A DNA stretch of 64,000 nucleotides, from positions 15,051 through 79,050 of the forward strand of contig CACYPS010000036.1 of NCBI GenBank assembly GCA_902776305.1, read 5' to 3'. The notes under the pieces were generated by a model that ran no database searches, was not told where the DNA came from, and saw nothing but the letters and a program-made list of their open reading frames with translations. Both the position numbers and the translations under genes were made by a program. The stretch is from an uncultured Lachnospiraceae bacterium. Lineage in GTDB: Bacteria > Bacillota > Clostridia > Lachnospirales > Lachnospiraceae. This document shows, one piece after another, positions 1 through 64,000 of this stretch (positions within the stretch are counted from its first letter, which is position 1; the number at the start of each line of letters is the position of its first letter).

Positions 1-2
1 GG

Positions 3-1097
3 CAGGTGCGCCAGCAGATCTTCTTTGCGAAGGCAAGAAAGTATCCTTCCACGTTCGTGGCAGCGGTCGAAGCCAACAATGTCAGACCGGAAGTGTGTGA
101 CAACCTGATCGAGAGCGTTCACAGGAATCTTGACAAGATGCATCGCTACGTCCGCCTGCGCAAGAAGATGCTCGGCGTTTCGCAGTTGCATATGTATGAT
201 GTATACGCCCCGATGGTCAGTGACTATAGCGTGAAGGTTACCTACGAGGAGGCCAGGGAGGTGGTGCTTGAAGCCCTGAAGCCTCTCGGGGAGGAGTATC
301 TTGCGGTGGTGAGACGGGCATTTGCGGATCGCTGGATTGATGTCATCGAGAATGAGGGCAAGCGCGGCGGAGCGTATTCCACCGGTGTATACGGCGTGCA
401 TCCGTATATGCTGCTCAACTGGTCGGGGACGCTGGACGACGTCTTCACACTGATTCACGAGATGGGTCACTCGATGCACACATGGTATTCATCGCATGAG
501 CAGACATTCCTGAATTCGCATTATAAAATTTTTGTGGCGGAGGTCGCTTCGACGACCAATGAAATTCTGCTGCTGGAATATCTGCTCGGGAAAGCCACGT
601 CCGACGTGGAGCGGGCGTATCTGATTAATCATTATCTGGAGAGTTTCAAGGGTACGCTGATCCGTCAGACGATGTTCGAGGAATTTGAGCGTAAGACAAA
701 TGCCATGGCCGAAGCCGGGACCCCTCTCACCGCGGACACGCTCTGCGAGACTTACCTTGAGCTGAACGAGCAGTATTTTGGCGAGGACATGGTTTCTGAC
801 CCGCTGATTGCGTACGAATGGTGCAGAATTCCGCATTTCTACTATAATTTCTACGTATATCAGTATGCCACCAGTTTTGCGGCTTCTGTCGCGATTGCGC
901 ATCGTATCCTGAGCGAGGGCCAGCCGGTGGTGGATCAGTATCTCGCGTTCCTTAAGAGCGGCTGCACGGAGGATCCGGTCAGTCTGCTGAAGAAAGCGGG
1001 CGTGGATCTGTCGACGGGGAAACCGGTGGATGAGGCGCTTGCGGTGTTCGAGGATGCGGTCCGGCAGATGGAGGAGCTGGATGAGAGGGAGGATTGA
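3..1097 (+). CDS. pepF: Oligoendopeptidase F (M3B), 5' end outside the window
   Basis: HEXXH motif in TLIHEMGHSMH, plus KRGGAYS, FVAEVAST and WCRIPHFYYNFYVYQYA. The frame is open to the window edge. Confidence 0.93.
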   Translation, partial: QVRQQIFFAKARKYPSTFVAAVEANNVRPEVCDNLIESVHRNLDKMHRYVRLRKKMLGVSQLHMYDVYAPMVSDYSVKVTYEEAREVVLEALKPLGEEYLAVVRRAFADRWIDVIENEGKRGGAYSTGVYGVHPYMLLNWSGTLDDVFTLIHEMGHSMHTWYSSHEQTFLNSHYKIFVAEVASTTNEILLLEYLLGKATSDVERAYLINHYLESFKGTLIRQTMFEEFERKTNAMAEAGTPLTADTLCETYLELNEQYFGEDMVSDPLIAYEWCRIPHFYYNFYVYQYATSFAASVAIAHRILSEGQPVVDQYLAFLKSGCTEDPVSLLKKAGVDLSTGKPVDEALAVFEDAVRQMEELDERED

Positions 1098-1144
1098 GGT
1101 AGGCTGAGCTGGGGCGAGGGGCTGAAGGCCCCGAGGGCTCCTGA

Positions 1145-2041
1145 TTACCGAAGTAGAGATGAAAAGGGCGAATACTTCGGTAAATTTCGGGGCTGAGCTA
1201 TTGAAATCAAGATGGGATTACCATGGGATTACCGAAGTAGCGGCGAAAAGGATGAATACTTCGGTAAATTTCAGGGCTGAGCCATTGAAATCAAGACGAG
1301 ATTACCGAAGTGAGAGCGAAAAGGGCGAATACTTCGGTAAATTCCTGGGCAGAGTCATTGAAATCAAGATAAGATTACCGAAGTGGGAGCGAAAAGGGCG
1401 AATACTTCGGTAAAATCCGGGGCAGAGCCATTGAAATCAAGATAAGATTACCGAAGTGGGAGCGAAAAGGGCGAATACTTCGGTAAATTTCAGGGCAGAG
1501 CCATTGAAATCAAGAAAGGATTGCCATGTGATTACTGAAGTAGAGATGAAAAGGGCGAATACTTCGGTAAATTTCAGGGTGGAGCTATTGAAATCAAGAT
1601 GAGATTACCCTGGGACTACCGAAGTAGCGGCGAAAAGGGCGAATACTTCGGTAAAATCCGGGGCAGAGCCATAGAAATCAAGAATGGATTGCCATGGGAT
1701 TACCGAAGTAGAGGAGAAAAGGATGAATACTTCGGTAAATTCTGGGGCAGAGTCATTGAAATCAAGATGGGATTACCATGGGATTACCGAAGTAGCGGCG
1801 AAAAGGATGAATACTTCGGTAAATTTTAGGGCAGAGCCATTGAAATCAAGATAAGATTACCGAAGTAGAGAAGAAAAGGGCGAATACTTCGGTAAAATCC
1901 GGGGTTGAGCCATTGAAATCAAGAAGGGATTACCGAAGTGGGAGCGAAAAGGGCGAATACTTCGGTAAAATCCGGGGCAGAGCCATTGAAATCAAGACGA
2001 GATTACCGAAGTGGGAGCAGAATGCAGGTTTACTTCGGTAA
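1145..2041. repeat. Palindromic-unit tandem array A: 12 units of TTACCGAAGTA-N17-TACTTCGGTAA plus linker
   Basis: Left arms at 1145, 1229, 1302, 1375, 1448, 1532, 1616, 1700, 1784, 1857, 1930, 2003. Periods are 73 or 84 bp. Confidence 0.95.
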
Positions 2042-2108
2042 ATACTTGAGCCAAGCCAGAGAAGCAAGACTCAGGTTACGAAAGTATGAGCAGGAATGGA
2101 GATGAAAA

Positions 2109-3053
2109 ATGACCGCGCATGATAAAATACTTGCCGTCAAAGACAATATCGCGAGGGTGCTGGTCGGACGCGAGAATACCGTCTGGCTGGTTCTTACAGC
2201 TCTTGTAACGGGAGGGCATGTGCTGCTTGAAGACATGCCCGGAACCGGGAAGACTTCACTGGCGAGGGCTCTGGCACGCTCAATAGACGCAAAGTTTCGC
2301 CGGATTCAGTTCACGCCGGATTTACTGCCGTCGGATGTCACCGGACTGTCGGTCTGGAATCAGGCGGAGGGGAGATTTGAGCTTCGAGAGGGACCGGCAT
2401 TTGCACATATACTTCTCGCCGACGAGATAAATCGCGCGACTCCGAGGACTCAGTCAGGTCTTCTGGAGTGCATGGAAGAGCGGCAGATCACGACCGATGG
2501 TGTGACCCGCAAGCTCGCGGAACCGTTCTTTGTCATAGCGACGCAGAACCCGGTCGAGACGAGCGGAACCTTTCCGCTCCCGGAGGCGCAGCTTGATCGA
2601 TTCCTTATGAAGCTGAGCCTCGGATTTCCGGACAAGACGGAAGAGATTGCAATTATGGGGCGCTTTCTGCGTGACGACCCGCTCGCTGAGACGGCAGCTG
2701 TAGCCGGTACGGAAGATGTGCTCGCGGCACGTAAAGAAGCCCGTCGTGTAGATGTAGGTCCTGAAATGATGGGTTATATTGCGGATATCGTCATGGCAAC
2801 TCGTGAGCGGCGCGATCTTGCGGCAGGGGTAAGTCCGCGCGGGACTTTGGCTCTGCTTCATTCCGCACAGACACTTGCCTGGCTGAATGGCCGGTCATAT
2901 GTGGTGCCTGAGGACATAAAGGCGCTTGCGGTACCGGTGCTCGCGCACAGGTTGATACCGGCACAGAGCTACGGATATTATCTTGGCCAGGAGAAGGTGA
3001 TGGAGGAGGTGCTGGACATGGTGCCGGTGCCGACGGAGCAGTTCGAGAGGTGA
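2109..3053 (+). CDS. moxR: MoxR-family AAA+ ATPase
   Basis: HVLLEDMPGTGKT (Walker A), RIQFTPDLLPSD, LLADEINRA, ATQNPVE, FPLPEAQLDRF. Confidence 0.93.
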   Translation: MTAHDKILAVKDNIARVLVGRENTVWLVLTALVTGGHVLLEDMPGTGKTSLARALARSIDAKFRRIQFTPDLLPSDVTGLSVWNQAEGRFELREGPAFAHILLADEINRATPRTQSGLLECMEERQITTDGVTRKLAEPFFVIATQNPVETSGTFPLPEAQLDRFLMKLSLGFPDKTEEIAIMGRFLRDDPLAETAAVAGTEDVLAARKEARRVDVGPEMMGYIADIVMATRERRDLAAGVSPRGTLALLHSAQTLAWLNGRSYVVPEDIKALAVPVLAHRLIPAQSYGYYLGQEKVMEEVLDMVPVPTEQFER

Positions 3054-3154
3054 GAATCTCGCTGCTTTATAGAGCCGGATAGTGTTTTTTGAGAGAATTT
3101 TCGTGATAGACGGGGATGAACCGATAGTTCCTGCAGTGAGAAGGAGGTACAGGC

Positions 3155-4504
3155 ATGCTGATATTATGGATCCCGTTAGGGGTCGCCATCATATATCTGC
3201 TCATCCGCGCCGTCTACCTGCGGATCTGGGATCGCGGCCTGTCCGTAGAGCTCGCCTTCGGCCAGCACGCGGTGAGTGAGGGACAGCAAGCCACCCTCAG
3301 AGCGACGGTGACCAACGCCAAGCTGCTCCCGCTTCCGGTCCTGATGCTGCGCTACAAAATGAATCGCGGTCTTAGGATGGGCGAGAATGCAAATGCCACC
3401 GTAACCGACAAACTCAACGTTGTCGAATACTTCAGCGTTCTGGGGAACGAGCGTGTCGTGCGCGAGCAGAAAGTTGAAGCGACGCGCCGTGGATGCTACC
3501 ACATAGATGTCCTGAATCTTATGATGCCGCAGCTGATCTCAGGTCAGGAGAGTTTTCTGGTGCTTCCGCAGGACACCGAGCTGATTGTTTACCCGAAACT
3601 TCTCGAGATCCCGGAAATGTGGGGTATCTGCGAAAAGATTATCGGAGATATCGTCTCCCGCCGCCGTCTCTTTGAGGATGTTTTCTCCTTCCGCGGCATC
3701 CGCGATTACACTCGCACAGACCCGCTCTCTGCCGTCAACTGGAAAGCCACCGCGCGCACCGGGAAAATGATGGTGAACCTGCGCGACTACACCTTCGGCC
3801 AGGAGGTCCGGATCCTTCTCAATCTTGAAGAACCGAATTATCGTTACGGTGAGGATGTTCTGGAAAATGCCATCCGCATCGCCGCCACCGTCGCCTGCCG
3901 CTGTATCAGCGATCGCATTCCGGTGAGCCTGATCAGTAATGCCTGTGTCACAAGCGAGGAGATTCCGGACGAGCAGAATCAGAAAGCAACTGCCCGTACG
4001 CAGAGAATTCTGCATACAAGGCTCCGCAAAATAGAGTATCCCGGGTTCTTATCGCGATGGAGGAAGTCACGTGTTCCTGCCTCTGATTCGGGAACTGCGA
4101 ACGCTGACGCTGCCAACGCTTCCGGCGGATATTATTCCGGGAATGCATCTGAACGCGACTCATTTTCAGGAAAATGTTCGCAAGCTCTCCACGAAGACAG
4201 CCTGAATATCCACGCCGGAGGCTCACAGGATCATATCGCTGTCATCGGCGAGGCTCTGGCGAAAATCGATCTCACAAAGGAGATGGCGCCGTTCACAGAT
4301 ATCATGAGACGGGAGCGTCAGAATATGGCGGACAGTTACGTGACGGTTTGCTTGATTTCATCCGGACGGAGTGATGCAATTATTCGCGAGGCGGAGGCGA
4401 TGGCAAGACAGCAGGACGGAATCTTCTGGATCTGTCCGCTCAGGAAGGATGAGGAGGACAAAGTGATTCCCGGTTCGATTGATTTCAGGCGGATGAATAT
4501 TTGA
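3155..4504 (+). CDS. DUF58 domain protein (MoxR partner) with N-terminal TM
   Basis: FRGIRDYTRTDPLSAVNWKATARTGKMMV is the DUF58 signature; directly downstream of moxR. Confidence 0.85.
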   Translation: MLILWIPLGVAIIYLLIRAVYLRIWDRGLSVELAFGQHAVSEGQQATLRATVTNAKLLPLPVLMLRYKMNRGLRMGENANATVTDKLNVVEYFSVLGNERVVREQKVEATRRGCYHIDVLNLMMPQLISGQESFLVLPQDTELIVYPKLLEIPEMWGICEKIIGDIVSRRRLFEDVFSFRGIRDYTRTDPLSAVNWKATARTGKMMVNLRDYTFGQEVRILLNLEEPNYRYGEDVLENAIRIAATVACRCISDRIPVSLISNACVTSEEIPDEQNQKATARTQRILHTRLRKIEYPGFLSRWRKSRVPASDSGTANADAANASGGYYSGNASERDSFSGKCSQALHEDSLNIHAGGSQDHIAVIGEALAKIDLTKEMAPFTDIMRRERQNMADSYVTVCLISSGRSDAIIREAEAMARQQDGIFWICPLRKDEEDKVIPGSIDFRRMNI

Positions 4505-4577
4505 TCCTTGATTTCACTTTGCGCGCGTATTATAGACTCGCGTCATGAGTATTGTGCGGTGAAGAAAAAAGGACAGC

Positions 4578-4716
4578 AATTGACTGGTTCCGAATGAGAT
4601 CCTTGAAAAATCGGGGTCAAAAGAATTGACTGGTTCCGAAAGAAATCCTTGAAAATTCGGGGGCAAAAGAATTGACTGGTTCCGAATAAAATCCGTGAAA
4701 AAATCGCGGATAAAAG
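4578..4716. repeat. 46-bp tandem repeat, 3 copies
   Basis: AATTGACTGGTTCCGAA at 4578, 4624 and 4670. Confidence 0.9.
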
Positions 4717-4776
4717 AAGTGCAACTGATGTGAACGATGTTTGGATACAGTACAGCTTTGTAGGGGAGGAGGTGAG

Positions 4777-6039
4777 ATGATGAACAGGAAAGACAGGTAT
4801 TTTCCGGATGAGAGCGGGGGGCTATTTGCCTGCCGTATCCTCATGAATATGCTGATCCTGGTCACATTTCCCATTGCCTGCGGTCTCTACATGAAAAAGC
4901 CGCCCGTCGCGCTGCTCTTTTCGGGCATGGAGATGCTTCTTGTCGTTATAATTATGGAAGTGATTCAGAGATGCCTCAAGGGATTCGGCATCTACACGCT
5001 GGCGCATCTGCTGGTATTGCTTCTAATTTATGTAGGAGCGCCGTTCTATGCATATCTGCATCTCGGGGCTGTCGCGGCAGCAACGCTGGTCATGTATTAT
5101 GATCGAACTATGAGGCGGCGCGATTTCTACCCTACTCCCGGCTGGCTGGTCTATCCGGTGATTATATACACAGTGGGATATGTCGGTAAGCATGGGTCGT
5201 TGAGAGTGCTGGGGGTATTTGCAGAAATTGTGCTGATTGCCCTTTTCTTCTTCTATCAGAACCAGCGGGGAATGGATCGCACATTCAACACCGCGAAAGA
5301 TTACGTCAGGGTGCCTTATCGCAAGATGAAGATGGTGAATGCGTGGGTGTTCGGGGCATTTGCGGTGCTTGCGGTCGTTCTGGCGCTCCTTCTGTCGCAG
5401 CTCTTCAACGGAGAGGCCATCGTCAGGATGATCGGGAAGGGACTGCTTGCCGGATATGCGCTTTTTACGTTGGGCTTATTTTGGCTTCTCGGTCATCTGT
5501 TCCCGAAGGGGGGAGGAGATGCCATGGCGAGCATGGATTCCGCTGACATAGCGGCGATGCTGGCGGCTTTTCAGGAGGAACATCCGTACCTGTCGATGCT
5601 GTGGTACGCATTTCAAATGTTGATGTGCGTAATCAGTATGTTTGTCGCGGCCTACCTGCTTTATCGCCTGTGGGTCGAATTTTATCGGAATTTTCGGACG
5701 GCGGACCTTGAGACGGATGATGTCCGCCTGAAGATAGTCAATGAAGAGGACAAATCTCGTTCCCGAGCTCCCCGGAAGACCATCCGCAGAATGGGTTTCT
5801 TCAGCCCCGCCGCGAAAGTGCGGAGGATGTATGTCAGGTATATTCGAAGACATTCCGGGCTTGACCGCATTCGCCTGTCTCACACCCCGACCGAGCTTGA
5901 GCACGCGGTGACCGCGCGCGGAGACGTGAGAATCCGTGACCTTTACGAGAGGGCGCGGTACGCGCCGGAGCTGGTGACGGAGGAACATGTGCGTGAGATG
6001 AGGGAGTGCTGCAGGGGGTTGGAGAGAGAAGAGAAATGA
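4777..6039 (+). CDS. Polytopic membrane protein with C-terminal DUF4129-like domain
   Basis: Many TM segments; C-terminal TPTELE...RDLYERARYAP; GGAGGTG RBS before ATG 4777 (preferred over TTG 4741). Confidence 0.7.
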   Translation: MMNRKDRYFPDESGGLFACRILMNMLILVTFPIACGLYMKKPPVALLFSGMEMLLVVIIMEVIQRCLKGFGIYTLAHLLVLLLIYVGAPFYAYLHLGAVAAATLVMYYDRTMRRRDFYPTPGWLVYPVIIYTVGYVGKHGSLRVLGVFAEIVLIALFFFYQNQRGMDRTFNTAKDYVRVPYRKMKMVNAWVFGAFAVLAVVLALLLSQLFNGEAIVRMIGKGLLAGYALFTLGLFWLLGHLFPKGGGDAMASMDSADIAAMLAAFQEEHPYLSMLWYAFQMLMCVISMFVAAYLLYRLWVEFYRNFRTADLETDDVRLKIVNEEDKSRSRAPRKTIRRMGFFSPAAKVRRMYVRYIRRHSGLDRIRLSHTPTELEHAVTARGDVRIRDLYERARYAPELVTEEHVREMRECCRGLEREEK

Positions 6040-6057
6040 ATGCCGGCAGAGCAAAGT

Positions 6058-6242
6058 TTACGGAAGCAGAGACGAATTTGTCGGATACTTCCGTAAAGTC
6101 TGAAGAGAAATCAATGTCGGATAGTGTAGTTTACGGAAGTGGGAACGCTTTTGCCGGATACTTCCGTAGAGTCAGAGAAGAAATCAATGTCGGATAGTGT
6201 AGTTTACGGAAGCAGGAACATTTTTGCCGAGTACTTCCGTAA
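6058..6242. repeat. Palindromic-unit array B: 3 units with variant arms TTACGGAAG(T/C)..ACTTCCGTA(A/G)
   Basis: Left arms at 6058, 6131, 6204; period 73; 17-nt spacer. Confidence 0.9.
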
Positions 6243-6290
6243 ACATAAGAAATATGAGATTCTGCAGCCCATTTTACAGAAGGAGGATTT

Positions 6291-7781
6291 ATGAGCACAG
6301 CGTATAAATGCAAATCCTGCGGCGCACCCCTCCGCTTCGACCCTCATACGGGCAAGCTGCGCTGCGATCACTGCGACGCCAGCTTTTTCCCGTACGAGTA
6401 TTATCGCTCTCGCTCTGATAAAGGAACCATGTCTGCTGCAGAGGTGATGCAGGCAGAGGGAGAGAATCAGGCAGACGGAGAGAATCAGGCAGAAAGAGAG
6501 AATCAGGTAGAAGGAGAGACTCAGGCAGGAAGAGAGAAGCAGACAGAGGGTGACATCGCTATCTATCAGTGCCCGAACTGCGGAGCGGAGATTCTTACGG
6601 CGGACAGCGCCATTTCGGACAGGTGCGTCTATTGTGGTTACCCGGTGGAATTTGTAAAAACTCTGACGGGCGAATTCATTCCGGACTTCATCCTGCCATT
6701 TGAAAAAGATACTTCCGATGCAGTGTCCGGCTATCAGCGCGTACTCAAGAGCGCACCGTTCGCACCGAAGGAATTTCGGGAAAAGTCTGCCCTCGAACGC
6801 TTTCGAGGTGTGTACGTTCCGGTGTGGCTTTACACAATGGACGTCGAAGCGAAGATAGATGTGCGCGGCCGTGTCAACGGAAAAAAGATCATCGGACACA
6901 CGTCCTACGGGCCGATTACGCAGGACGGGTCCGAGATTTTGACGGTGCACGAGGAGGGTACGATTCACTATGAGCATATCGCCCGTGACGGACTGCGCGA
7001 GCTCGATGATCTGATCGTGAGGTGTCTGAGTCCGTACGATTATTGGAAGAGAAGGGCATTTGATCCGAGTTACCTCGCTGGTTTCTATGCACAGAGGTGG
7101 GATGTTGATTTCGAGACATGCCACAGGGAGGTATGTCGGGAGGTCCTCAAAGCAGCTGAATGGGATATTCATGAGCATGCGTGCGATATCGGCGATGACT
7201 ACGCGGATCGGTGGAAGAACACAGATAACTTGAGTGCCCGTGAATTTACGCAGGCAAGAGCAAAGCGCTGGGACAACGGGGGTCAGATGGGCAGTGAAAA
7301 GAACTTCATTCGGACAAGTAATCGGCTTGATCCGGATGGTGGTCTGAAAGTGCTCGGAAATGACGTTCTGCCTCCTGACCGCGGCACCGGTTATGAGGGG
7401 AGGATTGTCGGCGAGCGTGTAGAGTATGCACTTGTGCCTGTATGGCTGATGTATACGAGATATAAGGACAAAGATTACATGTTTGCCATGAACGGACAGA
7501 CCGGAGAGATTGATGGCAATATGCCAACGAGTGTACCTCGTTTCCTTGGCTATCTCGGTCTTACGTTTCTGATGGTTCTGGGAATCTTCCTTCTGAACGC
7601 CTGGTTGAACGCGCAGCCGAATACGGAAGCACAGATTCTTATAGCGGGAATTCTGCCGGTCATGTGGTTTCTGAACCTGGTAAGGAAGCAGACCGGCATA
7701 AAGCTGACGGAAAAGAATGCGGAGCCGGTCACAGAGCGCATGTACCGGCGGCACGTTCACGAGGAGAAAAAGGAAATCTGA
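6291..7781 (+). CDS. Double zinc-ribbon protein with C-terminal TM segments
   Basis: CKSCGA..CDHCD, CPNCGA..CVYCG, YALVPVWL..YKDK..FAMNGQTG; AGGAGG RBS. Confidence 0.75.
   Translation: MSTAYKCKSCGAPLRFDPHTGKLRCDHCDASFFPYEYYRSRSDKGTMSAAEVMQAEGENQADGENQAERENQVEGETQAGREKQTEGDIAIYQCPNCGAEILTADSAISDRCVYCGYPVEFVKTLTGEFIPDFILPFEKDTSDAVSGYQRVLKSAPFAPKEFREKSALERFRGVYVPVWLYTMDVEAKIDVRGRVNGKKIIGHTSYGPITQDGSEILTVHEEGTIHYEHIARDGLRELDDLIVRCLSPYDYWKRRAFDPSYLAGFYAQRWDVDFETCHREVCREVLKAAEWDIHEHACDIGDDYADRWKNTDNLSAREFTQARAKRWDNGGQMGSEKNFIRTSNRLDPDGGLKVLGNDVLPPDRGTGYEGRIVGERVEYALVPVWLMYTRYKDKDYMFAMNGQTGEIDGNMPTSVPRFLGYLGLTFLMVLGIFLLNAWLNAQPNTEAQILIAGILPVMWFLNLVRKQTGIKLTEKNAEPVTERMYRRHVHEEKKEI
6450..6551 (+). 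repeat. In-frame 18-bp repeat, about 6 copies (QAEGEN-like)
   Basis: CAG-initiated units at 6450, 6468, 6486, 6504, 6522, 6540. Confidence 0.85.
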
Positions 7782-8090
7782 ACAGAAGGTCGGCACAGAC
7801 GGAAAACCATGTACCGGCGGTGCATACGCGAGAAGTCATGGGTACTCGGCAAAAGGGACCGAATTACCCCTTGAAACTCCACCCTACCTTCGTTAGACTA
7901 TACATATATAGTCGAGCTTTGGCTCTGACATATAAGTTATTCGGCGATACATTCCGGCGCAAAAGATTTTCTGATGCGCTCCGGCGAATCACAGCCGCGC
8001 AATAAAGTATTTACACTATGCTCTGCGCGGCAAGAACACATATGCTTTCTAAAATATAAAGAAAGCAATGATAACAAAAGGGGATAAAAA

Positions 8091-8699
8091 ATGGCAGAAA
8101 AGAAATTACCGGTAATCACGATCAACAGATTATATGCGGCTTACGGAACAACCGTCGCGAAAATCCTTTCCGACCGGCTCGGAATCCCGTATTATGACAA
8201 GGACTTCATTAAGAAGACCGTGGCAGAAAGCGAGTATGAAACATCTGAAGTTGAGCACAACGGTGAAGAAATCAGCTCCGGAAACAAATTCCTGAATATG
8301 CTCCTCAACAACACGGTCGGGAGCTATCCGGACATGATCAGAGATCTGTACCTTATCCAGAGGAAAGTTATCCTTGAACTGGCGCAGACAGACTGCATCA
8401 TTATCGGCAGATGTGCGAACCATATCCTGCGCGAGGCGAGGATTCCGACATTTGACATTTTCCTGTATGGAGATATTGAGCACCGCAAGCAGCATTCCGC
8501 AGAGCTTGAGGAGGCGAAGGGAAGAGATCTGGACAAATACATCGCCCAGCGCGACGCCTTCCGCAACAACTACTACAGGACCTTCGTCGGCACAGATATA
8601 GACGACTGCACCAACTACCATATTTGCCTGGATACAGGCAGGATCTCACCGGAGACCTGCGCTGATATCATTATCGGACTGCTTGAGAAGTGGAATTAA
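8091..8699 (+). CDS. Cytidylate kinase-like family protein
   Basis: VITINRLYAAYG..AKILSDRLGIPYYDK, CIIIGRCANHIL, YHICLDTG. Confidence 0.85.
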   Translation: MAEKKLPVITINRLYAAYGTTVAKILSDRLGIPYYDKDFIKKTVAESEYETSEVEHNGEEISSGNKFLNMLLNNTVGSYPDMIRDLYLIQRKVILELAQTDCIIIGRCANHILREARIPTFDIFLYGDIEHRKQHSAELEEAKGRDLDKYIAQRDAFRNNYYRTFVGTDIDDCTNYHICLDTGRISPETCADIIIGLLEKWN

Positions 8700-8925
8700 A
8701 TATTGCGCTTCAGCCGGCGCCGACCGTTTGCTTTGGCAGTGGAAGGCGCTAACGCGCCACGCACGTCGCGGTAAGAACGCTGAGGCGTTCCTGAATTGGC
8801 AAATGAGGGCCTGCCCTCACCCTGCCCTCAGTTTCCATAAAAATGTTTGGCCCATTTTCCGTTTACTCCGTATATAAATATGTGAAAACAAAAAGCACAT
8901 CAAAAAGGAAAATGGGAGAGAAAAA

Positions 8926-9303
8926 ATGGAAACACTTAACAGTTTTGATATTTCAATGTTCCAACCGTCAACAGGCTCATTCGTATTCGGCATCGTAGTA
9001 GCAGTACTTGCTGTCGTTATTCTCTACAAGATCTTTGAGAAGGCCGGCGTAGAAGGCTGGAAGGCATTTATTCCGCTTTATAATATTTTTGTTCTTTATG
9101 AACTCACATGGGGCAACGGCTTTGTAAGTCTTCTGCTTCTTGTACCGATCGTAGATATCGTCATCTCAGTTATGACGGCTATCAAGCTGGCAAAGGCATT
9201 TGGTAAGGGAACAGGTTTCGGTATCGGAATCTTCTTCTTCCCGGTCATCTGCAAGGGAATCATTGCATTTGACGAATCCAGATATGAAGGCGTACCGGCG
9301 TAA
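8926..9303 (+). CDS. DUF5684-like membrane protein
   Basis: YKIFEKAGVEGWKAFIPLYN and LAKAFGKGTGFGIG. Confidence 0.8.
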   Translation: METLNSFDISMFQPSTGSFVFGIVVAVLAVVILYKIFEKAGVEGWKAFIPLYNIFVLYELTWGNGFVSLLLLVPIVDIVISVMTAIKLAKAFGKGTGFGIGIFFFPVICKGIIAFDESRYEGVPA

Positions 9304-9314
9304 AGCTGATATGG

Positions 9315-9344
9315 AAGAGCATCGCTTCGGCGGTGCTCTTTTTT
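9315..9344 (+). terminator. Intrinsic terminator
   Basis: AAGAGCATCGC-TTCG-GCGGTGCTCTT followed by a T-run, just after stop 9303. Confidence 0.85.
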
Positions 9345-9390
9345 CGTTGACAAATGAGGAAAAAAATTTCTTTGGGAAATTTGCAAAACG

Positions 9391-9432
9391 ATTAGCCCTC
9401 CCCCCGGGGATCTCCGTACAAATAGATGTAAG
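9391..9432 (+). promoter_or_regulatory. Conserved 42-bp upstream element, copy 1
   Basis: 37/42 identical to 10905-10946; each copy precedes one TolA-like paralogue. Confidence 0.55.
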
Positions 9433-9466
9433 AACAAAAGAAAAGATAAAAAGGGAGAACAAAACT

Positions 9467-10594
9467 ATGAAGAACAGACTCGCAGCCATCATCATCGCAA
9501 CATCACTCGTACTTGGACTCGGAGCAGGTGTCGGCGGAGCTTTCATATATAATAATACAAAGAATGTAAAGACAACGGAAGTCACAGCGACTGTTGAAAA
9601 TGCAGCAGACACCAAAGCCGAAGAGACGAAGGCAGAGACTGTAACAGCTGCACCGAAGCAGGACACACAGAAAGCTTCCGACCAGAACGCAGCAGCAAAG
9701 AAAGCAGCTGAGGAAAAGGCCGCTAAGGAAGCAGCTCAGAAGAAGGAAGCCGAGAAGAAGGCAGCCAAGAGAGCAGCTGAGAGAAAGGCTGAGCAGGAGA
9801 AGGCAGCTAAGAAAGCCGCTGAAGAAAAGGCAGCTAAGAAAGCAGCCGAGAAGAAAGCCGCTGAAGAGCAGGCAGCTAAGAAAGCAGCTGAGAAGAAAGC
9901 CGCTGAAGAGAAGGCAGCTAAGAAGGCAGCTGAGAAGAAAGCCGCTGAAGAGCAGGCAGCTAAGAAGGCAGCTGAGAAGAAGGCAGCCGAGGAGAAGGCA
10001 GCTAAGGAAGCAGCCGAGAAGAAAGCCGCTGAAGAGCAGGCAGCAAGAAAAGCAGCTGAGAAGAAAGCCGCTGAAGAGCAGGCAGCAAGAGAAGCAGCTG
10101 AGAAGAAAGCCGCTGAAGAGCAGGCAGCAAGAGAGGCAGCTGAGAAGAAAGCAGCCGAGGAGCAGGCAGCAAGAGATGCTGAAGCTGAGAAGAACACAGT
10201 ATCCCGCAAGACAGTCGAGGGTATGGTAACAGATGTAAATGGCAACTCCATCAGCGTGAGAATCGAGGGCGGAAACGCAACATTTGACATCAGCAAAGCA
10301 ACAGTCAACGGAACACCGAAGGTTGGCGACAACGTCTCCGTAACATACAACACAGACGGAACAGACATCATCTCTGTAATCTCTGTAACAGTCACATCTT
10401 CCGAAGCTGATAGAGAAGCAAACGTAGAAGAGTGGTATGGCAACGGCGAGCAGGCTGAGGAGCAGCCGGCAGTCGTTGAAGAGCAGGAAGCTCCTGCAGT
10501 AGAAGAGCAGGTCGTAGAGAGCGCTGCCGAAGAGCAGGAGAACGTCGAGCCGGTCGCTGCTGAAGAGTGCTACGATGAAGTAGAAGAGGCATAA
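9467..10594 (+). CDS. Membrane-anchored Ala/Lys/Glu-repeat (TolA-like) rod protein with one small beta (OB/DUF5666-like) domain
   Basis: MKNRLAAIIIA hydrophobic leader, long [10 protein letters not shown] repeats, [20 protein letters not shown] domain, acidic tail. RBS favours ATG 9467 over 9200. Confidence 0.75.
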   Translation: MKNRLAAIIIATSLVLGLGAGVGGAFIYNNTKNVKTTEVTATVENAADTKAEETKAETVTAAPKQDTQKASDQNAAAKKAAEEKAAKEAAQKKEAEKKAAKRAAERKAEQEKAAKKAAEEKAAKKAAEKKAAEEQAAKKAAEKKAAEEKAAKKAAEKKAAEEQAAKKAAEKKAAEEKAAKEAAEKKAAEEQAARKAAEKKAAEEQAAREAAEKKAAEEQAAREAAEKKAAEEQAARDAEAEKNTVSRKTVEGMVTDVNGNSISVRIEGGNATFDISKATVNGTPKVGDNVSVTYNTDGTDIISVISVTVTSSEADREANVEEWYGNGEQAEEQPAVVEEQEAPAVEEQVVESAAEEQENVEPVAAEECYDEVEEA

Positions 10595-10633
10595 TAAACT
10601 CGGATCTTCCAAAAAACATATAAAGATAACAGC

Positions 10634-10667
10634 ACAGCCGTGCCGGGAAACCGGTGCGGCTGTTTTT
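10634..10667 (+). terminator. Intrinsic terminator
   Basis: ACAGCCGTGCCGG-GAAA-CCGGTGCGGCTGT followed by a T-run. Confidence 0.85.
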
Positions 10668-10904
10668 ATCGTATAGGAAATTACACGAATTTCCTGTACG
10701 ACAAAAGCCTCAGCTACACAATGCTCCACTGGAGCATTGTTACGCATGCTTAGGCACGGCAGGATGAGCAGAAGATTTACATCTCCAAGCATCTGGATGA
10801 GCTTCGCGAGAAGGCCCTCAAAATTAGACTTTGCCAGAGTAAACCTGCGGCTCAAAGTCTAATTAAATTTGGTAAATAAACTGCCTGTAATTCTTTCATA
10901 TATT

Positions 10905-10946
10905 ATTAGCCCTCCCCCATGGTATCTCCGTATTAATAGATGTAAG
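10905..10946 (+). promoter_or_regulatory. Conserved 42-bp upstream element, copy 2
   Basis: ATTAGCCCTCCCCCATGGTATCTCCGTATTAATAGATGTAAG, paralogous to 9391-9432. Confidence 0.55.
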
Positions 10947-11011
10947 GCGAAAAGCAAAACAAAAGGAAATCATTCACAAGACCTTTTACATATAGAAGAG
11001 GAGAAAATACC

Positions 11012-12676
11012 ATGAAGAACAAAGTTGTAGCAATGATCATCGCAGCATCAATGGTAGTAGGACTTGGCGCTGGCGTAGGCGGCGCATGCATATATACAAA
11101 CATCAAAAACGCACAGACAACAGAGATTACTGCAACTGTCGAGAACGCTTCTCCGGAAACAGTAACATCTGACAGCAAAGAGGATAAGAAGGCTGACACT
11201 GTAACAGCGAAGCCGATCCAGAATACACAGAAAGCTTCCGACGCTAAGAAGGCAGCCGAGGAAAAGGCAGCTAAGGAAGCCGCTGAGAAGAAGGCAGCTG
11301 AGAAGAAAGCAGCCGAGAAGAAAGCCGCTGAGAAGAAGGCAGCCGAGAAGAAAGCAGCCGAGAAGAAAGCAGCTGAGCAGAAGACAGTCGAGAAGAAGGC
11401 AGCCGAGAAGAAGGCAGCCGAGAAGAAAGCAGCCGAGAAGAAAGCAGCCGAGGAAAAGGCAGCTAAGGAAGCAGCTCAGAAGAAGGCCGCTCAGGAGAAG
11501 GCAGCTAAGGAAGCAGCTCAGAAGAAAGCCGCCGAGGAGAAGGCAGCTAAGGAAGCAGCCGAGAAGAAAGCCGCTCAGGAAAAGGCAGCTAAGGAAGCAG
11601 CCGAGAAGAAGGCAGCTGAGGAGAAGGCAGCTAAGGAAGCAGCCGAGAAGAAGGCAGCTGAGGAGAAGGCAGCAAGAGAACGCGCAGAACAGATCAGAAT
11701 CTATCAGGATACAAAGACCGGTATGATCACATCTGTCGATGGCAACACAATCAGCGTACGCATCGAAGGCGGTAATGCAACATTTGACATCAGCAATGCG
11801 ACTGTAAACGGAGCCCTCATGGAAGGTGACAACGTCACAATCATATATGATACAGACGGAACAAATATCTCCCCGCTCTATGTATATGACAATACAACAG
11901 ATGAGGAGAGACAGGCAAACCTTGACGAGTGGAGAGGCACCGGCGAGCAGCCAGCTCAGGAAACAGTCGAAGTACAGGATGAAGAGGACATCGAGAACGA
12001 TATTGAAGCAGCTGCTGAAGAGCAGGCTCGTATCGAAGAGGAAATGAGACAGGCAGAGGCAGAGCGCGTAGCAGCAGAGCAGGCAGAAGCAGAGCGTATC
12101 GCAGCAGAGCAGGCAGAGGCAGAGCGCGTAGCAGCAGAGCAGGCAGAAGCAGAGCGCATCGCAGCAGAGCAGGCAGAGGCAGAGCGCGTAGCAGCAGAGC
12201 AGGCAGAAGCAGAGCGCATCGCAGCAGAGCAGGCAGAGGCAGAGCGCATCGCAGCAGAGCAGGCAGAGGCAGAGCGCATCGCAGCTGAAGAAGCAGAGCG
12301 TGCAGCAGCTGAAGCAGCAGAGGCAGAGCGTATCGCAGCAGAGCAGGCAGAGGCAGAGCGCATCGCAGCAGAGCAGGCAGAGGCAGAGCGTATCGCAGCA
12401 GAGCAGGCAGAGGCAGAGCGCATCGCAGCAGAGCAGGCAGAAGCAGAGCGTGCAGCAGCTGAAGAAGCAGAGCGCGCAGCAGCTGAGGCAGCAAAGGCAG
12501 AGGAAACACACTCAGTCTCCGGTACAGTAACAAGCGTATCCGATTCTTCCATCACAATCAGCACAGATAACGGTGAGAAGACACTTGATGCATCGAGCGT
12601 ATCTACAGACGGAATCTCTGAAGGCAGCTACGTAACAGTAGAGTACAGAAATGGCTCAGCCGTTTCTATCAGATAA
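11012..12676 (+). CDS. Paralogous TolA-like rod protein with two small beta domains separated by [10 protein letters not shown] repeats
   Basis: Same leader and [15 protein letters not shown] domain as the 9467 gene; 30-bp repeats at about 12050-12500; C-terminal [15 protein letters not shown] domain. Confidence 0.75.
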
Positions 12677-12687
12677 TAAGAATAAGG

Positions 12688-12721
12688 AAAATGTCGCAGC
12701 GAAGGCTGCGGCATTTTTTTT
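12688..12721 (+). terminator. Intrinsic terminator
   Basis: AAAATGTCGCAGC-GAAG-GCTGCGGCATTTT followed by more T. Confidence 0.85.
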
Positions 12722-12929
12722 GCGATAGCATCAGTTCTAAGCCAAGACTTGAACACAGCGATGGCGTATTGCAACACGATGTGCAGCAGACATCTGCAAA
12801 TAACATCTGCGCACAGGAAACTACATGTGCTATACTGTTGTAAATATGCACACTTTTGCTGCGGATGACTTTCATTTCCCACCGCAGATGACGGTACTCG
12901 GTCATCATTTTATTTCCAAGGAGGACAAC

Positions 12930-13868
12930 ATGGGGATTGTTGTAATCGGCTCGATATTCGTAGACATAAAAGGGTATCCGATGGGTGAGTTTGTCGCTAC
13001 AGGACGCAATGTCGGCAGCGTGATTATTAAGGACGGCGGTGTGAGTCGGAATGTAGCTGAGGATATTGCAAATGTTGAGCTCCGCCCCACATTTGTAAGC
13101 CTCATCGATGATAGCGGCCAGGGACAGGAGGTCCTTGCCAAGTTGAAGCGTCACAAAATTAATACAGACTACATTCGTGCAGTGCCGGAGGGAATGGGAA
13201 CGTGGCTTGCTGTATTTGACAATCAGGGCGACGTTGCCGCATCCATCTCAAGGAGACCGGATCTCTCGGAGATCGATAATATTTTGGATGAGCAGGGAGA
13301 TGAAATTTTCAAAGACGCGGACAGCATTGTTGTCGAGTTTGATATGGAGAGAGCAACGCTGAAACGCGTTTTCGAACTTGCGAAAAAATATGATAAAGAC
13401 GTATACGCTGTGGTTTCAAATATGTCGATTGCCATAGCTCGCCGCGACCTTATACGTCAAAATGCGTGTTTTGTGTGCAATCTTCAGGAGGCAGGTATCT
13501 TCTTTTCTGAAAAATACGATGACTTCAGCGTAGCACAGATGGAGGAGACCCTCGCCGAGAAGGTACGCCAGGCCAGAATACCGCGCATGGTCGTCACGAT
13601 GGGTGGAGACGGTGCAGTTTACGCCGATATTAACGGGGAATCGGGTGCGGTTCCTGCCATGCATGTGGATGTGCGGGATACGACAGGTGCAGGCGACGCG
13701 TTCTTCGCCGGCGTGACTATGGGACTGACATACGGAAAGGATCTCAGAGAATCCTGTAAGATCGGGACAAGGCTTGCGGCGTCGGTGATCGAGACGAAAG
13801 AAAATGTATGCCCCCGATTCCTTCCGGAAGAGCTGGGGCTTTCTGCACCGGCTGAAGCAGAAACGTAA
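12930..13868 (+). CDS. PfkB-family carbohydrate kinase (pseudouridine-kinase-like)
   Basis: IVVIGSIFVD, GGVSRNVAE, DTTGAGDAFFAG; AAGGAGG RBS before ATG 12930. Confidence 0.88.
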   Translation: MGIVVIGSIFVDIKGYPMGEFVATGRNVGSVIIKDGGVSRNVAEDIANVELRPTFVSLIDDSGQGQEVLAKLKRHKINTDYIRAVPEGMGTWLAVFDNQGDVAASISRRPDLSEIDNILDEQGDEIFKDADSIVVEFDMERATLKRVFELAKKYDKDVYAVVSNMSIAIARRDLIRQNACFVCNLQEAGIFFSEKYDDFSVAQMEETLAEKVRQARIPRMVVTMGGDGAVYADINGESGAVPAMHVDVRDTTGAGDAFFAGVTMGLTYGKDLRESCKIGTRLAASVIETKENVCPRFLPEELGLSAPAEAET

Positions 13869-13875
13869 AAATCAG

Positions 13876-14048
13876 GAGAAGTATGCGGCAAAGAGGGGAT
13901 TTTTCGAATCGACTTGATGCGATAATGCCGTTGCTAAGACGAGAAGTCAGTGGCAGAGAAAGGGGTTCTGAATCGACTTGATGCGGTAATGCCGTTGCTA
14001 AGACGAGAAGTCAGTGGCAGAGAAAGGGGTTCCGAATCGACTTGATGC
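13876..14048. repeat. 64-bp tandem repeat, about 2.7 copies
   Basis: GAATCGACTTGATGC at 13906, 13970 and 14034. Confidence 0.9.
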
Positions 14049-14095
14049 AGAAATACCGATAAATATGGGGAGAAGCAACAAATCAAGGGGAGCAA

Positions 14096-15793
14096 ATGAA
14101 TCAATCACAAAATCGTGCCGGCCGCAAGGGGAGGACCGGCAGAAAAAAGCCGTCCGCGAAAAAACCGGCTGCAAGGAAAGCAGCCGGCAGGAGCTTCACG
14201 GGAGGCAATCGGAAAACCGCACGGACCGGAAGCAGTGCGCGGACCGGTAGAGGCGGAAGAGCAGGGAAGTCTTCCGGCGGCAGACCTGTACTTAAACTTA
14301 TTGTAGGCTTTCTGATTGTTGCGGCTTTTATAGCCGCGACCGGTTATGTCGTCTATGCGGACCGCTACGAGAGCCATTTTATTGAAGGTACGGTCATCAA
14401 TAACAATGATGTCGGCGGATTGAATCTGGAGGAGGCGAAAAATCTTCTCGCCAATTCCTCCGATTATCAGATTGAGATAGATTTTCGGGATGGGGGCAGC
14501 GAGTGGATTTCCGGTGACAGCATTTCCCTGGGATACGAATACGGGGATGGTGTTGAGCAAATGCTCGCATCCCAGGACAAGTACCACTGGATAGAAGGCG
14601 TCCTGGGTGAGACGCGCAGTTATACGATTGATAATGGCGTGCATTTTGATGAAGAACAGCTTGCATCGATCGTGAACTCTTTTCCTGAGCTTGCCGGGGA
14701 TACGCAGATTGCACCTGTCGATGCGAGGTGCGTGAGGACTGCGGAGAATGCATTTGCCATCGAACCCGAAAGTGAGGGGAATTGGATTGAGAGCAGCAGG
14801 GCATTTGCCTGTATCAGTGAGGCAATCGGGCAGCAAAAACGGCTGCTCAACCTGAGTACTGCAGGTGCTTATGAGTCGCCGGCTGTCACGGCGGATGACC
14901 CGGAGCTCAACGAGAGGGTCGCACAGCTGAACCGTTTTCTGGAGACGACGGTGACTTATGATCTGCCGGATGGCGGTCAGTGGACTGTCGGTCGGGACAC
15001 GCTGATCGAGTGGGTGTCGGCGGGTGCAGGGGGTGAAAACTCCGGGGCGGATATTACAGAGGAAGGTGATTCCGGGACGGATGGCCGGGAGATGGGCAAT
15101 TCTGAGACGGGTGATTCTGAGACGGGTGGCTCGGTGATGGATTATTACTTAGATGCTCAGGTCATTTCCGGCAAATGCGCCGAAGCCATCGCATCCCTCG
15201 CTTCCATCGTTGACGACATCCACACGAGCCGCACTTTCTGTGCGACAAGCGGCAGAACTGTTGATATTGCCAGCGGCACCTTCGGCCGGCAGATCGACCA
15301 GGCTGCGGAAGTCGAACAGCTTGCGGCGAATCTGCTCAATTTTGAGAACGCCGAGAGGGAGCCGGCTTACCTCATGAATACATATCCCGAATCGCTGAAC
15401 GGTGGTGATTATATAGAAGTGGACCTGAGCAACCAGATGGTCTATCTGTACAAGGATGGAGGGCTGTTCTACGACACGCCCTGTGTCTCGGGTCTCGCCG
15501 ACGATCCGGAGCGGGTGACGATCACCGGGCTTTTCAAGATTCAGGAGAAGGACAGGGACAGGACGCTCAAGGGGAAGCCGGACGAGAACGGGGTGCCGAC
15601 ATATGAGTCGTTTGTCAGCTACTGGATGGGATTTTCGGGTGCTTACGGGCTGCACGATGCTACATGGAGAGATGAGTTCGGCGGAGATATTTATGAATAT
15701 GCCGGGTCGCACGGATGCGTGAATCTGCCTTATTCGGCGGCGGAGGCCATATTTAATAATGTGGAGGAGGGGACACGGGTTATTGTGTTCTAA
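14096..15793 (+). CDS. L,D-transpeptidase (YkuD) with peptidoglycan-binding region and basic N-terminal tail
   Basis: YIEVDLSNQMVY, GAYGLHDATWR, GSHGCVNL (catalytic HxxxxC-type motif); one TM after an Arg/Lys-rich tail. Confidence 0.9.
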   Translation: MNQSQNRAGRKGRTGRKKPSAKKPAARKAAGRSFTGGNRKTARTGSSARTGRGGRAGKSSGGRPVLKLIVGFLIVAAFIAATGYVVYADRYESHFIEGTVINNNDVGGLNLEEAKNLLANSSDYQIEIDFRDGGSEWISGDSISLGYEYGDGVEQMLASQDKYHWIEGVLGETRSYTIDNGVHFDEEQLASIVNSFPELAGDTQIAPVDARCVRTAENAFAIEPESEGNWIESSRAFACISEAIGQQKRLLNLSTAGAYESPAVTADDPELNERVAQLNRFLETTVTYDLPDGGQWTVGRDTLIEWVSAGAGGENSGADITEEGDSGTDGREMGNSETGDSETGGSVMDYYLDAQVISGKCAEAIASLASIVDDIHTSRTFCATSGRTVDIASGTFGRQIDQAAEVEQLAANLLNFENAEREPAYLMNTYPESLNGGDYIEVDLSNQMVYLYKDGGLFYDTPCVSGLADDPERVTITGLFKIQEKDRDRTLKGKPDENGVPTYESFVSYWMGFSGAYGLHDATWRDEFGGDIYEYAGSHGCVNLPYSAAEAIFNNVEEGTRVIVF

Positions 15794-15822
15794 ATGGAGA
15801 GAATTAATGCCGGTGGCCGGGA

Positions 15823-16157
15823 TTACCGAAGTAAACGAGATTTTAAGCAATACTTCGGTAAAGTTATCTTGCCTTCATGGACCATAAGGCTCTGATTTAC
15901 CGAAGTAAACAAGTTTTTGGGCAGTACTTCGGTAATCCTATCTTGCTTTCATGGACCATAAGGCGTTGATTTACCGAAGTAAACAAGTTTTTGGGCAGTA
16001 CTTCGGTAAATCAATCTTGTACTCATGACATGCAAGCCGCCGAATTACCGAAGTAAACAAGTTTTTGAGCAGTACTTCGGTAATCCTATCTTGCTTTCAT
16101 GGACCATAAGGCGTTGATTTACCGAAGTAAACGAGATTTTTCTCGATACTTCGGTAA
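15823..16157. repeat. Palindromic-unit array C: 5 units, linker inverted relative to array A
   Basis: Left arms at 15823, 15897, 15971, 16045, 16119; period 74; 17-nt spacer. Confidence 0.95.
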
Positions 16158-16245
16158 ATGCATCAAGAAAGTCAGGCCAGGCAAGGAAAGCACAGTATTT
16201 TGCTGAGAGATAACTTACCAGCATCAGTATAAAGGAGGAGACAGT

Positions 16246-17289
16246 ATGAAGCTCGCAATTATCGGAACCGGGAAAATCGTTCACGAGGCGTTGTTTGCCT
16301 TGGAACCGGTCGACAGAGTGGAGGTCGTGGCTATATTTGCCCGTCCGCACAGCAAGGAAAAAGCCGAAGCATTGGCAGAAAAGTACGGAATCGGTGAAGT
16401 TTACACAGACTACGATGAGCTGCTGGCTAAATCCGATGCGCAAGCGGTCTACATCGGTCTTGTGAACAGCGCGCATTTCCCGTATGCGAAGAAGGCTCTG
16501 CTCGCGGGCAAGGATGTTATCCTTGAGAAGCCGCTGACCACGACGGCGGCGGAGGCGAAGGAGCTCGCGGCTCTTACGAAGGAGACAGGCAAGTATGTGC
16601 TTGAGGCAATCACCACGATGCACAGCCAGATTTTCGATTTGATGCAGGAAGAGCTGCCCAATCTGGGCAATATCCGGTCTGCTCAGCTCAATTATTCTCA
16701 GTATTCGAGCCGTTATACGGATTATCTGGCAGGCAAGGTGGCGCCGGCGTTCGATCCGGAGTGTTCCGGAGGCGCGCTCTATGATATCAACCTTTATAAT
16801 GTCTATTTTGTTGTCGGGCTGCTTGGAAGTCCGGAGACGGCAACATATTTCCCGAACAGAGGTTTCAATGGAATTGATACGTCCGGTACGGCAATCCTGA
16901 CATATCCGACTTTCAACGCGGTCTGCACCGGAGCCAAGGATTCCGACAGCCCGTGCTTCTCCATCATTCAGGGTGAGAAGGGATGGATGCGTGTAAATGG
17001 GAAGCCGAATGTCATGACCGGTCTTGATGTAGAGGTAGTGGATGAGGAAAACCCGCGTCAGGTTCCGAGCGCATCCGGCGGCATGCAGAGGGCGGTTATC
17101 ACGAGACATCATGAGGCTGATCCGGTGCATCATCGCATGACGAGAGAGTTCGGAGATTTTGCGCGGATCATCGAGGAGCGGGATGACGAGGCGGCTGCCA
17201 AGGCTATCGCGACGTCGGTGCAGGTCATGACGGTTCTCGAGACGGCGCGGAAGGCAGCCGGGATTAGATTCGGGGTGGACACAGACTGA
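16246..17289 (+). CDS. Gfo/Idh/MocA-family oxidoreductase
   Basis: MKLAIIGTGKI, VILEKPL, GGALYDINLY. Confidence 0.9.
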   Translation: MKLAIIGTGKIVHEALFALEPVDRVEVVAIFARPHSKEKAEALAEKYGIGEVYTDYDELLAKSDAQAVYIGLVNSAHFPYAKKALLAGKDVILEKPLTTTAAEAKELAALTKETGKYVLEAITTMHSQIFDLMQEELPNLGNIRSAQLNYSQYSSRYTDYLAGKVAPAFDPECSGGALYDINLYNVYFVVGLLGSPETATYFPNRGFNGIDTSGTAILTYPTFNAVCTGAKDSDSPCFSIIQGEKGWMRVNGKPNVMTGLDVEVVDEENPRQVPSASGGMQRAVITRHHEADPVHHRMTREFGDFARIIEERDDEAAAKAIATSVQVMTVLETARKAAGIRFGVDTD

Positions 17290-17469
17290 ACTCCGGGATT
17301 ACGGAAGTGGAATATTTAGAGAAAGTAGACAAAAAACACCAAGATATTTCTGCACTTCTCCGCTCAAGTTTACAATTTTTATAGTGAGTTTCGCCCGTAA
17401 AATGATATAATAACTTCATATAGTATGAGTAAACACGCAACTATAAAAAGGAAAGGTGGATTAATCAAT

Positions 17470-18450
17470 ATGAGCACAGAAAAGAAGATTGATGTTACTG
17501 CCCTCGGCGAACTTCTGATCGACTTCACAGAAAGCGGATTGAGCCCGCAGGGCAACAAGCTCCTGGAAGTCAACCCGGGCGGAGCACCGTGCAACGTTCT
17601 CGCCATGCTGAATAAGCAGGGCCGCAAGGCTGCTTTCCTCGGCAAAGTCGGCGACGACATGTTCGGAAGAATGCTGAAAGCCAGGACCATCGAGCAGGGC
17701 ATCGACATGACAGGCCTCATGATGGATGAAGAAGTTCATACAACGCTCGCATTTGTTGAGAAACTGCCGAACGGCGACAGAGATTTCTCCTTCTACCGCA
17801 ATCCGGGCGCAGACATCATGCTCACCAAAGACGAAGTCATCGCCAACAAGGCTCTCATCGAGGATGCAAAGATCTTCCATTTCGGAACTCTTTCCATGAC
17901 ACACGAAGGCATCGAGGCAGCTACGATTGAAGCTCTTGACATTGCAAAGGCAAGCGGCGCTATCATCTCCTTCGACCCGAACCTTCGTCCGCCTCTCTGG
18001 AGCTCCGAGGAGAAAGCAAAAGAGAAGATCGCCTATGGTCTTTCCAGATGCGACGTCCTGAAGATTTCCGACAACGAGATCGAGTTCATGACCGGCGAGT
18101 CCGATCTGGACAAGGGCATCAAGATGATCATCGACGAGTATAAGATTCCGCTTGTATTTGCTACCTATGGTCCGGACGGCTCCAAGGCATACTGCAACGG
18201 CGTTGAAGCTTACGAAGCCGGTTTCCTTAATCCGGCAACGATCGAGACGACCGGCGCAGGCGATACATTCTGCGCAAGCGCTCTGCATTTCGTCCTGAAA
18301 TACGGTCTGGAAATGAACGAAGAGCAGCTCCATGAGCTTCTTGTTTTCGCAAATGCAGCCGCATCTCTCGTAACCACCAAGAAAGGCGCGCTCTGCGTAA
18401 TGCCGACTCCGGATGAAGTAGCAGCTTATATCAAGGAGAGCGGAAGGTAA
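17470..18450 (+). CDS. PfkB-family sugar kinase (fructokinase-like)
   Basis: LGELLIDF, NPGGAPCNV, FDPNLRPPLW, ETTGAGDTF. Start placed at ATG 17470. Confidence 0.88.
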   Translation: MSTEKKIDVTALGELLIDFTESGLSPQGNKLLEVNPGGAPCNVLAMLNKQGRKAAFLGKVGDDMFGRMLKARTIEQGIDMTGLMMDEEVHTTLAFVEKLPNGDRDFSFYRNPGADIMLTKDEVIANKALIEDAKIFHFGTLSMTHEGIEAATIEALDIAKASGAIISFDPNLRPPLWSSEEKAKEKIAYGLSRCDVLKISDNEIEFMTGESDLDKGIKMIIDEYKIPLVFATYGPDGSKAYCNGVEAYEAGFLNPATIETTGAGDTFCASALHFVLKYGLEMNEEQLHELLVFANAAASLVTTKKGALCVMPTPDEVAAYIKESGR

Positions 18451-18551
18451 CGAGACGTTCTGTTTCTGCATTTTCACATCTATGCAGGAATCAAAATACA
18501 CAATTAATACACGCTTTGCACACAAACCGATGCTATTTTGGTAATGTAGTG

Positions 18552-18588
18552 ATGACCCCCGGTGGATATTCCTGCCGGGGGTCATTTT
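18552..18588 (+). terminator. GC-rich hairpin followed by Ts (terminator of the kinase gene or 5' leader hairpin of the PBP gene)
   Basis: ATGACCCCCGG...CCGGGGGTCAT then TTT. Confidence 0.55.
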
Positions 18589-18609
18589 GACCAGGGAAGG
18601 AGGAAATCC

Positions 18610-21204
18610 ATGCAAAGCGGACACAGACGGGTAATCATAAAGCGGATTGCCATGACCTTGGGAATTCTGATGCTGGGAGCGATGTTCGCCGGCGCAGGAT
18701 TTCTTTTTTATTGTATGATGACAGCTCCCTCCATATCCATTCTGGATGCAAGGCCTCAGGGGTATCGCTCCAGCGTATTGGATGATGAGGGAAATGTCGT
18801 TCTCACCTTATCCGGCGAAGAGTCCAACCGCGTGTATGTGACGCTCGGGGAGATGCCGGAGGATTTGCAGCATGCATTTGTTGCAATCGAGGACGAGAGA
18901 TTCTACGAGCACCATGGGATCGATCCGAGGGGAATCGCGAGGGCATTTTTCAGAGGTATACAGAGCGGAGGTTTTTCGGAGGGCGCAAGCACCATTACGC
19001 AGCAGCTTTTGAAGAATAACGTCTTCGAGGGATGGACGGGCGAGGCTACATTTTATGACCGCCTGGTGCGCAAGCTGCAGGAGCAGTACCTGGCGATCTG
19101 CCTTGAGATGCATGTGACGAAGGACTGGATCCTTGAAAATTACATGAATACCATCAACCTTGGCGGCGGAAACTGGGGCGTTGAGACGGCGGCGAAGTAC
19201 TATTTTCACAAGGACGTCACCGCGCTGAATCTCAGCGAATGCGCAGTGCTTGCCGGCATCACCAAGAATCCCACGAGGTATAATCCGAGGATTAATAAGG
19301 AAGCAAATGCCTCCCGGCGCGAATTAGTCCTCTCCAAAATGAAGGAGCTCGGCTTCATAACGGAAGATGCATACAATGAAGCCATGGCTGACGATGTCTA
19401 CGTGAGAATTGAACAGGCGGAAAATGAACCGCTCGACAACACGGAGATTCTCACGTACTTTGAGGATGCCATGATATATGATGTTCTTGCAGATATCATG
19501 GCGGTAACTGGCTGCAGTGAGGAGGTCGCGTGGAAAATGATCTACCGTGGAGGTCTCACGATCCATTCGACCGAGAACAGTGTTCTGCAGCAGATCTGTG
19601 AGGACGAGGCAAACAATCCCGACCTCTACAGCACGGACGCGCAGGTGTCCATGGTCGTCATCGATACGCAGACCGGACAGGTCAAAGCCATGGTCGGCGG
19701 GCGCGGGCAGAAGACAGCCTCTCTGATCCTGAACAGGGCGACCAGCGAACCTCGTCAGCCGGGATCGACAATCAAAATCATCGGAGAGTATGCAGCGGCT
19801 CTGGATAAGGGCGAGATTACGCTGGGAACTATATTTGATGACGCTCCGTACACCTATTCCGACGGAACGGAGGTTCAGAATTCGGACGGGTCTTACGGCG
19901 GCTTTACTACCGTGCGAAGCGCAATCGTGAAATCCAACAATATCGTTGCACTGAAGACATTCCAGAAGATGGGAGTTGATGCAGTCTGGAATGAACTGAA
20001 CAACTTCGGGATTTCAACCCTTACGGATGATGACCGGGTGGAGGCACTTGCCCTCGGCGGTCTGACCAACGGCGTGACCAACCTCGAACTCACCGCCGCC
20101 TATGGGACGATCGCCCGCGGCGGGACATATATCAGGCCTACATATTATACTAAGATCGTCGATCACGACGGAAATGTGATCGTCGATAAGCAGACAGAGA
20201 GCAGAAAGGTCATTTCGGAGAGTACGGCGGCGCTTCTCACAAATGCCATGGAAGACGCGATTTGGTCGGGTACGGGAGCGGATGCGGCATTTGAAGGAAT
20301 GGATATAGCGGGAAAGAGCGGTACTTCGACAGATGGCGTTGATCTATGGTTCGTCGGCTATTCACCCTATCTCACCTGCGGCGTGTGGGGCGGCTATGAT
20401 GATCGGTCCGGGCAGGAGGAATCCACCTATGTCAAGAGCGTGTGGAAGACAGTCATGTCGAGAGCGCATGAGTCCCGTGAGTACATGCATCTGAGCAGCG
20501 AGGACGGATTAAAAACGGTCGTGATCTGTAAAAAATGCGGGAAGGTCGCAATCGAAGGCCTGTGTGATTCCACACAGCAGGGGGATATGACCGTGACGGA
20601 ATTTTACGTGCCCGGAACAGAGCCGACAGAGAAATGTGACTGTCATGTGTCAGTGAAAGTATGTGATTCTTCAGGGCTGAAGGCCAACAAGTACTGTAAG
20701 GATACCCACACGGAGGTTTACTTGAAGAGTGCGACCCCGGGAACGGCAGATGAGGAATATGTTCTGCCGGATTATCTCGAGAGTGGGGAGTGCAAGGAGC
20801 ACAAGAGTTCATGGTCTACGTTCTGGGGGAACGGAAATTCAGGTAACGGTTCCGGGAGCGGTTCCGGCTCCGGGAACGGCTCCGGCGGGGGCTCGAGTGG
20901 ATCAAATAGCGGTTCGGGATCGAATAACGGCTCCGGGAATGGTGGATCCGGTGGAGCAGGTTCGAATAACGGCTCAGGGAATGGCAGCGGCTGGGACTTC
21001 TGGGGCGGAGGATCCGGCGGCGATTCGGGAAACGGAGGATCCGGCGGGTCAGGTTCGAGTAACGGAAGCGGCAGCTCCGGCAGCGGATCGTTTTCGGACT
21101 GGTGGGATTCGCTCTGGGGGAGCGGTTCGGCCGGGGATTCGGGGGAGAATCGGTCTGAGAGGGGCGAGTATGATTCTGAGAATGGGACATATTGGAGCTG
21201 GTGA
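18610..21204 (+). CDS. Class A penicillin-binding protein (PBP1A family) with Gly/Ser/Asn/Trp-rich C-terminal tail
   Basis: Transglycosylase motifs EDERFYEHHG and GASTITQQL; transpeptidase motifs STIK, SNN, KSG; CxxC-containing domain; low-complexity tail. Confidence 0.92.
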   Translation: MQSGHRRVIIKRIAMTLGILMLGAMFAGAGFLFYCMMTAPSISILDARPQGYRSSVLDDEGNVVLTLSGEESNRVYVTLGEMPEDLQHAFVAIEDERFYEHHGIDPRGIARAFFRGIQSGGFSEGASTITQQLLKNNVFEGWTGEATFYDRLVRKLQEQYLAICLEMHVTKDWILENYMNTINLGGGNWGVETAAKYYFHKDVTALNLSECAVLAGITKNPTRYNPRINKEANASRRELVLSKMKELGFITEDAYNEAMADDVYVRIEQAENEPLDNTEILTYFEDAMIYDVLADIMAVTGCSEEVAWKMIYRGGLTIHSTENSVLQQICEDEANNPDLYSTDAQVSMVVIDTQTGQVKAMVGGRGQKTASLILNRATSEPRQPGSTIKIIGEYAAALDKGEITLGTIFDDAPYTYSDGTEVQNSDGSYGGFTTVRSAIVKSNNIVALKTFQKMGVDAVWNELNNFGISTLTDDDRVEALALGGLTNGVTNLELTAAYGTIARGGTYIRPTYYTKIVDHDGNVIVDKQTESRKVISESTAALLTNAMEDAIWSGTGADAAFEGMDIAGKSGTSTDGVDLWFVGYSPYLTCGVWGGYDDRSGQEESTYVKSVWKTVMSRAHESREYMHLSSEDGLKTVVICKKCGKVAIEGLCDSTQQGDMTVTEFYVPGTEPTEKCDCHVSVKVCDSSGLKANKYCKDTHTEVYLKSATPGTADEEYVLPDYLESGECKEHKSSWSTFWGNGNSGNGSGSGSGSGNGSGGGSSGSNSGSGSNNGSGNGGSGGAGSNNGSGNGSGWDFWGGGSGGDSGNGGSGGSGSSNGSGSSGSGSFSDWWDSLWGSGSAGDSGENRSERGEYDSENGTYWSW

Positions 21205-21222
21205 TGTAAGGGGTATGTGAGG

Positions 21223-21556
21223 GGTTACTATTCAGCTGCCAGCCACATATGCATATCCTGTGTCATCGGTATACATATTCATCGGTAAACTCTTGTCCAG
21301 CCTTGCGAAACGAAAAACCATATCTGCAATATGTGTTCCCGCGTGTCGCTAAACGCATACACTTGGTCACACATATTGCAATGGTATTTGAGTGGTTACT
21401 ATTCAGCTGCCATTCACATATGCATATCCTGTGTCACCGGTATACGTATTCATCGGTAAACTCTTGTCCTGCCTTGCGAAACGAAAAACCATATCTGCAA
21501 TATGTGTTCCCGCGTGTCGCTAAACGCATACACTTGGTCACACATATTGCAATGGT
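21223..21556. repeat. 171-bp direct tandem duplication with internal hairpin
   Basis: GGTTACTATTCAGCTGCC at 21223 and 21394; copies nearly identical. Confidence 0.92.
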
Positions 21557-21667
21557 TTTTGTTTCTCGGCAGGACTGCGAATGTTTACCGCTTGAATAGT
21601 ATACCGTTTGCCACAGGGGTGACGGATAGAGGAGGCAGCTGAATGGTAACCGGAAGTAGGTGGCGAT

Positions 21668-22058
21668 TTACCGAAGTAATTGAGATTATGCGCTGTACTT
21701 CGGTAAAGCTATCTTGCTTTCATGTACCATAAGCCGCCGGATTACCGAAGTAATTGAGATTTTGCGCAATACTTCGGTAATCCTATCCTGCTTTCATGGA
21801 CCACAAGCAGCCGAATTACCGAAGTAAATGAGAATTTGAGCAGTACTTCGGTAATCCTATCCTGCTTTCCGAATTACCGAAGTAAATGAGAATTTGTGCA
21901 GTACTTCGGTAATCCTATCCTGCTTTCATGGACCACAAGGGGCCGAATTACCGAAGTAATCGAGCTTTTGCGCAATACTTCGGTAAAGCTTTCCAGCTTT
22001 CATACCCAAGAGGCCCAATTTACCCAAGTAAGCAAGTTTTTGAGCCGTACTTCCGTAA
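21668..22058. repeat. Palindromic-unit array D: 6 units
   Basis: Left arms at 21668, 21742, 21816, 21874, 21948, 22020; periods 74, 74, 58, 74, 72. Confidence 0.93.
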
Positions 22059-22087
22059 ATTGCTGATAAAATCATGATTCAAGACAT

Positions 22088-22125
22088 AAAAGAGGTTGGA
22101 TGCGCTCGTGCACCCAACCTCTTTT
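22088..22125 (-). terminator. Bidirectional intrinsic terminator downstream of fprA
   Basis: AAAAGAGGTTGG...CCAACCTCTTTT. Confidence 0.85.
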
Positions 22126-22134
22126 GTTACACTT

Positions 22135-22175
22135 CCGGTGAAATCCGGTGAAATCCAGTGAAATCCAGCGAAATC
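22135..22175. repeat. 10-bp microrepeat, 4 copies: CC(G/A)G(T/C)GAAAT
   Basis: Units at 22135, 22145, 22155, 22165. Confidence 0.8.
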
Positions 22176-22192
22176 AAAATCACATCTAAAAA

Positions 22193-23389
22193 TCACATCT
22201 CCGCCACCGCATCTACGAACGCATCCAGCATCTCCTCGTCAGACGCATGAAGCGCGCTCTTAATCGTCAGCATATTTTCGAGAACCGTCGCACCCTTGAG
22301 CGCTGACAGCTTCTCTACAATCTGCTTGCCGGAACTCGGTGCCCAGGTTCCGTTCTGAGCGACCGCGAACTTGCGATTCTTGAGATCCAGCGCAGCCATG
22401 TCATGAAGCAGCGCATCGACCGGGAGATAAATTCCGTTGTTGTAGGTCGGGCAGAAGATAACGATCTTGCCTACTCTCCATGCCTCGCCGATGAGGTTGG
22501 AGGCGTGTGTCTCCGAAACATCATAGACCTTGACATTCTTGCCGCTCTTTCTGCTAAGCTTTGCGGCAAATGCCTCCGCCGCCGATGCCGTATGTCCGTA
22601 CAGACTTCCGTAGATTACGACAAATCCGTCGTCTTCCGGTGTGCAGGTCGACCACTTCTGATACTTGTCGATGAACCAGGCAATGTTTTCTCTCCAGACC
22701 GGTCCGTGCAGCGGGCAGATCGCCTTGATATCGAGCGTTGCAGCCTTCTTGAGAACGTTCTGGACCTGAACGCCGTACTTACCCACGATATTTGCATAAT
22801 ACCTGCGTGCGTCATCGAGGAAATCCTTCTCGAAGTTGTACTCATCCGCAAAAATACCGTTTTCGATGGCACCGAATGTTCCGAACGCATCGGCTGAGAA
22901 CAGCGTTCCGCATGTCTCGTCGTATGCGAACATTGCCTCCGGCCAGTGGACCATTGGAGCAAGAACAAAGCGGAATGTGTGAGCACCGGTCGTGAGAGTA
23001 TCCTTCTCCTTGACGACCTGACGCCTGATGGAGGCTGTCTCCGGGAAGAAATTATTCAGCATCTGGAAGGTCTTCGCGTTGCCGACCAGTGTGAGGTCCG
23101 GATACATGGCTGCGACAGTTGCGATCTGAGAGCAGTGGTCCGGCTCCATGTGAAGGATCACGAGATAATCGAGCGGTCTGTCTCCGAGAGCGGAGCGCAG
23201 ATTTTCGAGATACTGGTCGGAGATGGAGATGTCGGCAGTGTCAAATACCAACGTCTTCGCGTCGAGAACGATATAGCTGTTATATGAAACGCCGTTCGGA
23301 AGCGGGAAAAGATTTTCAAAACGGGCGAGACGTCTGTCACTGCCTCCGATCCAGAATGTATCCTGTGCAACTTGCTGAATGTTAATCAT
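22193..23389 (-). CDS. fprA: FprA-family A-type flavoprotein (flavodiiron: metallo-beta-lactamase plus flavodoxin)
   Basis: GVSYNSY, HMEPDH, PMVHWPE, LFSADAFG, PLHG, YGSLYGHT; AGGAGG RBS before ATG 23389. Confidence 0.9.
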   Translation of the reverse strand: MINIQQVAQDTFWIGGSDRRLARFENLFPLPNGVSYNSYIVLDAKTLVFDTADISISDQYLENLRSALGDRPLDYLVILHMEPDHCSQIATVAAMYPDLTLVGNAKTFQMLNNFFPETASIRRQVVKEKDTLTTGAHTFRFVLAPMVHWPEAMFAYDETCGTLFSADAFGTFGAIENGIFADEYNFEKDFLDDARRYYANIVGKYGVQVQNVLKKAATLDIKAICPLHGPVWRENIAWFIDKYQKWSTCTPEDDGFVVIYGSLYGHTASAAEAFAAKLSRKSGKNVKVYDVSETHASNLIGEAWRVGKIVIFCPTYNNGIYLPVDALLHDMAALDLKNRKFAVAQNGTWAPSSGKQIVEKLSALKGATVLENMLTIKSALHASDEEMLDAFVDAVAEM

Positions 23390-23418
23390 GTTATCCTCCT
23401 TAAGATAGTTGTGTGTGC

Positions 23419-23691
23419 TGTGGATGATTTGATTATACATGATTGTTTTTGTTAGAGGAAGAGTTTGTATCCACAAAAAATGTGGATAAAATGTGGATAT
23501 CCTGTCGACAACAAAATCCGCACCCCTCGCAGCTGTGCGGAAAATGCCTGATCTTCCCGCAGTGTCAGCACTCGAAATGCAGGAAAATAAGCCATCTGTG
23601 GGGGTCCGGTTACATAAAGTCTTAACGTGGAAGTTATCAACATACTCGATGTGGGTAATGTGGATAACCCTCGTTGGAATGTTGTGGATTT
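23419..23691. promoter_or_regulatory. DnaA-box cluster (2 perfect, 5 one-mismatch, 1 two-mismatch)
   Basis: TGTGGATAA at 23481 and 23659; near matches at 23419, 23467, 23492, 23634, 23650, 23683. Confidence 0.75.
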
Positions 23692-23954
23692 GTAATAAAA
23701 TTAACACAATTGTAATATACTGAATCGTTATTTACGGGAATAAAGGAGACGGTAACTGGTATAATAGAAATACAAAGCGCCAAACATGCCCTGATAGGAG
23801 AAGCCGGCATCCGCGAGTCCGAACCGCTCAATTTGCATTCTTGATTAATAAGATATCTTGAGGTGTATGGGAAGTTTGTCGGAACAAGACACATTGTCAG
23901 TTTTACAGGTAACAGGAAGCTCATTAAATCGGATTACAGTGAAGGAGAAGGACT

Positions 23955-26900
23955 ATGAAAAAAAGATTTATTGCGTTGCTGATAGCGCAGGCCCTGATTG
24001 TGAGCAGCGTCACTGCACCGGCATATGCATCGGACTTGTCTGATTATGGGACACAACTCGATGAAACAGCTATCGGATCCGGGATGTATCCGGACATTCT
24101 GTCGGGTGAAGATGACCTTGCGGATGGGGAGGATGTACTGTCGGAAACGGATTTTGCCGATGAGTTATATGAAGATGATGAGAGCGGATTGCCGGAATCT
24201 GACCCGGATATCGACTTCTCCGAGACCGATGATGGAGAGCAGGAGACTCCGGTTGACGGAGAAGAAGAGTTACAGAATGCAGAAGACTCTGAGAGTGCCG
24301 GCTCGACGGATGCTGCAATAGATGCTCCCGCCACGTCGCAGGAGATGCAGGTCGTGACAGATGAACTGAAAAAGCAGGCGGAAGCAGAAAAAGAACCTGA
24401 AGCAGAAAAGGAACCTGAGACGGATCTCCTCATAGAGGAACAGCTCAAGGAGCAGGAGGAGATTCTTGTCGGAAAGCCTGCGGCACCGGAAGAGATCGTG
24501 TGCGGAGATACGGGTTCATTTGCACAGGCACTCTCCGACATGAATATCGAGTATCCCTGCGACTATGAAGCGGAAATCGTCATCGATCTCAACGAGGATC
24601 TGATTACCGGCGGTGACGGAGAGGAGCTTGTCGGAGCAGACAGCTATGTCCTTGCGGCTGCGGAAGAAGATGATGCAAATGCGGCAACCGCTCTCCTGAA
24701 GGAGAACGGATATGCAGATGTCACCTGTGAGAACAATGTGATACGTGCAAATGACAGATATGCCACATGCCGCCTATTTGTCATGTCTTCGGAGCCGGTC
24801 GACACGAGAGGAGCCCTCTCGGTCATTACATTTGGCGAAACGAACCTCATTCAGTACGCGACGCCGGCTGAAGCCGCGATTGCTGCCGAGATGTTGAAGG
24901 ATGACCCCGGGGTATGGGAAGTTATACCCGATCTCGTCATGACGATTGACGGTGATATGGATGCTGACATTGAGATGGATTCCGAGGAAACGGATGCTGA
25001 CATTGAGACGGATTCCGAGGATACAGACGCTGACATTGAGATAGATTCCGAGGATACGGATGCCGGAGAAACTGCCGCAACCGGTCAGAGTCCGGACAGT
25101 GTAGACATAGAGACGCCTGAAGCGGAAATCAGGGAGGGAGACTCCGGAGCAGATGCGGCGGCCTATGGTGAAAATGGTGGCACAGAGATTTCCGGCACAG
25201 ACATGTCGACCGATACGGAAGATGAAACGGAAATTCCTGATCTGGAACCGGAAAGTGACGACGAGGAGAACGTCGGACGATATTTCAAGGGGTATTCCGG
25301 CTATTTTTCCCGGGCCGTGTCCTATATGGGAATTGACAGGCTGCTGAATAATACCGGATCAATCAATACGGTGGTTTATGTGGCAGTAATTGACACCGGA
25401 TACGATACATCCTGCTCCTATGTCAATTATGATCGTGTGCTGCTGAATAAGGCTATTTCTGTTGTCGGCGGAACCGTTAATGATAGAGAGGGACACGGGA
25501 CATTTGTCCTGAACCAGATTTATGAAGCCACGGACAATGCGGTTCGATTCATACCGGTCAGAATGTATGATAATTACGGAAACAGCAGTGCAAGTAATGC
25601 ATTGTCGGCGATTTATAAATCAGTGGACGCCGGTGCCGATGTTATCAATTACAGTAACGGCGCTTCTATCGGGTATTACGAGACGTTTTCTGCGGGAGAA
25701 GCAGCGCTGCAATATGCGCTGAATAAAAAGTGCTATTTGGTAGCAGCCGCAGGAAATGAACATACCGATACCCATTATGTATGGCCGGCTAAGAGCAACA
25801 GATGCCTTACAATCTCCTCGATTTCTTATGCTTCAGGACAATATACGGATTACACGAACTACGGAAGCAGTGTAGACTTTGCCGCACCGGGCGGAGACTA
25901 TAATAACCCCATATATGGCATCGGCAGGTATAATAAGTCTGAGCGCGAGACCGGAACTTCCATGGCGGCACCGTATTATACTGCAGTTATTGCCGATCTT
26001 AAGGCAAACGGCCGTGCCTTCGGTACTCTGTCCACTCTCATTAAGAGTCTGAAGAGTTATTGCAGTCCGTACCTGACATCATCTTCGTCATATTATGTCG
26101 GAAATGGCTGTGTATATCTCGGAAATGCAATCAATCGCACGATCACTACAGACATGTTCAATGCGATTGGGAACCGTGCATATACAGGATCGCAGATCAG
26201 ACCGAATCCGAGCGTTAAGTATAACGGCAAGAAAATGATGCTGCACAGAGATTATGAACTGTCCTACGGCTATAATGTCAATGTGGGTACGGGCAGGGTT
26301 TATGTTTCCGGACGCGGTGTATATACAGGCTCGGCATACCGGGATTTTAACATTGTACCCCGGAGTATAGAAAAGGCATCCGTGAAGATCAAGACCGGAA
26401 AATATGCCTACGCCTACAGCGGAACGGCGAAGACTCCTACAATGGTCGTTAAGCTGAACGGCAAAACATTACAGCGGGGATATGACTATACACTTACGTA
26501 CAAGAATAATGTGTACCCCGGACAGGCAACGGTCGTCGCTCAGGGTATAGGAAATTATAAGGGAACCGCATCCTGCCAGTTCGGAATCAGCAAGCGCGTG
26601 ACAACGATACTCAATAATTACACGTATATCCTTGTGCCTAAAGTGGCAACCGGCCGGGTCGTCGGACTGAAGAGCGGCGGCATGACCAATAACACGGCAC
26701 TGTGTATAACAAGTAAGACGTGTTCGGAGGGACAGCAATTCAAGCTGACGAAGAACAGCGACGGCACGTATTCTATTATCAGCATGAAGTGTGAGTTCGC
26801 TGTGGATTCTTACAACGGAAGCAAGAATAGCGGCGTCAATGCTGTCATCCGTGTATTCAGTAAATCGCGCAAGTCAGAGAGGTGGTCAGTCAAAAAATGC

Positions 26901-27488
26901 AGTGACGGAACCTTCGTATTCGTGAATAAAAATTCCGGCAAGGCGCTCAACGCAGAAAACGGAGCCGCAAATAAAGCTGCGGTAAAAATGCGGAACAGGA
27001 CGAACAGTACGGCACAGAGATTCTATCTCGAGCAGGTATCCACCAAAGTGGTGACCAGACCATATGACGGTCTCTGCACACTGAGAGCTTCCAGGAACAA
27101 GAGCTTTGTAATCGATGTCCCGGCGGGATCAACACAGAGCGGCACGAAGCTGCAGGTTTACAGAAGCAACGGAACCAAAGCACAGAAGTTCCGCTTCTAC
27201 TACAGCGGAAATAATACGTACCGTATCGTGAACGTTAATTCCGGTAAGGTGCTGATGCCGACGAAATCCAAGGCGACGAAGGGCGCCGCAATTGTACAGG
27301 GAGTATGGAAAGGTAAGACCTGTCAGAGATGGAGAATTGTAAAGAAGAGCAACGGAACCATCGCCCTTAAAAATTATGAGGGATACTACCTGGAGATGGT
27401 CGGGAATACGCCTAAGAATGGGGCTAAACTGCGCTTGAATTCGTATTCGGCGGCCAGACGGTTTATGTGGGTGAGAAAGAAAGAGTGA
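23955..27488 (+). CDS. Secreted S8 (subtilisin) serine protease with acidic N-terminal region, YTG-type spacer repeats and C-terminal ricin-B domains
   Basis: Signal peptide; catalytic triad motifs VAVIDTG, GHGT, GTSMAAP; Qx(F/W) ricin motifs. Confidence 0.87.
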   Translation: MKKRFIALLIAQALIVSSVTAPAYASDLSDYGTQLDETAIGSGMYPDILSGEDDLADGEDVLSETDFADELYEDDESGLPESDPDIDFSETDDGEQETPVDGEEELQNAEDSESAGSTDAAIDAPATSQEMQVVTDELKKQAEAEKEPEAEKEPETDLLIEEQLKEQEEILVGKPAAPEEIVCGDTGSFAQALSDMNIEYPCDYEAEIVIDLNEDLITGGDGEELVGADSYVLAAAEEDDANAATALLKENGYADVTCENNVIRANDRYATCRLFVMSSEPVDTRGALSVITFGETNLIQYATPAEAAIAAEMLKDDPGVWEVIPDLVMTIDGDMDADIEMDSEETDADIETDSEDTDADIEIDSEDTDAGETAATGQSPDSVDIETPEAEIREGDSGADAAAYGENGGTEISGTDMSTDTEDETEIPDLEPESDDEENVGRYFKGYSGYFSRAVSYMGIDRLLNNTGSINTVVYVAVIDTGYDTSCSYVNYDRVLLNKAISVVGGTVNDREGHGTFVLNQIYEATDNAVRFIPVRMYDNYGNSSASNALSAIYKSVDAGADVINYSNGASIGYYETFSAGEAALQYALNKKCYLVAAAGNEHTDTHYVWPAKSNRCLTISSISYASGQYTDYTNYGSSVDFAAPGGDYNNPIYGIGRYNKSERETGTSMAAPYYTAVIADLKANGRAFGTLSTLIKSLKSYCSPYLTSSSSYYVGNGCVYLGNAINRTITTDMFNAIGNRAYTGSQIRPNPSVKYNGKKMMLHRDYELSYGYNVNVGTGRVYVSGRGVYTGSAYRDFNIVPRSIEKASVKIKTGKYAYAYSGTAKTPTMVVKLNGKTLQRGYDYTLTYKNNVYPGQATVVAQGIGNYKGTASCQFGISKRVTTILNNYTYILVPKVATGRVVGLKSGGMTNNTALCITSKTCSEGQQFKLTKNSDGTYSIISMKCEFAVDSYNGSKNSGVNAVIRVFSKSRKSERWSVKKCSDGTFVFVNKNSGKALNAENGAANKAAVKMRNRTNSTAQRFYLEQVSTKVVTRPYDGLCTLRASRNKSFVIDVPAGSTQSGTKLQVYRSNGTKAQKFRFYYSGNNTYRIVNVNSGKVLMPTKSKATKGAAIVQGVWKGKTCQRWRIVKKSNGTIALKNYEGYYLEMVGNTPKNGAKLRLNSYSAARRFMWVRKKE
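24960..25062 (+). repeat. In-frame 33-bp repeat, about 3 copies (DADIExDSExT)
   Basis: Units at 24960, 24993, 25026. Confidence 0.88.
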
Positions 27489-27495
27489 CTTAAAT

Positions 27496-29247
27496 ATGAC
27501 CGATAGAGGAAAACAAAACAGTGCCATGCCGGGGCTTCTTGTTATAGCTTTTAGCATTGCGCTGATCATGGTATTCGCCTCCAACTTCTATTTTATCTTC
27601 GCGATGCCATATCAAAAAAGCTACCGTGAGATGACGATGATCAAATACGCGGTTGACTTCTCAAGGGGACTTAACCCGTATAGTGCAGCTCTGCTCAAAG
27701 CAGAGCTGCCGTTCAACTCCGGGTGTTATGCATTTCTGCAGTCGTTTATTACCGGATTTATCCTGAGATTCTTTCCGGTGAGCCGCGCATTGACGGTCTC
27801 CGAAGTATTCAGCAAATGCATCGATGCGGGAGCAGCTCTCCTTGTCTATCTGACGGTGAGGAAACACGGCTGCGAGCGATGGATATCTTTGCTTGCGGCA
27901 CTGATTTCGGCGCGCATTGTCTCTGCATGCACTGCCTATCCGCATTCGCTCGGCATGCTGCTGGTATATTTGCTCGCGTTCCTGATCACGAGGGATACTG
28001 TGAAAAATGTATACCACCCGTTTCTCTACGCGGTCATCGTGATACTTGCATTTTACTCGAAGCAGTATTTCCTTCTGCTGGGACCGTGCCTTTTTGTGTA
28101 TCTGCTGTTCCGCTCTCTGCGGGATGCCGTGAAGCTCGCGATTTATGGGCTGGCGATCGGATTCGGGTCGCTGTTTTTCATCGACCGTGTATTCCCGCTC
28201 TACCTGCCGCTCGTGCTGGTCAGGGCCAACATCGATTCCAACATGCACGGAATTCTGTATATTCTGAAGCAGATTGCAACCGTTGTTGCCATCAAATATC
28301 CGGATGTGGCGATACTCAGCCTTGGCGCGCTTTTCATCGTGGTGCCCGCGCTCTGCGCGAAGTACCGCGAGCAGTGCGGAACGGCCGTGCAGAAGACATG
28401 GGCTCTGTGCAAGTGTCTTTCCTATGAGGAGGTCTGTCTGCTTGTCTCCGTCCTGCCCGTCACATATATCTCAAGAAATCACGGGCAGTTCTGCGAATAC
28501 TACGAGCAGCTGATGGTGCCATATGCGATCATCTGGGGCTGCGTAATCATGGACAGAGTCATGAAGGGATCTTATTCGGATGAGAAAGGAAAGCAGTTTC
28601 TTCAAGCAGATCAATCAGGAAATTGCGACATGAAGGTATCTCATTCGGATGAGAAAGGAAAGCAGTTTCTTCAAGCAGATCGATCAGGAATTTGCGATAT
28701 GAAGGGATCTCATTCGGAAAAGACCGGTAAGGCAGTTCGAATACTGATGATCGCCGCGGCGGCATGCGGGGTCTTTCTGACGCTTAGCCGGATCCCGGTC
28801 GTGTATTTCCGTACGGATATTGCCGCTGCGAAGCAGACGTGGACCGATACAATAGATATAATAGAAGAAAATGCGCCTAACCGGCGCATCATCACCTCTC
28901 CCCTGCTGGCAAATTACTGCCTGGTAAACGACATCTACACAGATGATTACGGCCAGGCCCAGTATAACTCGGACAGGGCCATGAAGATCCTTAATGAGAG
29001 TCCTGTATATAATAAGTATTTCCCGGAAATGGCCGAGATCATCGAGATGACACTGAAATATCGGCAGGAGGTCCAGAAGCAGCTCGACGAGGGCTACTAT
29101 GAGGTGGTGGCCTTGAGCAGTGATGGCAGAGGAAGCCTTAATTACGATAATATGAGGATTGATGAGAATCTGTATAAGTCGTACGGGGTGAAGAGGCTGG
29201 CGGTGGGAACGTCGAGCTACTATATTAAGATTTATGTCAGGATATGA
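27496..29247 (+). CDS. Polytopic GT-C-like (ArnT/PMT-like) glycosyltransferase
   Basis: Many TM segments; PHSLGMLL and AFYSKQYF motifs; soluble C-terminal domain. Confidence 0.6.
   Translation: MTDRGKQNSAMPGLLVIAFSIALIMVFASNFYFIFAMPYQKSYREMTMIKYAVDFSRGLNPYSAALLKAELPFNSGCYAFLQSFITGFILRFFPVSRALTVSEVFSKCIDAGAALLVYLTVRKHGCERWISLLAALISARIVSACTAYPHSLGMLLVYLLAFLITRDTVKNVYHPFLYAVIVILAFYSKQYFLLLGPCLFVYLLFRSLRDAVKLAIYGLAIGFGSLFFIDRVFPLYLPLVLVRANIDSNMHGILYILKQIATVVAIKYPDVAILSLGALFIVVPALCAKYREQCGTAVQKTWALCKCLSYEEVCLLVSVLPVTYISRNHGQFCEYYEQLMVPYAIIWGCVIMDRVMKGSYSDEKGKQFLQADQSGNCDMKVSHSDEKGKQFLQADRSGICDMKGSHSEKTGKAVRILMIAAAACGVFLTLSRIPVVYFRTDIAAAKQTWTDTIDIIEENAPNRRIITSPLLANYCLVNDIYTDDYGQAQYNSDRAMKILNESPVYNKYFPEMAEIIEMTLKYRQEVQKQLDEGYYEVVALSSDGRGSLNYDNMRIDENLYKSYGVKRLAVGTSSYYIKIYVRI
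28561..28717 (+). repeat. In-frame 69-bp (23-aa) repeat, about 2.3 copies
   Basis: ATGAAGG at 28561, 28630, 28699; MKGSYSDEKGKQFLQADQSGNCD repeated. Confidence 0.9.
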
Positions 29248-29249
29248 AA

Positions 29250-29298
29250 GAGTTCCGGCAATAGGCGGACAGAGAAGAGCCGGAACTCCTTTGTTTTG
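29250..29298 (+). terminator. Probable terminator at the high-GC/low-GC boundary
   Basis: GAGTTCCGGC...GCCGGAACTC followed by CTTTGTTTTT. Confidence 0.6.
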
Positions 29299-29433
29299 TA
29301 TGAGAGTTTGTGATGAAAAAGAAGGTTTGACAATTGAGAGTAAGAAATATCGATATACGTGACAAGTTATTTGATAAAGAAAAGTAATGGAGGCAACGAA
29401 AGTATGTTAGCATGCATGAAAACATCATAGAGG

Positions 29434-29462
29434 TTGATAAACACCCCTGTAGATGTTATAAA
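29434..29462 (+). promoter_or_regulatory. Putative sigma-A promoter
   Basis: TTGATA-17 nt-TATAAA with an extended TG. Confidence 0.5.
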
Positions 29463-29588
29463 TGAAATTAATTGTATCATCTTTCGATTTCGGGAATTAT
29501 TATGGCTATGGTCTTTTACTCGAGATGATATCTCGGACTTATATTTAACGTTTCAGGTACAAAAGAACAGTCAGAGGAGGGGGATTTT

Positions 29589-30203
29589 ATGATTATAAGA
29601 TTTTTTGACAAGATGTTTGGACTGATGATGAAATGTCTTTGCTTCCTGTGTATTGTTATGTGCTGTCTTATGTTAGGCAGTAATGAAATCAAGAACATCA
29701 GCCACCCTTTTTTAACGGCGGTTATTGTTTTTGTTGTAAGCTTTTTTATTTTTAGAAAGATTTCCCCGTTTGCCGGAATGGTGGTGTGCTTGATCGCCTA
29801 CATGTTCTTTACCATGCGCGGTGAAGATGTGGGAACTATTGTCGCTAATGTAGAGGAAGTAGCTCCTTACATCATTGGTCTGGGACTTTTCTTGTTCTTC
29901 ATTAATTCTTTGGGTAAAGACAATTCAGAACCCTCCTCGCCCTCAAGGTCTCAGAATTCTTCCGAGGCTCGAGGTAGAAGCAGCTCAGAGATAGAAGCGG
30001 AAAGGCAGAGGGAAAAAAGGAAGGCATGGGGGAGTCCTGTCGGAAGCGGCAGCTGTCCATATCTTCTTCGTATCGATATGGGTTATTATGAAGGATGGAA
30101 TTGTTATCGGTGTGGCAGAACAGGGGCGACGTTTGATGATGGTTTTTGCCGGGGATTATGCTACTACGAGTGGAAATATAAGAACTGCCCCTCAAAGAAC
30201 TGA
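29589..30203 (+). CDS. Hypothetical membrane protein with Cys-rich C-terminal domain
   Basis: Hydrophobic N-terminal half, Ser-rich linker, six-Cys tail; GGAGG RBS. Confidence 0.65.
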   Translation: MIIRFFDKMFGLMMKCLCFLCIVMCCLMLGSNEIKNISHPFLTAVIVFVVSFFIFRKISPFAGMVVCLIAYMFFTMRGEDVGTIVANVEEVAPYIIGLGLFLFFINSLGKDNSEPSSPSRSQNSSEARGRSSSEIEAERQREKRKAWGSPVGSGSCPYLLRIDMGYYEGWNCYRCGRTGATFDDGFCRGLCYYEWKYKNCPSKN

Positions 30204-30385
30204 GCAATCGGATAAGAGTATATTAAAAGAGTGGCTGTCTGTAGAAGATCGTGTCTTCCGTTCTTTTAACGGAGGTGTGATACAATAGTTCCATTTTTTT
30301 AGCTAGGACGTCGACTTTTCTGACCTGATTCAAGCATATTAGTATATGGATGAAGCTGTGAATTCACCTGTGAAAAAGGCTTTTA

Positions 30386-30414
30386 TAGACAAGAATAATA
30401 GGTTATGCTAATAT
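30386..30414 (+). promoter_or_regulatory. Putative sigma-A promoter of the Tad operon
   Basis: TAGACA-17 nt-TAATAT with an extended TG. Confidence 0.6.
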
Positions 30415-30553
30415 TAATATACTATGATTCATGGTTTTTATCAGAGGGGAAAAAGCGGGACATAGTATAAATATGTAATAACAGATTCCCTGAAGTATGT
30501 CGAACATAGCTCGGGGAATTTTTAATTATGTGGATCAACAGTGGAGGCATGTT

Positions 30554-31633
30554 GTGCAGATTAAGATAGTAATATTATCCGAACAGGAAAGTTACACTAA
30601 CAGACTATGTGCGTACATCAATGAGCGCTACAGAGACAGCTTTCAGATGATTCGGGCAACTACTAAGGAAAATGCCATCAGGCTGGCCCAGGAGAACAGG
30701 GCAGATCTTTTTATGATGGACGACGGAGGAGATGTACAGCCTTCGGAGCTGCCCAAAAGATGTCTGTTTGTCCTTTTGACAGATAAGAAAGGGGTTAGCA
30801 AAATCGACGATTCATATGCTGTTTACATGTATCAGGCAGTACCCGCGATATGTGATGACCTGAAAAATATCTACGCAGCCGGATTGGACAGGGAAAAGGC
30901 TGAACTGAGAAGCATTTCAAATGGATATAAAAAAATAATAACTTTTATTCCGGGAGCAGGCGGAGTCGGAACCTCCACGGCCGCTGCTGCCTGTGCAACC
31001 ATGTTAGCCAATAAAGGGCAGAATGTATTATATCTGAACCTTGAGAAGAACGGAATGGCAGATCTCTATTTTAAAGGTCAGGGCGGATCTGATTTCGGAG
31101 ATGTCATCTATGCTTTGGCGCGCGACAACGGGACCGTGGGTGTAAGAATTGACAGCGCTATGCGAAGGAATGATCATGGGGTTTATTATATTCCTGCGTG
31201 CAGACAGGTGCTTGACATGGCTGATTTAAACGCGGGACATCTTGAGGAAATGTTCAAAGCCATAGAGGGGATAGAGAAGATCGATTGGGTCATTGTTGAT
31301 ATGGACTTTGAATTTAATGAAAAAGTTTACCAACAGATCATGAGGTCGCATGCAACGGTTGTTGTGACGGATGGCAGGAAGACGTCTGATGTTAAGACAA
31401 GAAGGTTGTTGCAGGGCCTGCAGGTATATGCAGATAAACAGTCTAAATTTCCGCTGAATCGCATATGCCTTCTGTATAATCGGGTCGGCAGTTATTCGAA
31501 AGAGCGGATCAGAGATATGAGTTTTAAGATAGTTGGAGAAATAAATCGCGTGAGCAATGCAGAGGTCAATGAAATTGTTCGATGGATTGCTGAGCAGAGA
31601 TACTCAGTTTTTTTGGATGTTTTCAGAATGTAA
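30554..31633 (+). CDS. CpaE/TadZ-like ParA/MinD-family protein with receiver-like N-terminus
   Basis: Deviant Walker A GAGGVGTST; VLYLNLE; directly upstream of cpaF. GGAGG RBS favours GTG 30554. Confidence 0.75.
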   Translation: MQIKIVILSEQESYTNRLCAYINERYRDSFQMIRATTKENAIRLAQENRADLFMMDDGGDVQPSELPKRCLFVLLTDKKGVSKIDDSYAVYMYQAVPAICDDLKNIYAAGLDREKAELRSISNGYKKIITFIPGAGGVGTSTAAAACATMLANKGQNVLYLNLEKNGMADLYFKGQGGSDFGDVIYALARDNGTVGVRIDSAMRRNDHGVYYIPACRQVLDMADLNAGHLEEMFKAIEGIEKIDWVIVDMDFEFNEKVYQQIMRSHATVVVTDGRKTSDVKTRRLLQGLQVYADKQSKFPLNRICLLYNRVGSYSKERIRDMSFKIVGEINRVSNAEVNEIVRWIAEQRYSVFLDVFRM

Positions 31634-31650
31634 TCGGCGGAGGCGCGACT

Positions 31651-32886
31651 GTGATTGAAGACGAGAAAAAAAAAATAATTCTCAACGTGCGTAATATATT
31701 AGATGAATACCCGAGAGCAGGGTATTCTGATATGGCATTTGAAAACGAAATTGAGAAACTTGTAATGCAACAAGTCGGAAAGCAATATTGTTCAGCTATA
31801 GAAAAAGCCGAAATGGTAAGGCAGGTTTTCAGTGCTTACAGAGGTCTGGATATACTAGACTCGATACTCAGCGATGCGACGATTACCGAGGTTATGATTA
31901 ACGGACCGGACAAAATATTTGTTGAGAAAAGCGGAAGAGTAAGGCGGATAGATGCGCACTTTGAGGATGAGAAGCGGCTGGCGGATATAATACAGAGAAT
32001 TGTTGCCAAGGCAGGTCGGGAAGTTTCCAGATCTTCCCCGATTGTTGATACAAGACTGGAGGACGGTTCTCGAGTGAATATTGTATTACCGCCGATATCT
32101 CTTGTGGGACCAGTCGTTACCATACGTAAATTTTCAAAGACGCCGATGACGATTGAAAAGCTGATTGAATATGGTTCAATCACTCAGGAGATAGCGGATG
32201 TTTTGAAGGTTCTCGTTGAATCCAGATACAATATTTTTGTATGTGGTGGTACGGGATCCGGAAAGACGACTTTCCTGAATGCGTTATCTAACTATATTCC
32301 CGCAGATGAACGAGTTATCACGATTGAAGATTCCGCGGAACTTCAGATCACGCATGTTGATAACCTGATTAGTATGGAGACAAGAAATTCCAACAGTTCC
32401 GGGGAAGGAGAAATTGTTATTAAGGAGTTGATTAAGTCGTCCCTTCGAATGAGACCTGACCGCATCATTGTTGGCGAAGTTAGAGGAGAGGAAGCTCTGG
32501 ACATGTTACAGGCAATGAATACAGGTCATGATGGATCTCTTTCAACAGGTCACGCTAACTCGACGAAGGATATGCTGAGTAGGCTTGAATCCATGGTCCT
32601 CCAGGGAGCCTCCGGAATGCCTCTTCCTGCTATCAGAAGTCAGATATCTTCGGCGCTGGATATTATTATTCATCTCTCGAGATTAAGAGATCATTCAAGG
32701 AAGACTATGGAGATAACAGAGGTACTGGAGTTGGTGAATGGTGAATACAGGCTTAATCCACTGTATGTGTTTGAAGAAGATGAGTTTAGTTCTGAAGAGA
32801 AAGTTTCGGGAAAACTTGTCCGAACGAAGAATCCGCTCCACAATGTGTTGAAACTGCAACTAGCCGGAAAAAAGATAACTATTTAA
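31651..32886 (+). CDS. cpaF: Tad pilus assembly ATPase CpaF/TadA
   Basis: [43 protein letters not shown]. Confidence 0.95.
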
Positions 32887-32898
32887 GAGGCCTATAGT

Positions 32899-33738
32899 AT
32901 GAAAAAGCAGGGACCGAAATATATTAAGTCGGAACTAAACACGCCAATGCTAAATTATAGGGAGTACTATTTTAGCATGCAAGAGAGATTAATGAATCTG
33001 CTGATAGGTTTTTTGGGAGGCGGCGTTGTAGGGCTGGTTTTTTATGGGGGGCTGTTCCGCGATGCTGACGGCTATCGAACGGCAGCAACATATATCTCCG
33101 ATATAATTATTTTTGTGATTGTCGGTCTGATCGGTTATGCAGTGGTGACTCCTATTAGGAAAAATTCTCTTCAGGAGAAGAGAGAAGTTATCCTGACGAA
33201 ACAATTCCGTTCTCTTCTTGCTTCTCTGGCAACATCTTTGTCCGGAGGTATGAATATGCAGGAAGCTATGACAGCCGCCCGAAACGATTTGATTCATGAG
33301 TATTCGAAAGAGTCTTATATTGTCGATGAGGTAGAGGAAATGTTGGCCGGCACGAGGAATAATATACCTCTTGAGGATACAATCAGAAGTTTTGGCGAGA
33401 GAAGCGGAATTGAGGATATTACTAACTTCGGAATAGTTTTCGCAATGACTTTTCGAACCGGTGCGAGCCTTAAAGATGTGGTCCGCAGAACAGATGATAT
33501 TATCGGAGAAAAAATAGAGATAAAAGAACAGATCCGGACAGCGGTCACCTCGAACCGTACGCAATTTCTTGCGATGATGATAGTCCCTGTGGGGATTGTC
33601 ATGATGCTGAGAGTCATGAGTAGTTCTTTTGCAGAGAGTTTTGCAACACCGGTAGGAATTATTGCAAATACAGTTGCGCTGGCGATATTCGTAGTGTCTT
33701 ATTTCTTAGGTACGAAAATTCTGGATGTGAGGGTATGA
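32899..33738 (+). CDS. tadB: Tad platform protein TadB
   Basis: T2SSF-like fold features (LATSLSGG, FRTGASL); located after cpaF. Confidence 0.85.
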   Translation: MKKQGPKYIKSELNTPMLNYREYYFSMQERLMNLLIGFLGGGVVGLVFYGGLFRDADGYRTAATYISDIIIFVIVGLIGYAVVTPIRKNSLQEKREVILTKQFRSLLASLATSLSGGMNMQEAMTAARNDLIHEYSKESYIVDEVEEMLAGTRNNIPLEDTIRSFGERSGIEDITNFGIVFAMTFRTGASLKDVVRRTDDIIGEKIEIKEQIRTAVTSNRTQFLAMMIVPVGIVMMLRVMSSSFAESFATPVGIIANTVALAIFVVSYFLGTKILDVRV

Positions 33739-33739
33739 G

Positions 33740-34603
33740 ATGGTCAGATTTATTCTATTGATAGCAGGTACTGCCCTGACACTCTTTTTCCTGATTATGT
33801 TGCTTGCAGGACGTAAATATGACAAGTATGTGCAGAATCTCGATGGGATGGAGTTCCCGCTAAAGGATCTCTTTATTGTCGGTTTTGTCTGGGCCTCTTT
33901 TCCGATTCTTAAATTAAAGAATAAGAGAAAAGAAAAGTTGGTTTATTCAGCCGGATTACTTTATGAGCAACAGTATGCCTCTTATTATGCCAACATTGCC
34001 TGGGTTCAGATGATAACGTATGTACACCTTGGGCTTGCACTCACTTTTTTGCTGGCCGCCCTGATATATCAATCTCATAACTATGTGTTGTTTGTAGGCA
34101 TCTTTATTACTGTGTTCGTGGCTGTTTATGCGCTTACATCAATGTCCAATAAGGTGACGGAACGAAGGGAGAACTGTGAGGCAGAGCTGGCCAATGCTGT
34201 CTCGACGATGGCGATACTTCTTAATTCCGGTATGGTTCTGCGTGATGCGTGGGCACTCGTCTCCAAAGGAGAAGGTCCTCTATATGAGCTGATGCGGCAA
34301 AGCAGGGCGGATATGCGAAACGGGGCCAGTGAGGTTGAGGCGATTCACAGATTCGGGAAGAGAAGCGATTCACCTGAAATTAAAAAGTTTGCAAGCAATA
34401 TGATACAGAGTATCGAGAACGGCGGACGCGAACTGATTCGGTTCATGGAGCAGCAATCCAATGAATTGTGGGAGGAGAAAAAACAGTTGTTGCTCAGGCA
34501 GGGCGAGCTCGCAGCAACTAAGCTATTAGTACCGATTGTGCTGATTTTTGTCGGCATATTAATAATAATCATGGCAGCGGCATTTGCAGGAGCGCTGTTC
34601 TGA
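33740..34603 (+). CDS. tadC: Tad platform protein TadC
   Basis: ILLNSGM..AW, ENGGRE, ATKLLVPIVLIF. Confidence 0.85.
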   Translation: MVRFILLIAGTALTLFFLIMLLAGRKYDKYVQNLDGMEFPLKDLFIVGFVWASFPILKLKNKRKEKLVYSAGLLYEQQYASYYANIAWVQMITYVHLGLALTFLLAALIYQSHNYVLFVGIFITVFVAVYALTSMSNKVTERRENCEAELANAVSTMAILLNSGMVLRDAWALVSKGEGPLYELMRQSRADMRNGASEVEAIHRFGKRSDSPEIKKFASNMIQSIENGGRELIRFMEQQSNELWEEKKQLLLRQGELAATKLLVPIVLIFVGILIIIMAAAFAGALF

Positions 34604-34639
34604 TATATATTTTATATTAATTTTACGGAGGAATTTACA

Positions 34640-34867
34640 GTGGATAAGTTGAATGAAATCTATTTGAGGGTATTTCTTTATGTCAGCGGAGTGATTCGGG
34701 ATTTCAAAGAGTCGGAAAGGGGAGATACGAACTTTATCTCCATGTTGCTCATCATTGCGATTGTTGTTGTTCTTGCAGGAGCTTTTTTGAAATTTGGAGA
34801 TAGTATTATGGATACGGTTACGAAACAGGTTGATGCGTTCTTAAATGGTCTTGGAAATAAAACATGA
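34640..34867 (+). CDS. flp: Flp1-like major pilin
   Basis: 75 aa; ERG|DTNFISML cleavage site followed by a hydrophobic helix; sits between tadC and the prepilin peptidase. Confidence 0.78.
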   Translation: MDKLNEIYLRVFLYVSGVIRDFKESERGDTNFISMLLIIAIVVVLAGAFLKFGDSIMDTVTKQVDAFLNGLGNKT

Positions 34868-34891
34868 TTGCCGCTTAAAGAGGACTGAAGA

Positions 34892-35614
34892 ATGGAGCCT
34901 TTTCTTGTAGGTACTTTATGGGGAATATGCTCTCTGGCGTCAATGGCAGCTGCTGTCAGATGGCATTTTCCCTATATTCGGAGCAGAACAGAAGGTGCGA
35001 CGTTACCCGAGAAGAATTCGACGATGGATTTTCAGGGCGCCTTCCTCGGTGAAAAAAAAGAACACGGGAATATCTTTCGAAGCAGATTGTACATAGCAGC
35101 TGTTGTGCTTCTTGCCTGCACGGCTGGATTCAGGGCGGACTTTTTTGCTGATTCCTACATAAGCCTTATCAAGCTTCTGATCGGTTCATGTGTTGTTTCC
35201 TGCGCGGTCATGACAGATTTGGAGTTTATGCTGATACCCAATTTTTATATTGAGGTATTACTTATAGCACGTGTTCTGTTACTATTACCTGAATACCTTA
35301 CTGACTCGACAAGTGTTGTGCCGAAACTTGTCAGCAGCTTGATCGGTCTGCTGTTCTGCCTATTCACACTTTTTATTGTCTCTGTTGTGACCAGAGGAGG
35401 GTTGGGATACGGAGATGTCAAGTTGGTTGCATGCCTGGCGTTTCTGACAGGCCTTTATGCCGGAATCAATACAATAATTTTGTCTTGTTTCAGCTGCGGG
35501 ATTGCAGCTGCTTATTTTCTTTTGAGCGGAAGAAAAGGGTTGAAGGATGCAATAGCGTTTGCTCCTTTCATCCTCCTCGGATATGAGGTAATGATTATAA
35601 TCGCAGCATATTAA
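34892..35614 (+). CDS. A24 prepilin peptidase (TadV/CpaA-like)
   Basis: Catalytic Asp motifs TDLEFMLIPN and GLGYGDVKL; AFAPFI. Confidence 0.88.
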   Translation: MEPFLVGTLWGICSLASMAAAVRWHFPYIRSRTEGATLPEKNSTMDFQGAFLGEKKEHGNIFRSRLYIAAVVLLACTAGFRADFFADSYISLIKLLIGSCVVSCAVMTDLEFMLIPNFYIEVLLIARVLLLLPEYLTDSTSVVPKLVSSLIGLLFCLFTLFIVSVVTRGGLGYGDVKLVACLAFLTGLYAGINTIILSCFSCGIAAAYFLLSGRKGLKDAIAFAPFILLGYEVMIIIAAY

Positions 35615-35634
35615 AAAGTGAAAGGAAACATGCC

Positions 35635-36966
35635 GTGAAAGTTACAAAAGTGCTGACAGTTCTTCTCCTGATTGTACTCACTCTGGGTGGGTGGTTCTCT
35701 TTTTTAAATGCAGATGGAGTTGCTTCGGTTGGTCTGCCTGATAAAGAGCGACAGGAAAGAATTGCTGTAGCACAGGATTACATAAAACGAGGTCTCTATC
35801 AGAAAGCTATTGCGGAATATGAATCAATCACTGCGGAATATGATAAGGAGGAAGACTGGCAGAGTCTTCTTGCAGTATATCAGATGCGGTATGAAGAGGA
35901 TGAACATATCCGCAAGGATTATCTTGATTCTGCGAAAAGAGCGGTCCGACATTATCCGGCCGATGTATCTATGTGCACAGCACTGATAAATATCTGCATA
36001 CCGTATGAGGAGTATGGCACGGCTTATCAGTATGCCCGTATGACTAAGGACGCCGGAGGTACGGGAGAAGACTTTGAAAAGCTGTACCGGCAAGTTGCCT
36101 ATTCCTATCAGCCGAATGACGGAGTTTATACAGAGGTTAGAACTCCGGTCAATCATTGTATTGCCGCTTCGGAAGGAGACTTATGGGGAATTATTGATAC
36201 CTCAGGCAAAGGGTATTGTTCGAGAAAATTTAGGTATGTAAGTAATGTAGGCGAAGATGGTGTCTATGTCAGATGCAGTGAAGACGAGAGTATTCTGATA
36301 GATGGCGATGATATCATACAGGGAAGGCTGGATTTTGTTCCGGACGATGCGGGTATTCTATCTGAGGGACTTATTCCGTTGAAGCATGGCGGTTCGTGGT
36401 CTTATTATAATGAACTCGGAGATAAGATTTTCGGAGAGTACGACGCGGCAGGTACATTTTCCGATGGAAAGGCCGCAGTGTCAACCGGCGGTAAGTGGGT
36501 ATTAATTAATCAGAACAACGAGGAAGTGTCATCTTCTTATGATAAAATTCTTCTCTCCTCTGACGGAACCTGGAACCGAAACGGCATTATGATTGCAGTA
36601 AGGGATGGGAAATATAATCTCTATAGTGAGAATGAAAAGCAGATCGGTGAACTGAACGCCGAAGAGATGGACAGGAATGAATCAGATCTGATCGCTTTCA
36701 AATCCGGAGACCTTTGGGGATATGCCGACAAAGGAGGGAACATTGTAATTGATCCGGCATATGAGGATGCACAAAGCTTTTCCAATGGTCTTGGGGCAAT
36801 CAAAGTCGGAGATGGATGGGGATTTATCAACAGGGCAGGAGAACTTGTTGTTGAAAACCGGTTCCTGGAAGTCGGTTACTTAAGTGATGAAAGTTCCTGT
36901 ATGGTCAAAGACTCCGGGATAGGCTGGTACCTGATTACTTTTAATAATCCGGATGCGTTAAAATAG
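35635..36966 (+). CDS. Exported protein with TPR-like N-terminus and WG repeats
   Basis: N-terminal TM; WGYADKGGNIVIDPAYEDAQSFSNG and WGFINRAG repeats. Confidence 0.82.
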   Translation: MKVTKVLTVLLLIVLTLGGWFSFLNADGVASVGLPDKERQERIAVAQDYIKRGLYQKAIAEYESITAEYDKEEDWQSLLAVYQMRYEEDEHIRKDYLDSAKRAVRHYPADVSMCTALINICIPYEEYGTAYQYARMTKDAGGTGEDFEKLYRQVAYSYQPNDGVYTEVRTPVNHCIAASEGDLWGIIDTSGKGYCSRKFRYVSNVGEDGVYVRCSEDESILIDGDDIIQGRLDFVPDDAGILSEGLIPLKHGGSWSYYNELGDKIFGEYDAAGTFSDGKAAVSTGGKWVLINQNNEEVSSSYDKILLSSDGTWNRNGIMIAVRDGKYNLYSENEKQIGELNAEEMDRNESDLIAFKSGDLWGYADKGGNIVIDPAYEDAQSFSNGLGAIKVGDGWGFINRAGELVVENRFLEVGYLSDESSCMVKDSGIGWYLITFNNPDALK

Positions 36967-37027
36967 GATACTTACTTGGAAAGAATGCCGAGGTGTTCTT
37001 GATTTAAAATGTTTTAGAGGAAAAGAC

Positions 37028-37468
37028 ATGATACGTAAGCTTTTTCCGGAAGGGTATCCGGTGGAATATCTGGGTGCCGCTTTTGTTTTTGTGTTTGTTT
37101 ATGTTCTGGAATTAATTATTTATAAAAAGATAGGCGGTCCCAATCGTCATGAAAAAAAGGTAAAAGAAGCAATAGCGAGAGGAAATGTAGTCACGGCGGT
37201 CTTGGCAGGAGACACTCAGTATCTTGTCAATGCGGAAAGAAGGAACACAAGCAGTGAGTATTATGCCGGATATGAATATGAGGTTAATGGCAGAAGGTAT
37301 AGAAAGGTAATACGTTTTAAGTCGTCACCACCTGAAACTCTTACGTTATATTATCTGGATAATCCGGGCAAGCCATTCAGGAAGCAAAAGCCTGCGGATA
37401 TTGCAACACTCCCGATGCTCATAGTTGCATTTATCGCAGGAATGGCCGTAGCTCTCATGGTAAGGTGA
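37028..37468 (+). CDS. Small membrane protein (DUF3592-like)
   Basis: TM-soluble (YEYEVNG)-TM layout. Confidence 0.55.
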   Translation: MIRKLFPEGYPVEYLGAAFVFVFVYVLELIIYKKIGGPNRHEKKVKEAIARGNVVTAVLAGDTQYLVNAERRNTSSEYYAGYEYEVNGRRYRKVIRFKSSPPETLTLYYLDNPGKPFRKQKPADIATLPMLIVAFIAGMAVALMVR

Positions 37469-37553
37469 GTAAAGAGGTTTCAGGCGTTTCAAGCAGTTGG
37501 AAACGATAGCTCGCATGTTCATGCGTAGATATGATGGAGGAGAAGTCAGCTTT

Positions 37554-38273
37554 ATGGAAGAGAAACAAAATACAGGCGAAAGCGGGGTTCTTGTTTTGGA
37601 AGCAACCTTCGGCTTTTTCATTACGATAGTAGTAATGTTGTTTCTGCTCAGCATAGGTCTGCTATTGTATCAGCGAGTACTGGTTACTGTAACTGCTAAT
37701 GAAGCTGCCGCGAATATTGCTCAGACTTACAAATTTCAAAAGATATCCGACAATTCAAATATAACTAAAGAAAGTGTGACGAATGTAGTTATATTTCGCG
37801 GTATGTTCAAATGGCTCTATGACGATAAGAATACGTCGAAAGCGTATGCGTATGTTAATTCCAGACTGAAAAAGACGTCGTTGGCCTCTCCCCAGGATAC
37901 TCTCGATGTTACAGTCCACACTGTTCATGATGATATAGGCCGCAATCACTATGAAATCAGAGTTTCGCAGAAATACGTATTCCTATTCGGAGATATTCTG
38001 AATCTGTTCGGACTGCACGGATATGACGAAATATCTGCCGTTTCCCGGGTCGAGGCACAGGACATGATGGGGTATATTTCGACTGTAAAGCTTTACAAGT
38101 ATATAATGGGAAAGACAGAAAAATCCACTTTTGTGAAAATGATAAATAGTGCTTTTGGCATTATTGAAAATGTTATTGATATCGGAAAAAATACAACCGA
38201 TGATGAGTACGCAAAATATCGTGAAGATCAAGCCAAGAAAGAAAAAGAGAAGTCAAAAAAACAGGATAAGTGA
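37554..38273 (+). CDS. TadE-like minor pilin
   Basis: ESG|VLVLE prepilin motif followed by a hydrophobic helix; start may be 37497. Confidence 0.75.
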   Translation: MEEKQNTGESGVLVLEATFGFFITIVVMLFLLSIGLLLYQRVLVTVTANEAAANIAQTYKFQKISDNSNITKESVTNVVIFRGMFKWLYDDKNTSKAYAYVNSRLKKTSLASPQDTLDVTVHTVHDDIGRNHYEIRVSQKYVFLFGDILNLFGLHGYDEISAVSRVEAQDMMGYISTVKLYKYIMGKTEKSTFVKMINSAFGIIENVIDIGKNTTDDEYAKYREDQAKKEKEKSKKQDK

Positions 38274-40903
38274 AGGGGTTCAAGATGCTGACTTGGGTAA
38301 AAAGGTTTTTATGGCGATTTAGAAAGCAGACCAGAGGGATAATTTCGCTTTTCCTTGCATTAACACTGCTCCCTTTTTCTTCTATCGCAATTCTGATTAC
38401 GGAATCGGCCAGATATCAGAATGCAGCAGAGCTTCTGGAAGAAATTATAGACGGATCAGCTTTTTCCACGATAGGTGATTATGATTCGTATCTTGAAGAT
38501 CGTTTTGACCTTCTGGCGACCGGCCAACAGGCAGATGTGTCAGGAAACTTTTCAAAGTATATGAAAAGTAACATAGAAGCGATAGGAAAAAATGCTTCAT
38601 TAGTCTCTGCACAGGCGAGCGGGGACTTCGCTTTATCTGACAAAGATATCCTTAAGGCTCAGATTAAGGAGACCTGTGGGGCGGAGGTAACTATTGAATT
38701 CATAGAAGATGTGGCTGATATTGATGAGCTTCTCAAGAAACTCAGGGAAAGCTTTGGCGGCAATATGGAAAAAACAGTAAAGTCGATGGATGCTCTTCAA
38801 AAGTGTGCGGATGTTACAAAAGATGTCGCTGAAGTTGTCGAGAGTATAAAAGAAGTGTTCGAGATGGAGGATTATTATGAGGCGGTCGAGAAAGATTATC
38901 GCGACAAGTACACTGCGTTTGAAAAAGCTGTTCTCCAGATACCGGTCGAAATAAAAAAGGCTGAGGAAGAAAGAGATAAGGCTCTCAGTGAACAGAATAA
39001 CAGTACGGAGGATTCTTCTGTCGAATCAACAACTGACGGAGGAGATGTTACTCCATCACCTACACCCACACCAAAACCGGTTGAGATGGATCCGTATAAA
39101 TATGAGAACGTTAAAGCTGCTATCCAACAGGCAGATGATGCTGCAGATGAGTACAAATCGGCTGCTTCTACTTTAAAGTCGAAATTTTCCGAACTTGCAA
39201 AAAAGCTAGTCACTATGAATGATAAAATAGTAGGACTTCCTAAAAAGATTTCGTCATCTAAAGAGTCTATAGATAAACTTGTTTCCAAGGATGCTGTGAA
39301 ATCGACGTTTGACTGGGCCGAAGAGATGAGTGCTCAGGCGGGTAAACTGATAATTTCAGGGAATACGGACGCATTAAAAAATAAAGTTGCAGAGAAAGAA
39401 AATCTTGTTTCAGACCAGATAGAGAACCTGAGGTTATTTAACGGTAAAGATATTACAAAATCATGGACACATGATACTTTGGTAGGGAAGGGCTATACTC
39501 CGATTGATCTCAATATAGTGGCGGATAATTTTAAAACAATTTGTGAAACGGTATCAAGAGAAATGGATAGGCTGACGACAACAGAAGGGGATGAAGAAGA
39601 CGCATCTCTCGGAGACCTGCTGACCCTTGCTCATAATATAATGGGTATAAATTTCCTATACGACTCCAATCTGAATGCTCTTGTCACGGACAGTAGTCTG
39701 TTTGTTCAGACAGAGATGAATTGGAATGCTAAGATTATTATCGGCAGCATGCAGAGCCTTGTTTCGAGCGCGTCGAAGTTTGCAGATGCGCTAAAGAAAC
39801 GCTCATCGATAAATCCTTTGGAGCAGCTTATCGCAGTGGCAGAGGGGGTACGTGCACTTTTTGACGTGATTGTTGCTATTGTCCAGTTCGTAGCTGCAGC
39901 GGTAACGTGGGTTGTTGAAGCTATAGTCGGTGGGATAGAACTTATTGGAAATACGGCAAGTGACGGTTTTATGACAACTCTTACTTTAGCCGGTTACGCA
40001 GCATATAATCTGCCGAACCGGGTCACATATGCAGATGGTAAGACATTGAACGGATACAGTTTTTCTAAAGTGTTCAGTGCATCAGGCGGATCATATGGAG
40101 GTGATCAGTCCGGTACTATTGCAATGCTCGAATCGGGATCTATTAATGCGGCAGCATCCGAAGCCGGGATGTTTCGCGGAGCAGAGACTGAGTATGTTTT
40201 AGTCGGAAGTAAAAATGAGATAGAAAACCAGGTTGCCTCTGCGTTTAATCTGTATATGTTTCGCCTTTTTCTTAACTTACCTAATATATTGTTCGGTTCC
40301 GGAGACCCCGGTTCTATGCTGTCTTTTACAAATATAGCGGGATGGATCATTAAGATAGTGACTTTGCTGGTTGAACCGATGCTGGATGTAATTATTCTTC
40401 AGAATGGCGGAAAGCAATACCTGATGAAAGACAGGTTATATCTTTCTCCAAAGGGGATTTTGGCACTGGCAAAAGATCTCGCAGAGGTTTCAGATATATA
40501 TGGTGGCTTGAAAAAGCATATTAATAATTTCGTAGACACTAAAGCCCAGGAATCGATAGATCCTTTTGATGATAAAGGTCAAAAAAAGGATAATAAAACT
40601 ATAAAAAAAGAAACGAGCGCCCTAACTGAGGTGGACGGACTATTTATGATGGACTACACGGAGTATTTGTTGATTCTGTTACTCCTTATGGGAAATAACG
40701 ATATAATTCTTACACGATTGCAGAATATCATTCAGATGGAAGCTGGTGTGCAGGAGAGAGAAAAAAATACTTTTTCACTGAATAAAGCATACACTTATAT
40801 TAAGACAGATGTAGAAGCTAAACTGAATCCCATGTTTAATGTGGATGGATTGGCGGAAAATGGTTTTTATACTGTCAAGCGGACGCAATATATAGGATAT
40901 TAA
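38270..40903 (+). CDS. Large TadG-like (DUF5702-like) pseudopilin/adhesin
   Basis: TRG|IISLFLAL prepilin-like N-terminus; helical middle with PT linker; GAETEYVLVG and DYTEYLLILL motifs. Confidence 0.7.
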   Translation: MKGFKMLTWVKRFLWRFRKQTRGIISLFLALTLLPFSSIAILITESARYQNAAELLEEIIDGSAFSTIGDYDSYLEDRFDLLATGQQADVSGNFSKYMKSNIEAIGKNASLVSAQASGDFALSDKDILKAQIKETCGAEVTIEFIEDVADIDELLKKLRESFGGNMEKTVKSMDALQKCADVTKDVAEVVESIKEVFEMEDYYEAVEKDYRDKYTAFEKAVLQIPVEIKKAEEERDKALSEQNNSTEDSSVESTTDGGDVTPSPTPTPKPVEMDPYKYENVKAAIQQADDAADEYKSAASTLKSKFSELAKKLVTMNDKIVGLPKKISSSKESIDKLVSKDAVKSTFDWAEEMSAQAGKLIISGNTDALKNKVAEKENLVSDQIENLRLFNGKDITKSWTHDTLVGKGYTPIDLNIVADNFKTICETVSREMDRLTTTEGDEEDASLGDLLTLAHNIMGINFLYDSNLNALVTDSSLFVQTEMNWNAKIIIGSMQSLVSSASKFADALKKRSSINPLEQLIAVAEGVRALFDVIVAIVQFVAAAVTWVVEAIVGGIELIGNTASDGFMTTLTLAGYAAYNLPNRVTYADGKTLNGYSFSKVFSASGGSYGGDQSGTIAMLESGSINAAASEAGMFRGAETEYVLVGSKNEIENQVASAFNLYMFRLFLNLPNILFGSGDPGSMLSFTNIAGWIIKIVTLLVEPMLDVIILQNGGKQYLMKDRLYLSPKGILALAKDLAEVSDIYGGLKKHINNFVDTKAQESIDPFDDKGQKKDNKTIKKETSALTEVDGLFMMDYTEYLLILLLLMGNNDIILTRLQNIIQMEAGVQEREKNTFSLNKAYTYIKTDVEAKLNPMFNVDGLAENGFYTVKRTQYIGY

Positions 40904-40927
40904 TCATTGATATGATATAAAAGCGAG

Positions 40928-41524
40928 GTGGAAATGAGTAGAAACAGGGAAAGAGAGTCAGGAGCCATAATTCTCGAAACGAGTATTGTAATTCCGATTT
41001 TTTTATTCTTGATTCTTGGAATTTACGGACTCTTCGTAATCTCTGCGGCTCAGAGCAGGATAACGCATGCTTTGGTGCAGTCTGCGTTAAGTCTTTCGCA
41101 GGATTCCTACGGCAATAGCAAGCTGGACAGTGCAGTAAAAAAGGATGCAACTTTTTATAAAGATTTGACATCGATGGTCACTGATTTACTGCGTATCGGA
41201 AATGATCCTTATTTTACATCAAAATCGGATTGGTATACGGATAGTTACGCAAAAGGTGATAAGCATACATCAGAGGTATCTTTACGCAATCTTACAGTTA
41301 GGGAGAGGTTTGTAGGGTATCTCGCAGGTGACAGAGATTCTGCAGATCAGCTGTTAAAGAGTGTTGGTGTAATAAACGGCCTTAGCGGTGTGAAAATAAC
41401 AAGTACTGTTTCAGGTGAAGATCTGACTATTAATCTTGAATATACGTTACAGTTATGGTTCGATTTTTTCGATGTGGGAAAATTTCCGGTAAAGCAGAGC
41501 TACACAGCAAGGATGTGGAAATAA
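40928..41524 (+). CDS. TadE-family minor pilin
   Basis: ESG|AIILETSI prepilin motif. Confidence 0.8.
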   Translation: MEMSRNRERESGAIILETSIVIPIFLFLILGIYGLFVISAAQSRITHALVQSALSLSQDSYGNSKLDSAVKKDATFYKDLTSMVTDLLRIGNDPYFTSKSDWYTDSYAKGDKHTSEVSLRNLTVRERFVGYLAGDRDSADQLLKSVGVINGLSGVKITSTVSGEDLTINLEYTLQLWFDFFDVGKFPVKQSYTARMWK

Positions 41525-41537
41525 GGGAGGAAATGCA

Positions 41538-42879
41538 ATGAGTGATGATTTTAACTTTGATGTGCCGGGCGGAAACGGTATGCCGAACAACAGAAATGAC
41601 TCGTCCCGGAATAATGATGATGTAGAGGGCTCTTATAAGAGGCTTCTCGGTGATAAGCCGATTACCTGGTTTTGGTTAATGCAGCACTACAGCAAACCGA
41701 ATGCAGCGGCATATAAAGCACAGAAAGAAGCAAGAAAAGCTGCTAAAAAAGCACAGAAGGACGGCCGGAATAAGAATCAAAATCAGAGTGCTCAGAATCA
41801 AAATCAGAACTGGAATCAGAATGTTCAAAATCAAAACCAGAACTGGAATCAGAATGCTCGGGGTCAAAACCAGAACTGGAATCAGAGTGCTCAGAATCAA
41901 AATCAGAACTGGAATCAGAATGCTCAGAATCAAAACCAGAACTGGAATCAGAATGCTCAGAATCAAAACCAGAACTGGAATCAGGGTGCCCAGAACCAGA
42001 ACTGGAATCAGGGTGCCCAGAACCAGAATTGGAATCAGGGTGCTCAGAGTCAAAATCAGGACTGGAGTCAGGGTGCTCAGAATCAAAATCGGAACTGGGA
42101 TCAGAGCTGGAATCAGGGTGCTCAGAATCAAAATCGGAACTGGGATCAGAGCTGGAATCAGGGTGCTCAGAATCAAAATCGGAACTGGGATCAGAGCTGG
42201 AGTCAGAGCACTCAGAATCAAAACCGGAACTGGGATCAGAGCTGGAATCAGAGCGCTCAGAATCAAAACCGGAACTGGGATCAGAGCTGGAATCAGAGCG
42301 CTCAGAATCAATCAAAACCGGAACTGGGATCAGAGCTGGAATCAGAGCGCTCAGAATCAAAACCGGGACACGAACCAGAGCTGGAATCAGGGTGCCCAGA
42401 ACCAGAGCTGGAATCAGAACTGGAATCAAGGTGCTCGGAATCAGCAGGCACAGAATTGGGCACAGCAGAATGTCGGCAATTTCCCGGGTGAGGCAAATGC
42501 TTCTGCTAATATCCATGATGGGAAAACGGTTGTTTTTAATAAAAAAGCAGGATCAGCGGCCGGAAGGAGATCCTTCGATAAAGTGGTTGCGTCAATTGAA
42601 TGTCTTAACTATGACCAATCAATAGATGTCTCGTCATCTCCGTTTTATATTGGTAGAGGTGAAGACTCGGTCGATCTTTGTCTTTCCGGAAATCTTCACA
42701 TTAGTTCAAAACACGTAGAAATCAGTTATGAAAATGGTACTTTTTATATGACCGATCTGGGTTCGGCAAATCATACCTGGTTAAATGACAAACAAATTGC
42801 AGCTAATCAACCGACCATTTTGAGTGATGGAGATCGAATAAGTTTGGCGGATGAGGAATTTATATTCCACAAACGGTAA
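41538..42879 (+). pseudogene. FHA-domain protein with Q/N/W-rich repeat region, interrupted by a 4-bp duplication at 42306-42313
   Basis: Repeats run in the 41538 frame and switch to the 41701 frame at AATCAATC. Removing 4 nt gives a 1338-nt ORF ending in an FHA domain (IGR..SSKH..DLGSAN). Confidence 0.85.
41773..42470 (+). repeat. Coding repeats of 33, 27 and 45 bp
   Basis: QNQNQNWNQNA, QNQNWNQGA and QNQNRNWDQSWNQGA units. Confidence 0.92.
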
Positions 42880-42897
42880 AGGGAGTGCGAAAATCAG

Positions 42898-43980
42898 GTG
42901 AATGATTTTGAGATAATAAATAACGGAAAAACAACATATCTACAGTATCCATTGAAGAAAAATCAAATTATTGACAGTACAAGTTCAGGAATGCTGTTGA
43001 ATAATGACATATTCGGACTGGCTCCGGTATCATTGGGCGATGAGGCGGGTGAGCTTGTCATACGGTATGAAATCGGTCAGCTCGTATCACTTGCAGAGAT
43101 GATTGAGAACGGTCTCTCTGAAGGTGCTATGATATCAATAATGCGAAAGATGACAAAGGTAATAATTCATGCAGAAGACTATCTTCTTGAATTGACCGGG
43201 TACTGTTACGACAAAAAATATGTTTTCCTCGACATGGAGTTGAGAAATATTCGTATGATATTCATACCTGTGGAGAAATATAGTTCCGAAATTAATTTCA
43301 GAGAGTTTTGTAGAAAACTGATAGAAGAGTATTTTGAGAAGTACGGAAGAAACCAGGGATATCTGAAAGAGGTGGACCGGTTTCTGGCACAGGGGAAAGG
43401 GACGCTTACTGAACTGCTTCAACTTCTGGAATCAGAAGAGATGGATATTAAGCTCGGGAAGAAAAAAGGAATCGAGCTGACAAGTGACGAGCGTATACAG
43501 AATGATAAGCCGGAAATAGAGCCGGGAAATGTGTCAGAAGAGAAAAAAGTACGAACTTTAGAAAGAAAAAAGGTAGTTCTTGAGAACTCGAAAAAAGCAG
43601 CAAAAGCAATAGAGGATACCGCATATCGGACGGAGCCTGCATATGTACTTCATAAGCAGACAAATGACGAGATAAGAAGAAAAGCGGGAATAGTCAGAGA
43701 GAGCACACAAGAGGAAATTATTGTCGAAGGAATAAATTTTATCATCGGTCAATCCTCGGAACTGTGTCAGTATAGTGTTACCGGAAATGCAGCAGTCAGC
43801 AATCGACATGCCAGAATTACTAAGAAAAAAGATGGAACATATTGGATAGAGGATCTTTTCTCAACAAATGGAACATTTGTTGATGGAATGCGCATCTATC
43901 AGGGGCATCCGACGGAGCTCAGAAATGGCAGCAGAATTTTCCTCGCCGATGAACAGTTTACATTCCATATCCTTATCTGA
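42898..43980 (+). CDS. DUF6382-like N-terminal domain plus C-terminal FHA domain
   Basis: YLQY..GMLLNNDIFGLAP N-terminus; VSNRHARI and DLFSTNGT at the C-terminus. Confidence 0.8.
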   Translation: MNDFEIINNGKTTYLQYPLKKNQIIDSTSSGMLLNNDIFGLAPVSLGDEAGELVIRYEIGQLVSLAEMIENGLSEGAMISIMRKMTKVIIHAEDYLLELTGYCYDKKYVFLDMELRNIRMIFIPVEKYSSEINFREFCRKLIEEYFEKYGRNQGYLKEVDRFLAQGKGTLTELLQLLESEEMDIKLGKKKGIELTSDERIQNDKPEIEPGNVSEEKKVRTLERKKVVLENSKKAAKAIEDTAYRTEPAYVLHKQTNDEIRRKAGIVRESTQEEIIVEGINFIIGQSSELCQYSVTGNAAVSNRHARITKKKDGTYWIEDLFSTNGTFVDGMRIYQGHPTELRNGSRIFLADEQFTFHILI

Positions 43981-43990
43981 AGGAGAAGGT

Positions 43991-44782
43991 ATGAATTTTA
44001 TCATTTCTGCATCAACAGATGTTGGCATAACTAAAGATACCAATGAGGATAGTGTATTTATACGGCGAATTAAGATGCCTTCGGGGGAAGCTGTTCTTGG
44101 AGTGGTATGCGATGGCGTCGGCGGATTGAATTGCGGAGAGATAGCAAGCGGTTCGGTAGTGGTAGCAATGGACGTCTGGTTCAGAGAAGAGTTTCCTACA
44201 ATATATTTGGGCGGTATGAAGGAACGCGTCCTGTTTCAGAGCTGGCTTGAGCTTGTACAGCGTATGAATATAAAAATCGGAAATTTTGGAAAACGGAATG
44301 GAGTCCGACTCGGAACTACGCTTGTAGCATTCTTAATCGTCGATGATATATACTATATTGTAAATGTCGGGGATTCGAGAGTATATGAACTGACGGATCA
44401 CGTAAATGTACTGACACATGATCAGACTTTGGTCTACAGGGAAGTGGAGTTGGGGCTTTTGACGCAGGAAGAAGCACAGAATGATCCGAGGGGTAATGTC
44501 ATTCTTCAATGTATAGGAGAATCGGATCGGGTTCTGCCGGAATTTTTGAGTGGTCCTGCCCGATTAAATGCAGTTTATATGGCATGTTCGGATGGTTTTC
44601 GGCATAAGATTACAGAATCTGAAATTTTACTCTGCATAGGTCCCAAGAATGTGACAGAATATGATTTCAGGAGCGGAATGGAGCACCTGATTCAGTTAAA
44701 TATTAACAGGAATGAGACAGATAATATTTCTGTTATCGCTGCCAGAACCTATGCGGAGGTAAACGGAGATGGGAAATACTAA
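43991..44782 (+). CDS. PP2C-family Ser/Thr phosphatase 1
   Basis: CDGVGG, NVGDSRVY, CSDGF, DNIS; start at ATG 43991 after AGGAG. Confidence 0.92.
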   Translation: MNFIISASTDVGITKDTNEDSVFIRRIKMPSGEAVLGVVCDGVGGLNCGEIASGSVVVAMDVWFREEFPTIYLGGMKERVLFQSWLELVQRMNIKIGNFGKRNGVRLGTTLVAFLIVDDIYYIVNVGDSRVYELTDHVNVLTHDQTLVYREVELGLLTQEEAQNDPRGNVILQCIGESDRVLPEFLSGPARLNAVYMACSDGFRHKITESEILLCIGPKNVTEYDFRSGMEHLIQLNINRNETDNISVIAARTYAEVNGDGKY

Positions 44783-45077
44783 TGCATATATTCCGGTCAT
44801 TTTGATATTGGCGCTTCTTTTGCTGTTTTGCTGTACGGCACTGCTCTGTATTATGAGAGCGGAAAAGAAAAAAAAGTCGGAGGAAGAGCAGAAAAGAACG
44901 GCGATGCACGAAACGGATGAGAACATGCCTGTGGAGGATAATTCTGGTTCGGCAGAATTTATTATGATGGAAAAAGAGCAGGTGCATTCTGAACCCGATT
45001 ATGTGACGAATGATGAGGCGTCTTTCAGCAACTTACAGACAATCACTCTTGTTCACACGGATACTATTATAGATTGA
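44769..45077 (+). CDS. Small single-TM protein with acidic tail ending ITLVHTDTIID
   Basis: N-terminal hydrophobic helix; overlaps the stop of PP2C-1. Confidence 0.65.
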   Translation: MGNTNAYIPVILILALLLLFCCTALLCIMRAEKKKKSEEEQKRTAMHETDENMPVEDNSGSAEFIMMEKEQVHSEPDYVTNDEASFSNLQTITLVHTDTIID

Positions 45078-45097
45078 GCTGACCGGAGAGAGATATT

Positions 45098-45865
45098 ATG
45101 AGAATAATTATTGCGTCAGGCACAAATTGCGGGAATGACAGAGATATCAATCAGGATAGTTTTCTCGTAAGACAGATGCATATTGACCGTCATCGTGTCG
45201 TATCAGCGATACTGTGTGACGGTATGGGCGGAACTTACAGAGGTGAGGTCGCCAGCGCCTCTGTTGTTAAATCTTTTGATCGTTGGATAGATAATTATCT
45301 TGTCGGAATGATTCGAGAGAATGTTTCCAGAGATGAACTGCGAAAGAGTTGGAAAGTCTGGCTCGATGACATCAGCGGAAAGCTTTACCGCCTGGGAGAT
45401 CAGAAAGGACGGACGGGTACTACAGCAGTAATTCTTCTCGTAATTGATGAGTTGTATTTTATATTGAATGTCGGTGACAGCCGCGTTTACCGGTTCTCAA
45501 AAAGCCAATCGGTTCAGATTACCGAAGACCAGACGATGTTTTCACGTGATATACGCAACGGCAAAATTACAGCAGAAAAAGCTGCGCAGATGACAGGTGC
45601 TAACACTCTTCTTCAGGCAGTAGGGACAACACCTGTGTGCGTACCGGATCTTTATGCAGGAAGGATCACGGAACCGACAGTTTTCATGATGTGTAGCGAC
45701 GGTTTTCGCAACATGATCAGTATGCAGGAATTTAAAGAAGCATTTGTCCCTGATGCTTTTCAGAATAAGTTGCAGATGAAGATGAAAATCGAAGATATGA
45801 TTGAATTAAACCGAAAACGCGGTGAGAAGGATAATATATCAGCTATTCTTGTTAAAGCATTCTAA
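45098..45865 (+). CDS. PP2C-family Ser/Thr phosphatase 2
   Basis: CDGMGG, NVGDSRVY, CSDGF, DNIS. Confidence 0.92.
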   Translation: MRIIIASGTNCGNDRDINQDSFLVRQMHIDRHRVVSAILCDGMGGTYRGEVASASVVKSFDRWIDNYLVGMIRENVSRDELRKSWKVWLDDISGKLYRLGDQKGRTGTTAVILLVIDELYFILNVGDSRVYRFSKSQSVQITEDQTMFSRDIRNGKITAEKAAQMTGANTLLQAVGTTPVCVPDLYAGRITEPTVFMMCSDGFRNMISMQEFKEAFVPDAFQNKLQMKMKIEDMIELNRKRGEKDNISAILVKAF

Positions 45866-45877
45866 TGAGGTGAGGAA

Positions 45878-47023
45878 ATGCTGGCTCCGGGAACGGTAGT
45901 TAGAAATAAATATAGAGTAGAACGGCAGATAGCAGTAGGAGGAATGAGCGAAGTCTACCTGTGTCGGGAAAGAGAGTCCGGTAAAGTATACTGCATGAAG
46001 GAGGCAAATAATGATCCGGATGCAATTAATGCTTTGAATGCTGAAGCGGAGGTTCTTTCAAAGATCAGGCATTGGGGGGTGCCGGCCTTTATAGACGCAT
46101 TTGAGTGGAACGGACATTTCATTTTAGTTATGCAGTATATACAAGGGATATCTCTGTCAGATTACGTCGAGAAATACGGTCCCCAGAAAGAAGAAATTGT
46201 CACTGGGTGGGTTATGCAGATATGCCAGATTCTTGATTATCTCCATACACAGAAGAAACCCATCATTCATCGAGATATTAAGCCGGCAAACATAATGATT
46301 CAAAGCGATGGAAAAATTGCTCTGATAGATTTCGGCGCAGCTCGTGAGTATAAAATCGGAAAAGCCGGTGATACTATATGGCTTGGAACGAGGGGTTATG
46401 CGGCTCCGGAACAATATGGAGGCCAAGGACAGTCGGATGGAAGAAGCGATATATTTGCACTCGGCTGTACTATCTTTTACCTGTTTACGGGAAAGAATCC
46501 GTATGATGTTCCGTCAGAGTTTCCGATGGTCCGACAATTGAACTCCAAAATATCTGTTGAAATGGAAAACATAATCGGGAAATGTGTTCAGTCTTTTTCA
46601 AAGGATAGATTTCAGTCTTGCAAGGAACTGATAGAGGCGCTTTTAGCTAAGACAGACCGGAAAGAGAATATTCTGAACAGAGAAGTTATGGCCTCTGTTG
46701 TTTTAGCGGCATTGGGGGTATTTCTGATTTTCTGGCAGATTGGAAACGGTGTTACGAATCTGCCGCTATTACTTGTAGGCATTGTATCAGGAGTCGTGGC
46801 TGTAATCCTTATTGTTCGAAAAGCACTCACAAGACGACAAAACGCCGCCAAGTACGCGCAGAGTAATAATCACGGAGCATTGCTTCAGCGGCAGGACAAT
46901 CTCGGATCAGGCAGCGTCGCGGGCAAGGGAAGCGGCAGTACCGACGATGGTATAGATTGGATGCGCGGGATTCAAAAAGAGGATGAGGAGTGGTATATTG
47001 CTTCCAATGAATATATCTTGTAA
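45878..47023 (+). CDS. Hanks-type Ser/Thr protein kinase with two C-terminal TM helices
   Basis: MKE lysine, HRDIKPAN, DFG, GTRGYAAPEQ. Confidence 0.93.
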   Translation: MLAPGTVVRNKYRVERQIAVGGMSEVYLCRERESGKVYCMKEANNDPDAINALNAEAEVLSKIRHWGVPAFIDAFEWNGHFILVMQYIQGISLSDYVEKYGPQKEEIVTGWVMQICQILDYLHTQKKPIIHRDIKPANIMIQSDGKIALIDFGAAREYKIGKAGDTIWLGTRGYAAPEQYGGQGQSDGRSDIFALGCTIFYLFTGKNPYDVPSEFPMVRQLNSKISVEMENIIGKCVQSFSKDRFQSCKELIEALLAKTDRKENILNREVMASVVLAALGVFLIFWQIGNGVTNLPLLLVGIVSGVVAVILIVRKALTRRQNAAKYAQSNNHGALLQRQDNLGSGSVAGKGSGSTDDGIDWMRGIQKEDEEWYIASNEYIL

Positions 47024-47035
47024 CAGGAGGGGCGA

Positions 47036-48643
47036 ATGGTATATCGAAACGGGCAAGGTATATTAATGCCTCAGACACTATTAAAGAATAGTTACCTGAT
47101 AATTCGAATGGTCGGGTATGACGATCGCGGAGTGACATATCTGGGCGTGGATAATGCTACCTGGAGGGAGTATATAATTTATGAATTTGCGCCGTGGGAA
47201 ATCTCCAACAGGTGCGCTGACGGAAGCATTGATGTAAATCAGGATTCATACGAACTATATGTTTATATGAAAAAATGTTTTATGGACGAAGTGGTTACCG
47301 TAGCTTCTATAGATGACACCACGGTCACTGACGGAATTGTCGGGATTGTCGATTATTTTGAAGCCAATAATACAGCGTACGTTGTCATGGAGAAGCCTAC
47401 GGAAATGACTCTTGGCGAGCGTGTCCGGAATATGTCGAACATTATTGAACCTGCGGAGATTGTTAATAATTTAAACAATGTTGCAAGAGCTATTGCAAGC
47501 TTGAATACAAGAGGTTTTTTTCCGACAACTATCCATCCCGACGCAATTTTAAAAGGGATAGAAGGCTGCCGCCTTTTGTGTTGGGGAAATTTGCGCGTTT
47601 TGAATTATTCATCAGAGAATGAAGAAATGATAGCGATGTCTTTCAAAGCGCCTGAGAACAGGAAAGATATGGCGGTTGGGACTCCTGAAGGGTGTGTGTA
47701 TAGTCTTGCTGCTGTTCTTTACTATTGTATGTCCGGACTGTGTAATCCGGAACCGGTTTCCGAGTCAAAGAAGAAGTCTTATATATCTATGCGGGGTACG
47801 GTTAATTCGGTTACGAACTTGGTGGTTAAAAAGGCTCTCAGACAAAATCCGGAAAAACGTTACAAAGATATTGCCTCATTTTGGATAAACCTCAGTTCAG
47901 CGATATATCAGGGAACAGCGGAAGATTATGACGATGAAGAGCCGGATAACTGGAAGCGGGGGTTTATTGGCTTTAAGAAGAAACATAATCTTCAAAGCCA
48001 TTCAGAAGGAAAAAAAGGAAATAGAATACGCTGTATTGCTGCAGCCGGTGTTCTGATTTTATTCATCGTATCAGGTTTAAGTGTTGTTAGATGGTTAAGC
48101 GAGTCCTCGAATAATAAGGCCGGTAGTGATAATCTGACGGAGAGTTCACAGGTACAGGCTGCCGGCCAGAATGATATTTCCGGTACGTTTCTTCTTATTT
48201 CGGCAGAAGATGAAGCACTTGCGCTCTGTACGACGGAGACAGCTGTGAATCATAGCAAACTTACCCTTACTCAGGCCAATATAGATATCCCTGAACAAGG
48301 CATGCTATACGATATTTTTAAAGTTACCGAGGGAGATAAGAGCGGATATGTTTTGAGGTGCCATAATGAAGATTCCGAAGACAGGCTTACATCTGCTGAT
48401 TATGTTCTCTCGGTCAAGGATAAGTCCAGAGAGGATGGTGCCGCACTCTGTCAGAGAGAGTACAGGATTGGGGAGGATCAATTTTGGAACATTGTTGACT
48501 GTTCAGATGGCAAGTTATTTTATATTGAAAGTATTTACGGCACAGCGATAGATGGCGCCGATTATGAATTGGCAGGAGTAAGACTACGACACTATAAGGG
48601 CAATATTTCACAACAGTGGAAACTGATAAAAATAGCTGATTGA
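47036..48643 (+). CDS. Degenerate kinase-like domain, TM and ricin-B lectin domain (pseudokinase receptor)
   Basis: Kinase-like spacing but catalytic motifs replaced (YIIYEFAP, PTTIHPD, CWG); TM; DQFW and QQWKL ricin motifs. Confidence 0.7.
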   Translation: MVYRNGQGILMPQTLLKNSYLIIRMVGYDDRGVTYLGVDNATWREYIIYEFAPWEISNRCADGSIDVNQDSYELYVYMKKCFMDEVVTVASIDDTTVTDGIVGIVDYFEANNTAYVVMEKPTEMTLGERVRNMSNIIEPAEIVNNLNNVARAIASLNTRGFFPTTIHPDAILKGIEGCRLLCWGNLRVLNYSSENEEMIAMSFKAPENRKDMAVGTPEGCVYSLAAVLYYCMSGLCNPEPVSESKKKSYISMRGTVNSVTNLVVKKALRQNPEKRYKDIASFWINLSSAIYQGTAEDYDDEEPDNWKRGFIGFKKKHNLQSHSEGKKGNRIRCIAAAGVLILFIVSGLSVVRWLSESSNNKAGSDNLTESSQVQAAGQNDISGTFLLISAEDEALALCTTETAVNHSKLTLTQANIDIPEQGMLYDIFKVTEGDKSGYVLRCHNEDSEDRLTSADYVLSVKDKSREDGAALCQREYRIGEDQFWNIVDCSDGKLFYIESIYGTAIDGADYELAGVRLRHYKGNISQQWKLIKIAD

Positions 48644-48659
48644 TAGTGATGAAAAGCGT

Positions 48660-50903
48660 ATGAAACAGTTGATTTATACAGTTTTGAGGGGAATGTATCG
48701 CTTGATTACCAGTGAGGGAATCAAGCCATATTTCAAGAAGATTGATATTGTATTGGAACAGTGGCTGAAAGGGGTGTATTACCAATCTTTCGGAAGGATA
48801 AAAAAAAATCTGAAATATGGCATTTTGGCAGACTACAGTGTATCTGAATCCCTTAAGGCGAAACAAAAGCAGATTCAATGGGGGAAAGAAGAGCGGCTTG
48901 TGTCAGAATACAGGCCGATGGTCTCCATTGTCGTACCCGGCTATAATCATGCACGGTATTTGGAAAAACGTCTTCGAAGTATTTATCAGCAGACATATCA
49001 AAATTTCGAAGTGATTTTACTTGATGATGCGTCGACCGACAGAAGTGCTGAGATTATGCAGTCTTATGCCGACAGATATCCCGAACGCAGTCGTTTCTAT
49101 CCGCAGGAAACGCATGTAGGTGATATTTTCGGCCAGTGGGTAAAAGGGATCGAAAGAGCGAAAGGGGAGTTGATTTGGATTGCCGAAAGCGATGATTATT
49201 GCACGGATACTTTCCTTGAGAAAATGATTGAGGGGTTCAGATATGAATCTGTTCGGATTGCTTTTGCAAGGTGCGTGTTTGTACAGAATGGAGTTAAAAT
49301 TGGCTCGACAGAAGAGTACCTGAGAGAATTGCCGCTATTTGACTGGAGCCGTTCTTTTATAATGACAGCACATATGGCGGTTGCAAATGGGTTTGCGAAT
49401 TATAATCTCATTCCCAACGTTAGCAGTGCTGTTTTCAGAAGGCCTGTTATAAGTGCAGAGACAAAAAGCCTCTGCAAACGGATGAAACTATGCTTTGACT
49501 GGCTCTTTTATCTGGATATTATCAGAGGAGGAAGTATTTCTTATGTGCGAAGCACAACTGCCTTTTATCGTGTTCACAGGGACAGTACATCGCTGAAGAT
49601 ACAGAAGACAGAGCGATACTACAGAGAGCATGAAGCTGTCATGGGCTATATTGCCGGACATTATAGGGTACCCGATTCTGTTTTTACCGAGCACGCAGAT
49701 ATTTTGAACAGACATTACCAATCTTTTCACGGAATACAGCGGGATACGTTCAATCTTAAGAAGTATTACTCAGTTACAAAAATCAGAGAATTGACGAAGA
49801 ATAGAAAACTGACAATTCTTATGTGTATCTTTTCGTTCCAAACGGGAGGAGGAGAAATTTTTCCGATATATTTATCAAACGCTCTTTATGACTGCGGGAA
49901 TACAGTTACAGTTCTTGACTTCTGTGCAGGTGAAGAGGATTCAGAGATTAGGCAATTGCTTAAACCTGAAATACCTGTCGTGAAAATAAGGAATACTGAT
50001 GAGATGTACTGGATTATTGTGAAACTCGGAGCAGATATTATCCACACTCATCATGCATATACAGATGAAGCGATAGGCTGCTGGATGTTAAACCATGATT
50101 TTTTATGCAGACAGGTGATAACGCTTCACGGTATGTATGACCTTATGCCGGAAGATGTTTGCAGACGAGTTCTTGAAACGACGGGAATTTCCGCTTCCGC
50201 ATATTGTTATGTGGCGGACAAGAATCTGGAACCGTTCAGAAAGTTCGGATATCTCAGGCCTGATAATGAAAAACGTTTTATAAAAGTGCCAAATGGAGTT
50301 CCGGACCAAACATACGCATCGGTTTCTCGAAAAGAGCTGGGGATAATGCCGGAAGACTTTGTGATTACGGTCGCTAGCAGGGGGATTCCGGAGAAGGGCT
50401 GGCGAGAGTCGGTAGAAGCAGTAAAAAAAGCTGCTGACAGATGTTCAAGAAAAATAGTACTTATTATTCTCGGAGACGGTGAGATGCGAGATAATCTTGC
50501 GGCGGAGGCTTCCGAAAGGATTATCTTTATGGGAAATGTATCGAATGTGAGGGCATATTTTCACATTTCCGATGTAGGAATGCTGTTATCTACTTTTAAA
50601 GGGGAGAGTTATCCTTTATCTCTTTTGGAATGCCTTCGAGAAGGCAAACCGGTTATTGCCACAGATATCGGTGAGATAAGCAGAGAAATTATAGATGAAA
50701 ACGGTAAACCGGCCGGAATACTGATTCGGACCGATTGCTCTGAAACTATAATTAAAGATGCAGCGGATGCAATCTGCCTGCTTGCAGAAAATGAAGAAAT
50801 TTATGGGTGCTATCGAATGAGATGTGAGGGGGCATCCGGGAAAAGTGATATGCGGAGGGTTACTGAAACATATCAGGCAGTGTACAGAGATATATTGTCT
50901 TAG
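48660..50903 (+). CDS. Bifunctional GT2-GT4 glycosyltransferase
   Basis: VSIVVPGYNH..LLDDAS, WIAESDD, then GIPEKG and ESYPLSLLE. Confidence 0.87.
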   Translation: MKQLIYTVLRGMYRLITSEGIKPYFKKIDIVLEQWLKGVYYQSFGRIKKNLKYGILADYSVSESLKAKQKQIQWGKEERLVSEYRPMVSIVVPGYNHARYLEKRLRSIYQQTYQNFEVILLDDASTDRSAEIMQSYADRYPERSRFYPQETHVGDIFGQWVKGIERAKGELIWIAESDDYCTDTFLEKMIEGFRYESVRIAFARCVFVQNGVKIGSTEEYLRELPLFDWSRSFIMTAHMAVANGFANYNLIPNVSSAVFRRPVISAETKSLCKRMKLCFDWLFYLDIIRGGSISYVRSTTAFYRVHRDSTSLKIQKTERYYREHEAVMGYIAGHYRVPDSVFTEHADILNRHYQSFHGIQRDTFNLKKYYSVTKIRELTKNRKLTILMCIFSFQTGGGEIFPIYLSNALYDCGNTVTVLDFCAGEEDSEIRQLLKPEIPVVKIRNTDEMYWIIVKLGADIIHTHHAYTDEAIGCWMLNHDFLCRQVITLHGMYDLMPEDVCRRVLETTGISASAYCYVADKNLEPFRKFGYLRPDNEKRFIKVPNGVPDQTYASVSRKELGIMPEDFVITVASRGIPEKGWRESVEAVKKAADRCSRKIVLIILGDGEMRDNLAAEASERIIFMGNVSNVRAYFHISDVGMLLSTFKGESYPLSLLECLREGKPVIATDIGEISREIIDENGKPAGILIRTDCSETIIKDAADAICLLAENEEIYGCYRMRCEGASGKSDMRRVTETYQAVYRDILS

Positions 50904-50918
50904 GGAAAGGAAAAGTGA

Positions 50919-51704
50919 ATGCTACAGGAGACAGGTATAATTATCTCTTTAATATGGGATCTGGCAGGTAATGATTTTAAGACGAAATATGCCGGATCTT
51001 TTCTGGGAATTATATGGTCCTTCATTCAGCCGCTTATTACTATTCTTGTTTATTGGATTGTTTTTCAATATGGTCTTAAGGTCTCAATTGAGAATACAGA
51101 TGTGCCATACGTTCTTTGGTTCATGTCCGGAATGATACCATGGCTATATTTTGCCGATTGTGTTGGAAACGGCGTGAATTGTCTGAAAGAATACAATTAC
51201 CTGGTAAAAAAGATATTGTTTCCAGTTGAGATTCTTCCTATGGTGAAACTTGTTTCATCGTCTTTTGTTCATGTAGTATTTCTGGTTTTTCTCTCCGTCT
51301 TGTGCATGATTTACAATCTCTTTTTCGGAATCCAATTATTTCAGCTTATTTATTTTGCAGTCTGTCTGTCTATAGTTAATTACATATGGTTGATGTTTTC
51401 TTCGAGCATTATGGTATTTTTTAAGGATTTCGGTCAGGTTATTCAGATTGTTCTGCAAGTTGGAATGTGGGTAACGCCAATTCTGTGGGATTACCACAGA
51501 GTTCCGGGAAAATATCGTTGGATTCTGGAGTTGAACCCTTTGTTTTACATAGTAGAGGGGTATAGAGGAAGTTTTCTGGGTAGTTCGGGTGTCTACCCTT
51601 CTGCATTCAGGTTCTGGTATTTCTGGATCAGTACATTTATTATGCTTATCCTCTCAATATGTGTATTCAGAAAACTCAAGAAGCATTTTGCCGATGTCTT
51701 GTGA
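50919..51704 (+). CDS. wzm: ABC-2 glycan exporter permease
   Basis: DFKTKYAGSFLGIIWSFIQP, WVTPILW, NPLFYIVEGYR. Confidence 0.9.
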   Translation: MLQETGIIISLIWDLAGNDFKTKYAGSFLGIIWSFIQPLITILVYWIVFQYGLKVSIENTDVPYVLWFMSGMIPWLYFADCVGNGVNCLKEYNYLVKKILFPVEILPMVKLVSSSFVHVVFLVFLSVLCMIYNLFFGIQLFQLIYFAVCLSIVNYIWLMFSSSIMVFFKDFGQVIQIVLQVGMWVTPILWDYHRVPGKYRWILELNPLFYIVEGYRGSFLGSSGVYPSAFRFWYFWISTFIMLILSICVFRKLKKHFADVL

Positions 51705-51728
51705 AATACGAAGGGATGGCATAAAACA

Positions 51729-53036
51729 ATGATTACGGAGACATATCAGCCAATTATTGAAGTTAAACAACTTACGAAAATCTATAATCTTTATGATCGT
51801 CCGCAGGATCGGTTCATAGAGACATTTTCGCGGAAAAAGCTGCATCGTGACAGATATGTGCTGAAAGATATCAGTTTTGATGTTCGCCGTGGTGAGTCGG
51901 TCGGAATTATAGGGACGAACGGATCGGGAAAGTCTACCTTACTTAAAATTCTGACCGGTGTGCTGAGTTCTACAGAAGGAAGCGTTACGGTTCGGGGCAA
52001 GGTATCTGCGTTGCTTGAATTGGGTGCAGGATTTAATCCGGATTATACAGGTGTAGAAAATGTTTATCTGAACGGACGGATGATGCGCTTTACACGGAGT
52101 GAGATGGATGGAAAAATGGATGCTATCCTCTCGTTCGCTGATATTGGTGAATATGCTTATCAGCCTGTCAAAACATATTCAAGCGGGATGTTTGCAAGGT
52201 TAGCATTTGCTGTTGCAATAAATGTAGATGCAGATATCCTGATAGTTGATGAAGCGCTTAGCGTTGGGGATATCTTTTTCCAAAATAAGTGTTTCAGAAA
52301 ATTCGATGAATTGAGAAAAAAGGGAACGACGATTATATTTGTTTCCCACGACATAGAAAGTATCCGTAAGATGACATCAAGGGTTCTCTGGATTGAGCAG
52401 GGGACACAGATGCTTTTTGGAGATAAGATGGAGGTATGCAATGCATACGCGAGAAGCCTTCTTCTGAAGAATAATCGTATGGCCTCTCGTGAAATTGGTG
52501 CAAAAGAATACTATCCGACAGAGAAGTTCAATTTGACCCACTATCCGGGAATTCTTCAGAATAATCAGAACCTTCTGAGTGACGATGTGATTATTCGGGC
52601 ATGCTATTTTGAGAATGAAGAAGGAGATGCGGAGTATGATATCTATTCCGGCAGAAACTACAAGCTTGTAATAATTTTCGAATCCCGAATTGAAATGAAG
52701 GAATGTATTGTAGGATATGTTATTCAGAACAGGAAAGGGGAGGCTGTTATTAACAGTAACACACTTATAGCAGACCGCCACCGCAACTTTTATTGTCATG
52801 CCAACACAATGAACAGGGTAGAATTCTGTATGAGATTTCCGGAAATGTATGCAGACGAATACATCGTAGATTGTGCAGTTGCCAACGGAAAGTCGGTTAT
52901 GGACAATGAGATGAAGACCTGGTGTTACGGCGCTCTTCGTTTCTTTAATCACAATGAAAATGTTTGTCTTGCTATGCTCGGTCTGGACAGTAAGATAAAT
53001 ATTTATGAAATGACTCTGGGAGTGGATCATGCATAG
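51729..53036 (+). CDS. wzt: ABC glycan exporter ATPase with C-terminal Wzt_C carbohydrate-binding domain
   Basis: GTNGSGKST, YSSGM, IVDEALSVGD; about 180-aa C-terminal extension. Confidence 0.9.
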   Translation: MITETYQPIIEVKQLTKIYNLYDRPQDRFIETFSRKKLHRDRYVLKDISFDVRRGESVGIIGTNGSGKSTLLKILTGVLSSTEGSVTVRGKVSALLELGAGFNPDYTGVENVYLNGRMMRFTRSEMDGKMDAILSFADIGEYAYQPVKTYSSGMFARLAFAVAINVDADILIVDEALSVGDIFFQNKCFRKFDELRKKGTTIIFVSHDIESIRKMTSRVLWIEQGTQMLFGDKMEVCNAYARSLLLKNNRMASREIGAKEYYPTEKFNLTHYPGILQNNQNLLSDDVIIRACYFENEEGDAEYDIYSGRNYKLVIIFESRIEMKECIVGYVIQNRKGEAVINSNTLIADRHRNFYCHANTMNRVEFCMRFPEMYADEYIVDCAVANGKSVMDNEMKTWCYGALRFFNHNENVCLAMLGLDSKINIYEMTLGVDHA

Positions 53037-56000
53037 ATATGATATAAAATTAAACGAAGAAATACCGGATGTTCTGAATATGATGTATGACACCATAAGG
53101 AGACAGAGCACTGTACTGGAGATTGGATGCGGTAATGGAAGGCTGACGCGCCGGTTAAAAGCAAAAGGATGCAGAGTCAGTATTATTGAAAAGGACCCGG
53201 TTCTTTTTGAAATAGCAACAAAGTATGCGGAAGATGGATTCTGCGGTGACGCTGTAGAGATTGTTCCGGCTCAGCTGGAAGACAGGAGATATGATTACAT
53301 AGTATTTGCAGATGTATTGGAACATTTGGCAGAACCGGAAAAGATGCTGGTTTCGGTCAGGTCTCTTTTATCGGATGGCGGTCGGGTTCTCATATCTTTA
53401 CCTAACTTTGCGCATAATGATATTTTGCTTCGTCTATATGACGGAACACTCTCTTACACCGACACCGGACTTATGGACCGGACGCATCTTCGCGTTTTTA
53501 CTTATGAAATTGCGAAGCGAATGTTTGAGACAGCGGGATACTTTATTGTTCAGCAGGACTGTGTTAGCCGGATGACCGGATGCACTGAGCAGTTGATCGG
53601 TCACGAGTATCCTATAACAGATTTCCTTCGTTCTCTGGAAGAGCGCAAGTATGGGAATGTTTATCAATACTATTTTGTGCTGACAATAGAGGAATCAGAT
53701 ACCGAACTTCTGGATCAGTCTGATGAACATGCCGATATAATAGAGAGAAGGATTTTCTTTGACAGAGGGGACGGATATTCAGAAGAAAGCAGGATATCTG
53801 TTTATGCAAGGAAGAGTGATCTTTTTTTTGATGTCAGAGTAGATGTGCCTGATGGGGTCAAGACTGTGCGTTTTGACCCTGTTATGAATATGCCTTGTGC
53901 AATCAGTAACCTCAGAGTCGCAAGTAATAACAGGTATCTTCAGATTTCATCGGAGAGAGTAGAAGGAGATAGGGTAGTTCTCAGAACGATGCACCCTTCG
54001 ATTTATATTACAGATCTTGAGGATGTGCATTGGATAGCTATCAGCGGAGAAATAGAGTATGATTACAATTATCTTTCAGAAAGCCGGGTATGTTTTCTTG
54101 AGAAGAGATTAATTGAGACATCTCGACGGGAAGATAGGCTTGAAGAAGAAATAAGACAGCTTACCGAGGCAACCGAAGCCCTTCGAAAAGAACATGAAAA
54201 ATGTGAAAAGGAATGGCATATAGAAGCAGACAAGCAGGATCTAAGATGGAGGGAAGAGCTAAAAAAACGGGAGACTGAGTGGAAGAAAGAACTCCTTAAA
54301 CAGGAAGATTTGTGGCTCGCTGAAAAAGAGAAACAGGTAACAGCCTGGAAAAGTGAGCTGAAGAAGGCTCGCAGTTTACATCAAAAGCAGACAGAAGAGC
54401 TGCAACAGCTGGTTTCAAGCGGTAATATTGAAAGAGACCGACTGAAAGAGGAACTTAAAAAAGGAGAAGATATCAAAGAGAAGCTTTCAGCCGAAATAGC
54501 CGAAATGATTGAATATAGAGAGAAGCAGAAACTATATATCACAAGGCTTGAAGAGTCGATTGCAGAGGAACAGACAGCAAGGAAAATACTTGCCGATAGG
54601 TCTGAGAGCAAAATAGAAGAACTTGAGAAGCATATAAGAGAAAAAGAAGATGATATTACAACTGCGTTTGAAGATAATGCACAGTTAAAAACGAATCTTG
54701 AAGCTGTCTCGGAAGAAAATGGGAATTTAAAAACACAGATTGCCGAACTTCAGTATTTAATCGAGCAGGAGAGACAGGATACTTCTGCCAAGATGAATAT
54801 CATGGAGGAAGAATTAGCGAGAGTCCGTGAAGTGTCAGAGGCCAGAGACGCTAATATTCAGCACTTGCAAAGAGTCAAGACAGAATGCAACCGGCAGATT
54901 GAGGAGCTCAGAAGATTAATCAGTGTTTATGAGAATTCAACATCGTGGCGTGTGACGGAGCCGTTTCGTCGGATCATGATGAAGCTACGCGGAATTTGCC
55001 GGCCCGAGAGACCCGCGTTGACTGTTTTAACGAAAACTGCAGGGTTGATTTCTGAAAAAAGCGGGATGACCGGCAACATGAGCGCTGATACTTGGGATTA
55101 TGATATTGTTCGATACGAATACAGACCGCTGGTCACCGTTATTGTTCCGAATTATAATCACGGACGATTTCTCCGTGAACGATTGGAATCTATATATTGT
55201 CAGACATATGAGAATACGGAAGTTATTCTGCTGGATGACTGTTCGACCGATGACAGTAAACAGATATTAACGGAGTATGCGCATAGGTATCCTGAAAAAA
55301 CCCGATGTTTTTTCAATGACAGAAACAGCGGAAAGATAATGATGCAGTGGAATCTCGGCATCACACAGGCATCGGGAGAACTCATATGGATTGCTGAAAG
55401 TGATGATTTTTCTGAAAGAGACTTTCTTGAAATAATGGTAGGACTTATGGCAAGGGAGTCAGTACAGCTCGCTTTTTGCAGGAGCGATTTCGTTCAGGAT
55501 GGCCGCAAGATATGGGACACAGAACAATACCTTGCGGATATATCATGCATAAATTGGGATTGTGATTTTGTTATGACTGCAGATGAAATCATGTCCAAAG
55601 CATTTTCTGTAAAAAATATTATTCCTAACGTCAGCAGTGCTGTTTTCAGGAATATCGGAGGAATCAGTGATGATTTCCGCAAAAAAACTGAAAATATGAA
55701 GCTTAGCAGTGACTGGATGTTTTATCTGGAACTGATTCGGGGAGGTACAATAGCTTATACTCGGAAAGTAACGAACTTTTACAGGGTTCATGAGGATAGC
55801 ACCTCTTTGAGGATTCAACAGACGCCTGCTTACTATGAAGAGTATGAAGCTGTGCTGCAATATATGGTAACTCTGTATGATGTGCCGGAAGAAAATTTTG
55901 AAAAAGTACGCAATACACTTAAAGAACACTACAGAGCGATACATAAGACAGCGGATGCAGAAAAGGTGGATGAGTATTTTTCAATAGAAAGAATTAAAAA

Positions 56001-57114
56001 ACGGGCAAAAGAAAGAGCACTGCATGTTATTATGACCAGCTTTTCTATGCAGCCCGGTGGCGGTGAGATGTATGCAATCTATCTCGCCAATGAAATGCGT
56101 CGCCAGGGACTTACAGTTACGTTACTCAATCTAAACATCGAGAGATATGTGGAAGAGATACGGAATCATCTTTATCCGACAGTACCGCTGGTGAACGTCA
56201 GGTCAACAGACGATCTCTATCATATTCTTTACCGAATCGGGGGAGATATTATTCATACACATCATGGTTCTTCCGATCAGATGATAGCATGCTGGCTTGC
56301 CGGCCATAATAATCTTCCTATGAAGCATGTAATAACGCTACACGGGATGTATGAAATGATGTCGGATGATATTTTTGTCAGGACCGTAAGAGATGTTGAT
56401 TCGGTATGCAGAAAATATATTTACATTGCCGATAAAAATTTGGAACCGTTCAAGCAGCATAAATACTATAACGCATCAAAGTTTGTTAAAATCACTAACG
56501 GCCTGCCGAAGGTTAAGATAAGAAAGCTGGAACGATCTGAATTTGGTCTTCTCGAATCAGATTTTGTAGTTGTCCTTGCCAGCCGAGGTATACCTGAAAA
56601 AGGTTGGTTGGAAGCTGTTGAAGCAGTTAAAATTGCCAATGCATCCATAGGGCGTCGGATTTGCCTGCTGATTCTGGGAGACGGGGAGATGAAGAATGTT
56701 CTTCAACATGAAGCTTCGGAGACAATACGATTTTTGGGAGTTCGTTCCGATGTAAGGGATTTCTATGCAATGGCTGATGTGGGTCTTGTACCGACCTGGT
56801 TCAAGGGGGAGAGTTGCCCGCTGGTTATTATTGAATGCCTGCAGAGCGGAACGCCTGTCATTGCCACGGACATAGCGGAAGTTCGGAATATGCTTTCAGA
56901 TGAGCAAGGAGAATTAGCCGGAAAGCTTCTTGACTTAAGAGCCGGTAAGACTGATCCCGTACAGATAGCTGCTATCATGAGAGAACTCGCGGTTAACAGA
57001 CGGGATTATCAGATAATCAGTGAACGGGTCAGGGGAGCCGCCCGTAAGTTTAATATTGAAGAGATTGTCTTGCAATATCAGAAAGTGTATGAGGAAGTTC
57101 TGACCAATGAGTAG
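53029..57114 (+). CDS. SAM methyltransferase, coiled coil, GT2 and GT4 multidomain glycan polymerase/terminator
   Basis: VLEIGCGNG, DVLEHL, GLMDRTHLR; about 280-aa coiled coil ending STSWRVTEPFR; GT2-GT4 paralogous to the 48660 gene. Confidence 0.85.
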   Translation: MHRYDIKLNEEIPDVLNMMYDTIRRQSTVLEIGCGNGRLTRRLKAKGCRVSIIEKDPVLFEIATKYAEDGFCGDAVEIVPAQLEDRRYDYIVFADVLEHLAEPEKMLVSVRSLLSDGGRVLISLPNFAHNDILLRLYDGTLSYTDTGLMDRTHLRVFTYEIAKRMFETAGYFIVQQDCVSRMTGCTEQLIGHEYPITDFLRSLEERKYGNVYQYYFVLTIEESDTELLDQSDEHADIIERRIFFDRGDGYSEESRISVYARKSDLFFDVRVDVPDGVKTVRFDPVMNMPCAISNLRVASNNRYLQISSERVEGDRVVLRTMHPSIYITDLEDVHWIAISGEIEYDYNYLSESRVCFLEKRLIETSRREDRLEEEIRQLTEATEALRKEHEKCEKEWHIEADKQDLRWREELKKRETEWKKELLKQEDLWLAEKEKQVTAWKSELKKARSLHQKQTEELQQLVSSGNIERDRLKEELKKGEDIKEKLSAEIAEMIEYREKQKLYITRLEESIAEEQTARKILADRSESKIEELEKHIREKEDDITTAFEDNAQLKTNLEAVSEENGNLKTQIAELQYLIEQERQDTSAKMNIMEEELARVREVSEARDANIQHLQRVKTECNRQIEELRRLISVYENSTSWRVTEPFRRIMMKLRGICRPERPALTVLTKTAGLISEKSGMTGNMSADTWDYDIVRYEYRPLVTVIVPNYNHGRFLRERLESIYCQTYENTEVILLDDCSTDDSKQILTEYAHRYPEKTRCFFNDRNSGKIMMQWNLGITQASGELIWIAESDDFSERDFLEIMVGLMARESVQLAFCRSDFVQDGRKIWDTEQYLADISCINWDCDFVMTADEIMSKAFSVKNIIPNVSSAVFRNIGGISDDFRKKTENMKLSSDWMFYLELIRGGTIAYTRKVTNFYRVHEDSTSLRIQQTPAYYEEYEAVLQYMVTLYDVPEENFEKVRNTLKEHYRAIHKTADAEKVDEYFSIERIKKRAKERALHVIMTSFSMQPGGGEMYAIYLANEMRRQGLTVTLLNLNIERYVEEIRNHLYPTVPLVNVRSTDDLYHILYRIGGDIIHTHHGSSDQMIACWLAGHNNLPMKHVITLHGMYEMMSDDIFVRTVRDVDSVCRKYIYIADKNLEPFKQHKYYNASKFVKITNGLPKVKIRKLERSEFGLLESDFVVVLASRGIPEKGWLEAVEAVKIANASIGRRICLLILGDGEMKNVLQHEASETIRFLGVRSDVRDFYAMADVGLVPTWFKGESCPLVIIECLQSGTPVIATDIAEVRNMLSDEQGELAGKLLDLRAGKTDPVQIAAIMRELAVNRRDYQIISERVRGAARKFNIEEIVLQYQKVYEEVLTNE

Positions 57115-59245
57115 TGTGATAAAAGCAGTTGAAAATAAATATATAATCGGCTGTTTAGTTCTCCTCACTTTTTTGCTTTATCTGGGCGTGCGTTTGCCGG
57201 AATATCGCAGACAGTATTGGAATGAAGATGATTTGTTGCGACTCTCCGGAGCAGACATATATAGATATGCGGAAGGAATGGAGAACCTGGGAGGCGGTGC
57301 TGTAAAATTTATTGATGATAAATCAGAAATAAGGTGGGAAGACGATAACCTTTCCGGGACGCGATCTGTTCGCTTTTATATCACGGAGCTTAGTGTAGCC
57401 GGAATTCGGACGCTAATAACAGCTGATGGAAGTAGCGGCGAAATATTTCTCACTAAAGGAGAAAATACATATACATTTGCAGAGCCCATTCAGAAAGGCT
57501 GCATAACGGTTTCGATAATGGATGCGAGAGATGTCCGCCTGAATTGGGACCGGGTAGCTTTTGAAAAGCAAGAGGATCAGTATGTATTTCCTGCAACGCT
57601 GGCAATAATACTCATGACCTGCCTCTGTTTGATGCTCTATACAGGAAATACGGGAAATAGAGACTTTCGTGTTCACTGCTGCAGATTTTTTATCGTTATC
57701 CTGCTCTTTTATCAGGTGAGAAATATATTTTATTATTTTGATGATTATGGCTATCTATCGCTGTCTTATCAGAACTTGTATCATGTACAAGGAAATATTA
57801 ATTTGACGGATATTCTTTCATTTTTGAACCGGCATTATCTGAAATGGGGCGGAAGAGTATTGTATTTCTTTTTTCTGATCCTTTATGGCCGGAATATTTG
57901 GATAATACGCTTTGCACTGTGCCTCCATATTTTCATGATTGTGTATATTGGGGAAAAACTGATTGGATATGAGAAACCTCAGGCTCCGTGTATTCTTACC
58001 GCAGCGATGACGTTCCTTCTGTATGGATTAATCGAGGTGGAGTTCATGAGGGACGGCGTATATTGGTTCACAGCTTCCGCAATCTATGTATTCCCTGTTG
58101 TGTGGGTACTCTTGGGGGTCATTTGGATATATCAGGAAAGCTTTCAGGACAGAAAAACCGTTATCGGGAAAAGGAGCAAAACCGTAAGGATTCTTTGTCT
58201 GCCAATATTGTTCCTTGCGACTTGCTCACAGGAGCAAATCAGCCTGACTATGACGGCAATGGTATTGATTGCTACTGTCGAATATGTGATTAAAAGAAAA
58301 AGAATAGAGCCTTTTCACGTGTTGGCTAATATTGTGAGCTGGATCGGATCAGCAATACTGCTCTGTGCACCCGGAAACTATGAGCGGCTGAACGGCACGG
58401 AGGTAAAGAAAAGCATTATTGAATGTGCTGTCAGTGCCTTGCACATTGTTACGTCTGACTCAACAAAGTATATTACGATAGCATTTATGATTGCAGTATG
58501 TATGGTCGCTACAACTACAGCAAGGAAGACTTCCTACAGAGTGATCAGAGTTCTGTGCGTGAGTTGGATTCTTCTGAGTGCTGTTATTGGAATGATAATG
58601 TTCGCAGGTGGATATGGTATGCTGACTGCTATTCAAACCATATTCAGGATCATCCGACTTGAAAGGCTAAATGAATATGGAGATATGATTATGGCGATAT
58701 ATCTGGTGGGAAGCTGGATTCTGCTCATTGCCTGGTATACTGTTTTCCATAGACTCCGTATTTTTCGATGGATTCTGGTGGGTACTGCTGTTATATGCGG
58801 AACGGCTATTTTTTCACCGGATGTATCCCGACGTATGTTTGTTCCCTTCTATTTGCTTCTGATAATGGTAATCGGAGAAATAATGATTACTTTCGCGACA
58901 GACATGCAAGGAGCAAAACAACGGGTTTTTGCCGTGATTCTTGCAACGCTGACTGCCTGTGCAGGGTTGAATTATCATTACATTCTTTACGGATATTACA
59001 GAAATGCAGAGAGTGCCGAGTATAATATGGAGATTCTGCAGAATTTTGATAAATATGCCGATGATAATCATTATGTGCTTCTGGAAAAAAATCAGAATGA
59101 TACATTTGCCAATATGATGCCATATATGTCCGATTATGAGTACATTATGGATTATATAAAAGAAATGTACAGGATTCCGGATGATGCCATTATCAGATGG
59201 AAAGGAAGCTCAGATATTGCCGGGAGGAAGGAGACAGGACAATGA
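57107..59245 (+). CDS. DUF6056-like GT-C membrane protein
   Basis: YYFDDYGY, HYLKWGGRV, DGVYWFTASAIY, APGNYER. Confidence 0.68.
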   Translation: MSSVIKAVENKYIIGCLVLLTFLLYLGVRLPEYRRQYWNEDDLLRLSGADIYRYAEGMENLGGGAVKFIDDKSEIRWEDDNLSGTRSVRFYITELSVAGIRTLITADGSSGEIFLTKGENTYTFAEPIQKGCITVSIMDARDVRLNWDRVAFEKQEDQYVFPATLAIILMTCLCLMLYTGNTGNRDFRVHCCRFFIVILLFYQVRNIFYYFDDYGYLSLSYQNLYHVQGNINLTDILSFLNRHYLKWGGRVLYFFFLILYGRNIWIIRFALCLHIFMIVYIGEKLIGYEKPQAPCILTAAMTFLLYGLIEVEFMRDGVYWFTASAIYVFPVVWVLLGVIWIYQESFQDRKTVIGKRSKTVRILCLPILFLATCSQEQISLTMTAMVLIATVEYVIKRKRIEPFHVLANIVSWIGSAILLCAPGNYERLNGTEVKKSIIECAVSALHIVTSDSTKYITIAFMIAVCMVATTTARKTSYRVIRVLCVSWILLSAVIGMIMFAGGYGMLTAIQTIFRIIRLERLNEYGDMIMAIYLVGSWILLIAWYTVFHRLRIFRWILVGTAVICGTAIFSPDVSRRMFVPFYLLLIMVIGEIMITFATDMQGAKQRVFAVILATLTACAGLNYHYILYGYYRNAESAEYNMEILQNFDKYADDNHYVLLEKNQNDTFANMMPYMSDYEYIMDYIKEMYRIPDDAIIRWKGSSDIAGRKETGQ

Positions 59246-61545
59246 AATTCGCCGGGTATATAAGAATTGCTCTGGCGGTCATCCTTTTTACTGCTGATAT
59301 TGTCATTCTTATATGCGGATGGAATCATTTGTTCAGGAAAGAGACTGTTACCTGCAGTTTTGATTCGGAGCAGGTCGAAGCAGATACTGATTATAATAAA
59401 TACAGAATTTCATTTATTTCTGACTGCAGTAAAGTACAATCAATTGATGTATATTATGAAGGAAGACTGACTCCGGAGACGTTAGCTGTGCAAAGCATCC
59501 TATATGACGGATCCAGAAAGTATACAGAAATCAGAGAGGTTGTAATAAAATCGGACAGCCATATTGCGATAGAGCTGAATACAGAGCGGATCGTGATGGC
59601 AGACGGAACGTCAAAATATGATTTGTGCTTTGAAAAGGAAGATGATGTTCATCTGAAGGAAATAACTGCTAAAGTCTGTACGAAAAGTTATGTGGAAATC
59701 GGTATCTGGATGATACTATGGAGCGGAACACTATACTCGGTATTGTTGTCACGAAAAAAAGAGAGGAGAACGCTATGCACAACACAGTTATGCCTGATGC
59801 TGAGTGTTTCCGTAGCGGCTATAGGTTTTTTCTGTGTTGAACTGCTCGGCAACGAGTTGCTCGCTGAAATGACTCTGAAAGATACTGTGGCTAATATCGC
59901 TTTATTGACGATGCTCGGATTATTGATGTCAGTGATGTTTAATTCAGTGAGAAACGGTCTCATTTTTTTCCTCGTGCTCTATGGGGGACTGGGTATCGTG
60001 AATCATTATTTGATCATATTTCGTTCTCAACCGCTTCAGCCTTCTGATTTTTTCACTATTAGAACTGCTGCTGCTGTAGTCGGAAACTACAACTATAGTA
60101 TCGATCGTCACGTTGTTTATACGGTTTCGGCTATTGCCGCTTATCTTGTCATACTATTATGTTTAGGCAGGCTTGAGCTATTCAGGACTGTTCCGGGAAT
60201 CATTATCGCAAAATGCGGAGCGGTACTGATAGTTATTCTGTTTTTTGTTCTTACTTACCGAATTGGGAGGAATCCTATGATTCCGGAGCCTTCTTACTGG
60301 AACTCCATGGAGACATACACGGCGTCGGGATTCTTACCATCATTTATCAGCTACGGAAGGACGCTTATGCCACCTTCTATAGGATATTCAGACGAAAGGA
60401 CCAAGGCGGTTATGTCAGATATCAGCGCAAAGAAAGGACGCTGTTCTGATGCAGAGAAACCGAACATAATTGTTATAATGAATGAGGCGATGGCTGATTA
60501 TCGAAATTTGGGTGAATTTGAGATTTCAGATTCTCCTTACAGATTTTGGGATTCTCTTCGAGAAGAGAGCATATCAGGTCGGCTGATAGTACCGGTTTAC
60601 GCCGGAGGAACCGCGAATACGGAATATGAGTTTTTGACCGGAAACACGCTCAGCCTGTTTTCGGGCAATGGAGTTCCATATACTATGTACAAAGAAAGGC
60701 TGGATTATTCCCTGGCAGATGTTCTTGGTGCGCAGGGGTATGAGACAGTCGCTATGCATCCGAATGCACCTGCTAATTATAATCGGAACAAGGTTTATCC
60801 TGCTATGGGATTTGAGACATTTTTATCCGAGGAGAATTATTTTACAGACGCACATCGTCTAAGGGGGTTGGTTTCTGATTATGGTGATTACTCGGCTATG
60901 CTGAACTGGATAAATAACAGAACGGATGAACGACCGTATTTTATATTTAATGTCACCATGCAGAATCATTCTGATTATATTACAAATACTATTCCAATCG
61001 ATACATATGTAGAGGGGTGTGATTATAAGGATGTCAATGAATATATGACATTGCTGAAACGAAGCGATGAAGCTTTGGAATATCTGGTCGATTCATTGAG
61101 AAAACATGATAGTAAGACAGTTGTTGTTATATTCGGGGACCATTATCCGGCTCTTGCGGATTCATTTGTGAACACACTTCTTGAAAATGGAATTGCCGGA
61201 GAAAATGAAATAGCTAAGGAGTGGAGGTCTTATGAAGTACCACTCATGATTTGGGCAAATTACGACCTGTCTGAAGGCGGTCAGGATGATCTGTACATGA
61301 GTGCAAATTATCTTGGAGGATACCTGTTGAATATGCTTGGGCTCAGCCTGAGCCCTTATGAAACGTACTTACTGGAGCTTCAGGAAAAATTTCCTGTTAT
61401 TTCTAATGGTGGGTATATGACTGCTGACGGTCAGTATTATAGGATAGGAAGGATTCAGTCGCTGCCGGAACCATTATATGAATATTATCTGATGCAATAT
61501 GAACAAATATTTAAAAAGAGACAAAGAAAATTTTTCACCGGATAA
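59242..61545 (+). CDS. LTA synthase-family (alkaline phosphatase/sulfatase-fold) protein
   Basis: PNIIVIMNE, GGTANTEYEFLTG, TMQNH, FGDHYP; ATGA coupling at 59242. Confidence 0.88.
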   Translation: MKFAGYIRIALAVILFTADIVILICGWNHLFRKETVTCSFDSEQVEADTDYNKYRISFISDCSKVQSIDVYYEGRLTPETLAVQSILYDGSRKYTEIREVVIKSDSHIAIELNTERIVMADGTSKYDLCFEKEDDVHLKEITAKVCTKSYVEIGIWMILWSGTLYSVLLSRKKERRTLCTTQLCLMLSVSVAAIGFFCVELLGNELLAEMTLKDTVANIALLTMLGLLMSVMFNSVRNGLIFFLVLYGGLGIVNHYLIIFRSQPLQPSDFFTIRTAAAVVGNYNYSIDRHVVYTVSAIAAYLVILLCLGRLELFRTVPGIIIAKCGAVLIVILFFVLTYRIGRNPMIPEPSYWNSMETYTASGFLPSFISYGRTLMPPSIGYSDERTKAVMSDISAKKGRCSDAEKPNIIVIMNEAMADYRNLGEFEISDSPYRFWDSLREESISGRLIVPVYAGGTANTEYEFLTGNTLSLFSGNGVPYTMYKERLDYSLADVLGAQGYETVAMHPNAPANYNRNKVYPAMGFETFLSEENYFTDAHRLRGLVSDYGDYSAMLNWINNRTDERPYFIFNVTMQNHSDYITNTIPIDTYVEGCDYKDVNEYMTLLKRSDEALEYLVDSLRKHDSKTVVVIFGDHYPALADSFVNTLLENGIAGENEIAKEWRSYEVPLMIWANYDLSEGGQDDLYMSANYLGGYLLNMLGLSLSPYETYLLELQEKFPVISNGGYMTADGQYYRIGRIQSLPEPLYEYYLMQYEQIFKKRQRKFFTG

Positions 61546-62065
61546 ACCTGAAGAAACCGATTGGATAATTGTGATTTGGTCTGCGGTCTCCGCATGTCTT
61601 ATTACAATCGGTATAATCTGTCTTGCCAGAAGTGAAATGCACATCAAGTTGTCAAATAGGGATTCTGAGTATGAACGAATAGATGACGGACGATATGTTT
61701 TTCTTACAGGAGAAGATTCAAATATAGTAGCTTCTCTGATCTCACCGGAGCTGTCAGTGGGAGAAAACAATAAAGGCTATGGCGATGAGGCCCTGTTTTA
61801 TTTAACAAGGCAGCGAAACGGGTATTATTCAATAGTCTCGGTTTATTCATGGCGATACTGGACTGTAGATGAGAATGCGACGGTGACAACTGAAAAAGAG
61901 TTTACGGGAGATCCTGAACAACTTTGGATGGTTCGATACCTCGAAGAAGACCGATATGCGATCTGCACGTATGATGGAGGAATGGTCCGCATAGAAGACG
62001 GAAAAATGCTGATAGATAAAGAAAGGTGTACAGAGTTTAGATTTCTGTCGAGATATGAACATTGA
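61499..62065 (+). CDS. TM-anchored ricin-B-like domain protein
   Basis: One TM, then GYYSIVS and EQLWMV motifs. Confidence 0.6.
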   Translation: MNKYLKRDKENFSPDKPEETDWIIVIWSAVSACLITIGIICLARSEMHIKLSNRDSEYERIDDGRYVFLTGEDSNIVASLISPELSVGENNKGYGDEALFYLTRQRNGYYSIVSVYSWRYWTVDENATVTTEKEFTGDPEQLWMVRYLEEDRYAICTYDGGMVRIEDGKMLIDKERCTEFRFLSRYEH

Positions 62066-62156
62066 TTTGATTTCTGATTATTCACATGTTTTTTGCGAAC
62101 TCGCGGTATATTTTGCAATTATATCGAAAAAGTAAAACAAAAAGGAGGGTACAGGT

Positions 62157-63842
62157 ATGCCAGCAAAAAGAAATAGAATAATGATAATTATTATCGCAAT
62201 CTGCGCCGTGCTGATTGTTGTCCTTGCATGCGCACTGTTTTTTATCAGGCGTTCATCCGGCAACACTCCGGCAGCAGAGAAGGCCGAAAATAAAGTGGTT
62301 GTTGAGCGGGAATCTGAGACAGATGTGATAGATAATTCGGAGAATGGAGAGAAAGATAATTCAGAGAACGCGGAGAAGGATAATTCAAAGAATAGGGCAA
62401 AACCGACAGCCGGCTTGATAATGGAAGAAAGAGAAGTCTCGGCTAATCAACTGCCGGATGGGTACTATACGATAGCAAGTGCGCTTGATAATTCGGTTAT
62501 GATACATCCGGGAAGCAGTTCAGATGAAACCGGTTCGCGAGCTGAACTATGGGATACCGGTGATCTGAGTAATGAGATTTACTATTTTGAACTACAGAGT
62601 GATGGTTATTATAAAATTATTAATGTAAATTTACAGCAGGCACTTGATGTTAAAGATGCTTCCGAAGAATCAGGGGCAATACTGCAGCACAGAGATTACG
62701 ACGGGTCAAAGGGACAAAAATGGGTTTTGACATCGGATGATGGAGGGCATATGAAGATTGAGTCTGCTCTCGGAACTTGTCTGGATTGTGCTGAAGGGGC
62801 ACATGTAAACGGAACAGAAATTCTTTTGGTCGAAGAAAACGGCGGATTAAATCAAAAGTGGGATCTTTACAGGAACGGAGTATTTAATCCGCTGTATGGA
62901 GTAAGGGCAGGAGATTATAAAATAGCTACTTCTTTAAATCTTAATAAAGTGATTGAGCCGGCTAATTCCGAATATGAAAACGATACGCAGATCGTTTTAT
63001 CAGATATTGGAGATGGTGCTCAGCTGTATCATATCGAGATGCAGATGGACGGATATTATGAAATTCTGACAGCAGACAGAACAAAATCTGTTTCTGTCAA
63101 GGATGCGTCTGCAGAAAACGGAGCTAAGCTGACTTTGAATGAATACAGTGCGTCACCTAATCAGCAATGGAGCATAGATATTACCGAGGATGGGTATTAT
63201 AGTGTTTCTTCGTCTCTCGGAACCTATATGGATGATGCGAAATCAAGTCTTGAGAATGGCAACGAAATTTTGTTGTGTGATTTTAATGCAAATCCGAATC
63301 AGAAATGGGCTCTTTTGCCTGAAGGGATACAGCTTGGAGATATGTATGCAACGGCTGTGAGCGGTGTGTATTCAGAGGGAACAGCACAAGTTCCAGAAAA
63401 GGTAGAATCAGGATTATATCAAATTACCAGTGCCATGGACGATGAAAAAGCGCTTCACATTGTTGACGAGAGTGATGCAGAGGGAAGTGAACTGGAGATA
63501 CTTTACAAACAGAGGGGCACCGAGTACTTTACATTTTTCATAGGAGATAATGAGGATGGTACTTACCGAATAACTTCTGATGCTGCAGGCGGGCTGTCTC
63601 TGGATGTGATGGATGCATCGCCGGAATCAGGTGCGCACCTTCAGATGAGGAAATATGATGCAACTACGGGACAGAGATGGATTATTGTTCCGTCAGCGGA
63701 GGGAACGAGATATGTAATCAAATCAGAGCTTGGAACATGTCTTGACATTGACTATGCGTCGGCAGAGGATGGAACACATGTAAATATGTATCAGGTTACA
63801 GAAGCAGAGAATCAGCTTTGGAATTTGCATCGCATCGGATAA
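62157..63842 (+). CDS. Membrane-anchored protein with three ricin-B lectin domains
   Basis: Repeated LDVxDAS..GA and QxW motifs (GQKW, NQKW, NQQW, GQRW, NQLW). Confidence 0.85.
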   Translation: MPAKRNRIMIIIIAICAVLIVVLACALFFIRRSSGNTPAAEKAENKVVVERESETDVIDNSENGEKDNSENAEKDNSKNRAKPTAGLIMEEREVSANQLPDGYYTIASALDNSVMIHPGSSSDETGSRAELWDTGDLSNEIYYFELQSDGYYKIINVNLQQALDVKDASEESGAILQHRDYDGSKGQKWVLTSDDGGHMKIESALGTCLDCAEGAHVNGTEILLVEENGGLNQKWDLYRNGVFNPLYGVRAGDYKIATSLNLNKVIEPANSEYENDTQIVLSDIGDGAQLYHIEMQMDGYYEILTADRTKSVSVKDASAENGAKLTLNEYSASPNQQWSIDITEDGYYSVSSSLGTYMDDAKSSLENGNEILLCDFNANPNQKWALLPEGIQLGDMYATAVSGVYSEGTAQVPEKVESGLYQITSAMDDEKALHIVDESDAEGSELEILYKQRGTEYFTFFIGDNEDGTYRITSDAAGGLSLDVMDASPESGAHLQMRKYDATTGQRWIIVPSAEGTRYVIKSELGTCLDIDYASAEDGTHVNMYQVTEAENQLWNLHRIG

Positions 63843-63952
63843 TTTATAACAGAAAAAAAAATATCTTTTGAGGTATATTCGGAGATGTGAAAAAAATACA
63901 TAAGTGGTACACTATTATATAGATTTATAACTAGTAAGTGGAGGATGAAAAG

Positions 63953-64000
63953 ATGACCGGAGTCAAAAGAGTGTGTCAAAAATGTGGTGTAGAACTAAAA
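63953..64000 (+). CDS. Start of a zinc-ribbon protein, truncated by the window
   Basis: GGAGG RBS; MTGVKRVCQKCGVELK. Confidence 0.55.
   Translation, partial: MTGVKRVCQKCGVELK

Follow-up and report, generated by a model that had tools for sequence, protein, structure and literature searches.

Helically phased palindrome arrays in a Lachnospiraceae genome and a nuclease-like protein as their likely partner

The main case so far of a repeat family and a dedicated enzyme living long-term in bacterial chromosomes is that of REP sequences and RAYT proteins. REPs are imperfect palindromes of 20 to 40 bp, one end of which carries a conserved tetranucleotide, GTAG or CGTC (PMC3733652). In SBW25, REP/REPIN arrays reach 12 units, and the doublets have fixed spacings of 71 and 110 bp (PMC3116915). 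The repeats described here resemble the REP/BIME/REPIN-RAYT systems of Enterobacteria and Pseudomonas in being extragenic palindromes, present in tens to hundreds of copies and often in ordered tandem arrays (PMC3116915, PMC3733652). As in REPIN/RAYT, a single-copy candidate enzyme gene goes with each repeat family and is flanked by its own repeats, and a genome may hold several paralogous enzyme-repeat pairs, with mostly vertical inheritance. A preliminary description of this DNA had offered two readings of the repeats: phased binding arrays for a dimeric DNA-binding protein, or a dispersed REP/BIME-like element of an unfamiliar type. The element was indeed without a match in Rfam and without a counterpart in the literature searched, in which we also found no description of such a repeat-plus-enzyme partnership.

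We analyzed a window of 64,000 nucleotides from contig C36 of an uncultured Lachnospiraceae genome; window positions equal C36 coordinates minus 15050. Four arrays, A to D (Table 1), together hold 26 units of the form TTAC(C/G)GAAGTA-N17-TACTTC(G/C)GTAA. All of them were recovered by a pattern search permitting at most two mismatches per arm, in agreement with the 12, 3, 5 and 6 units and the combined length of about 1.8 kb first reported. The exact form TTACCGAAGTA-N17-TACTTCGGTAA occurs 15 times in the window, compared to 0 expected from shuffles. Each unit consists of two inverted copies of a 10-bp half-site, TAC(C/G)GAAGTA, exactly 17 bp apart, and the claim that this spacer is 17 nt in every unit holds throughout the window. 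A recount of the spacings again gave 20 of 22 at 73, 74 or 84 bp. The 84-bp period, as can be read directly in array A, is the 73-bp period lengthened by 11 bp through a partial duplication of the left arm (GGGATTACCAT). Array A, the biggest array of the assembly, is preceded by a pepF-like gene with its stop at 1097 and followed by a MoxR-like gene starting at 2109. + strand ORFs precede all four arrays, and the linker motif has one direction in A and B and the opposite one in C and D. No arms were found in the window outside 1145-22058; within this span the only extras are the half-sites at 2076 and 17299, the latter probably a decayed solo unit because its right arm is absent at N17. The earlier remark that the window has no transposase or RAYT gene can be widened, as no Y1/RAYT-type gene lies anywhere on the contig.

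Table 1. Repeat features of the window.
Feature	Start	End	Strand	Units	Spacings (bp)	Description
Array A	1143	2058	none	12	84,73,73,73,84,84,84,84,73,73,73	TTACCGAAGT(A/G)-N17-TACTTCGGTAA plus linker, periods 73 and 84 bp; TRF extent, units span 1145-2041
13th left arm, degenerate	2076	2086	+			TTACGAAAGTA; decayed end of array A
Array B	6027	6243	none	3	73,73	Symmetric variant arms (CGGAAG/CTTCCG) TTACGGAAG(C/T)(A/G)...TACTTCCGTA(A/G), period 73 bp; units at 6058-6242, begins 19 nt 3' of stop codon at 6039
Array C	15823	16158	none	5	74,74,74,74	Period 74 bp; units at 15823-16157; loop and linker reversed relative to A and B; begins 30 nt 3' of stop codon at 15793
Variant half-site, lone	17299	17309	+			TTACGGAAGTG; 10 nt past stop codon at 17289
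Array D	21664	22059	none	6	74,74,58,74,72	Units at 21668-22058; 16-bp linker deletion in one unit, final unit degenerate; between 171-bp x2 repeat and bidirectional terminator-like hairpin

Genome-wide, the family numbers 286 units, distributed over 71 arrays or singletons (16 are single units), and 14 arrays lie at contig ends of this assembly. Of 293 dyads, 286 had a loop of 17 nt, and of 215 spacings, 198 were 72 to 75 bp; the fixed spacer and the 73/74-bp period of the window extend to the whole genome, as a geometry under constraint. Identity within and between arrays was 97% and 88% for the arms, 85% and 42% for the loop, and 75% and 33% for the linker, which carries about 0.1 bit of information per position versus 2 bits in the arms. 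Loop and linker lengths are maintained despite this divergence between arrays. Neutral drift does not account for arms that stay 88% identical while linkers are randomized and lengths are kept. The arrays lie mostly 3' of stop codons, hugging them, and spare start regions; their gene context matches the genome background. A second dispersed repeat, of 171 bp, adjoins 5 arrays.

Location after stop codons would also suit an element that acts as RNA or as a single strand, whether as a transcript 3'-end stabilizer, attenuator or processing site or as an ssDNA hairpin for an HUH-type enzyme. Arm changes are compensatory from array to array (39 C-G, 26 G-C, 6 mixed), which is equally expected for an ssDNA or RNA hairpin and so counts against docking on double-stranded DNA. 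Moreover, a second covarying pair lies within the loop (G15-C25 in 142 units, C-G in 29), the folding energy of units is -8.6 to -9.9 kcal/mol (z about -2.0 to -2.4), and an IS200-like Y1 transposase is present in the genome. However, the independence of orientation from transcription, first claimed for arrays A to D, extends to the genome (26 against 14), and divergent-gene intervals hold 7 of 56 arrays. Wobble and mismatch types favor neither strand, pair 10-30 having 26 T.G versus 50 C.A and pair 11-29 having 47 G.T versus 12 A.C. Rfam gave no match at gathering score over the whole window, the only weak one being at chance level (26 bits versus a 54-bit cut-off), and the Y1 gene belongs to an IS present in multiple copies at contig ends and is not flanked by arms. 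Finally, the period step of about 10.5 bp described below would be meaningless for RNA. Together, these observations make a single-strand or RNA function very unlikely.

Helical-turn phasing had been proposed from the 73-, 74- and 84-bp distances. The 73/74 bp of one genome is insufficient by itself and no proof of phasing, because tandem repeats inherit their unit length by descent, but the proposal stood when we compared arm families. Across at least 24 of them, periods were 42, 53-54, 61-64, 72-75 (73.5), 84 and 105-108 bp, with a fitted step of 10.45 bp. The resultant length at 10.5 bp was 0.87, a value that none of 100,000 random draws reached (p<1e-5). Periods also switch inside single arrays (63/73, 61/72 and 73/84 bp). 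Quantized periods of this kind are the pattern predicted by phased sites on double-stranded DNA, and they point to such sites here. Successive sites are 7.0 helical turns apart, or 8.0 in the 84-bp variant, and therefore on the same face of double-stranded DNA. Counting against this reading, the half-site centers are 27 bp or 2.6 turns apart, so that the two half-sites do not lie on one face.

A candidate for the co-distributed gene, for which the preliminary description had recommended a search, was found, and it is PD-(D/E)XK-like rather than HUH/RAYT. This single-copy gene (G000:C67:13000-13806) lies outside the window in an AT-rich segment bracketed by two arrays of the same family, is the sole gene of its kind in the genome, and encodes a protein of 268 amino acids. 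As in REP/RAYT, extragenic many-copy dispersal (71 intergenic arrays or singletons) is thus combined with one family-specific single-copy gene. A Y1 RAYT (PF01797) was rejected as the partner, its full-length 153-aa IS200-like copy lying on contig C51 by a group II intron RT and not being array-flanked. The other PF01797 matches are fragments at five contig ends, and family units are present on just two of these contigs, C116 and C35.

The C67 protein had no sequence match in Pfam, NCBIfam or PDB. The N-terminal part is helical and coiled-coil-like, the C-terminal domain resembles PD-(D/E)XK nucleases, and the AlphaFold model has pLDDT 91. The top Foldseek matches were the PD-(D/E)XK nucleases Bax1, DrdV, 3ijm, MunI, BamHI and Hjc, with a few unrelated folds besides, at weak E-values (best 5e-3 over about 120 columns). 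PADLOC models matched residues 141-263 (PDC-S68, E 2e-27; HEAT_CxxC_PD-DEXK, E down to 1.6e-7). Residues E162, P191-D192 and E207-H208 are invariant (E162, D192, E207 and H208 in 42 homologues), in line with the acidic catalytic constellation (E ... PD ... (D/E)xK or a variant) that, with an alpha/beta core, marks the superfamily; the canonical Lys after E207 is missing. By modeled fold, HMM matches and invariant residues, the protein is a member of the PD-(D/E)XK superfamily and a predicted nuclease. Its family comprises 3,440 clusters (50% identity, E<=1e-30), all unnamed.

The PADLOC matches invite a different interpretation: the nuclease would act against phages or plasmids, with the arrays on the chromosome serving as decoys, sensors or self-marks. 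In favor, the nuclease domain finds its match at the C terminus of the PADLOC defense candidates PDC-S68, S69 and HEAT_CxxC_PD-DEXK, and the family is big, fast-diversifying and patchily distributed with multiple paralogues. Nevertheless, the sharing is limited to that domain and the architecture differs. Consistent defense-gene neighbors were not seen, the neighbors being glgX/EamA, PRK/pseudouridine synthase and glycosyltransferase/NAT, and the unit interiors are not unique spacers but 75-85% alike within an array. We regard a defense role as the least probable of the explanations considered.

Several observations link the gene family to the arrays. Regular dyad arrays lay within about 1.5 kb at 30 of 55 homologue loci, compared to 6.3% of 3.8-kb windows drawn at random from this genome, itself rich in arrays, an enrichment of about 9-fold. 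The array was upstream of the gene at 24 of 28 such array-bearing loci, 70-670 bp away. Arm sequence follows the protein tree, even for two paralogues inside one genome; arms common to sister proteins are TAC[CG]GAAGTA, TTACGGTGT, GGCAGCAA and GAGGCAAC. In genomes G452 and G448, every paralogue has a dispersed arm family of its own, and three same-genus paralogue-bearing genomes contain dispersed units of GGCAGCAA (46-56) and of GAGGCAAC (20-38), compared to zero of either in two genomes without the paralogue gene. This linkage and the co-variation of arms with clade could partly reflect co-inheritance of neighboring DNA. The arrays flanking the partner gene are inverted in this genome and direct in L048 and L053, so there is no transposon-like terminal structure.

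Other counts go against a partnership. By an exact-6-mer rule, 25 of the 55 loci had no array within 1.5 kb, and 70 of the 71 arrays in this genome are remote from the C67 gene. The close relative G440 (a 2.7-Mb MAG, probably incomplete) has 69 units and no detectable homologue. Such arrays without a nearby gene would be expected if the repeats were neutral or selfish hairpin minisatellites that grow through slippage and disperse through recombination, the gene adjoining them merely through common permissive spots. The 171-bp repeat beside 5 arrays is in keeping with this, as it indicates that repeats do co-accumulate. A partnerless satellite would leave unexplained the enrichment at homologue loci, the tracking of protein clade by the arms, the confinement of cognate units to genomes having the paralogue, and the conservation of arms and lengths over randomized linkers. 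We consider it decidedly improbable.

The arm family is limited to this Lachnospiraceae species and its closest relatives. None of 24 same-genus genomes and none of 16 further genomes from the order had the window's arms, and a draw across 400 Lachnospiraceae genera, one genome per genus, yielded chance singles only. The DNA of G440 is 93-95% identical to that of this genome, yet the site of the 12-unit array A there holds just 2-3 units, and a 198-bp two-unit array directly 3' of the MoxR stop codon in G440 is absent at that site in the window. Arrays are therefore indel-polymorphic between close relatives. MITEs, for comparison, insert as single defined units with terminal inverted repeats and target-site duplications. 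The one resolved presence/absence site, between G440 and the window, starts and ends in linker-like sequence; a clear target-site duplication beyond 1-2 nt was not evident there, with no outgroup to polarize the change. Homologues of the protein were present in 40 of 150 sampled Lachnospiraceae genera and in 16 of 36 species of the genus, the set includes pseudogenes, and genomes may carry several diverged paralogues, each with its own arms. Many partner genes lie 200-750 bp from contig ends.

This turnover bears on whether the arrays serve the host, as protein-bound transcription roadblocks or insulators at gene ends or as local chromosome-structuring sites, with a domesticated, chiefly DNA-binding nuclease-like protein that auto-regulates and does not spread them. 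Helical phasing points to double-stranded DNA binding, and the arrays hug stop codons and avoid start regions. The array upstream of the gene is operator-like in position, and the block that follows it is conserved between this genome and L030. On the other hand, patchy distribution, pseudogenes and multiple paralogues with their own arms, invariant catalytic-type residues, and array gain and loss between such similar genomes are typical of selfish or conflict-driven elements and not of housekeeping architecture. A host function of this kind is unlikely.

We think it probable that arrays A to D are orphan copies of a lineage-specific family of helically phased docking sites for the C67 protein, in a REP/RAYT-like partnership. 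The nuclease-like protein is the likely ligand of the units. Of the binding-array idea, fixed geometry and phasing are retained; the nucleoid organizer gives way to a nuclease-like protein encoded on another contig. Since the gene of this likely ligand is bracketed by the same arrays, the two original alternatives merge, the putative binding arrays being a selfish-type repeat family as well. Protein dimers would read the two half-sites of each unit and pack cooperatively along the array. The arms may be nicked or cut, after which repair and slippage would add or remove whole units, and new arrays may occasionally be seeded just 3' of stop codons. The outcome would be a lasting association of repeat and enzyme that follows the logic of REPIN/RAYT with another enzyme and geometry. 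More tentatively, these may be members of a new class of two-part elements in Firmicutes, in which a sequence-specific PD-(D/E)XK protein sits in register on arrays that are both its control region and self-propagating colonies, and in which arm/protein co-evolution yields new specificities; we consider this possible but less likely than not.

A second independent case, here with another enzyme fold, another phylum and a clear double-helix phasing rule, would make such partnerships a general solution and not a proteobacterial oddity. In practice, the arrays break up short-read assemblies of rumen and gut Lachnospiraceae, and because unit number varies between close relatives, they could serve as strain markers. 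Many long-site DNA-recognition specificities may exist within the protein family, and the adjoining array would reveal each of them directly. If the two-part element class is real, its thousands of clusters would be a natural library of programmable long-site DNA binders or nickases.

Among known systems, CRISPR arrays likewise alternate a conserved palindromic part with interiors that vary in sequence but keep their length. In CRISPR, though, identical direct repeats separate unique spacers, whereas here the conserved part is a split dyad of inverted arms and a genome has tens of arrays. A CRISPR array was rejected here, as loops and linkers share 75-85% identity inside an array, cas genes are absent from the vicinity and the neighbors are housekeeping genes. 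PDC-S68/S69 and HEAT_CxxC_PD-DEXK have a C-terminal nuclease domain homologous to that of the C67 protein (E 2e-27 to 1.6e-7), but each of those is one protein, about 1,200 aa long or 290 aa long with other N-terminal domains, and, unlike the C67 protein, has no reported link to repeat arrays. In Neisseria NIMEs, dRS3 inverted repeats bound variable RS units, and dRS3 is an integration site for phage or an IS110-type recombinase; pneumococcal BOX elements have the form boxA-boxB(n)-boxC. Like the present arrays, both are intergenic, have short conserved inverted repeats bounding variable interiors, and differ in unit number between strains. No partner enzyme is known for BOX, nor are helical-turn quantized periods or a PD-(D/E)XK partner known for either. 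Compared to REP/RAYT, the candidate enzyme has a PD-(D/E)XK and not an HUH/Y1 fold, and the host belongs to the Lachnospiraceae (Firmicutes). The unit joins a 39-bp dyad, whose 17-nt interior is fixed in length, to a linker that is also of fixed length, and its position table (286 units) has no invariant terminal GTAG or CGTC tag, the conserved part being the arms TTAC(C/G)GAAGTA. Periods quantized at about 10.5 bp point to double- rather than single-stranded recognition. In this last respect the arrays approach iteron and centromere arrays (R1 parC/ParR, F sopC/SopB), which are tandem phased repeats beside the gene of a cooperatively binding protein; the likeness extends to phasing at the level of the family (R 0.87, step 10.45 bp) and to array adjacency at 30 of 55 genes, though 70 of 71 arrays are remote. 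Iteron and centromere arrays occur singly on plasmids and are not scattered, whereas here the protein is nuclease-fold and one gene faces 71 chromosomal arrays.

The paired arms TTACCGAAGTA-N17-TACTTCGGTAA had 15 exact occurrences in the window and none in 100 shuffles. Allowing up to two mismatches per arm, we recovered 26 units, which form four arrays: A (12 units), B (3), C (5) and D (6). The unit interior was 17 nt in all 26 units, and 20 of the 22 unit spacings were 73, 74 or 84 bp. The linker motif of arrays A and B pointed one way, and that of C and D the opposite way. The preliminary description of the arrays, which covered units, interior, spacings and linker orientations, was thus accurate. 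The 84-bp period exceeds the 73-bp unit by 11 bp, which are a partial duplication of the left arm. Array B carries a symmetric arm variant, CGGAAG/CTTCCG. The arms were confined to the first 22 kb, which held a lone half-site in addition. None were present anywhere in the low-GC part of the window (see the table), consistent with this part being a more recently acquired segment.

A separate 171-bp element, found twice in tandem in the window, was dispersed in about 20 copies in the source genome. Five of these lay no more than about 300 bp from a palindrome array (contigs C36, C7, C3, C29 and C1), and a related copy adjoins an orthologous array in the close relative MAG RGIG2452 (locus L007). 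We found no Rfam family for this element.

Coordinates of features in the window, in other contigs (C) of the source genome G000 and in other Lachnospiraceae genomes (G089, G150, G160)
Feature	Location	Remarks
Palindrome arrays A to D	window about 1145-22058	
Lone half-site	window 17299	
Counterpart of the RGIG2452 array after the MoxR stop	window 3053/3054	no array in the window
Coding-region indel	window 4107-4120 (in ORF 3155-4504)	~165 extra bases in RGIG2452; in-frame-looking
46-bp tandem repeat, three copies	window 4578-4718	intergenic; copy arrangement differs from RGIG2452
Long tandem repeats in frame, units of 15, 30 and 42 bp	window 9692-12502	A/E/K-rich coding; within two + strand ORFs (9200-10594, 11012-12676)
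171-bp element, two tandem copies	window 21212-21561	contains TGCAATATGTGT...ACACATATTGCA hairpin
Low-GC part	window about 28000 to end	G+C about 0.42 up to the end, compared with about 0.50 before; spans a block of Tad-pilus, kinase and glycan genes
Candidate partner gene	G000:C67:13000-13806	268 aa
IS200-like Y1 transposase	G000:C51:30391-30723	153 aa; adjoins group II intron reverse transcriptase
Small island downstream of comEC	G000:C31:45960-56064	type I restriction-modification-like set and unknown genes; no arrays
Long open frame with the same nuclease domain	G089:C1:955692-956057	
Long open frame with the same nuclease domain	G150:C13:69374-69739	
Long open frame with the same nuclease domain	G160:C6:156034-156390	

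The source genome, in which the window spans C36:15051-79050, has 4.08 Mb in 128 contigs. Units of the family numbered 286 across it, grouped into 71 arrays or singletons with a combined length of about 21.5 kb, and 14 of the arrays were located at contig ends. A scan of this genome with the consensus upheld the fixed geometry: the dyad interior was 17 nt in 286 of 293 cases and the spacing was 72 to 75 bp in 198 of 215, with 84 bp in six, double units in three and single slips in the remainder. Identity within and between arrays was 97% and 88% for the arms, 85% and 42% for the loop, and 75% and 33% for the linker. Linker positions carried about 0.1 bit of information, compared with 2 bits in the arms. 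Between arrays, therefore, conservation is limited to the arms and to the lengths of loop and linker. The motifs GCAAGAAT and TTGAAATCAAGA recurred in arrays with quite different arms (the window compared with loci L038 and L053 and the same-genus genome G452), and motifs of this type were placed in the loop in some arrays and in the linker in others. It looks as if arms have been exchanged on a common loop/linker backbone.

With respect to genes, array-bearing gaps were co-directional, convergent or divergent roughly as in the genome background, and arrays were nearer to stop codons than to starts. A domesticated role as binding sites or roadblocks, which we consider rather unlikely, could fit the latter position. 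Array orientation showed no significant bias relative to transcription (26 versus 14) or gene context in this genome. Loop-based and linker-based orientations did not always agree, and a single polarity could not be defined.

Several candidates for a partner of the repeats were rejected. The PF01797 copies, representing the RAYT/IS200 type of partner envisaged in the preliminary description, were IS-like, were neither flanked by the arms nor near arrays, and so did not bear out a co-distributed HUH/RAYT gene. Y1 fragments at the ends of contigs C84, C9, C116, C41 and C35 point to an IS that is present in several copies and causes breaks in the assembly. A YhcG/DUF1016 nuclease gene and the region downstream of comEC were present in the genome but nowhere near arrays. 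All-against-all BLAST of the ORFs flanking arrays returned only common paralogues (for example ABC transporters, glycosidases and Fe-ADH) as recurrent neighbors.

Of the genes located between two arrays anywhere in the genome, one emerged as a candidate, a single-copy gene on contig C67. It is situated in an AT-rich segment with one array of the window's family upstream and one downstream, mutually inverted. The 268-aa product matched nothing in Pfam, NCBIfam or the PDB sequences, and its family had no name in any library searched. We obtained an AlphaFold model (pLDDT 91) built from 42 homologues. The C-terminal 120 residues resembled mainly PD-(D/E)XK nucleases (Bax1, DrdV, 3ijm, MunI, BamHI and Hjc), with weak E-values (best, 5e-3), and the same residues were matched by the PADLOC models PDC-S68/S69 and HEAT_CxxC_PD-DEXK at 2e-27 to 1.6e-7. 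E162, P191-D192, E207-H208 and an RSKxE helix were invariant among the 42 homologues. The N-terminal half was modelled as long helices and a beta hairpin. The same nuclease domain occurred in open frames of 1,112 to 1,245 aa in other Lachnospiraceae, matching the PADLOC candidate PDC-S68, and is thus also fused to a much larger protein. The PADLOC matches might suggest a role in defence, which we regard as very improbable. The family comprised 3,440 clusters at 50% identity (E<=1e-30). Homologues were detected in 16 of 36 same-genus genomes, 40 of 150 sampled Lachnospiraceae genera and, among 24 further families of the order, in just one, with one to seven diverged copies per genome, some of them pseudogenes. 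Many of these genes lay 200 to 750 bp from contig ends.

Scoring as regular arrays exact 6-mer dyads recurring at 40 to 125 bp (locus L033 was read by eye), we found one within about 1.5 kb at 30 of 55 homologue loci. Random 3.8-kb windows of the array-rich source genome (n=1,500) contained one in 6.3% of cases, corresponding to a binomial p of 5e-22 for loci that are not independent. The array was upstream of the gene in 24 of 28 loci. The arm sequence followed the protein tree. The source genome and L030, a 62%-identical syntenic orthologue, have TAC[CG]GAAGTA-N17 and the 73-bp period in common, and loci L031 and L032 share TTACGGTGT arms. In the same-genus genomes G452 and G448, two paralogues were associated with arms GGCAGCAA and GAGGCAAC, respectively. 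Exact units of these arms were dispersed in G452, G448 and a third such genome, G022 (46 to 56 and 20 to 38 units, respectively), whereas two same-genus genomes that lack the gene had none.

The periods of the gene-linked arm families fell at 42, 53-54, 61-64, 72-75, 84 and 105-108 bp, with no values between these classes. For a step of 10.5 bp, the mean resultant length was 0.87, a value reached by none of 100,000 random draws (p<1e-5 against uniform periods), where the period classes are partly inherited and independent events are fewer than loci. A step of 10.45 bp fits the class means, and periods switched inside single arrays (63/73, 61/72 and 73/84 bp). This quantization across arm families is the strongest support for the phased binding sites proposed in the preliminary description. 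The fixed 73/74 bp inside one genome is by itself uninformative. Steps of about 10.5 bp are a property of double-stranded DNA. The arms could alternatively function as hairpins in RNA or single-stranded DNA. At stem pair 5-35, 39 arrays had C-G, 26 had G-C and 6 had a mismatch, and such compensatory change fits a hairpin equally well. Folding of single units was modest (-8.6 to -9.9 kcal/mol; z about -2.0 to -2.4), a strand-specific wobble test gave no consistent strand, and no unit matched Rfam at the gathering score, the only match by E-value being a chance one; we judge this alternative quite improbable.

None of 24 same-genus genomes and none of 16 other genomes of the order yielded the window's arms, and 400 Lachnospiraceae genera (one genome each) gave only chance singles. 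When 185,579 species were scanned for exact matches, arrays turned up in a single genome, MAG RGIG2452 from goat ileum, which carried 69 units and was 93 to 95% identical in DNA to the source genome. The site orthologous to array A had 2 or 3 units there, compared with 12 in the window, and a two-unit 198-bp array directly followed the MoxR stop, where the window has none. Arrays therefore vary in length and presence over a short evolutionary scale. No target-site duplication was resolved at the MoxR site, the one presence/absence polymorphism. In this probably incomplete MAG, arrays were present and no homologue of the 268-aa protein was detected. A satellite without a partner would fit this genome; we think it improbable, the GGCAGCAA and GAGGCAAC units having followed their gene.

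Together, these data best support a reading, which we consider probable, in which each array is a row of bipartite sites on double-stranded DNA for the PD-(D/E)XK protein, in register on one helix face. We infer that the protein binds the sites; it may do so cooperatively, cut, and have a role in array spread. Against this docking-site reading stand, besides RGIG2452 and the hairpin-compatible arm changes, the half-sites being 2.6 turns apart, the distance of most arrays from the gene and the 25 of 55 gene loci that showed no array. Full-text literature searches found no description of such a repeat-nuclease pairing. REPINs form ordered tandem arrays, and each of their repeat families has a single-copy enzyme (PMC3116915). 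Both features are common to the two systems, and the partnership proposed here would be REPIN/RAYT-like but with a different enzyme fold and geometry. We regard the family as belonging to a known kind, in which a cognate enzyme accompanies dispersed palindromic repeats, and as a new variant within it.

Follow-up and report, generated by a model that had tools for sequence, protein, structure and literature searches.

Tandem hairpin repeats with alternating 73- and 84-nt periods in a Lachnospiraceae genome: a probable local amplification of a lineage-restricted, dispersed family

A run of 12 head-to-tail units occupies positions 1145..2041 on the + strand of the window, by which we mean the whole stretch of 64,000 nucleotides that was analysed. 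This run, array A, is best read as a locally amplified member of a lineage-restricted, dispersed family of non-coding hairpin repeats that is REP/BIME-, BOX- or MIRU-like, and its toggle between 73 and 84 nt as the product of one 11-nt duplication that spread (probability about 0.6). Under this reading new sites would receive single units through a process that recognises either the hairpin or its arm sequence, after which replication slippage or unequal recombination between units would lengthen and shorten the arrays. The 84-nt units would have arisen when one slippage event doubled 11 nt (ATGGGATTACC) at the linker/arm junction, and this variant would subsequently have been carried to five units by block duplication and conversion.

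Each unit of array A consists of a 39-nt hairpin (10-11 bp stem, 17-19 nt loop) followed by a linker of either 34 nt or 45 nt. The hairpin takes the form TTACCGAAGT-N19-ACTTCGGTAA and is present in 12 copies, two of which have one arm mismatch. Hairpins of this type occur 20 times in the window, compared with 0 in dinucleotide-preserving shuffles of it. In array A they start at 1145, 1229, 1302, 1375, 1448, 1532, 1616, 1700, 1784, 1857, 1930 and 2003, and the resulting periods of 84, 73, 73, 73, 84, 84, 84, 84, 73, 73 and 73 are exactly the series that the initial annotation had read from the letters. Within the unit, GAAAAG is found at positions 17-22, AAATTT at 38-43 and GAAAT at 59-63. A second, small palindrome had also been described in the linker; it was recovered as TTGAAATCAA at unit positions 57-66 in 10 of the 12 units, while it is altered to ATAGAAATCAA in unit 7 and missing from unit 12. 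A coding or tRNA-like reading of the array was rejected, as 73 and 74 are not multiples of 3 and the open reading frames are short and frame-shifting.

Array A lies between a gene for an oligoendopeptidase (Peptidase_M3; 3..1097, + strand) and one for a MoxR-type AAA ATPase (2109..3053, + strand). A decayed 13th half-unit, consisting of TTACGAAAGT and a family-type loop, follows at 2076..2108 on the + strand, in the 3' flank of array A (C36:16195 in contig coordinates). This half-unit overlaps or supplies the GGAG ribosome-binding site and the start context of the MoxR-like gene (ATG at 2109), and it is kept in both relatives, the sister-species sequence L015 and the metagenome contig L017.

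The extra 11 nt of the 84-nt units proved to be a tandem duplication at the linker/left-arm junction, which confirms the earlier description of a partial duplicate of the start of the left arm. Tandem Repeats Finder reports two exact copies of ATGGGATTACC at 1212..1233 (+ strand), where they make unit 1 84 nt long, and again in unit 8 at 1767..1788 (+ strand). Diverged homologous copies of the duplication are present in unit 5 (1515..1536), unit 6 (1599..1620) and unit 7 (1683..1704), all on the + strand. The five inserts agree in position and length, and any two of them are separated by 0-4 substitutions, a divergence comparable to that between units 1-11 in general (2-17 differences per pair over 73 columns). 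Block 8-9 shares 92% identity and identical inserts with block 1-2 (84+73), and an AG.G-type loop is found in every hairpin directly after an insert. The shared place and length of the five inserts point to a single event that was spread by unit amplification. Moreover, since the insert is wholly missing from L017, whose flanks are just ~4-5% diverged, it would have reached the five units recently. The pattern thus bears the signature of one 11-nt slippage duplication that was apparently spread by block amplification and conversion, and not of five separately filtered indels. If one duplication was copied to five units, the 73/84 toggle marks shared descent and is not a selection record for helical phase.

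We considered whether the order and number of the 73- and 84-nt units might have been misassembled from short reads. The genome is a short-read draft in which 14 contig ends and two N-gaps fall within arrays of the hairpin family, and the two units of the sister-species MAG at this locus may represent a collapsed repeat. Array A itself, however, sits well inside an 86-kb contig, the differences between its units 1-11 provide anchors for an assembler, and a mixed 73/84/94 array is likewise resolved here in L017, an independent metagenome contig. An assembly artefact is accordingly a very improbable explanation of the toggle. The contig ends do illustrate a practical consequence, namely that hairpin arrays of this kind break short-read assemblies; the arrays are also hypervariable strain markers.

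Array A belongs to a family of about 290 units at about 72 sites in the genome of a host that is described as a gut or rumen bacterium. All sites are intergenic and they occur in every gene context. A degenerate core pattern gave 280 matches in the genome, versus 0 for a reversed control pattern. The first genome scan found an arm gap of exactly 19 nt in 234 of 241 matches. The linker measures 34-35 nt across the family. Periods of 74 (125 cases) and 73 (74 cases) predominate, 72 was seen six times, and many arrays mix 73 and 74; the periods 58, 68, 89, 92, 101 and 103 are single cases. The arm core TACSGAAG / CTTCSGTA (TACCGAAG) is essentially invariant, with positions 2-4 and 6-9 unchanged in 70-72 of the 72 array consensuses. 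Loops and linkers are homogeneous inside each array and different between arrays, and units resemble those of their own array more than those of others. Loop (about AGAGCAAGAATGCCG) and linker together set a family-wide orientation, 'F', which array A shows on the + strand.

Three sibling arrays in the window are all reversed relative to array A and lie on the - strand. Array B (6058..6242) has 3 units with a period of 73 and the stem variant TTACGGAAG/CTTCCGTAA, array C (15823..16157) has 5 units with a period of 74, and array D (21668..22058) has 6 units with periods of 74, 74, 58, 74 and 72. In addition, a lone arm, TTACGGAAGT, is located at 17299..17308 on the + strand. A search for a parent element by way of isolated arms was uninformative, the 8-mer being expected ~250 times by chance. 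As a separate observation, two tandem copies of a ~171-nt element, which has no Rfam match, are present at 21212-21561. This element is itself dispersed, with at least 12 copies at 82-87% identity here and at least 10 in the sister species, and it adjoins hairpin arrays twice, namely array D and, as C7:14096, array C7:13490.

The distribution of the family is narrow. None of 300 other genera of Lachnospiraceae, each represented by one genome, contained the exact hairpin, and the degenerate core pattern had 0 copies in 30 relatives. Among 185,579 species genomes, the exact hairpin was found in an array only in RGIG2452, a Lachnospiraceae MAG from goat ileum, and as one match apiece in three unrelated MAGs. 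A covariance model made from 14 units and run on 53 genomes of the genus matched only the source genome and RGIG2452 (G339/G331), that is, one of the 52 other congeneric species genomes. The flanking DNA of RGIG2452 is 92-96% identical to that of the source genome, which identifies it as a sister species. Judged by this distribution, the hairpin family is a recent, clade-specific expansion. If this is true, its restriction to two sister species offers a clean system in which to study how repeats spread and what recognises them.

Comparison of close relatives indicates that turnover is fast. The array between the peptidase and MoxR genes has 12 units here, 7 in L017 (periods 73, 84, 73, 73, 73 and 94) and, possibly collapsed, 2 units of 73 nt in the sister-species MAG. 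For other arrays of the window the counts here and in the sister species are 5 versus 1 (decayed), 6 versus 2, and 3 versus 5 units. The gap between the GFO_IDH and PfkB genes holds 6 units in the sister species and is reduced here to the one arm at 17299. Conversely, the sister species has a 2-unit array right after the MoxR stop codon (L015:2446-2644), at a site that is empty both here (3053-3155) and in L017. The block inserted in L015 begins inside a right arm (GTAA...), and its junctions show a 2-3 nt GAG repeat whose origin as a target duplication is uncertain. Such differences in copy number and presence among close relatives imply that gain, loss, growth and shrinkage of arrays all take place within a short time, and that individual loci can dispense with the hairpin arrays.

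No specific description of such repeats in Lachnospiraceae or Clostridia was found in the literature searched. We compared the family with known repeat classes. The REP/BIME elements of Proteobacteria, with their RAYT (TnpA-REP) proteins, are intergenic palindromic repeats for which roles in protein docking and mRNA stabilisation have been proposed (PMC3733652, PMC3333891, PMC2817692). By definition a REP is an imperfect palindrome of 20-40 nt whose loop is small and one end of which bears a GTAG or CGTC tag (PMC3733652). The present family shares with REP/BIME a high-copy (>100) extragenic palindrome with a conserved stem, regular arrays, a sharply unequal abundance among relatives and a strand bias. 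It differs in that the 39-nt hairpin has a long loop of 17-19 nt and flanks of the form GA|TTACC and GGTAA|AT, and in that terminal GTAG or CGTC is absent, GTAG being present only inside the stem top of some copies. Furthermore, the units run head-to-tail, with loops and linkers that keep one orientation along the arrays instead of alternating inversions; the period is rigid at 73/74 nt; the host is a Firmicute; and no RAYT was found in the genome. The family acts most like REP/BIME, yet the terminal tag, the RAYT and the alternating orientation are all lacking. If the family is as it appears, it represents a Firmicute analogue of REP/BIME that has another architecture and does without a RAYT.

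Two further classes resemble the family in part. BOX elements of Streptococcus pneumoniae (boxA-boxB(n)-boxC) are intergenic, hairpin-forming repeats with a variable tandem internal module, and they are not known to have a transposase. The likeness is that of a Firmicute intergenic hairpin repeat with variable tandem copy number; the present family, by contrast, has neither A and C end modules nor sequence similarity to BOX, and it is the whole unit that is repeated, up to 12 times. The MIRU minisatellites (VNTR loci) of Mycobacterium tuberculosis consist of tandem units of 40-100 bp at dozens of intergenic loci, are variable among strains, and have been described as bearing small ORFs whose translation is coupled to that of neighbouring genes. 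Tandem units at 72 intergenic sites with copy numbers of 12/7/2, 5/1, 6/2, 3/5 and 0/6 between relatives are reminiscent of this, whereas units of 73/74 nt cannot hold a reading frame and are built round a conserved hairpin. A CRISPR assignment was rejected, as the linkers, which would have to act as unique 'spacers', are instead conserved inside any one array; of note, CRISPR or RNA-motif finders can misidentify hairpin arrays of this type.

The invariant 8-bp arms are most likely the recognition site of a sequence-specific protein, and several gene families were considered as its source. A RAYT was rejected: the Y1_Tnp (PF01797) matches are ordinary IS200/IS605 copies, none of which is bracketed by family hairpins. 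One of them adjoins a 463-aa ORF that is possibly of TnpB type, the other copies lie at contig ends, and an IS end hairpin resembles the repeat stem in CGGTAA only. Also rejected were the AAA-ATPase_like and PDDEXK_9 genes, which are not enriched near arrays, and the paralogous SH3_3 and SpoIIE proteins encoded next to arrays, which are ordinary genes. As a side observation, an IS200/IS605-type element at C116:1-320 is inserted in the linker of a repeat unit, after ...CATTCAAAACAGC, and a left-flank motif, TTCAAGAAG, is common to three copies of this IS.

The only candidate found for an arm-binding protein is the product of the PDDEXK_2 genes, which encode Rpn/YhgA-like nucleases of the PD-(D/E)XK kind. 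One such gene (C78:2780-3922, locus L136) has an 8-unit array 135 nt upstream, and its sole close orthologue in the genus (85% amino acid identity), at L139:1501-2499 of the sister species, has 2 units 136 nt upstream. Four of six PDDEXK_2 loci lie at most 1.5 kb from an array, against 0.36 expected (P about 2e-4, or about 0.003 without the discovery locus), in what is a post-hoc test on six loci of one genome. For PF09820, a multi-copy nuclease family used as control, 1 of ~10 loci was near an array. The geometry of the association is inconsistent, with the array upstream at one locus and downstream at another, and 2 of the 6 copies have no nearby array. We regard the PDDEXK_2 link as a lead and not a finding.

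The initial annotation had gone further and proposed that only phase-preserving indels have been kept in array A. This corresponds to a different reading, in which the units are held at whole helical turns (73.5 = 7, 84 = 8, 94-95 = 9) as a helically phased docking platform or bent-DNA scaffold within a curved or wrapped nucleoprotein, such that a protein on each palindrome, or each A-run bend, would face the same side. The modal periods of 73 and 74 do straddle 7.0 turns (7 x 10.5), and 84 and 94 correspond to 8 and 9 turns. Besides the +11 of array A, there are independent +11 and +21 events in L017, which are linker duplications of different sequence, and a further linker duplication of +11 at C14:33. 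Within the array-A lineage, three of three events are whole-turn, or two of two once the discovery observation is left out, and the latter figure is suggestive of phase selection and no more.

The family at large gives another picture. A catalogue of the independent indels of at least 5 nt in the source genome and its relatives (n=10) comprises +11 (array A), +11 (C14:33), +11 and +21 (L017), -16, -5/6, +15/16, +18, +27 and +29. Four of these lie no more than 1 nt away from a whole turn, against a chance expectation of 2-3, and 3-4 lie near a half-turn; the mean resultant of the phases is about 0.1, which means no directional preference. The orthologous array of L017 does supply two additional whole-turn events, while the indels of the family as a whole are without phase preference. 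The half-integer-turn periods 58, 68 and 89 exist, as do 92, 101 and 103, and differences of 1-2 nt between periods are ubiquitous (72, 73 and 74 here; 71-75 in the sister species), enough to put long arrays out of phase. Spacings between the arms of a unit are 29 and 44-45 bp, or 2.8 and 4.2 turns, and complete loss of an array has occurred without obvious cost. Selection for helical phase is not supported at the family level, and in array A the supposed filtering of indels reduces to one copied event. A true filtering of indels by phase would be of consequence for the biology of bacterial chromatin; it is not established by the data at hand. For the dispersed, amplified repeat that we propose instead, it counts as contrary evidence that the whole-turn duplications (L017 +11/+21, C14:33 +11) exceed neutral expectation, with a tiny n, that A-runs are phased throughout the family and many arrays exceed background in predicted curvature, and that the mobilising enzyme is still putative.

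The suggestion that array A may be intrinsically bent was assessed semi-quantitatively, with helix trajectories computed from the dinucleotide wedge tables of three models (Bolshoy-Trifonov, De Santis and AA-wedge). The mean for array A was 4.7 deg/turn with Bolshoy-Trifonov (genome-wide mean 4.8), 6.8 with De Santis (genome-wide mean 4.0) and 8.5 with AA-wedge (genome-wide mean 4.4), which places it at the 25th, 94th and 99th percentile, respectively, of 296 intergenic stretches. A phased A6 control reached 24-28 deg/turn, and the best array A value is only about a third of this. Relative to the genome background, the predicted curvature of 37 arrays had a median z of 1.6, 2.5 and 2.3 in the same order of models, so that most arrays lie above background in predicted curvature, and 32-59% of arrays exceeded z > 2 across the three models. 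Array A is thus predicted to be more curved than most intergenic DNA in two models and average in Bolshoy-Trifonov, and it stays far below the A6 control in all of them; the predicted bend of array A is modest and model-dependent.

The A-runs reported earlier at about +19, +40 and +61 were borne out, and their phasing is real and family-wide. Across the family the AA dinucleotide peaks at unit positions 7, 19, 38-39 and 60 share one phase modulo 10.5, the AA/TT power has its maximum at the seventh harmonic of the unit, and the three short A-runs per 73 nt lie in phase. As all arrays derive from one ancestral unit, however, this phasing amounts to roughly one observation. Weighing the phased periods, A-runs and curvature percentiles against the indel catalogue and the model dependence of the bend, we consider a phased scaffold unlikely. 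Combining it with the nuclease lead would yield a wider, undescribed Lachnospiraceae class of head-to-tail, palindrome-ended arrays of whole-turn period (7, 8 or 9), made, maintained or bound by a PD-(D/E)XK (Rpn/YhgA-like) nuclease as a Firmicute counterpart of REP-RAYT that builds phased curved scaffolds; this we hold to be quite unlikely.

The pairing of the hairpin arms is relevant both to the preferred reading of a dispersed, amplified repeat and to a possible role at the RNA level. Stem position 5 is C-G in 178, G-C in 75 and mismatched in 31 of 287 hairpins, where ~125 mismatches would be expected under independent arms, and both states occur inside several arrays. This covariation favours pairing in single-stranded DNA or RNA, or else a process in which one arm is copied from the other. 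Hairpins with a G.G mismatch nevertheless persist as whole arrays. In some arrays (e.g. C67:18087) the loop appears by eye to be inverted relative to the linker, which is expected from recombination between arms. The F strand is the G-rich strand (also gene-sense) for 39 of 53 arrays (p = 8e-4), and in co-directional gene contexts the F orientation is split 23 to 9; either insertion that is strand-specific or selection acting on transcripts could produce such a bias.

In a reading centred on transcripts, the arrays would be co-transcribed with the flanking genes and their hairpins would stabilise, process or insulate mRNA, like some REPs. When 1000-2200 was scanned for promoters and terminators, neither a terminator nor a promoter on the + strand was predicted in the peptidase-MoxR gap, and transcription therefore probably runs on through array A. 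This is consistent with such a role, as are the covariation at stem position 5, the strong folding of the hairpins, which is seen on both strands (z about -6), and the co-orientation of 72-74% of arrays with genes or the G-rich strand. Conversely, a quarter of the arrays are oppositely oriented and some lie between divergent genes, and the G-U-compatible changes, of which 19 fit the F strand and 15 the other, show no strand preference. The stem sequence itself is invariant beyond what pairing asks for, and copy number ranges from 1 to 12 at the same locus among relatives. Rfam yielded no match at gathering score over the whole window, and its E-value mode gave only chance-level matches for 1100-2110 (E at least 0.02). 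Taken together, we judge a function at the RNA level to be distinctly improbable as the explanation of the arrays.

Finally, the window contains repeats of other kinds. Two local tandem repeats, 46 nt x3 at 4578-4718 and 64 nt x2.2 at 13905-14048, are intergenic and each confined to a single locus in the genome. Long, in-frame AAG/GCA-rich tandem repeats with periods of 15, 30, 42 and 90 extend over 9690-12500 within two large ORFs, which probably encode Lys/Ala/Glu-rich repeat proteins.

Follow-up and report, generated by a model that had tools for sequence, protein, structure and literature searches.

A low-GC island in an uncultured Lachnospiraceae bacterium combines a Tad pilus locus and its phosphorylation genes with a kinase–glycan–ricin unit

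The window, a stretch of 64,000 nucleotides from an uncultured gut-type Clostridia genome, carries a low-GC island (41–43% GC versus 47.8% for the genome). Between positions 30497 and 63842, ORF calling gave a run of 27 + strand genes with intergenic gaps of at most 95 nt, including all joints between functional modules (Table 1). ORF calls and Pfam searches confirmed the gene order given in an earlier note on this DNA, which had proposed one system made of a Tad pilus, a Ser/Thr phosphorylation circuit, export of a capped glycan and ricin lectins: all named genes were found, on the + strand and in that order. The extent proposed for the block, 30386–63842, was correct as to order but too short, as the conserved island extends past the window end with genes for a Zn-ribbon-TM-discoidin protein, an AAA ATPase, a 161-aa protein, a VWA protein and a tubulin-like protein, which together with the gene that begins at 63938 makes two Zn-ribbon proteins. 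All of these except the AAA and 161-aa genes are kept in a sister lineage (lineage B, see below). Since the whole window is coded on the + strand with positive GC skew throughout, co-directionality is weak evidence by itself, and promoter and terminator scans of the block gave matches no better than shuffles. The real support for the block is conserved synteny.

Table 1. Features of the block and its borders in the window.
Feature	Position	Strand	Basis and remarks
Non-coding leader	30386–30496	+	Candidate; weak extended −10 promoter-like match TAGACA-17-TAATAT, count not above shuffle expectation
TadZ/CpaE-like, atypical receiver domain (ARD) and ParA/MinD-type ATPase	30497–31633	+	Pfam PF21194 2.8e-18
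CpaF/TadA-type secretion ATPase	31651–32886	+	Pfam T2SSE 2e-60; TIGR03819 1.8e-92, below the TIGR03819 cut-off
TadB, TadC platform proteins	32899–33738, 33740–34603	+	T2SSF matches; 4 TM segments each
Flp-like prepilin, 75 aa, …KESERG/DTNFISMLLIIAIVVVLAG…	34640–34867	+	Weak Pfam Flp1_like match, E 0.004; one hydrophobic segment
Prepilin peptidase, TadV/CpaA type	34892–35614	+	Pfam Peptidase_A24 1.3e-11
Signal-anchored WG-repeat protein	35635–36966	+	WG_beta_rep 5e-25; found in 14 related loci
146-aa two-TM protein	37028–37468	+	Homologues in lineages B, C and several distant loci
TadE/F-like, pseudopilin-like	37497–38273	+	Pfam TadE / class-III leader motif
TadG-like, 877 aa, DUF5702 C-terminus	38270–40903	+	Pfam DUF5702 / class-III leader motif
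TadE-like, pseudopilin-like	40928–41524	+	Pfam TadE / class-III leader motif
FHA protein 1	41538–42879	+	N-terminal part; Q/N/W-rich tandem repeats with units of 33 and 45 nt, about 230 aa in all; FHA domain
DUF6382-FHA protein (TseJ-like)	42898–43980	+	Pfam 7.5e-16 and 2.4e-15
PP2C/PPM phosphatase a, Tad-type	43991–44782	+	Pfam PP2C_2; tree
102-aa single-TM protein, acidic tail	44769–45077	+	TseK-like by position; kept in lineages B and C at 30–33%
PP2C b	45098–45865	+	Pfam
Active Hanks kinase, TM hairpin, no ectodomain	45878–47023	+	Pfam Pkinase 1e-46; VAIK, HRD, DFG motifs intact
Pseudokinase–TM–ricin-type beta-trefoil receptor, 535 aa	47036–48643	+	Motif loss; PDB profile matches
GT2 + GT4 two-domain glycosyltransferase	48660–50903	+	Pfam; paralogous to the polymerase's C-terminal half
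Wzm permease	50919–51704	+	ABC2_membrane 4e-18
Wzt ATPase with C-terminal glycan-binding domain	51729–53036	+	ABC_tran; Wzt_C 1.3e-12, above cut-off
Fused methyltransferase–linker–GT2–GT4 polymerase/terminator, 1361 aa	53029–57114	+	Pfam, homologues, tree
GT-C-type membrane glycosyltransferase	57107–59245	+	PF19528 (GT_STM0557_N / DUF6056) 1.3e-21; about 12 TM segments
GacH-like phosphoglycerol transferase, 782 aa	59197–61545	+	Multi-TM N-terminus, extracellular sulfatase-fold domain
Signal-anchored ricin lectin, 188 aa	61499–62065	+	Pfam; TM anchor
Signal-anchored ricin lectin, 561 aa	62157–63842	+	Pfam; TM anchor; six ricin repeats
Zn-ribbon protein (302 aa), start	63938–64000	+	Conserved island runs on past window end

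Related loci were found in two sister lineages, B and C; the lineage of the window is called A. The TadZ/CpaE-like protein shows 75% identity to those of B and C, CpaF 89–90% and the Flp-like prepilin, which is kept in all related loci, 70–72%. The TadZ/CpaE-like gene likely starts at GTG 30554, which is preceded by GGAGG and would give 359 aa as in the relatives. The three pseudopilin-like proteins have class-III leaders (G/VLVLE, G/IISL, G/AIILE), and homologues occur in 28 loci at 24–56% identity. Monoderm Tad/Flp (type IVc) pili, for example that encoded by tad2003 of Bifidobacterium breve, lack a secretin; their components are TadZ, TadA/CpaF, TadB, TadC, Flp, TadE/F-like pseudopilins and a peptidase of the TadV type. 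The block has the same core genes, likewise without secretin; unlike tad2003, it adds the WG-repeat protein, the 877-aa TadG-like protein and an in-line FHA/PPM/kinase set. The WG-repeat protein is a constant component of Tad loci of this clostridial type.

FHA protein 1 has a canonical FHA domain (GR, SxxH and N retained). Its gene is split in this assembly by a frameshift, a 4-nt AATC duplication at 42306–42313. The duplication is absent from L017 and L018, two independent metagenome contigs apparently of the same species, which have near-identical DNA and encode an identical 535-aa receptor. The first PP2C most likely begins at 43991, giving 263 aa, the called length in every relative and in L017 and L018; with this start it would not overlap the FHA gene. 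In the kinase tree the active Hanks kinase clusters with Tad-type kinases (support 98/94).

To see how far these genes belong to Tad loci in general, we sampled 200 Clostridia genomes. Forty-nine of 63 DUF6382 matches lie 2.2–10.9 kb from a CpaF-like gene, all but one of the 49 (48) downstream on the same strand. Such a CpaF gene is present in 58 of the 59 genomes with DUF6382 versus 13 of the 141 without. The order TadZ-CpaF-TadB-TadC-Flp-A24-WG-pseudopilins followed by DUF6382-FHA recurs in 11 further loci with TadG-like identities of 24–33%, from Roseburia, Mediterraneibacter, Tyzzerella, Oribacterium sp. F0262, Oscillospiraceae and others; a PP2C gene follows in eight and a kinase gene in nine. 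The tie between phosphorylation genes and the Tad machine proposed earlier is thus borne out across Clostridia by the DUF6382–CpaF linkage, and Tad with DUF6382-FHA is a standard clostridial arrangement (unit 1): the DUF6382-FHA protein accompanies this common pilus type always, a PPM phosphatase and a membrane Hanks kinase usually. In the literature we found the DUF6382-FHA cassette described only beside type VII secretion (T7SS) variants.

The second half of the block encodes a glycan pathway. The 782-aa protein had been labelled ‘LTA synthase-like’, but it is closer to GacH (PDB 5u9z and 5wcx, 2.4e-18) than to LtaS (1.2e-10), and is better read as a putative enzyme of the GacH type that adds glycerol phosphate to a wall polysaccharide. 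The GT-C protein gave no match to PDB sequences. The nearest known pathways are those of Gram-positive ABC-dependent wall polysaccharides (streptococcal GAC/SCC, lactococcal and enterococcal Rha-CWPS; PMC9574508) and of capped O-antigens and S-layer glycans (Escherichia coli O9a WbdD/Wzt; Geobacillus WsaE). Features in common are Wzm/Wzt export of a polymer completed in the cytoplasm, a C-terminal binding domain on Wzt alongside a methyltransferase-bearing terminator or polymerase, and a GT-C side-chain enzyme and a GacH-type glycerol-phosphate transferase that work outside the membrane. Unlike these loci, the block contains no rml or other sugar-nucleotide genes, initiating transferase or LCP ligase; its 1361-aa protein unites methyltransferase, linker, GT2 and GT4, and a kinase and ricin lectins flank the pathway.

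The closest relatives of this polymerase form a clade with 100/100 support in the tree. Wherever the flanks of a member are readable, the glycan genes directly follow a gene for a Hanks-type kinase and directly precede one for a ricin protein. Neither kinase nor ricin genes are present in about 80 more distant GT2-GT4 loci or in the sister locus (L055), a wall-polysaccharide cluster of the ordinary rhamnan type that carries RgpF. The polymerase is the signature gene of the clade, and the kinase, the Wzm/Wzt pathway with the fused methyltransferase-GT2-GT4 protein and a membrane-anchored ricin lectin form, with good phylogenetic support, one monophyletic unit (unit 2). We found no description of it in the literature, and it is apparently undescribed so far.

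Unit 2 adjoins Tad genes in lineages A, B and C and a WXG100/T7SS-type locus in D1 and D2 (two WXG100 genes, VWA-FHA, PP2C and active kinase-ricin). Lineage E has the unit by itself (kinase, Wzm, Wzt, polymerase, ricin); genes for Tad, T7SS, FHA and PP2C are all missing there. In the T7SS-linked loci the two ricin lectins correspond to one fused protein; that of D1 (D1_ric738) aligns to both. Polymerase identity among the unrelated contexts is 41–46%, and the loci differ in GC (42–52%) and flanks. In support of the earlier note, lectin-bearing (pseudo)kinase, capped-glycan pathway and ricin proteins belong together as a conserved unit. Our neighbourhood survey upheld two associations, the Tad-FHA set and kinase–glycan–ricin, but found the Tad–glycan join only in A, B and C. 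As WXG100 genes, or no machine at all, accompany the glycan unit elsewhere, the join is seen in one clade only; it is a single evolutionary event. With two separable associations, the four-module set is clade-specific and the Thr-phosphorylation parts are the common element. Four modules as one obligate system can no longer be maintained: most Tad/FHA/PP2C/kinase loci have giant Ig-like or LRR surface proteins in place of the glycan unit, and the glycan unit also exists without Tad.

The restriction to three lineages, together with the co-directionality of the entire window and the promoter and terminator scans at shuffle level, would suit plain adjacency: a Tad island picked up a wall-polysaccharide locus, and shared descent kept the order within a narrow group, pilus and glycan being functionally unconnected. 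We regard this as improbable. A, B and C differ in their upstream flanks, yet over a stretch of more than 37 kb they keep the order and tight spacing of the genes at protein identities of 47–90%. Moreover, the D loci join the same glycan unit in line to another phospho-regulated machine, and in the block the join sits exactly between kinase-type genes.

The diverse contexts also bear on the pilin glycan offered in the earlier note as an alternative product. The GT-C enzyme would act as an oligosaccharyltransferase loading the polymer on Flp or the pseudopilins, and the sulfatase-fold enzyme would add a phospho-form like PptA of Neisseria. Both genes do share one block with the pilin genes, and there is precedent in Gram-negative type IV pilins, which are modified by TfpW (GT-C) and PptA (a sulfatase-fold phospho-form transferase). 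However, the T7SS-linked loci carry the same GT-C and GacH-like genes without any pilin, lineage E has neither gene, GacH itself decorates a wall polysaccharide, and the sister locus is of the rhamnan type. With the unit also present next to WXG100 genes or apart from any machine, a pilin glycan is very unlikely.

The protein at the junction of the two units is the 535-aa receptor. Its kinase motifs are degenerate (K to Y, HRD to TTI, DFG to CWG), and the loss is common to A, B and C: the kinase domain is catalytically dead in these Tad-linked lineages. The PDB profile matches were ThreeFoil (3.9e-9), PpkA (1.4e-7, the best kinase match) and Ricin B lectin (6.6e-5). Over its full length the receptor aligns with an active kinase-ricin protein found in the D loci (E 2e-28), for which Pkinase (1.6e-33) and RicinB (6.5e-14) were detected. 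The ectodomain is similar to the ricin proteins encoded nearby (phmmer 1e-8 to 5e-6) and to those of D2 and E (33–39% identity over about 80 aa). In the phylogeny, the active kinase and both PP2Cs are Tad-type, and only this pseudokinase belongs to the glycan-unit type.

Similar regulatory sets have been described for other machines. In Bacillota, the T7SSe/f sets comprise TseJ/TsfJ (DUF6382 + FHA), TseF (PPM phosphatase), TseD (membrane kinase) and TseK (single-TM), and the T7SSc set TscD (kinase), TscE (vWA) and TscF (PPM); Tad genes adjoin T7SSg and T7SSh, and a T7SSf ATPase has a TadZ-like receiver domain (Garrett et al., 2024, PMC11217815). The block shows DUF6382-FHA, PPM, small single-TM protein and membrane kinase in similar order, and the D1/D2 loci, with WXG100, VWA-FHA, PPM and kinase, look like loci of this T7SS kind. 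Unlike the T7SS sets, the block has no EssC or WXG100, its cassette follows a complete Tad locus, and its receptor is a pseudokinase with ricin ectodomain; the T7SS of this genome sits on another contig. Glycosyltransferases, ABC exporters and lectins are not mentioned in PMC11217815. The PpkA/PppA/Fha1 set of the Pseudomonas aeruginosa H1-T6SS also places a sensor-bearing membrane Hanks kinase, a PP2C and an FHA reader in a machine locus. The block differs in having Tad in a Gram-positive envelope, a ricin sensor (vWA in PpkA), a dead receptor kinase and an attached glycan pathway. Kil of Myxococcus xanthus is a Tad-like machine for contact-dependent killing with over-represented FHA-domain proteins, for which contact-triggered phospho-signalling was proposed (Seef et al., 2021, PMC8460266). 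Kil, in contrast, is diderm with a secretin and an FHA-ATPase fusion, and has no DUF6382, in-line PP2C/kinase pair, glycan genes or lectins.

We give about even weight to reading the block as a composite surface-machine island of two units, each with Ser/Thr-phosphorylation parts, in which a lectin-read glycan controls the Tad machine. The GT2-GT4 enzyme and the fused polymerase/terminator, with a putative methyl cap, would make a polymer in the cytoplasm for export by Wzm/Wzt; outside the membrane, the GT-C and GacH-like enzymes would decorate it, the latter presumably with glycerol phosphate. The ricin ectodomain of the receptor may read a surface glycan of the own cell or a neighbour, the simplest candidate being the polymer of the adjacent pathway. 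The pseudokinase would then relay the signal inwards to the adjacent ectodomain-less active kinase, and through FHA readers and the two PP2Cs the phospho-state of presumptive targets would set the assembly of the Tad machine or its activity. Such a circuit would parallel PpkA/PppA/Fha1 and what has been proposed for TseD/TseF/TseJ in T7SS variants, and a lectin that senses the glycan of its own locus and gates the pilus is plausible.

Alternatively, kinase and lectin may serve the glycan pathway only. The kinase would tune polymer synthesis, export or chain length and the ricins bind or retain the polymer; the unit would adjoin Tad or T7SS because surface genes cluster, and the Tad machine would be run by its own FHA/PP2C set. 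The minimal locus of lineage E, the Tad-type ancestry of the active kinase and both PP2Cs, and the many Tad/FHA/PP2C/kinase loci with no glycan genes are in line with this. We nevertheless think it rather unlikely: in D1 and D2 the kinase-ricin gene stands in line after VWA-FHA and PP2C and adjoins WXG100, which is the position of the kinase in T7SS sets (PMC11217815), and A, B and C have lost catalysis yet kept protein and ectodomain, which is more in keeping with a sensor or scaffold than with an enzyme that acts on the glycan machinery.

Several points count against gating of the pilus. The Tad–glycan join is one event, with 47–90% identity between A and the other two lineages and 70–97% between B and C. 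Lineage E, with no machine, fits control of the glycan pathway itself by the kinase at least as well. The pair of PP2C b and active Hanks kinase is absent from the B and C loci, which thus encode no active kinase; the circuit is therefore not self-contained in these lineages, and signalling would need a kinase from elsewhere. In the motif alignment, the ‘GR’ position, which contacts phosphothreonine, is not basic in the DUF6382-FHA proteins of A, B and C (R to Q in A), and the canonical FHA gene is the frameshifted one here. The AlphaFold model of the receptor has a pLDDT of 35, too low for use. Finally, ricin domains are widespread in the genus, even among genomes that lack the island (34 of 40), so that the ligand of the lectin could be a dietary or host glycan.

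The block resolves into two gene units that also occur apart from each other: unit 1, Tad pilus genes with a DUF6382-FHA gene, a PP2C phosphatase and a Hanks kinase, and unit 2, a kinase, a putatively capped glycan pathway and ricin lectins. An earlier note had read all of these as a single four-module system. Its pairings of phosphorylation genes with Tad and of lectin-kinase and ricin genes with the glycan pathway hold, but Tad and glycan do not form one obligate system. They are separable and joined only in the clade of lineages A (the window), B and C; lineages D1 and D2 (linked to WXG100 genes of T7SS type) and E (glycan unit alone) are without Tad.

All genes that had been named are present in the order given and on the + strand, as revealed by ORF listing and Pfam, with intergenic gaps of at most 95 nt and several gene overlaps. 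The start of the first PP2C gene in the table is the most likely one; the same length is called in every relative. The window spans C36 15051-79050 of the host genome (4.08 Mb, 128 contigs), which has 47.8% GC. Beyond about 29.5 kb the value drops to 41–43% for the rest of the window, around the 5th percentile of the genome's 4-kb windows, and it recovers only about 5 kb beyond that end. The island extends past the window end, so the block is larger than noted. Lineages A and B are collinear from TadZ through both ricin proteins, the Zn-ribbon protein, the Zn-ribbon-TM-discoidin protein, a VWA protein and a tubulin-like protein. Conservation of this last pair in lineage B (70% and 61% identity) makes it part of the island. 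The Zn-ribbon/discoidin pair follows the ricin genes in both A and B, which brings the island to at least four single-pass proteins whose outside domains are of sugar-binding type. Rfam gave no match anywhere in the window, match counts in promoter and terminator scans were not above those of shuffled sequence, and NCBIfam provided no equivalog-level names.

Location of features in the window, beyond its end and elsewhere in the host genome (G000, host genome; C4, C36 and C64, contigs; L001, stretch of C36 including DNA past the window end; L043, lineage B locus)
Feature	Position	Remark
S8 subtilase (1177 aa, four ricin repeats) and, behind it, 583-aa multi-TM protein	23955-29247	upstream, normal GC
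69-nt tandem repeats	28560-28731	in 583-aa protein
204-aa protein, four TM segments, Cys-rich Zn-ribbon-like tail	29589-30203	directly upstream of TadZ, at GC drop
First FHA gene (FHA1)	41538-42879
4-nt AATC duplication	42306-42313	in FHA1
Start of first PP2C	43991
381-aa active kinase	45878-47023
535-aa pseudokinase-TM-ricin receptor	47036-48643
1361-aa polymerase (methyltransferase-GT2-GT4)	53029-57114
Zn-ribbon protein and Zn-ribbon-TM-F5/8C (discoidin) protein	L001 989-2923 (A); L043 14606-16635 (B)	after ricin genes
AAA ATPase (526 aa) and 161-aa protein	L001 2942-5020	between discoidin and VWA proteins; lineage A only, not in B
894-aa two-TM VWA protein, then Tubulin_2 (PF13809) gene cut by contig end	L001 5171-8538 = C36 83170-86537	just past window
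Second CpaF-like gene	G000:C4:195935-197011
WXG100 and 1388-aa EssC-like ATPase	G000:C64:4373-9990	host T7SS

The Tad part encodes a TadA/CpaF-type ATPase (T2SSE 2e-60; TIGR03819 1.8e-92, under its strict cut-off), the platform proteins TadB and TadC (two T2SSF proteins) and TadZ/CpaE, the latter with an atypical receiver domain (PF21194, 2.8e-18) and ParA/MinD-type P-loop matches. Peptidase_A24 is present without a methyltransferase domain. The match of the 75-aa putative prepilin to Flp1_like is weak (E 0.004), and Glu is missing from position +5 behind its predicted G cleavage site; the protein recurs in all related loci. Three proteins of 258, 877 and 198 aa are pseudopilins of TadE/F/G type by their N-terminal motifs (leaders G/VLVLE and G/AIILE, and a TadG-like N-terminus), with Pfam support from a weak TadE match and DUF5702. 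The WG-repeat protein is membrane-anchored. A second CpaF-like gene of the host, 53% identical, lies on another contig with no DUF6382 match nearby.

A search for homologues of the TadG-like protein (877 aa), together with a scan through species genomes, gave 28 loci, which were annotated with phmmer. Outside the A/B/C clade, 11 loci show the order TadZ-CpaF-TadB-TadC-Flp-A24-WG-pseudopilins followed directly by DUF6382-FHA. They come from Roseburia, Mediterraneibacter, Tyzzerella, the isolate Oribacterium sp. oral taxon 078 F0262, and MAGs of Oscillospiraceae and other Clostridia. After the DUF6382-FHA gene, a PP2C is found in eight of the 11 and a Hanks kinase in nine, the kinases being 560–580 aa long, or about 1000 aa where a beta-propeller ectodomain is present. 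In a sample of 200 Clostridia genomes, DUF6382 was matched 63 times, in 59 of them. Among these matches, 49 lie 2.2–10.9 kb from a CpaF-like gene, all but one of them (48/49) downstream on the same strand, and a CpaF-like gene is present in 58 of the 59 genomes compared with 13 of the 141 without DUF6382. This gene-neighbourhood comparison bears out the proposed tie between phosphorylation genes and Tad. As DUF6382-FHA is present in almost all Clostridial Tad loci, in many cases accompanied by a kinase and a PPM phosphatase, Thr-phosphorylation is the leading candidate for the switch of Clostridial Tad pili, and the Tad type with DUF6382-FHA is common in gut Lachnospiraceae and Oscillospiraceae. 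In 36 genomes of the same genus, the island's DUF6382-FHA gene has no close homologue but only matches at the level of the FHA domain, so the island is not a genus trait. Downstream of the kinase, other Clostridial Tad loci carry giant Ig-like, He_PIG or LRR surface proteins instead of glycan enzymes. Seven of the loci (L027, L030, L031, L036, L039, L042 and L022) have a small protein and a giant Ig-like (Big_13, Big_3, He_PIG) or BspA-type LRR protein where lineage A has the glycan unit.

In the literature searched, DUF6382 was found only in Garrett et al. 2024 (PMC11217815), which describes new T7SS subtypes whose proposed parts include DUF6382-FHA (TseJ/TsfJ), a membrane kinase, a PPM phosphatase and a single-TM protein, and which reports Tad genes adjoining T7SSg/h. 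Unit 1 is thus already hinted at in the T7SS literature. The components of a T7SSe/f-type cassette are all found in the block: DUF6382+FHA, PPM phosphatase, membrane Ser/Thr kinase (the 381-aa protein, a TM hairpin without ectodomain) and a small single-TM protein. The cassette resembles the T7SSe/f accessory set in its working, yet here it is not part of a T7SS. Neither EssC-type ATPases nor WXG100 proteins are encoded on contig C36, and the T7SS of the host is located on another contig.

The DUF6382-FHA proteins mostly have GK where a canonical FHA domain has the phosphothreonine-contacting GR (GQ or GS in A, B and C) and retain SxxH and N. GR, SxxH and N are all retained in FHA1 and in the VWA-FHA protein of the D loci. 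Unlike DUF6382-FHA, FHA1 keeps the full set and is therefore the best candidate for the phosphothreonine reader of the A/B/C clade. In the present assembly this very gene is frameshifted, being split by an AATC duplication inside an array of 45-nt repeats (spacing 45, 45, 45, 45, 45, 49, 45). Two independent metagenome contigs, L017 and L018, which appear to be from the same species, do not carry the duplication, and several metagenome assemblies also break within this Q/N/W-rich array. Phase variation, an assembly error or a pseudogene at strain level could each account for it.

The glycan genes encode a Wzm (ABC2_membrane 4e-18) and a Wzt with ABC_tran (6e-24) and Wzt_C (1.3e-12; 48 bits, cut-off 30) domains, and Pfam places a methyltransferase domain in fusion with the polymerase. 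We take the combination of Wzt_C with a methyltransferase on the polymerase to parallel E. coli O9a and Geobacillus WsaE; by analogy with these two systems, the polymer would bear a non-sugar methyl cap that is recognized by Wzt. The 782-aa protein had been called LTA synthase-like. We reject this reading in favour of GacH, which is closer in PDB comparisons (2.4e-18 vs 1.2e-10 for LtaS). With its multi-TM N-terminus, extracellular sulfatase-fold domain and position in a Wzm/Wzt locus, the protein is a predicted phosphoglycerol transferase of GacH type. The rhamnose-rich wall polysaccharides of streptococci, lactococci and enterococci are decorated outside the membrane (PMC9574508), and the GT-C and GacH-like enzymes of the window fit these decoration steps. 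The block contains no initiating transferase, sugar-nucleotide genes or LCP ligase, so initiation, sugar nucleotides and ligation must come from elsewhere. The product is likely an ABC-transporter-dependent, terminally modified wall polysaccharide, as suggested by Wzt_C with the methyltransferase, the GT-C and GacH-like enzymes, and RgpF in a sister locus. Glycosylation of the pilin, which had been considered as the role of these genes, is disfavoured because the same genes occur in loci without any pilin.

The 535-aa receptor consists of a cytoplasmic domain, one TM segment and an outside domain of about 185 aa. A profile of three orthologues matched ThreeFoil (designed beta-trefoil, 3.9e-9), the T6SS kinase PpkA (1.4e-7) and a Ricin B lectin CBM (6.6e-5), followed by StkP and PknB. 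On alignment with 12 active homologues, the catalytic Lys is lost (YIIYE vs VAIKE-type), HRD is replaced by TTI and DFG by CWG, while the APE region is retained; the cytoplasmic domain is thus a predicted Hanks-type pseudokinase. Its kinase fold is predicted from the profile matches; the AlphaFold2 model (3-sequence alignment) was too poor to use (pLDDT 35). The ThreeFoil and Ricin B lectin matches and the QFW and QQW motifs identify the ectodomain as an R-type (CBM13) beta-trefoil. The receptor aligns end to end (E 2e-28) with the active kinase-TM-ricin protein of the D loci (Pkinase 1.6e-33, RicinB_lectin_2 6.5e-14). True homologues number only two among 5.8 billion proteins, both in loci ordered as the window. 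The two ricin proteins of 188 and 561 aa (RicinB_lectin_2 2.9e-52 for the latter) are membrane-anchored.

PF14200 matches number 57 in the genome and are spread over many contigs and about 17 proteins. Four of these proteins are encoded on contig C36, namely the receptor, both lectins and the S8 protease upstream. Anchoring of these many ricin-tagged proteins on the island glycan was considered and rejected: ricin matches are equally common in 34 of 40 genomes of the genus, and a close homologue of the island's DUF6382-FHA gene is missing from all 36 genomes of the genus that were searched. Ricin is therefore a general tool of the host's group, and its mere presence is little informative. The specific signal is the fixed position of ricin genes after the glycan genes, together with the ricin ectodomain on a (pseudo)kinase.

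Lineage B is represented by contigs of about 50 kb from many samples, and B and C share the gene order of the window. Per-protein identity is 47–90% between A and B/C and 70–97% between B and C; the upstream flanks are mutually unrelated, and GC is 42–43% in all three. An extra PP2C-kinase pair and the AAA/161-aa pair are confined to lineage A. Polymerase homologues in D1 and D2 are 45–46% identical to that of the window, the one in E 41%. The D1 and D2 loci contain, in this order, two WXG100 genes, a 182-aa protein, membrane VWA-FHA, PP2C, active Zn-ribbon-kinase-TM-ricin, GT2GT4, Wzm, Wzt, polymerase, GT-C, GacH-like and a 738–748-aa ricin protein, and then unrelated genes. This ricin protein corresponds to a fusion of the 188-aa and 561-aa proteins. 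In lineage E, a tail-anchored Zn-ribbon-kinase, Wzm, Wzt, polymerase and a 357-aa anchored ricin protein are surrounded by metabolic genes. The active kinases of D and E begin with a Zn ribbon, as do the proteins of the discoidin region in A and B.

In the maximum-likelihood tree of the polymerase, A, B, C, D1, D2 and E fall into one clade (support 100/100). F and P0053 are inside this clade too; the kinase/ricin gene context refers to the six members with readable flanks. L055, the sister locus, has the usual make-up of a wall-polysaccharide locus (GT1, RgpF, Wzm, Wzt, polymerase, epimerase, GT-C, nucleotidyltransferases) with no kinase and no lectin. Kinase, PP2C, FHA or ricin matches were likewise found neither in about 80 more distant metagenome GT2-GT4 loci, except for one lineage B copy, nor in four Clostridia genomes with separate methyltransferase terminators. 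The tie of lectin-kinase and ricin genes to the glycan pathway, as claimed before, is thus seen in A to E and not in L055 or the distant loci, which indicates that the link arose once. It has been retained through deep divergence in three different contexts (Tad, WXG100-type, alone) and in loci ranging from 32% to 52% GC. We found no published description of unit 2 or of its docking to two kinds of machine locus.

In the kinase tree, the 381-aa kinase groups with Tad-type kinases (98/94) and the E kinase with the D kinase-ricin proteins (98/98). Both PP2Cs of the window fall among Tad-type phosphatases. The pseudokinase has a long branch and by full-length similarity belongs with D. The junction of units 1 and 2 is therefore placed between the 381-aa kinase and the pseudokinase, where both units carry homologous genes. 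In lineages B and C the locus no longer encodes an active kinase; catalytic loss of the receptor probably goes along with a Tad-type kinase that is present (A) or was present formerly. The island would then be a natural case of an active receptor kinase becoming a pseudokinase once a second kinase is present.

The most likely mechanism is a Thr-phosphorylation relay with lectin input that would act on the pilus machine. The T6SS PpkA/PppA/Fha1 pathway serves as an analogy only, Pfam showing no T6SS genes in the block. According to the main rival, the kinase would serve the glycan pathway itself; in lineage E, kinase and glycan genes go together in a locus that has neither Tad or T7SS genes nor FHA or PP2C genes. 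A broader reading of the relay, which we offer tentatively and regard as rather unlikely, is a portable Gram-positive unit of lectin receptor kinase plus dedicated glycan. Its ricin-ectodomain (pseudo)kinase would read the polymer made by the neighbouring genes and, via FHA and PP2C, trigger the docked machine, Tad here and T7SS elsewhere. The polymer read would be methyl-capped and glycerol-phosphate-decorated, on the own cell or on a neighbour. If true, the unit would use glycans to sense contact or to tell self from non-self in the control of pili and toxin secretion. Unit 2 as such would be a bacterial counterpart of lectin receptor kinases, in which a sugar-binding ectodomain on a Hanks (pseudo)kinase is co-inherited with a specific glycan pathway and membrane lectins. 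Its docking to two different nanomachine loci points to a testable input for contact sensing, kin recognition and adhesion control in the gut microbiota.

Upstream of the island, the S8 subtilase and the 583-aa protein, which has no Pfam match, are without counterpart beside lineages B or C. Where lineage A has the 204-aa protein, an ORF of 201 aa with an unrelated sequence is found in lineage C.
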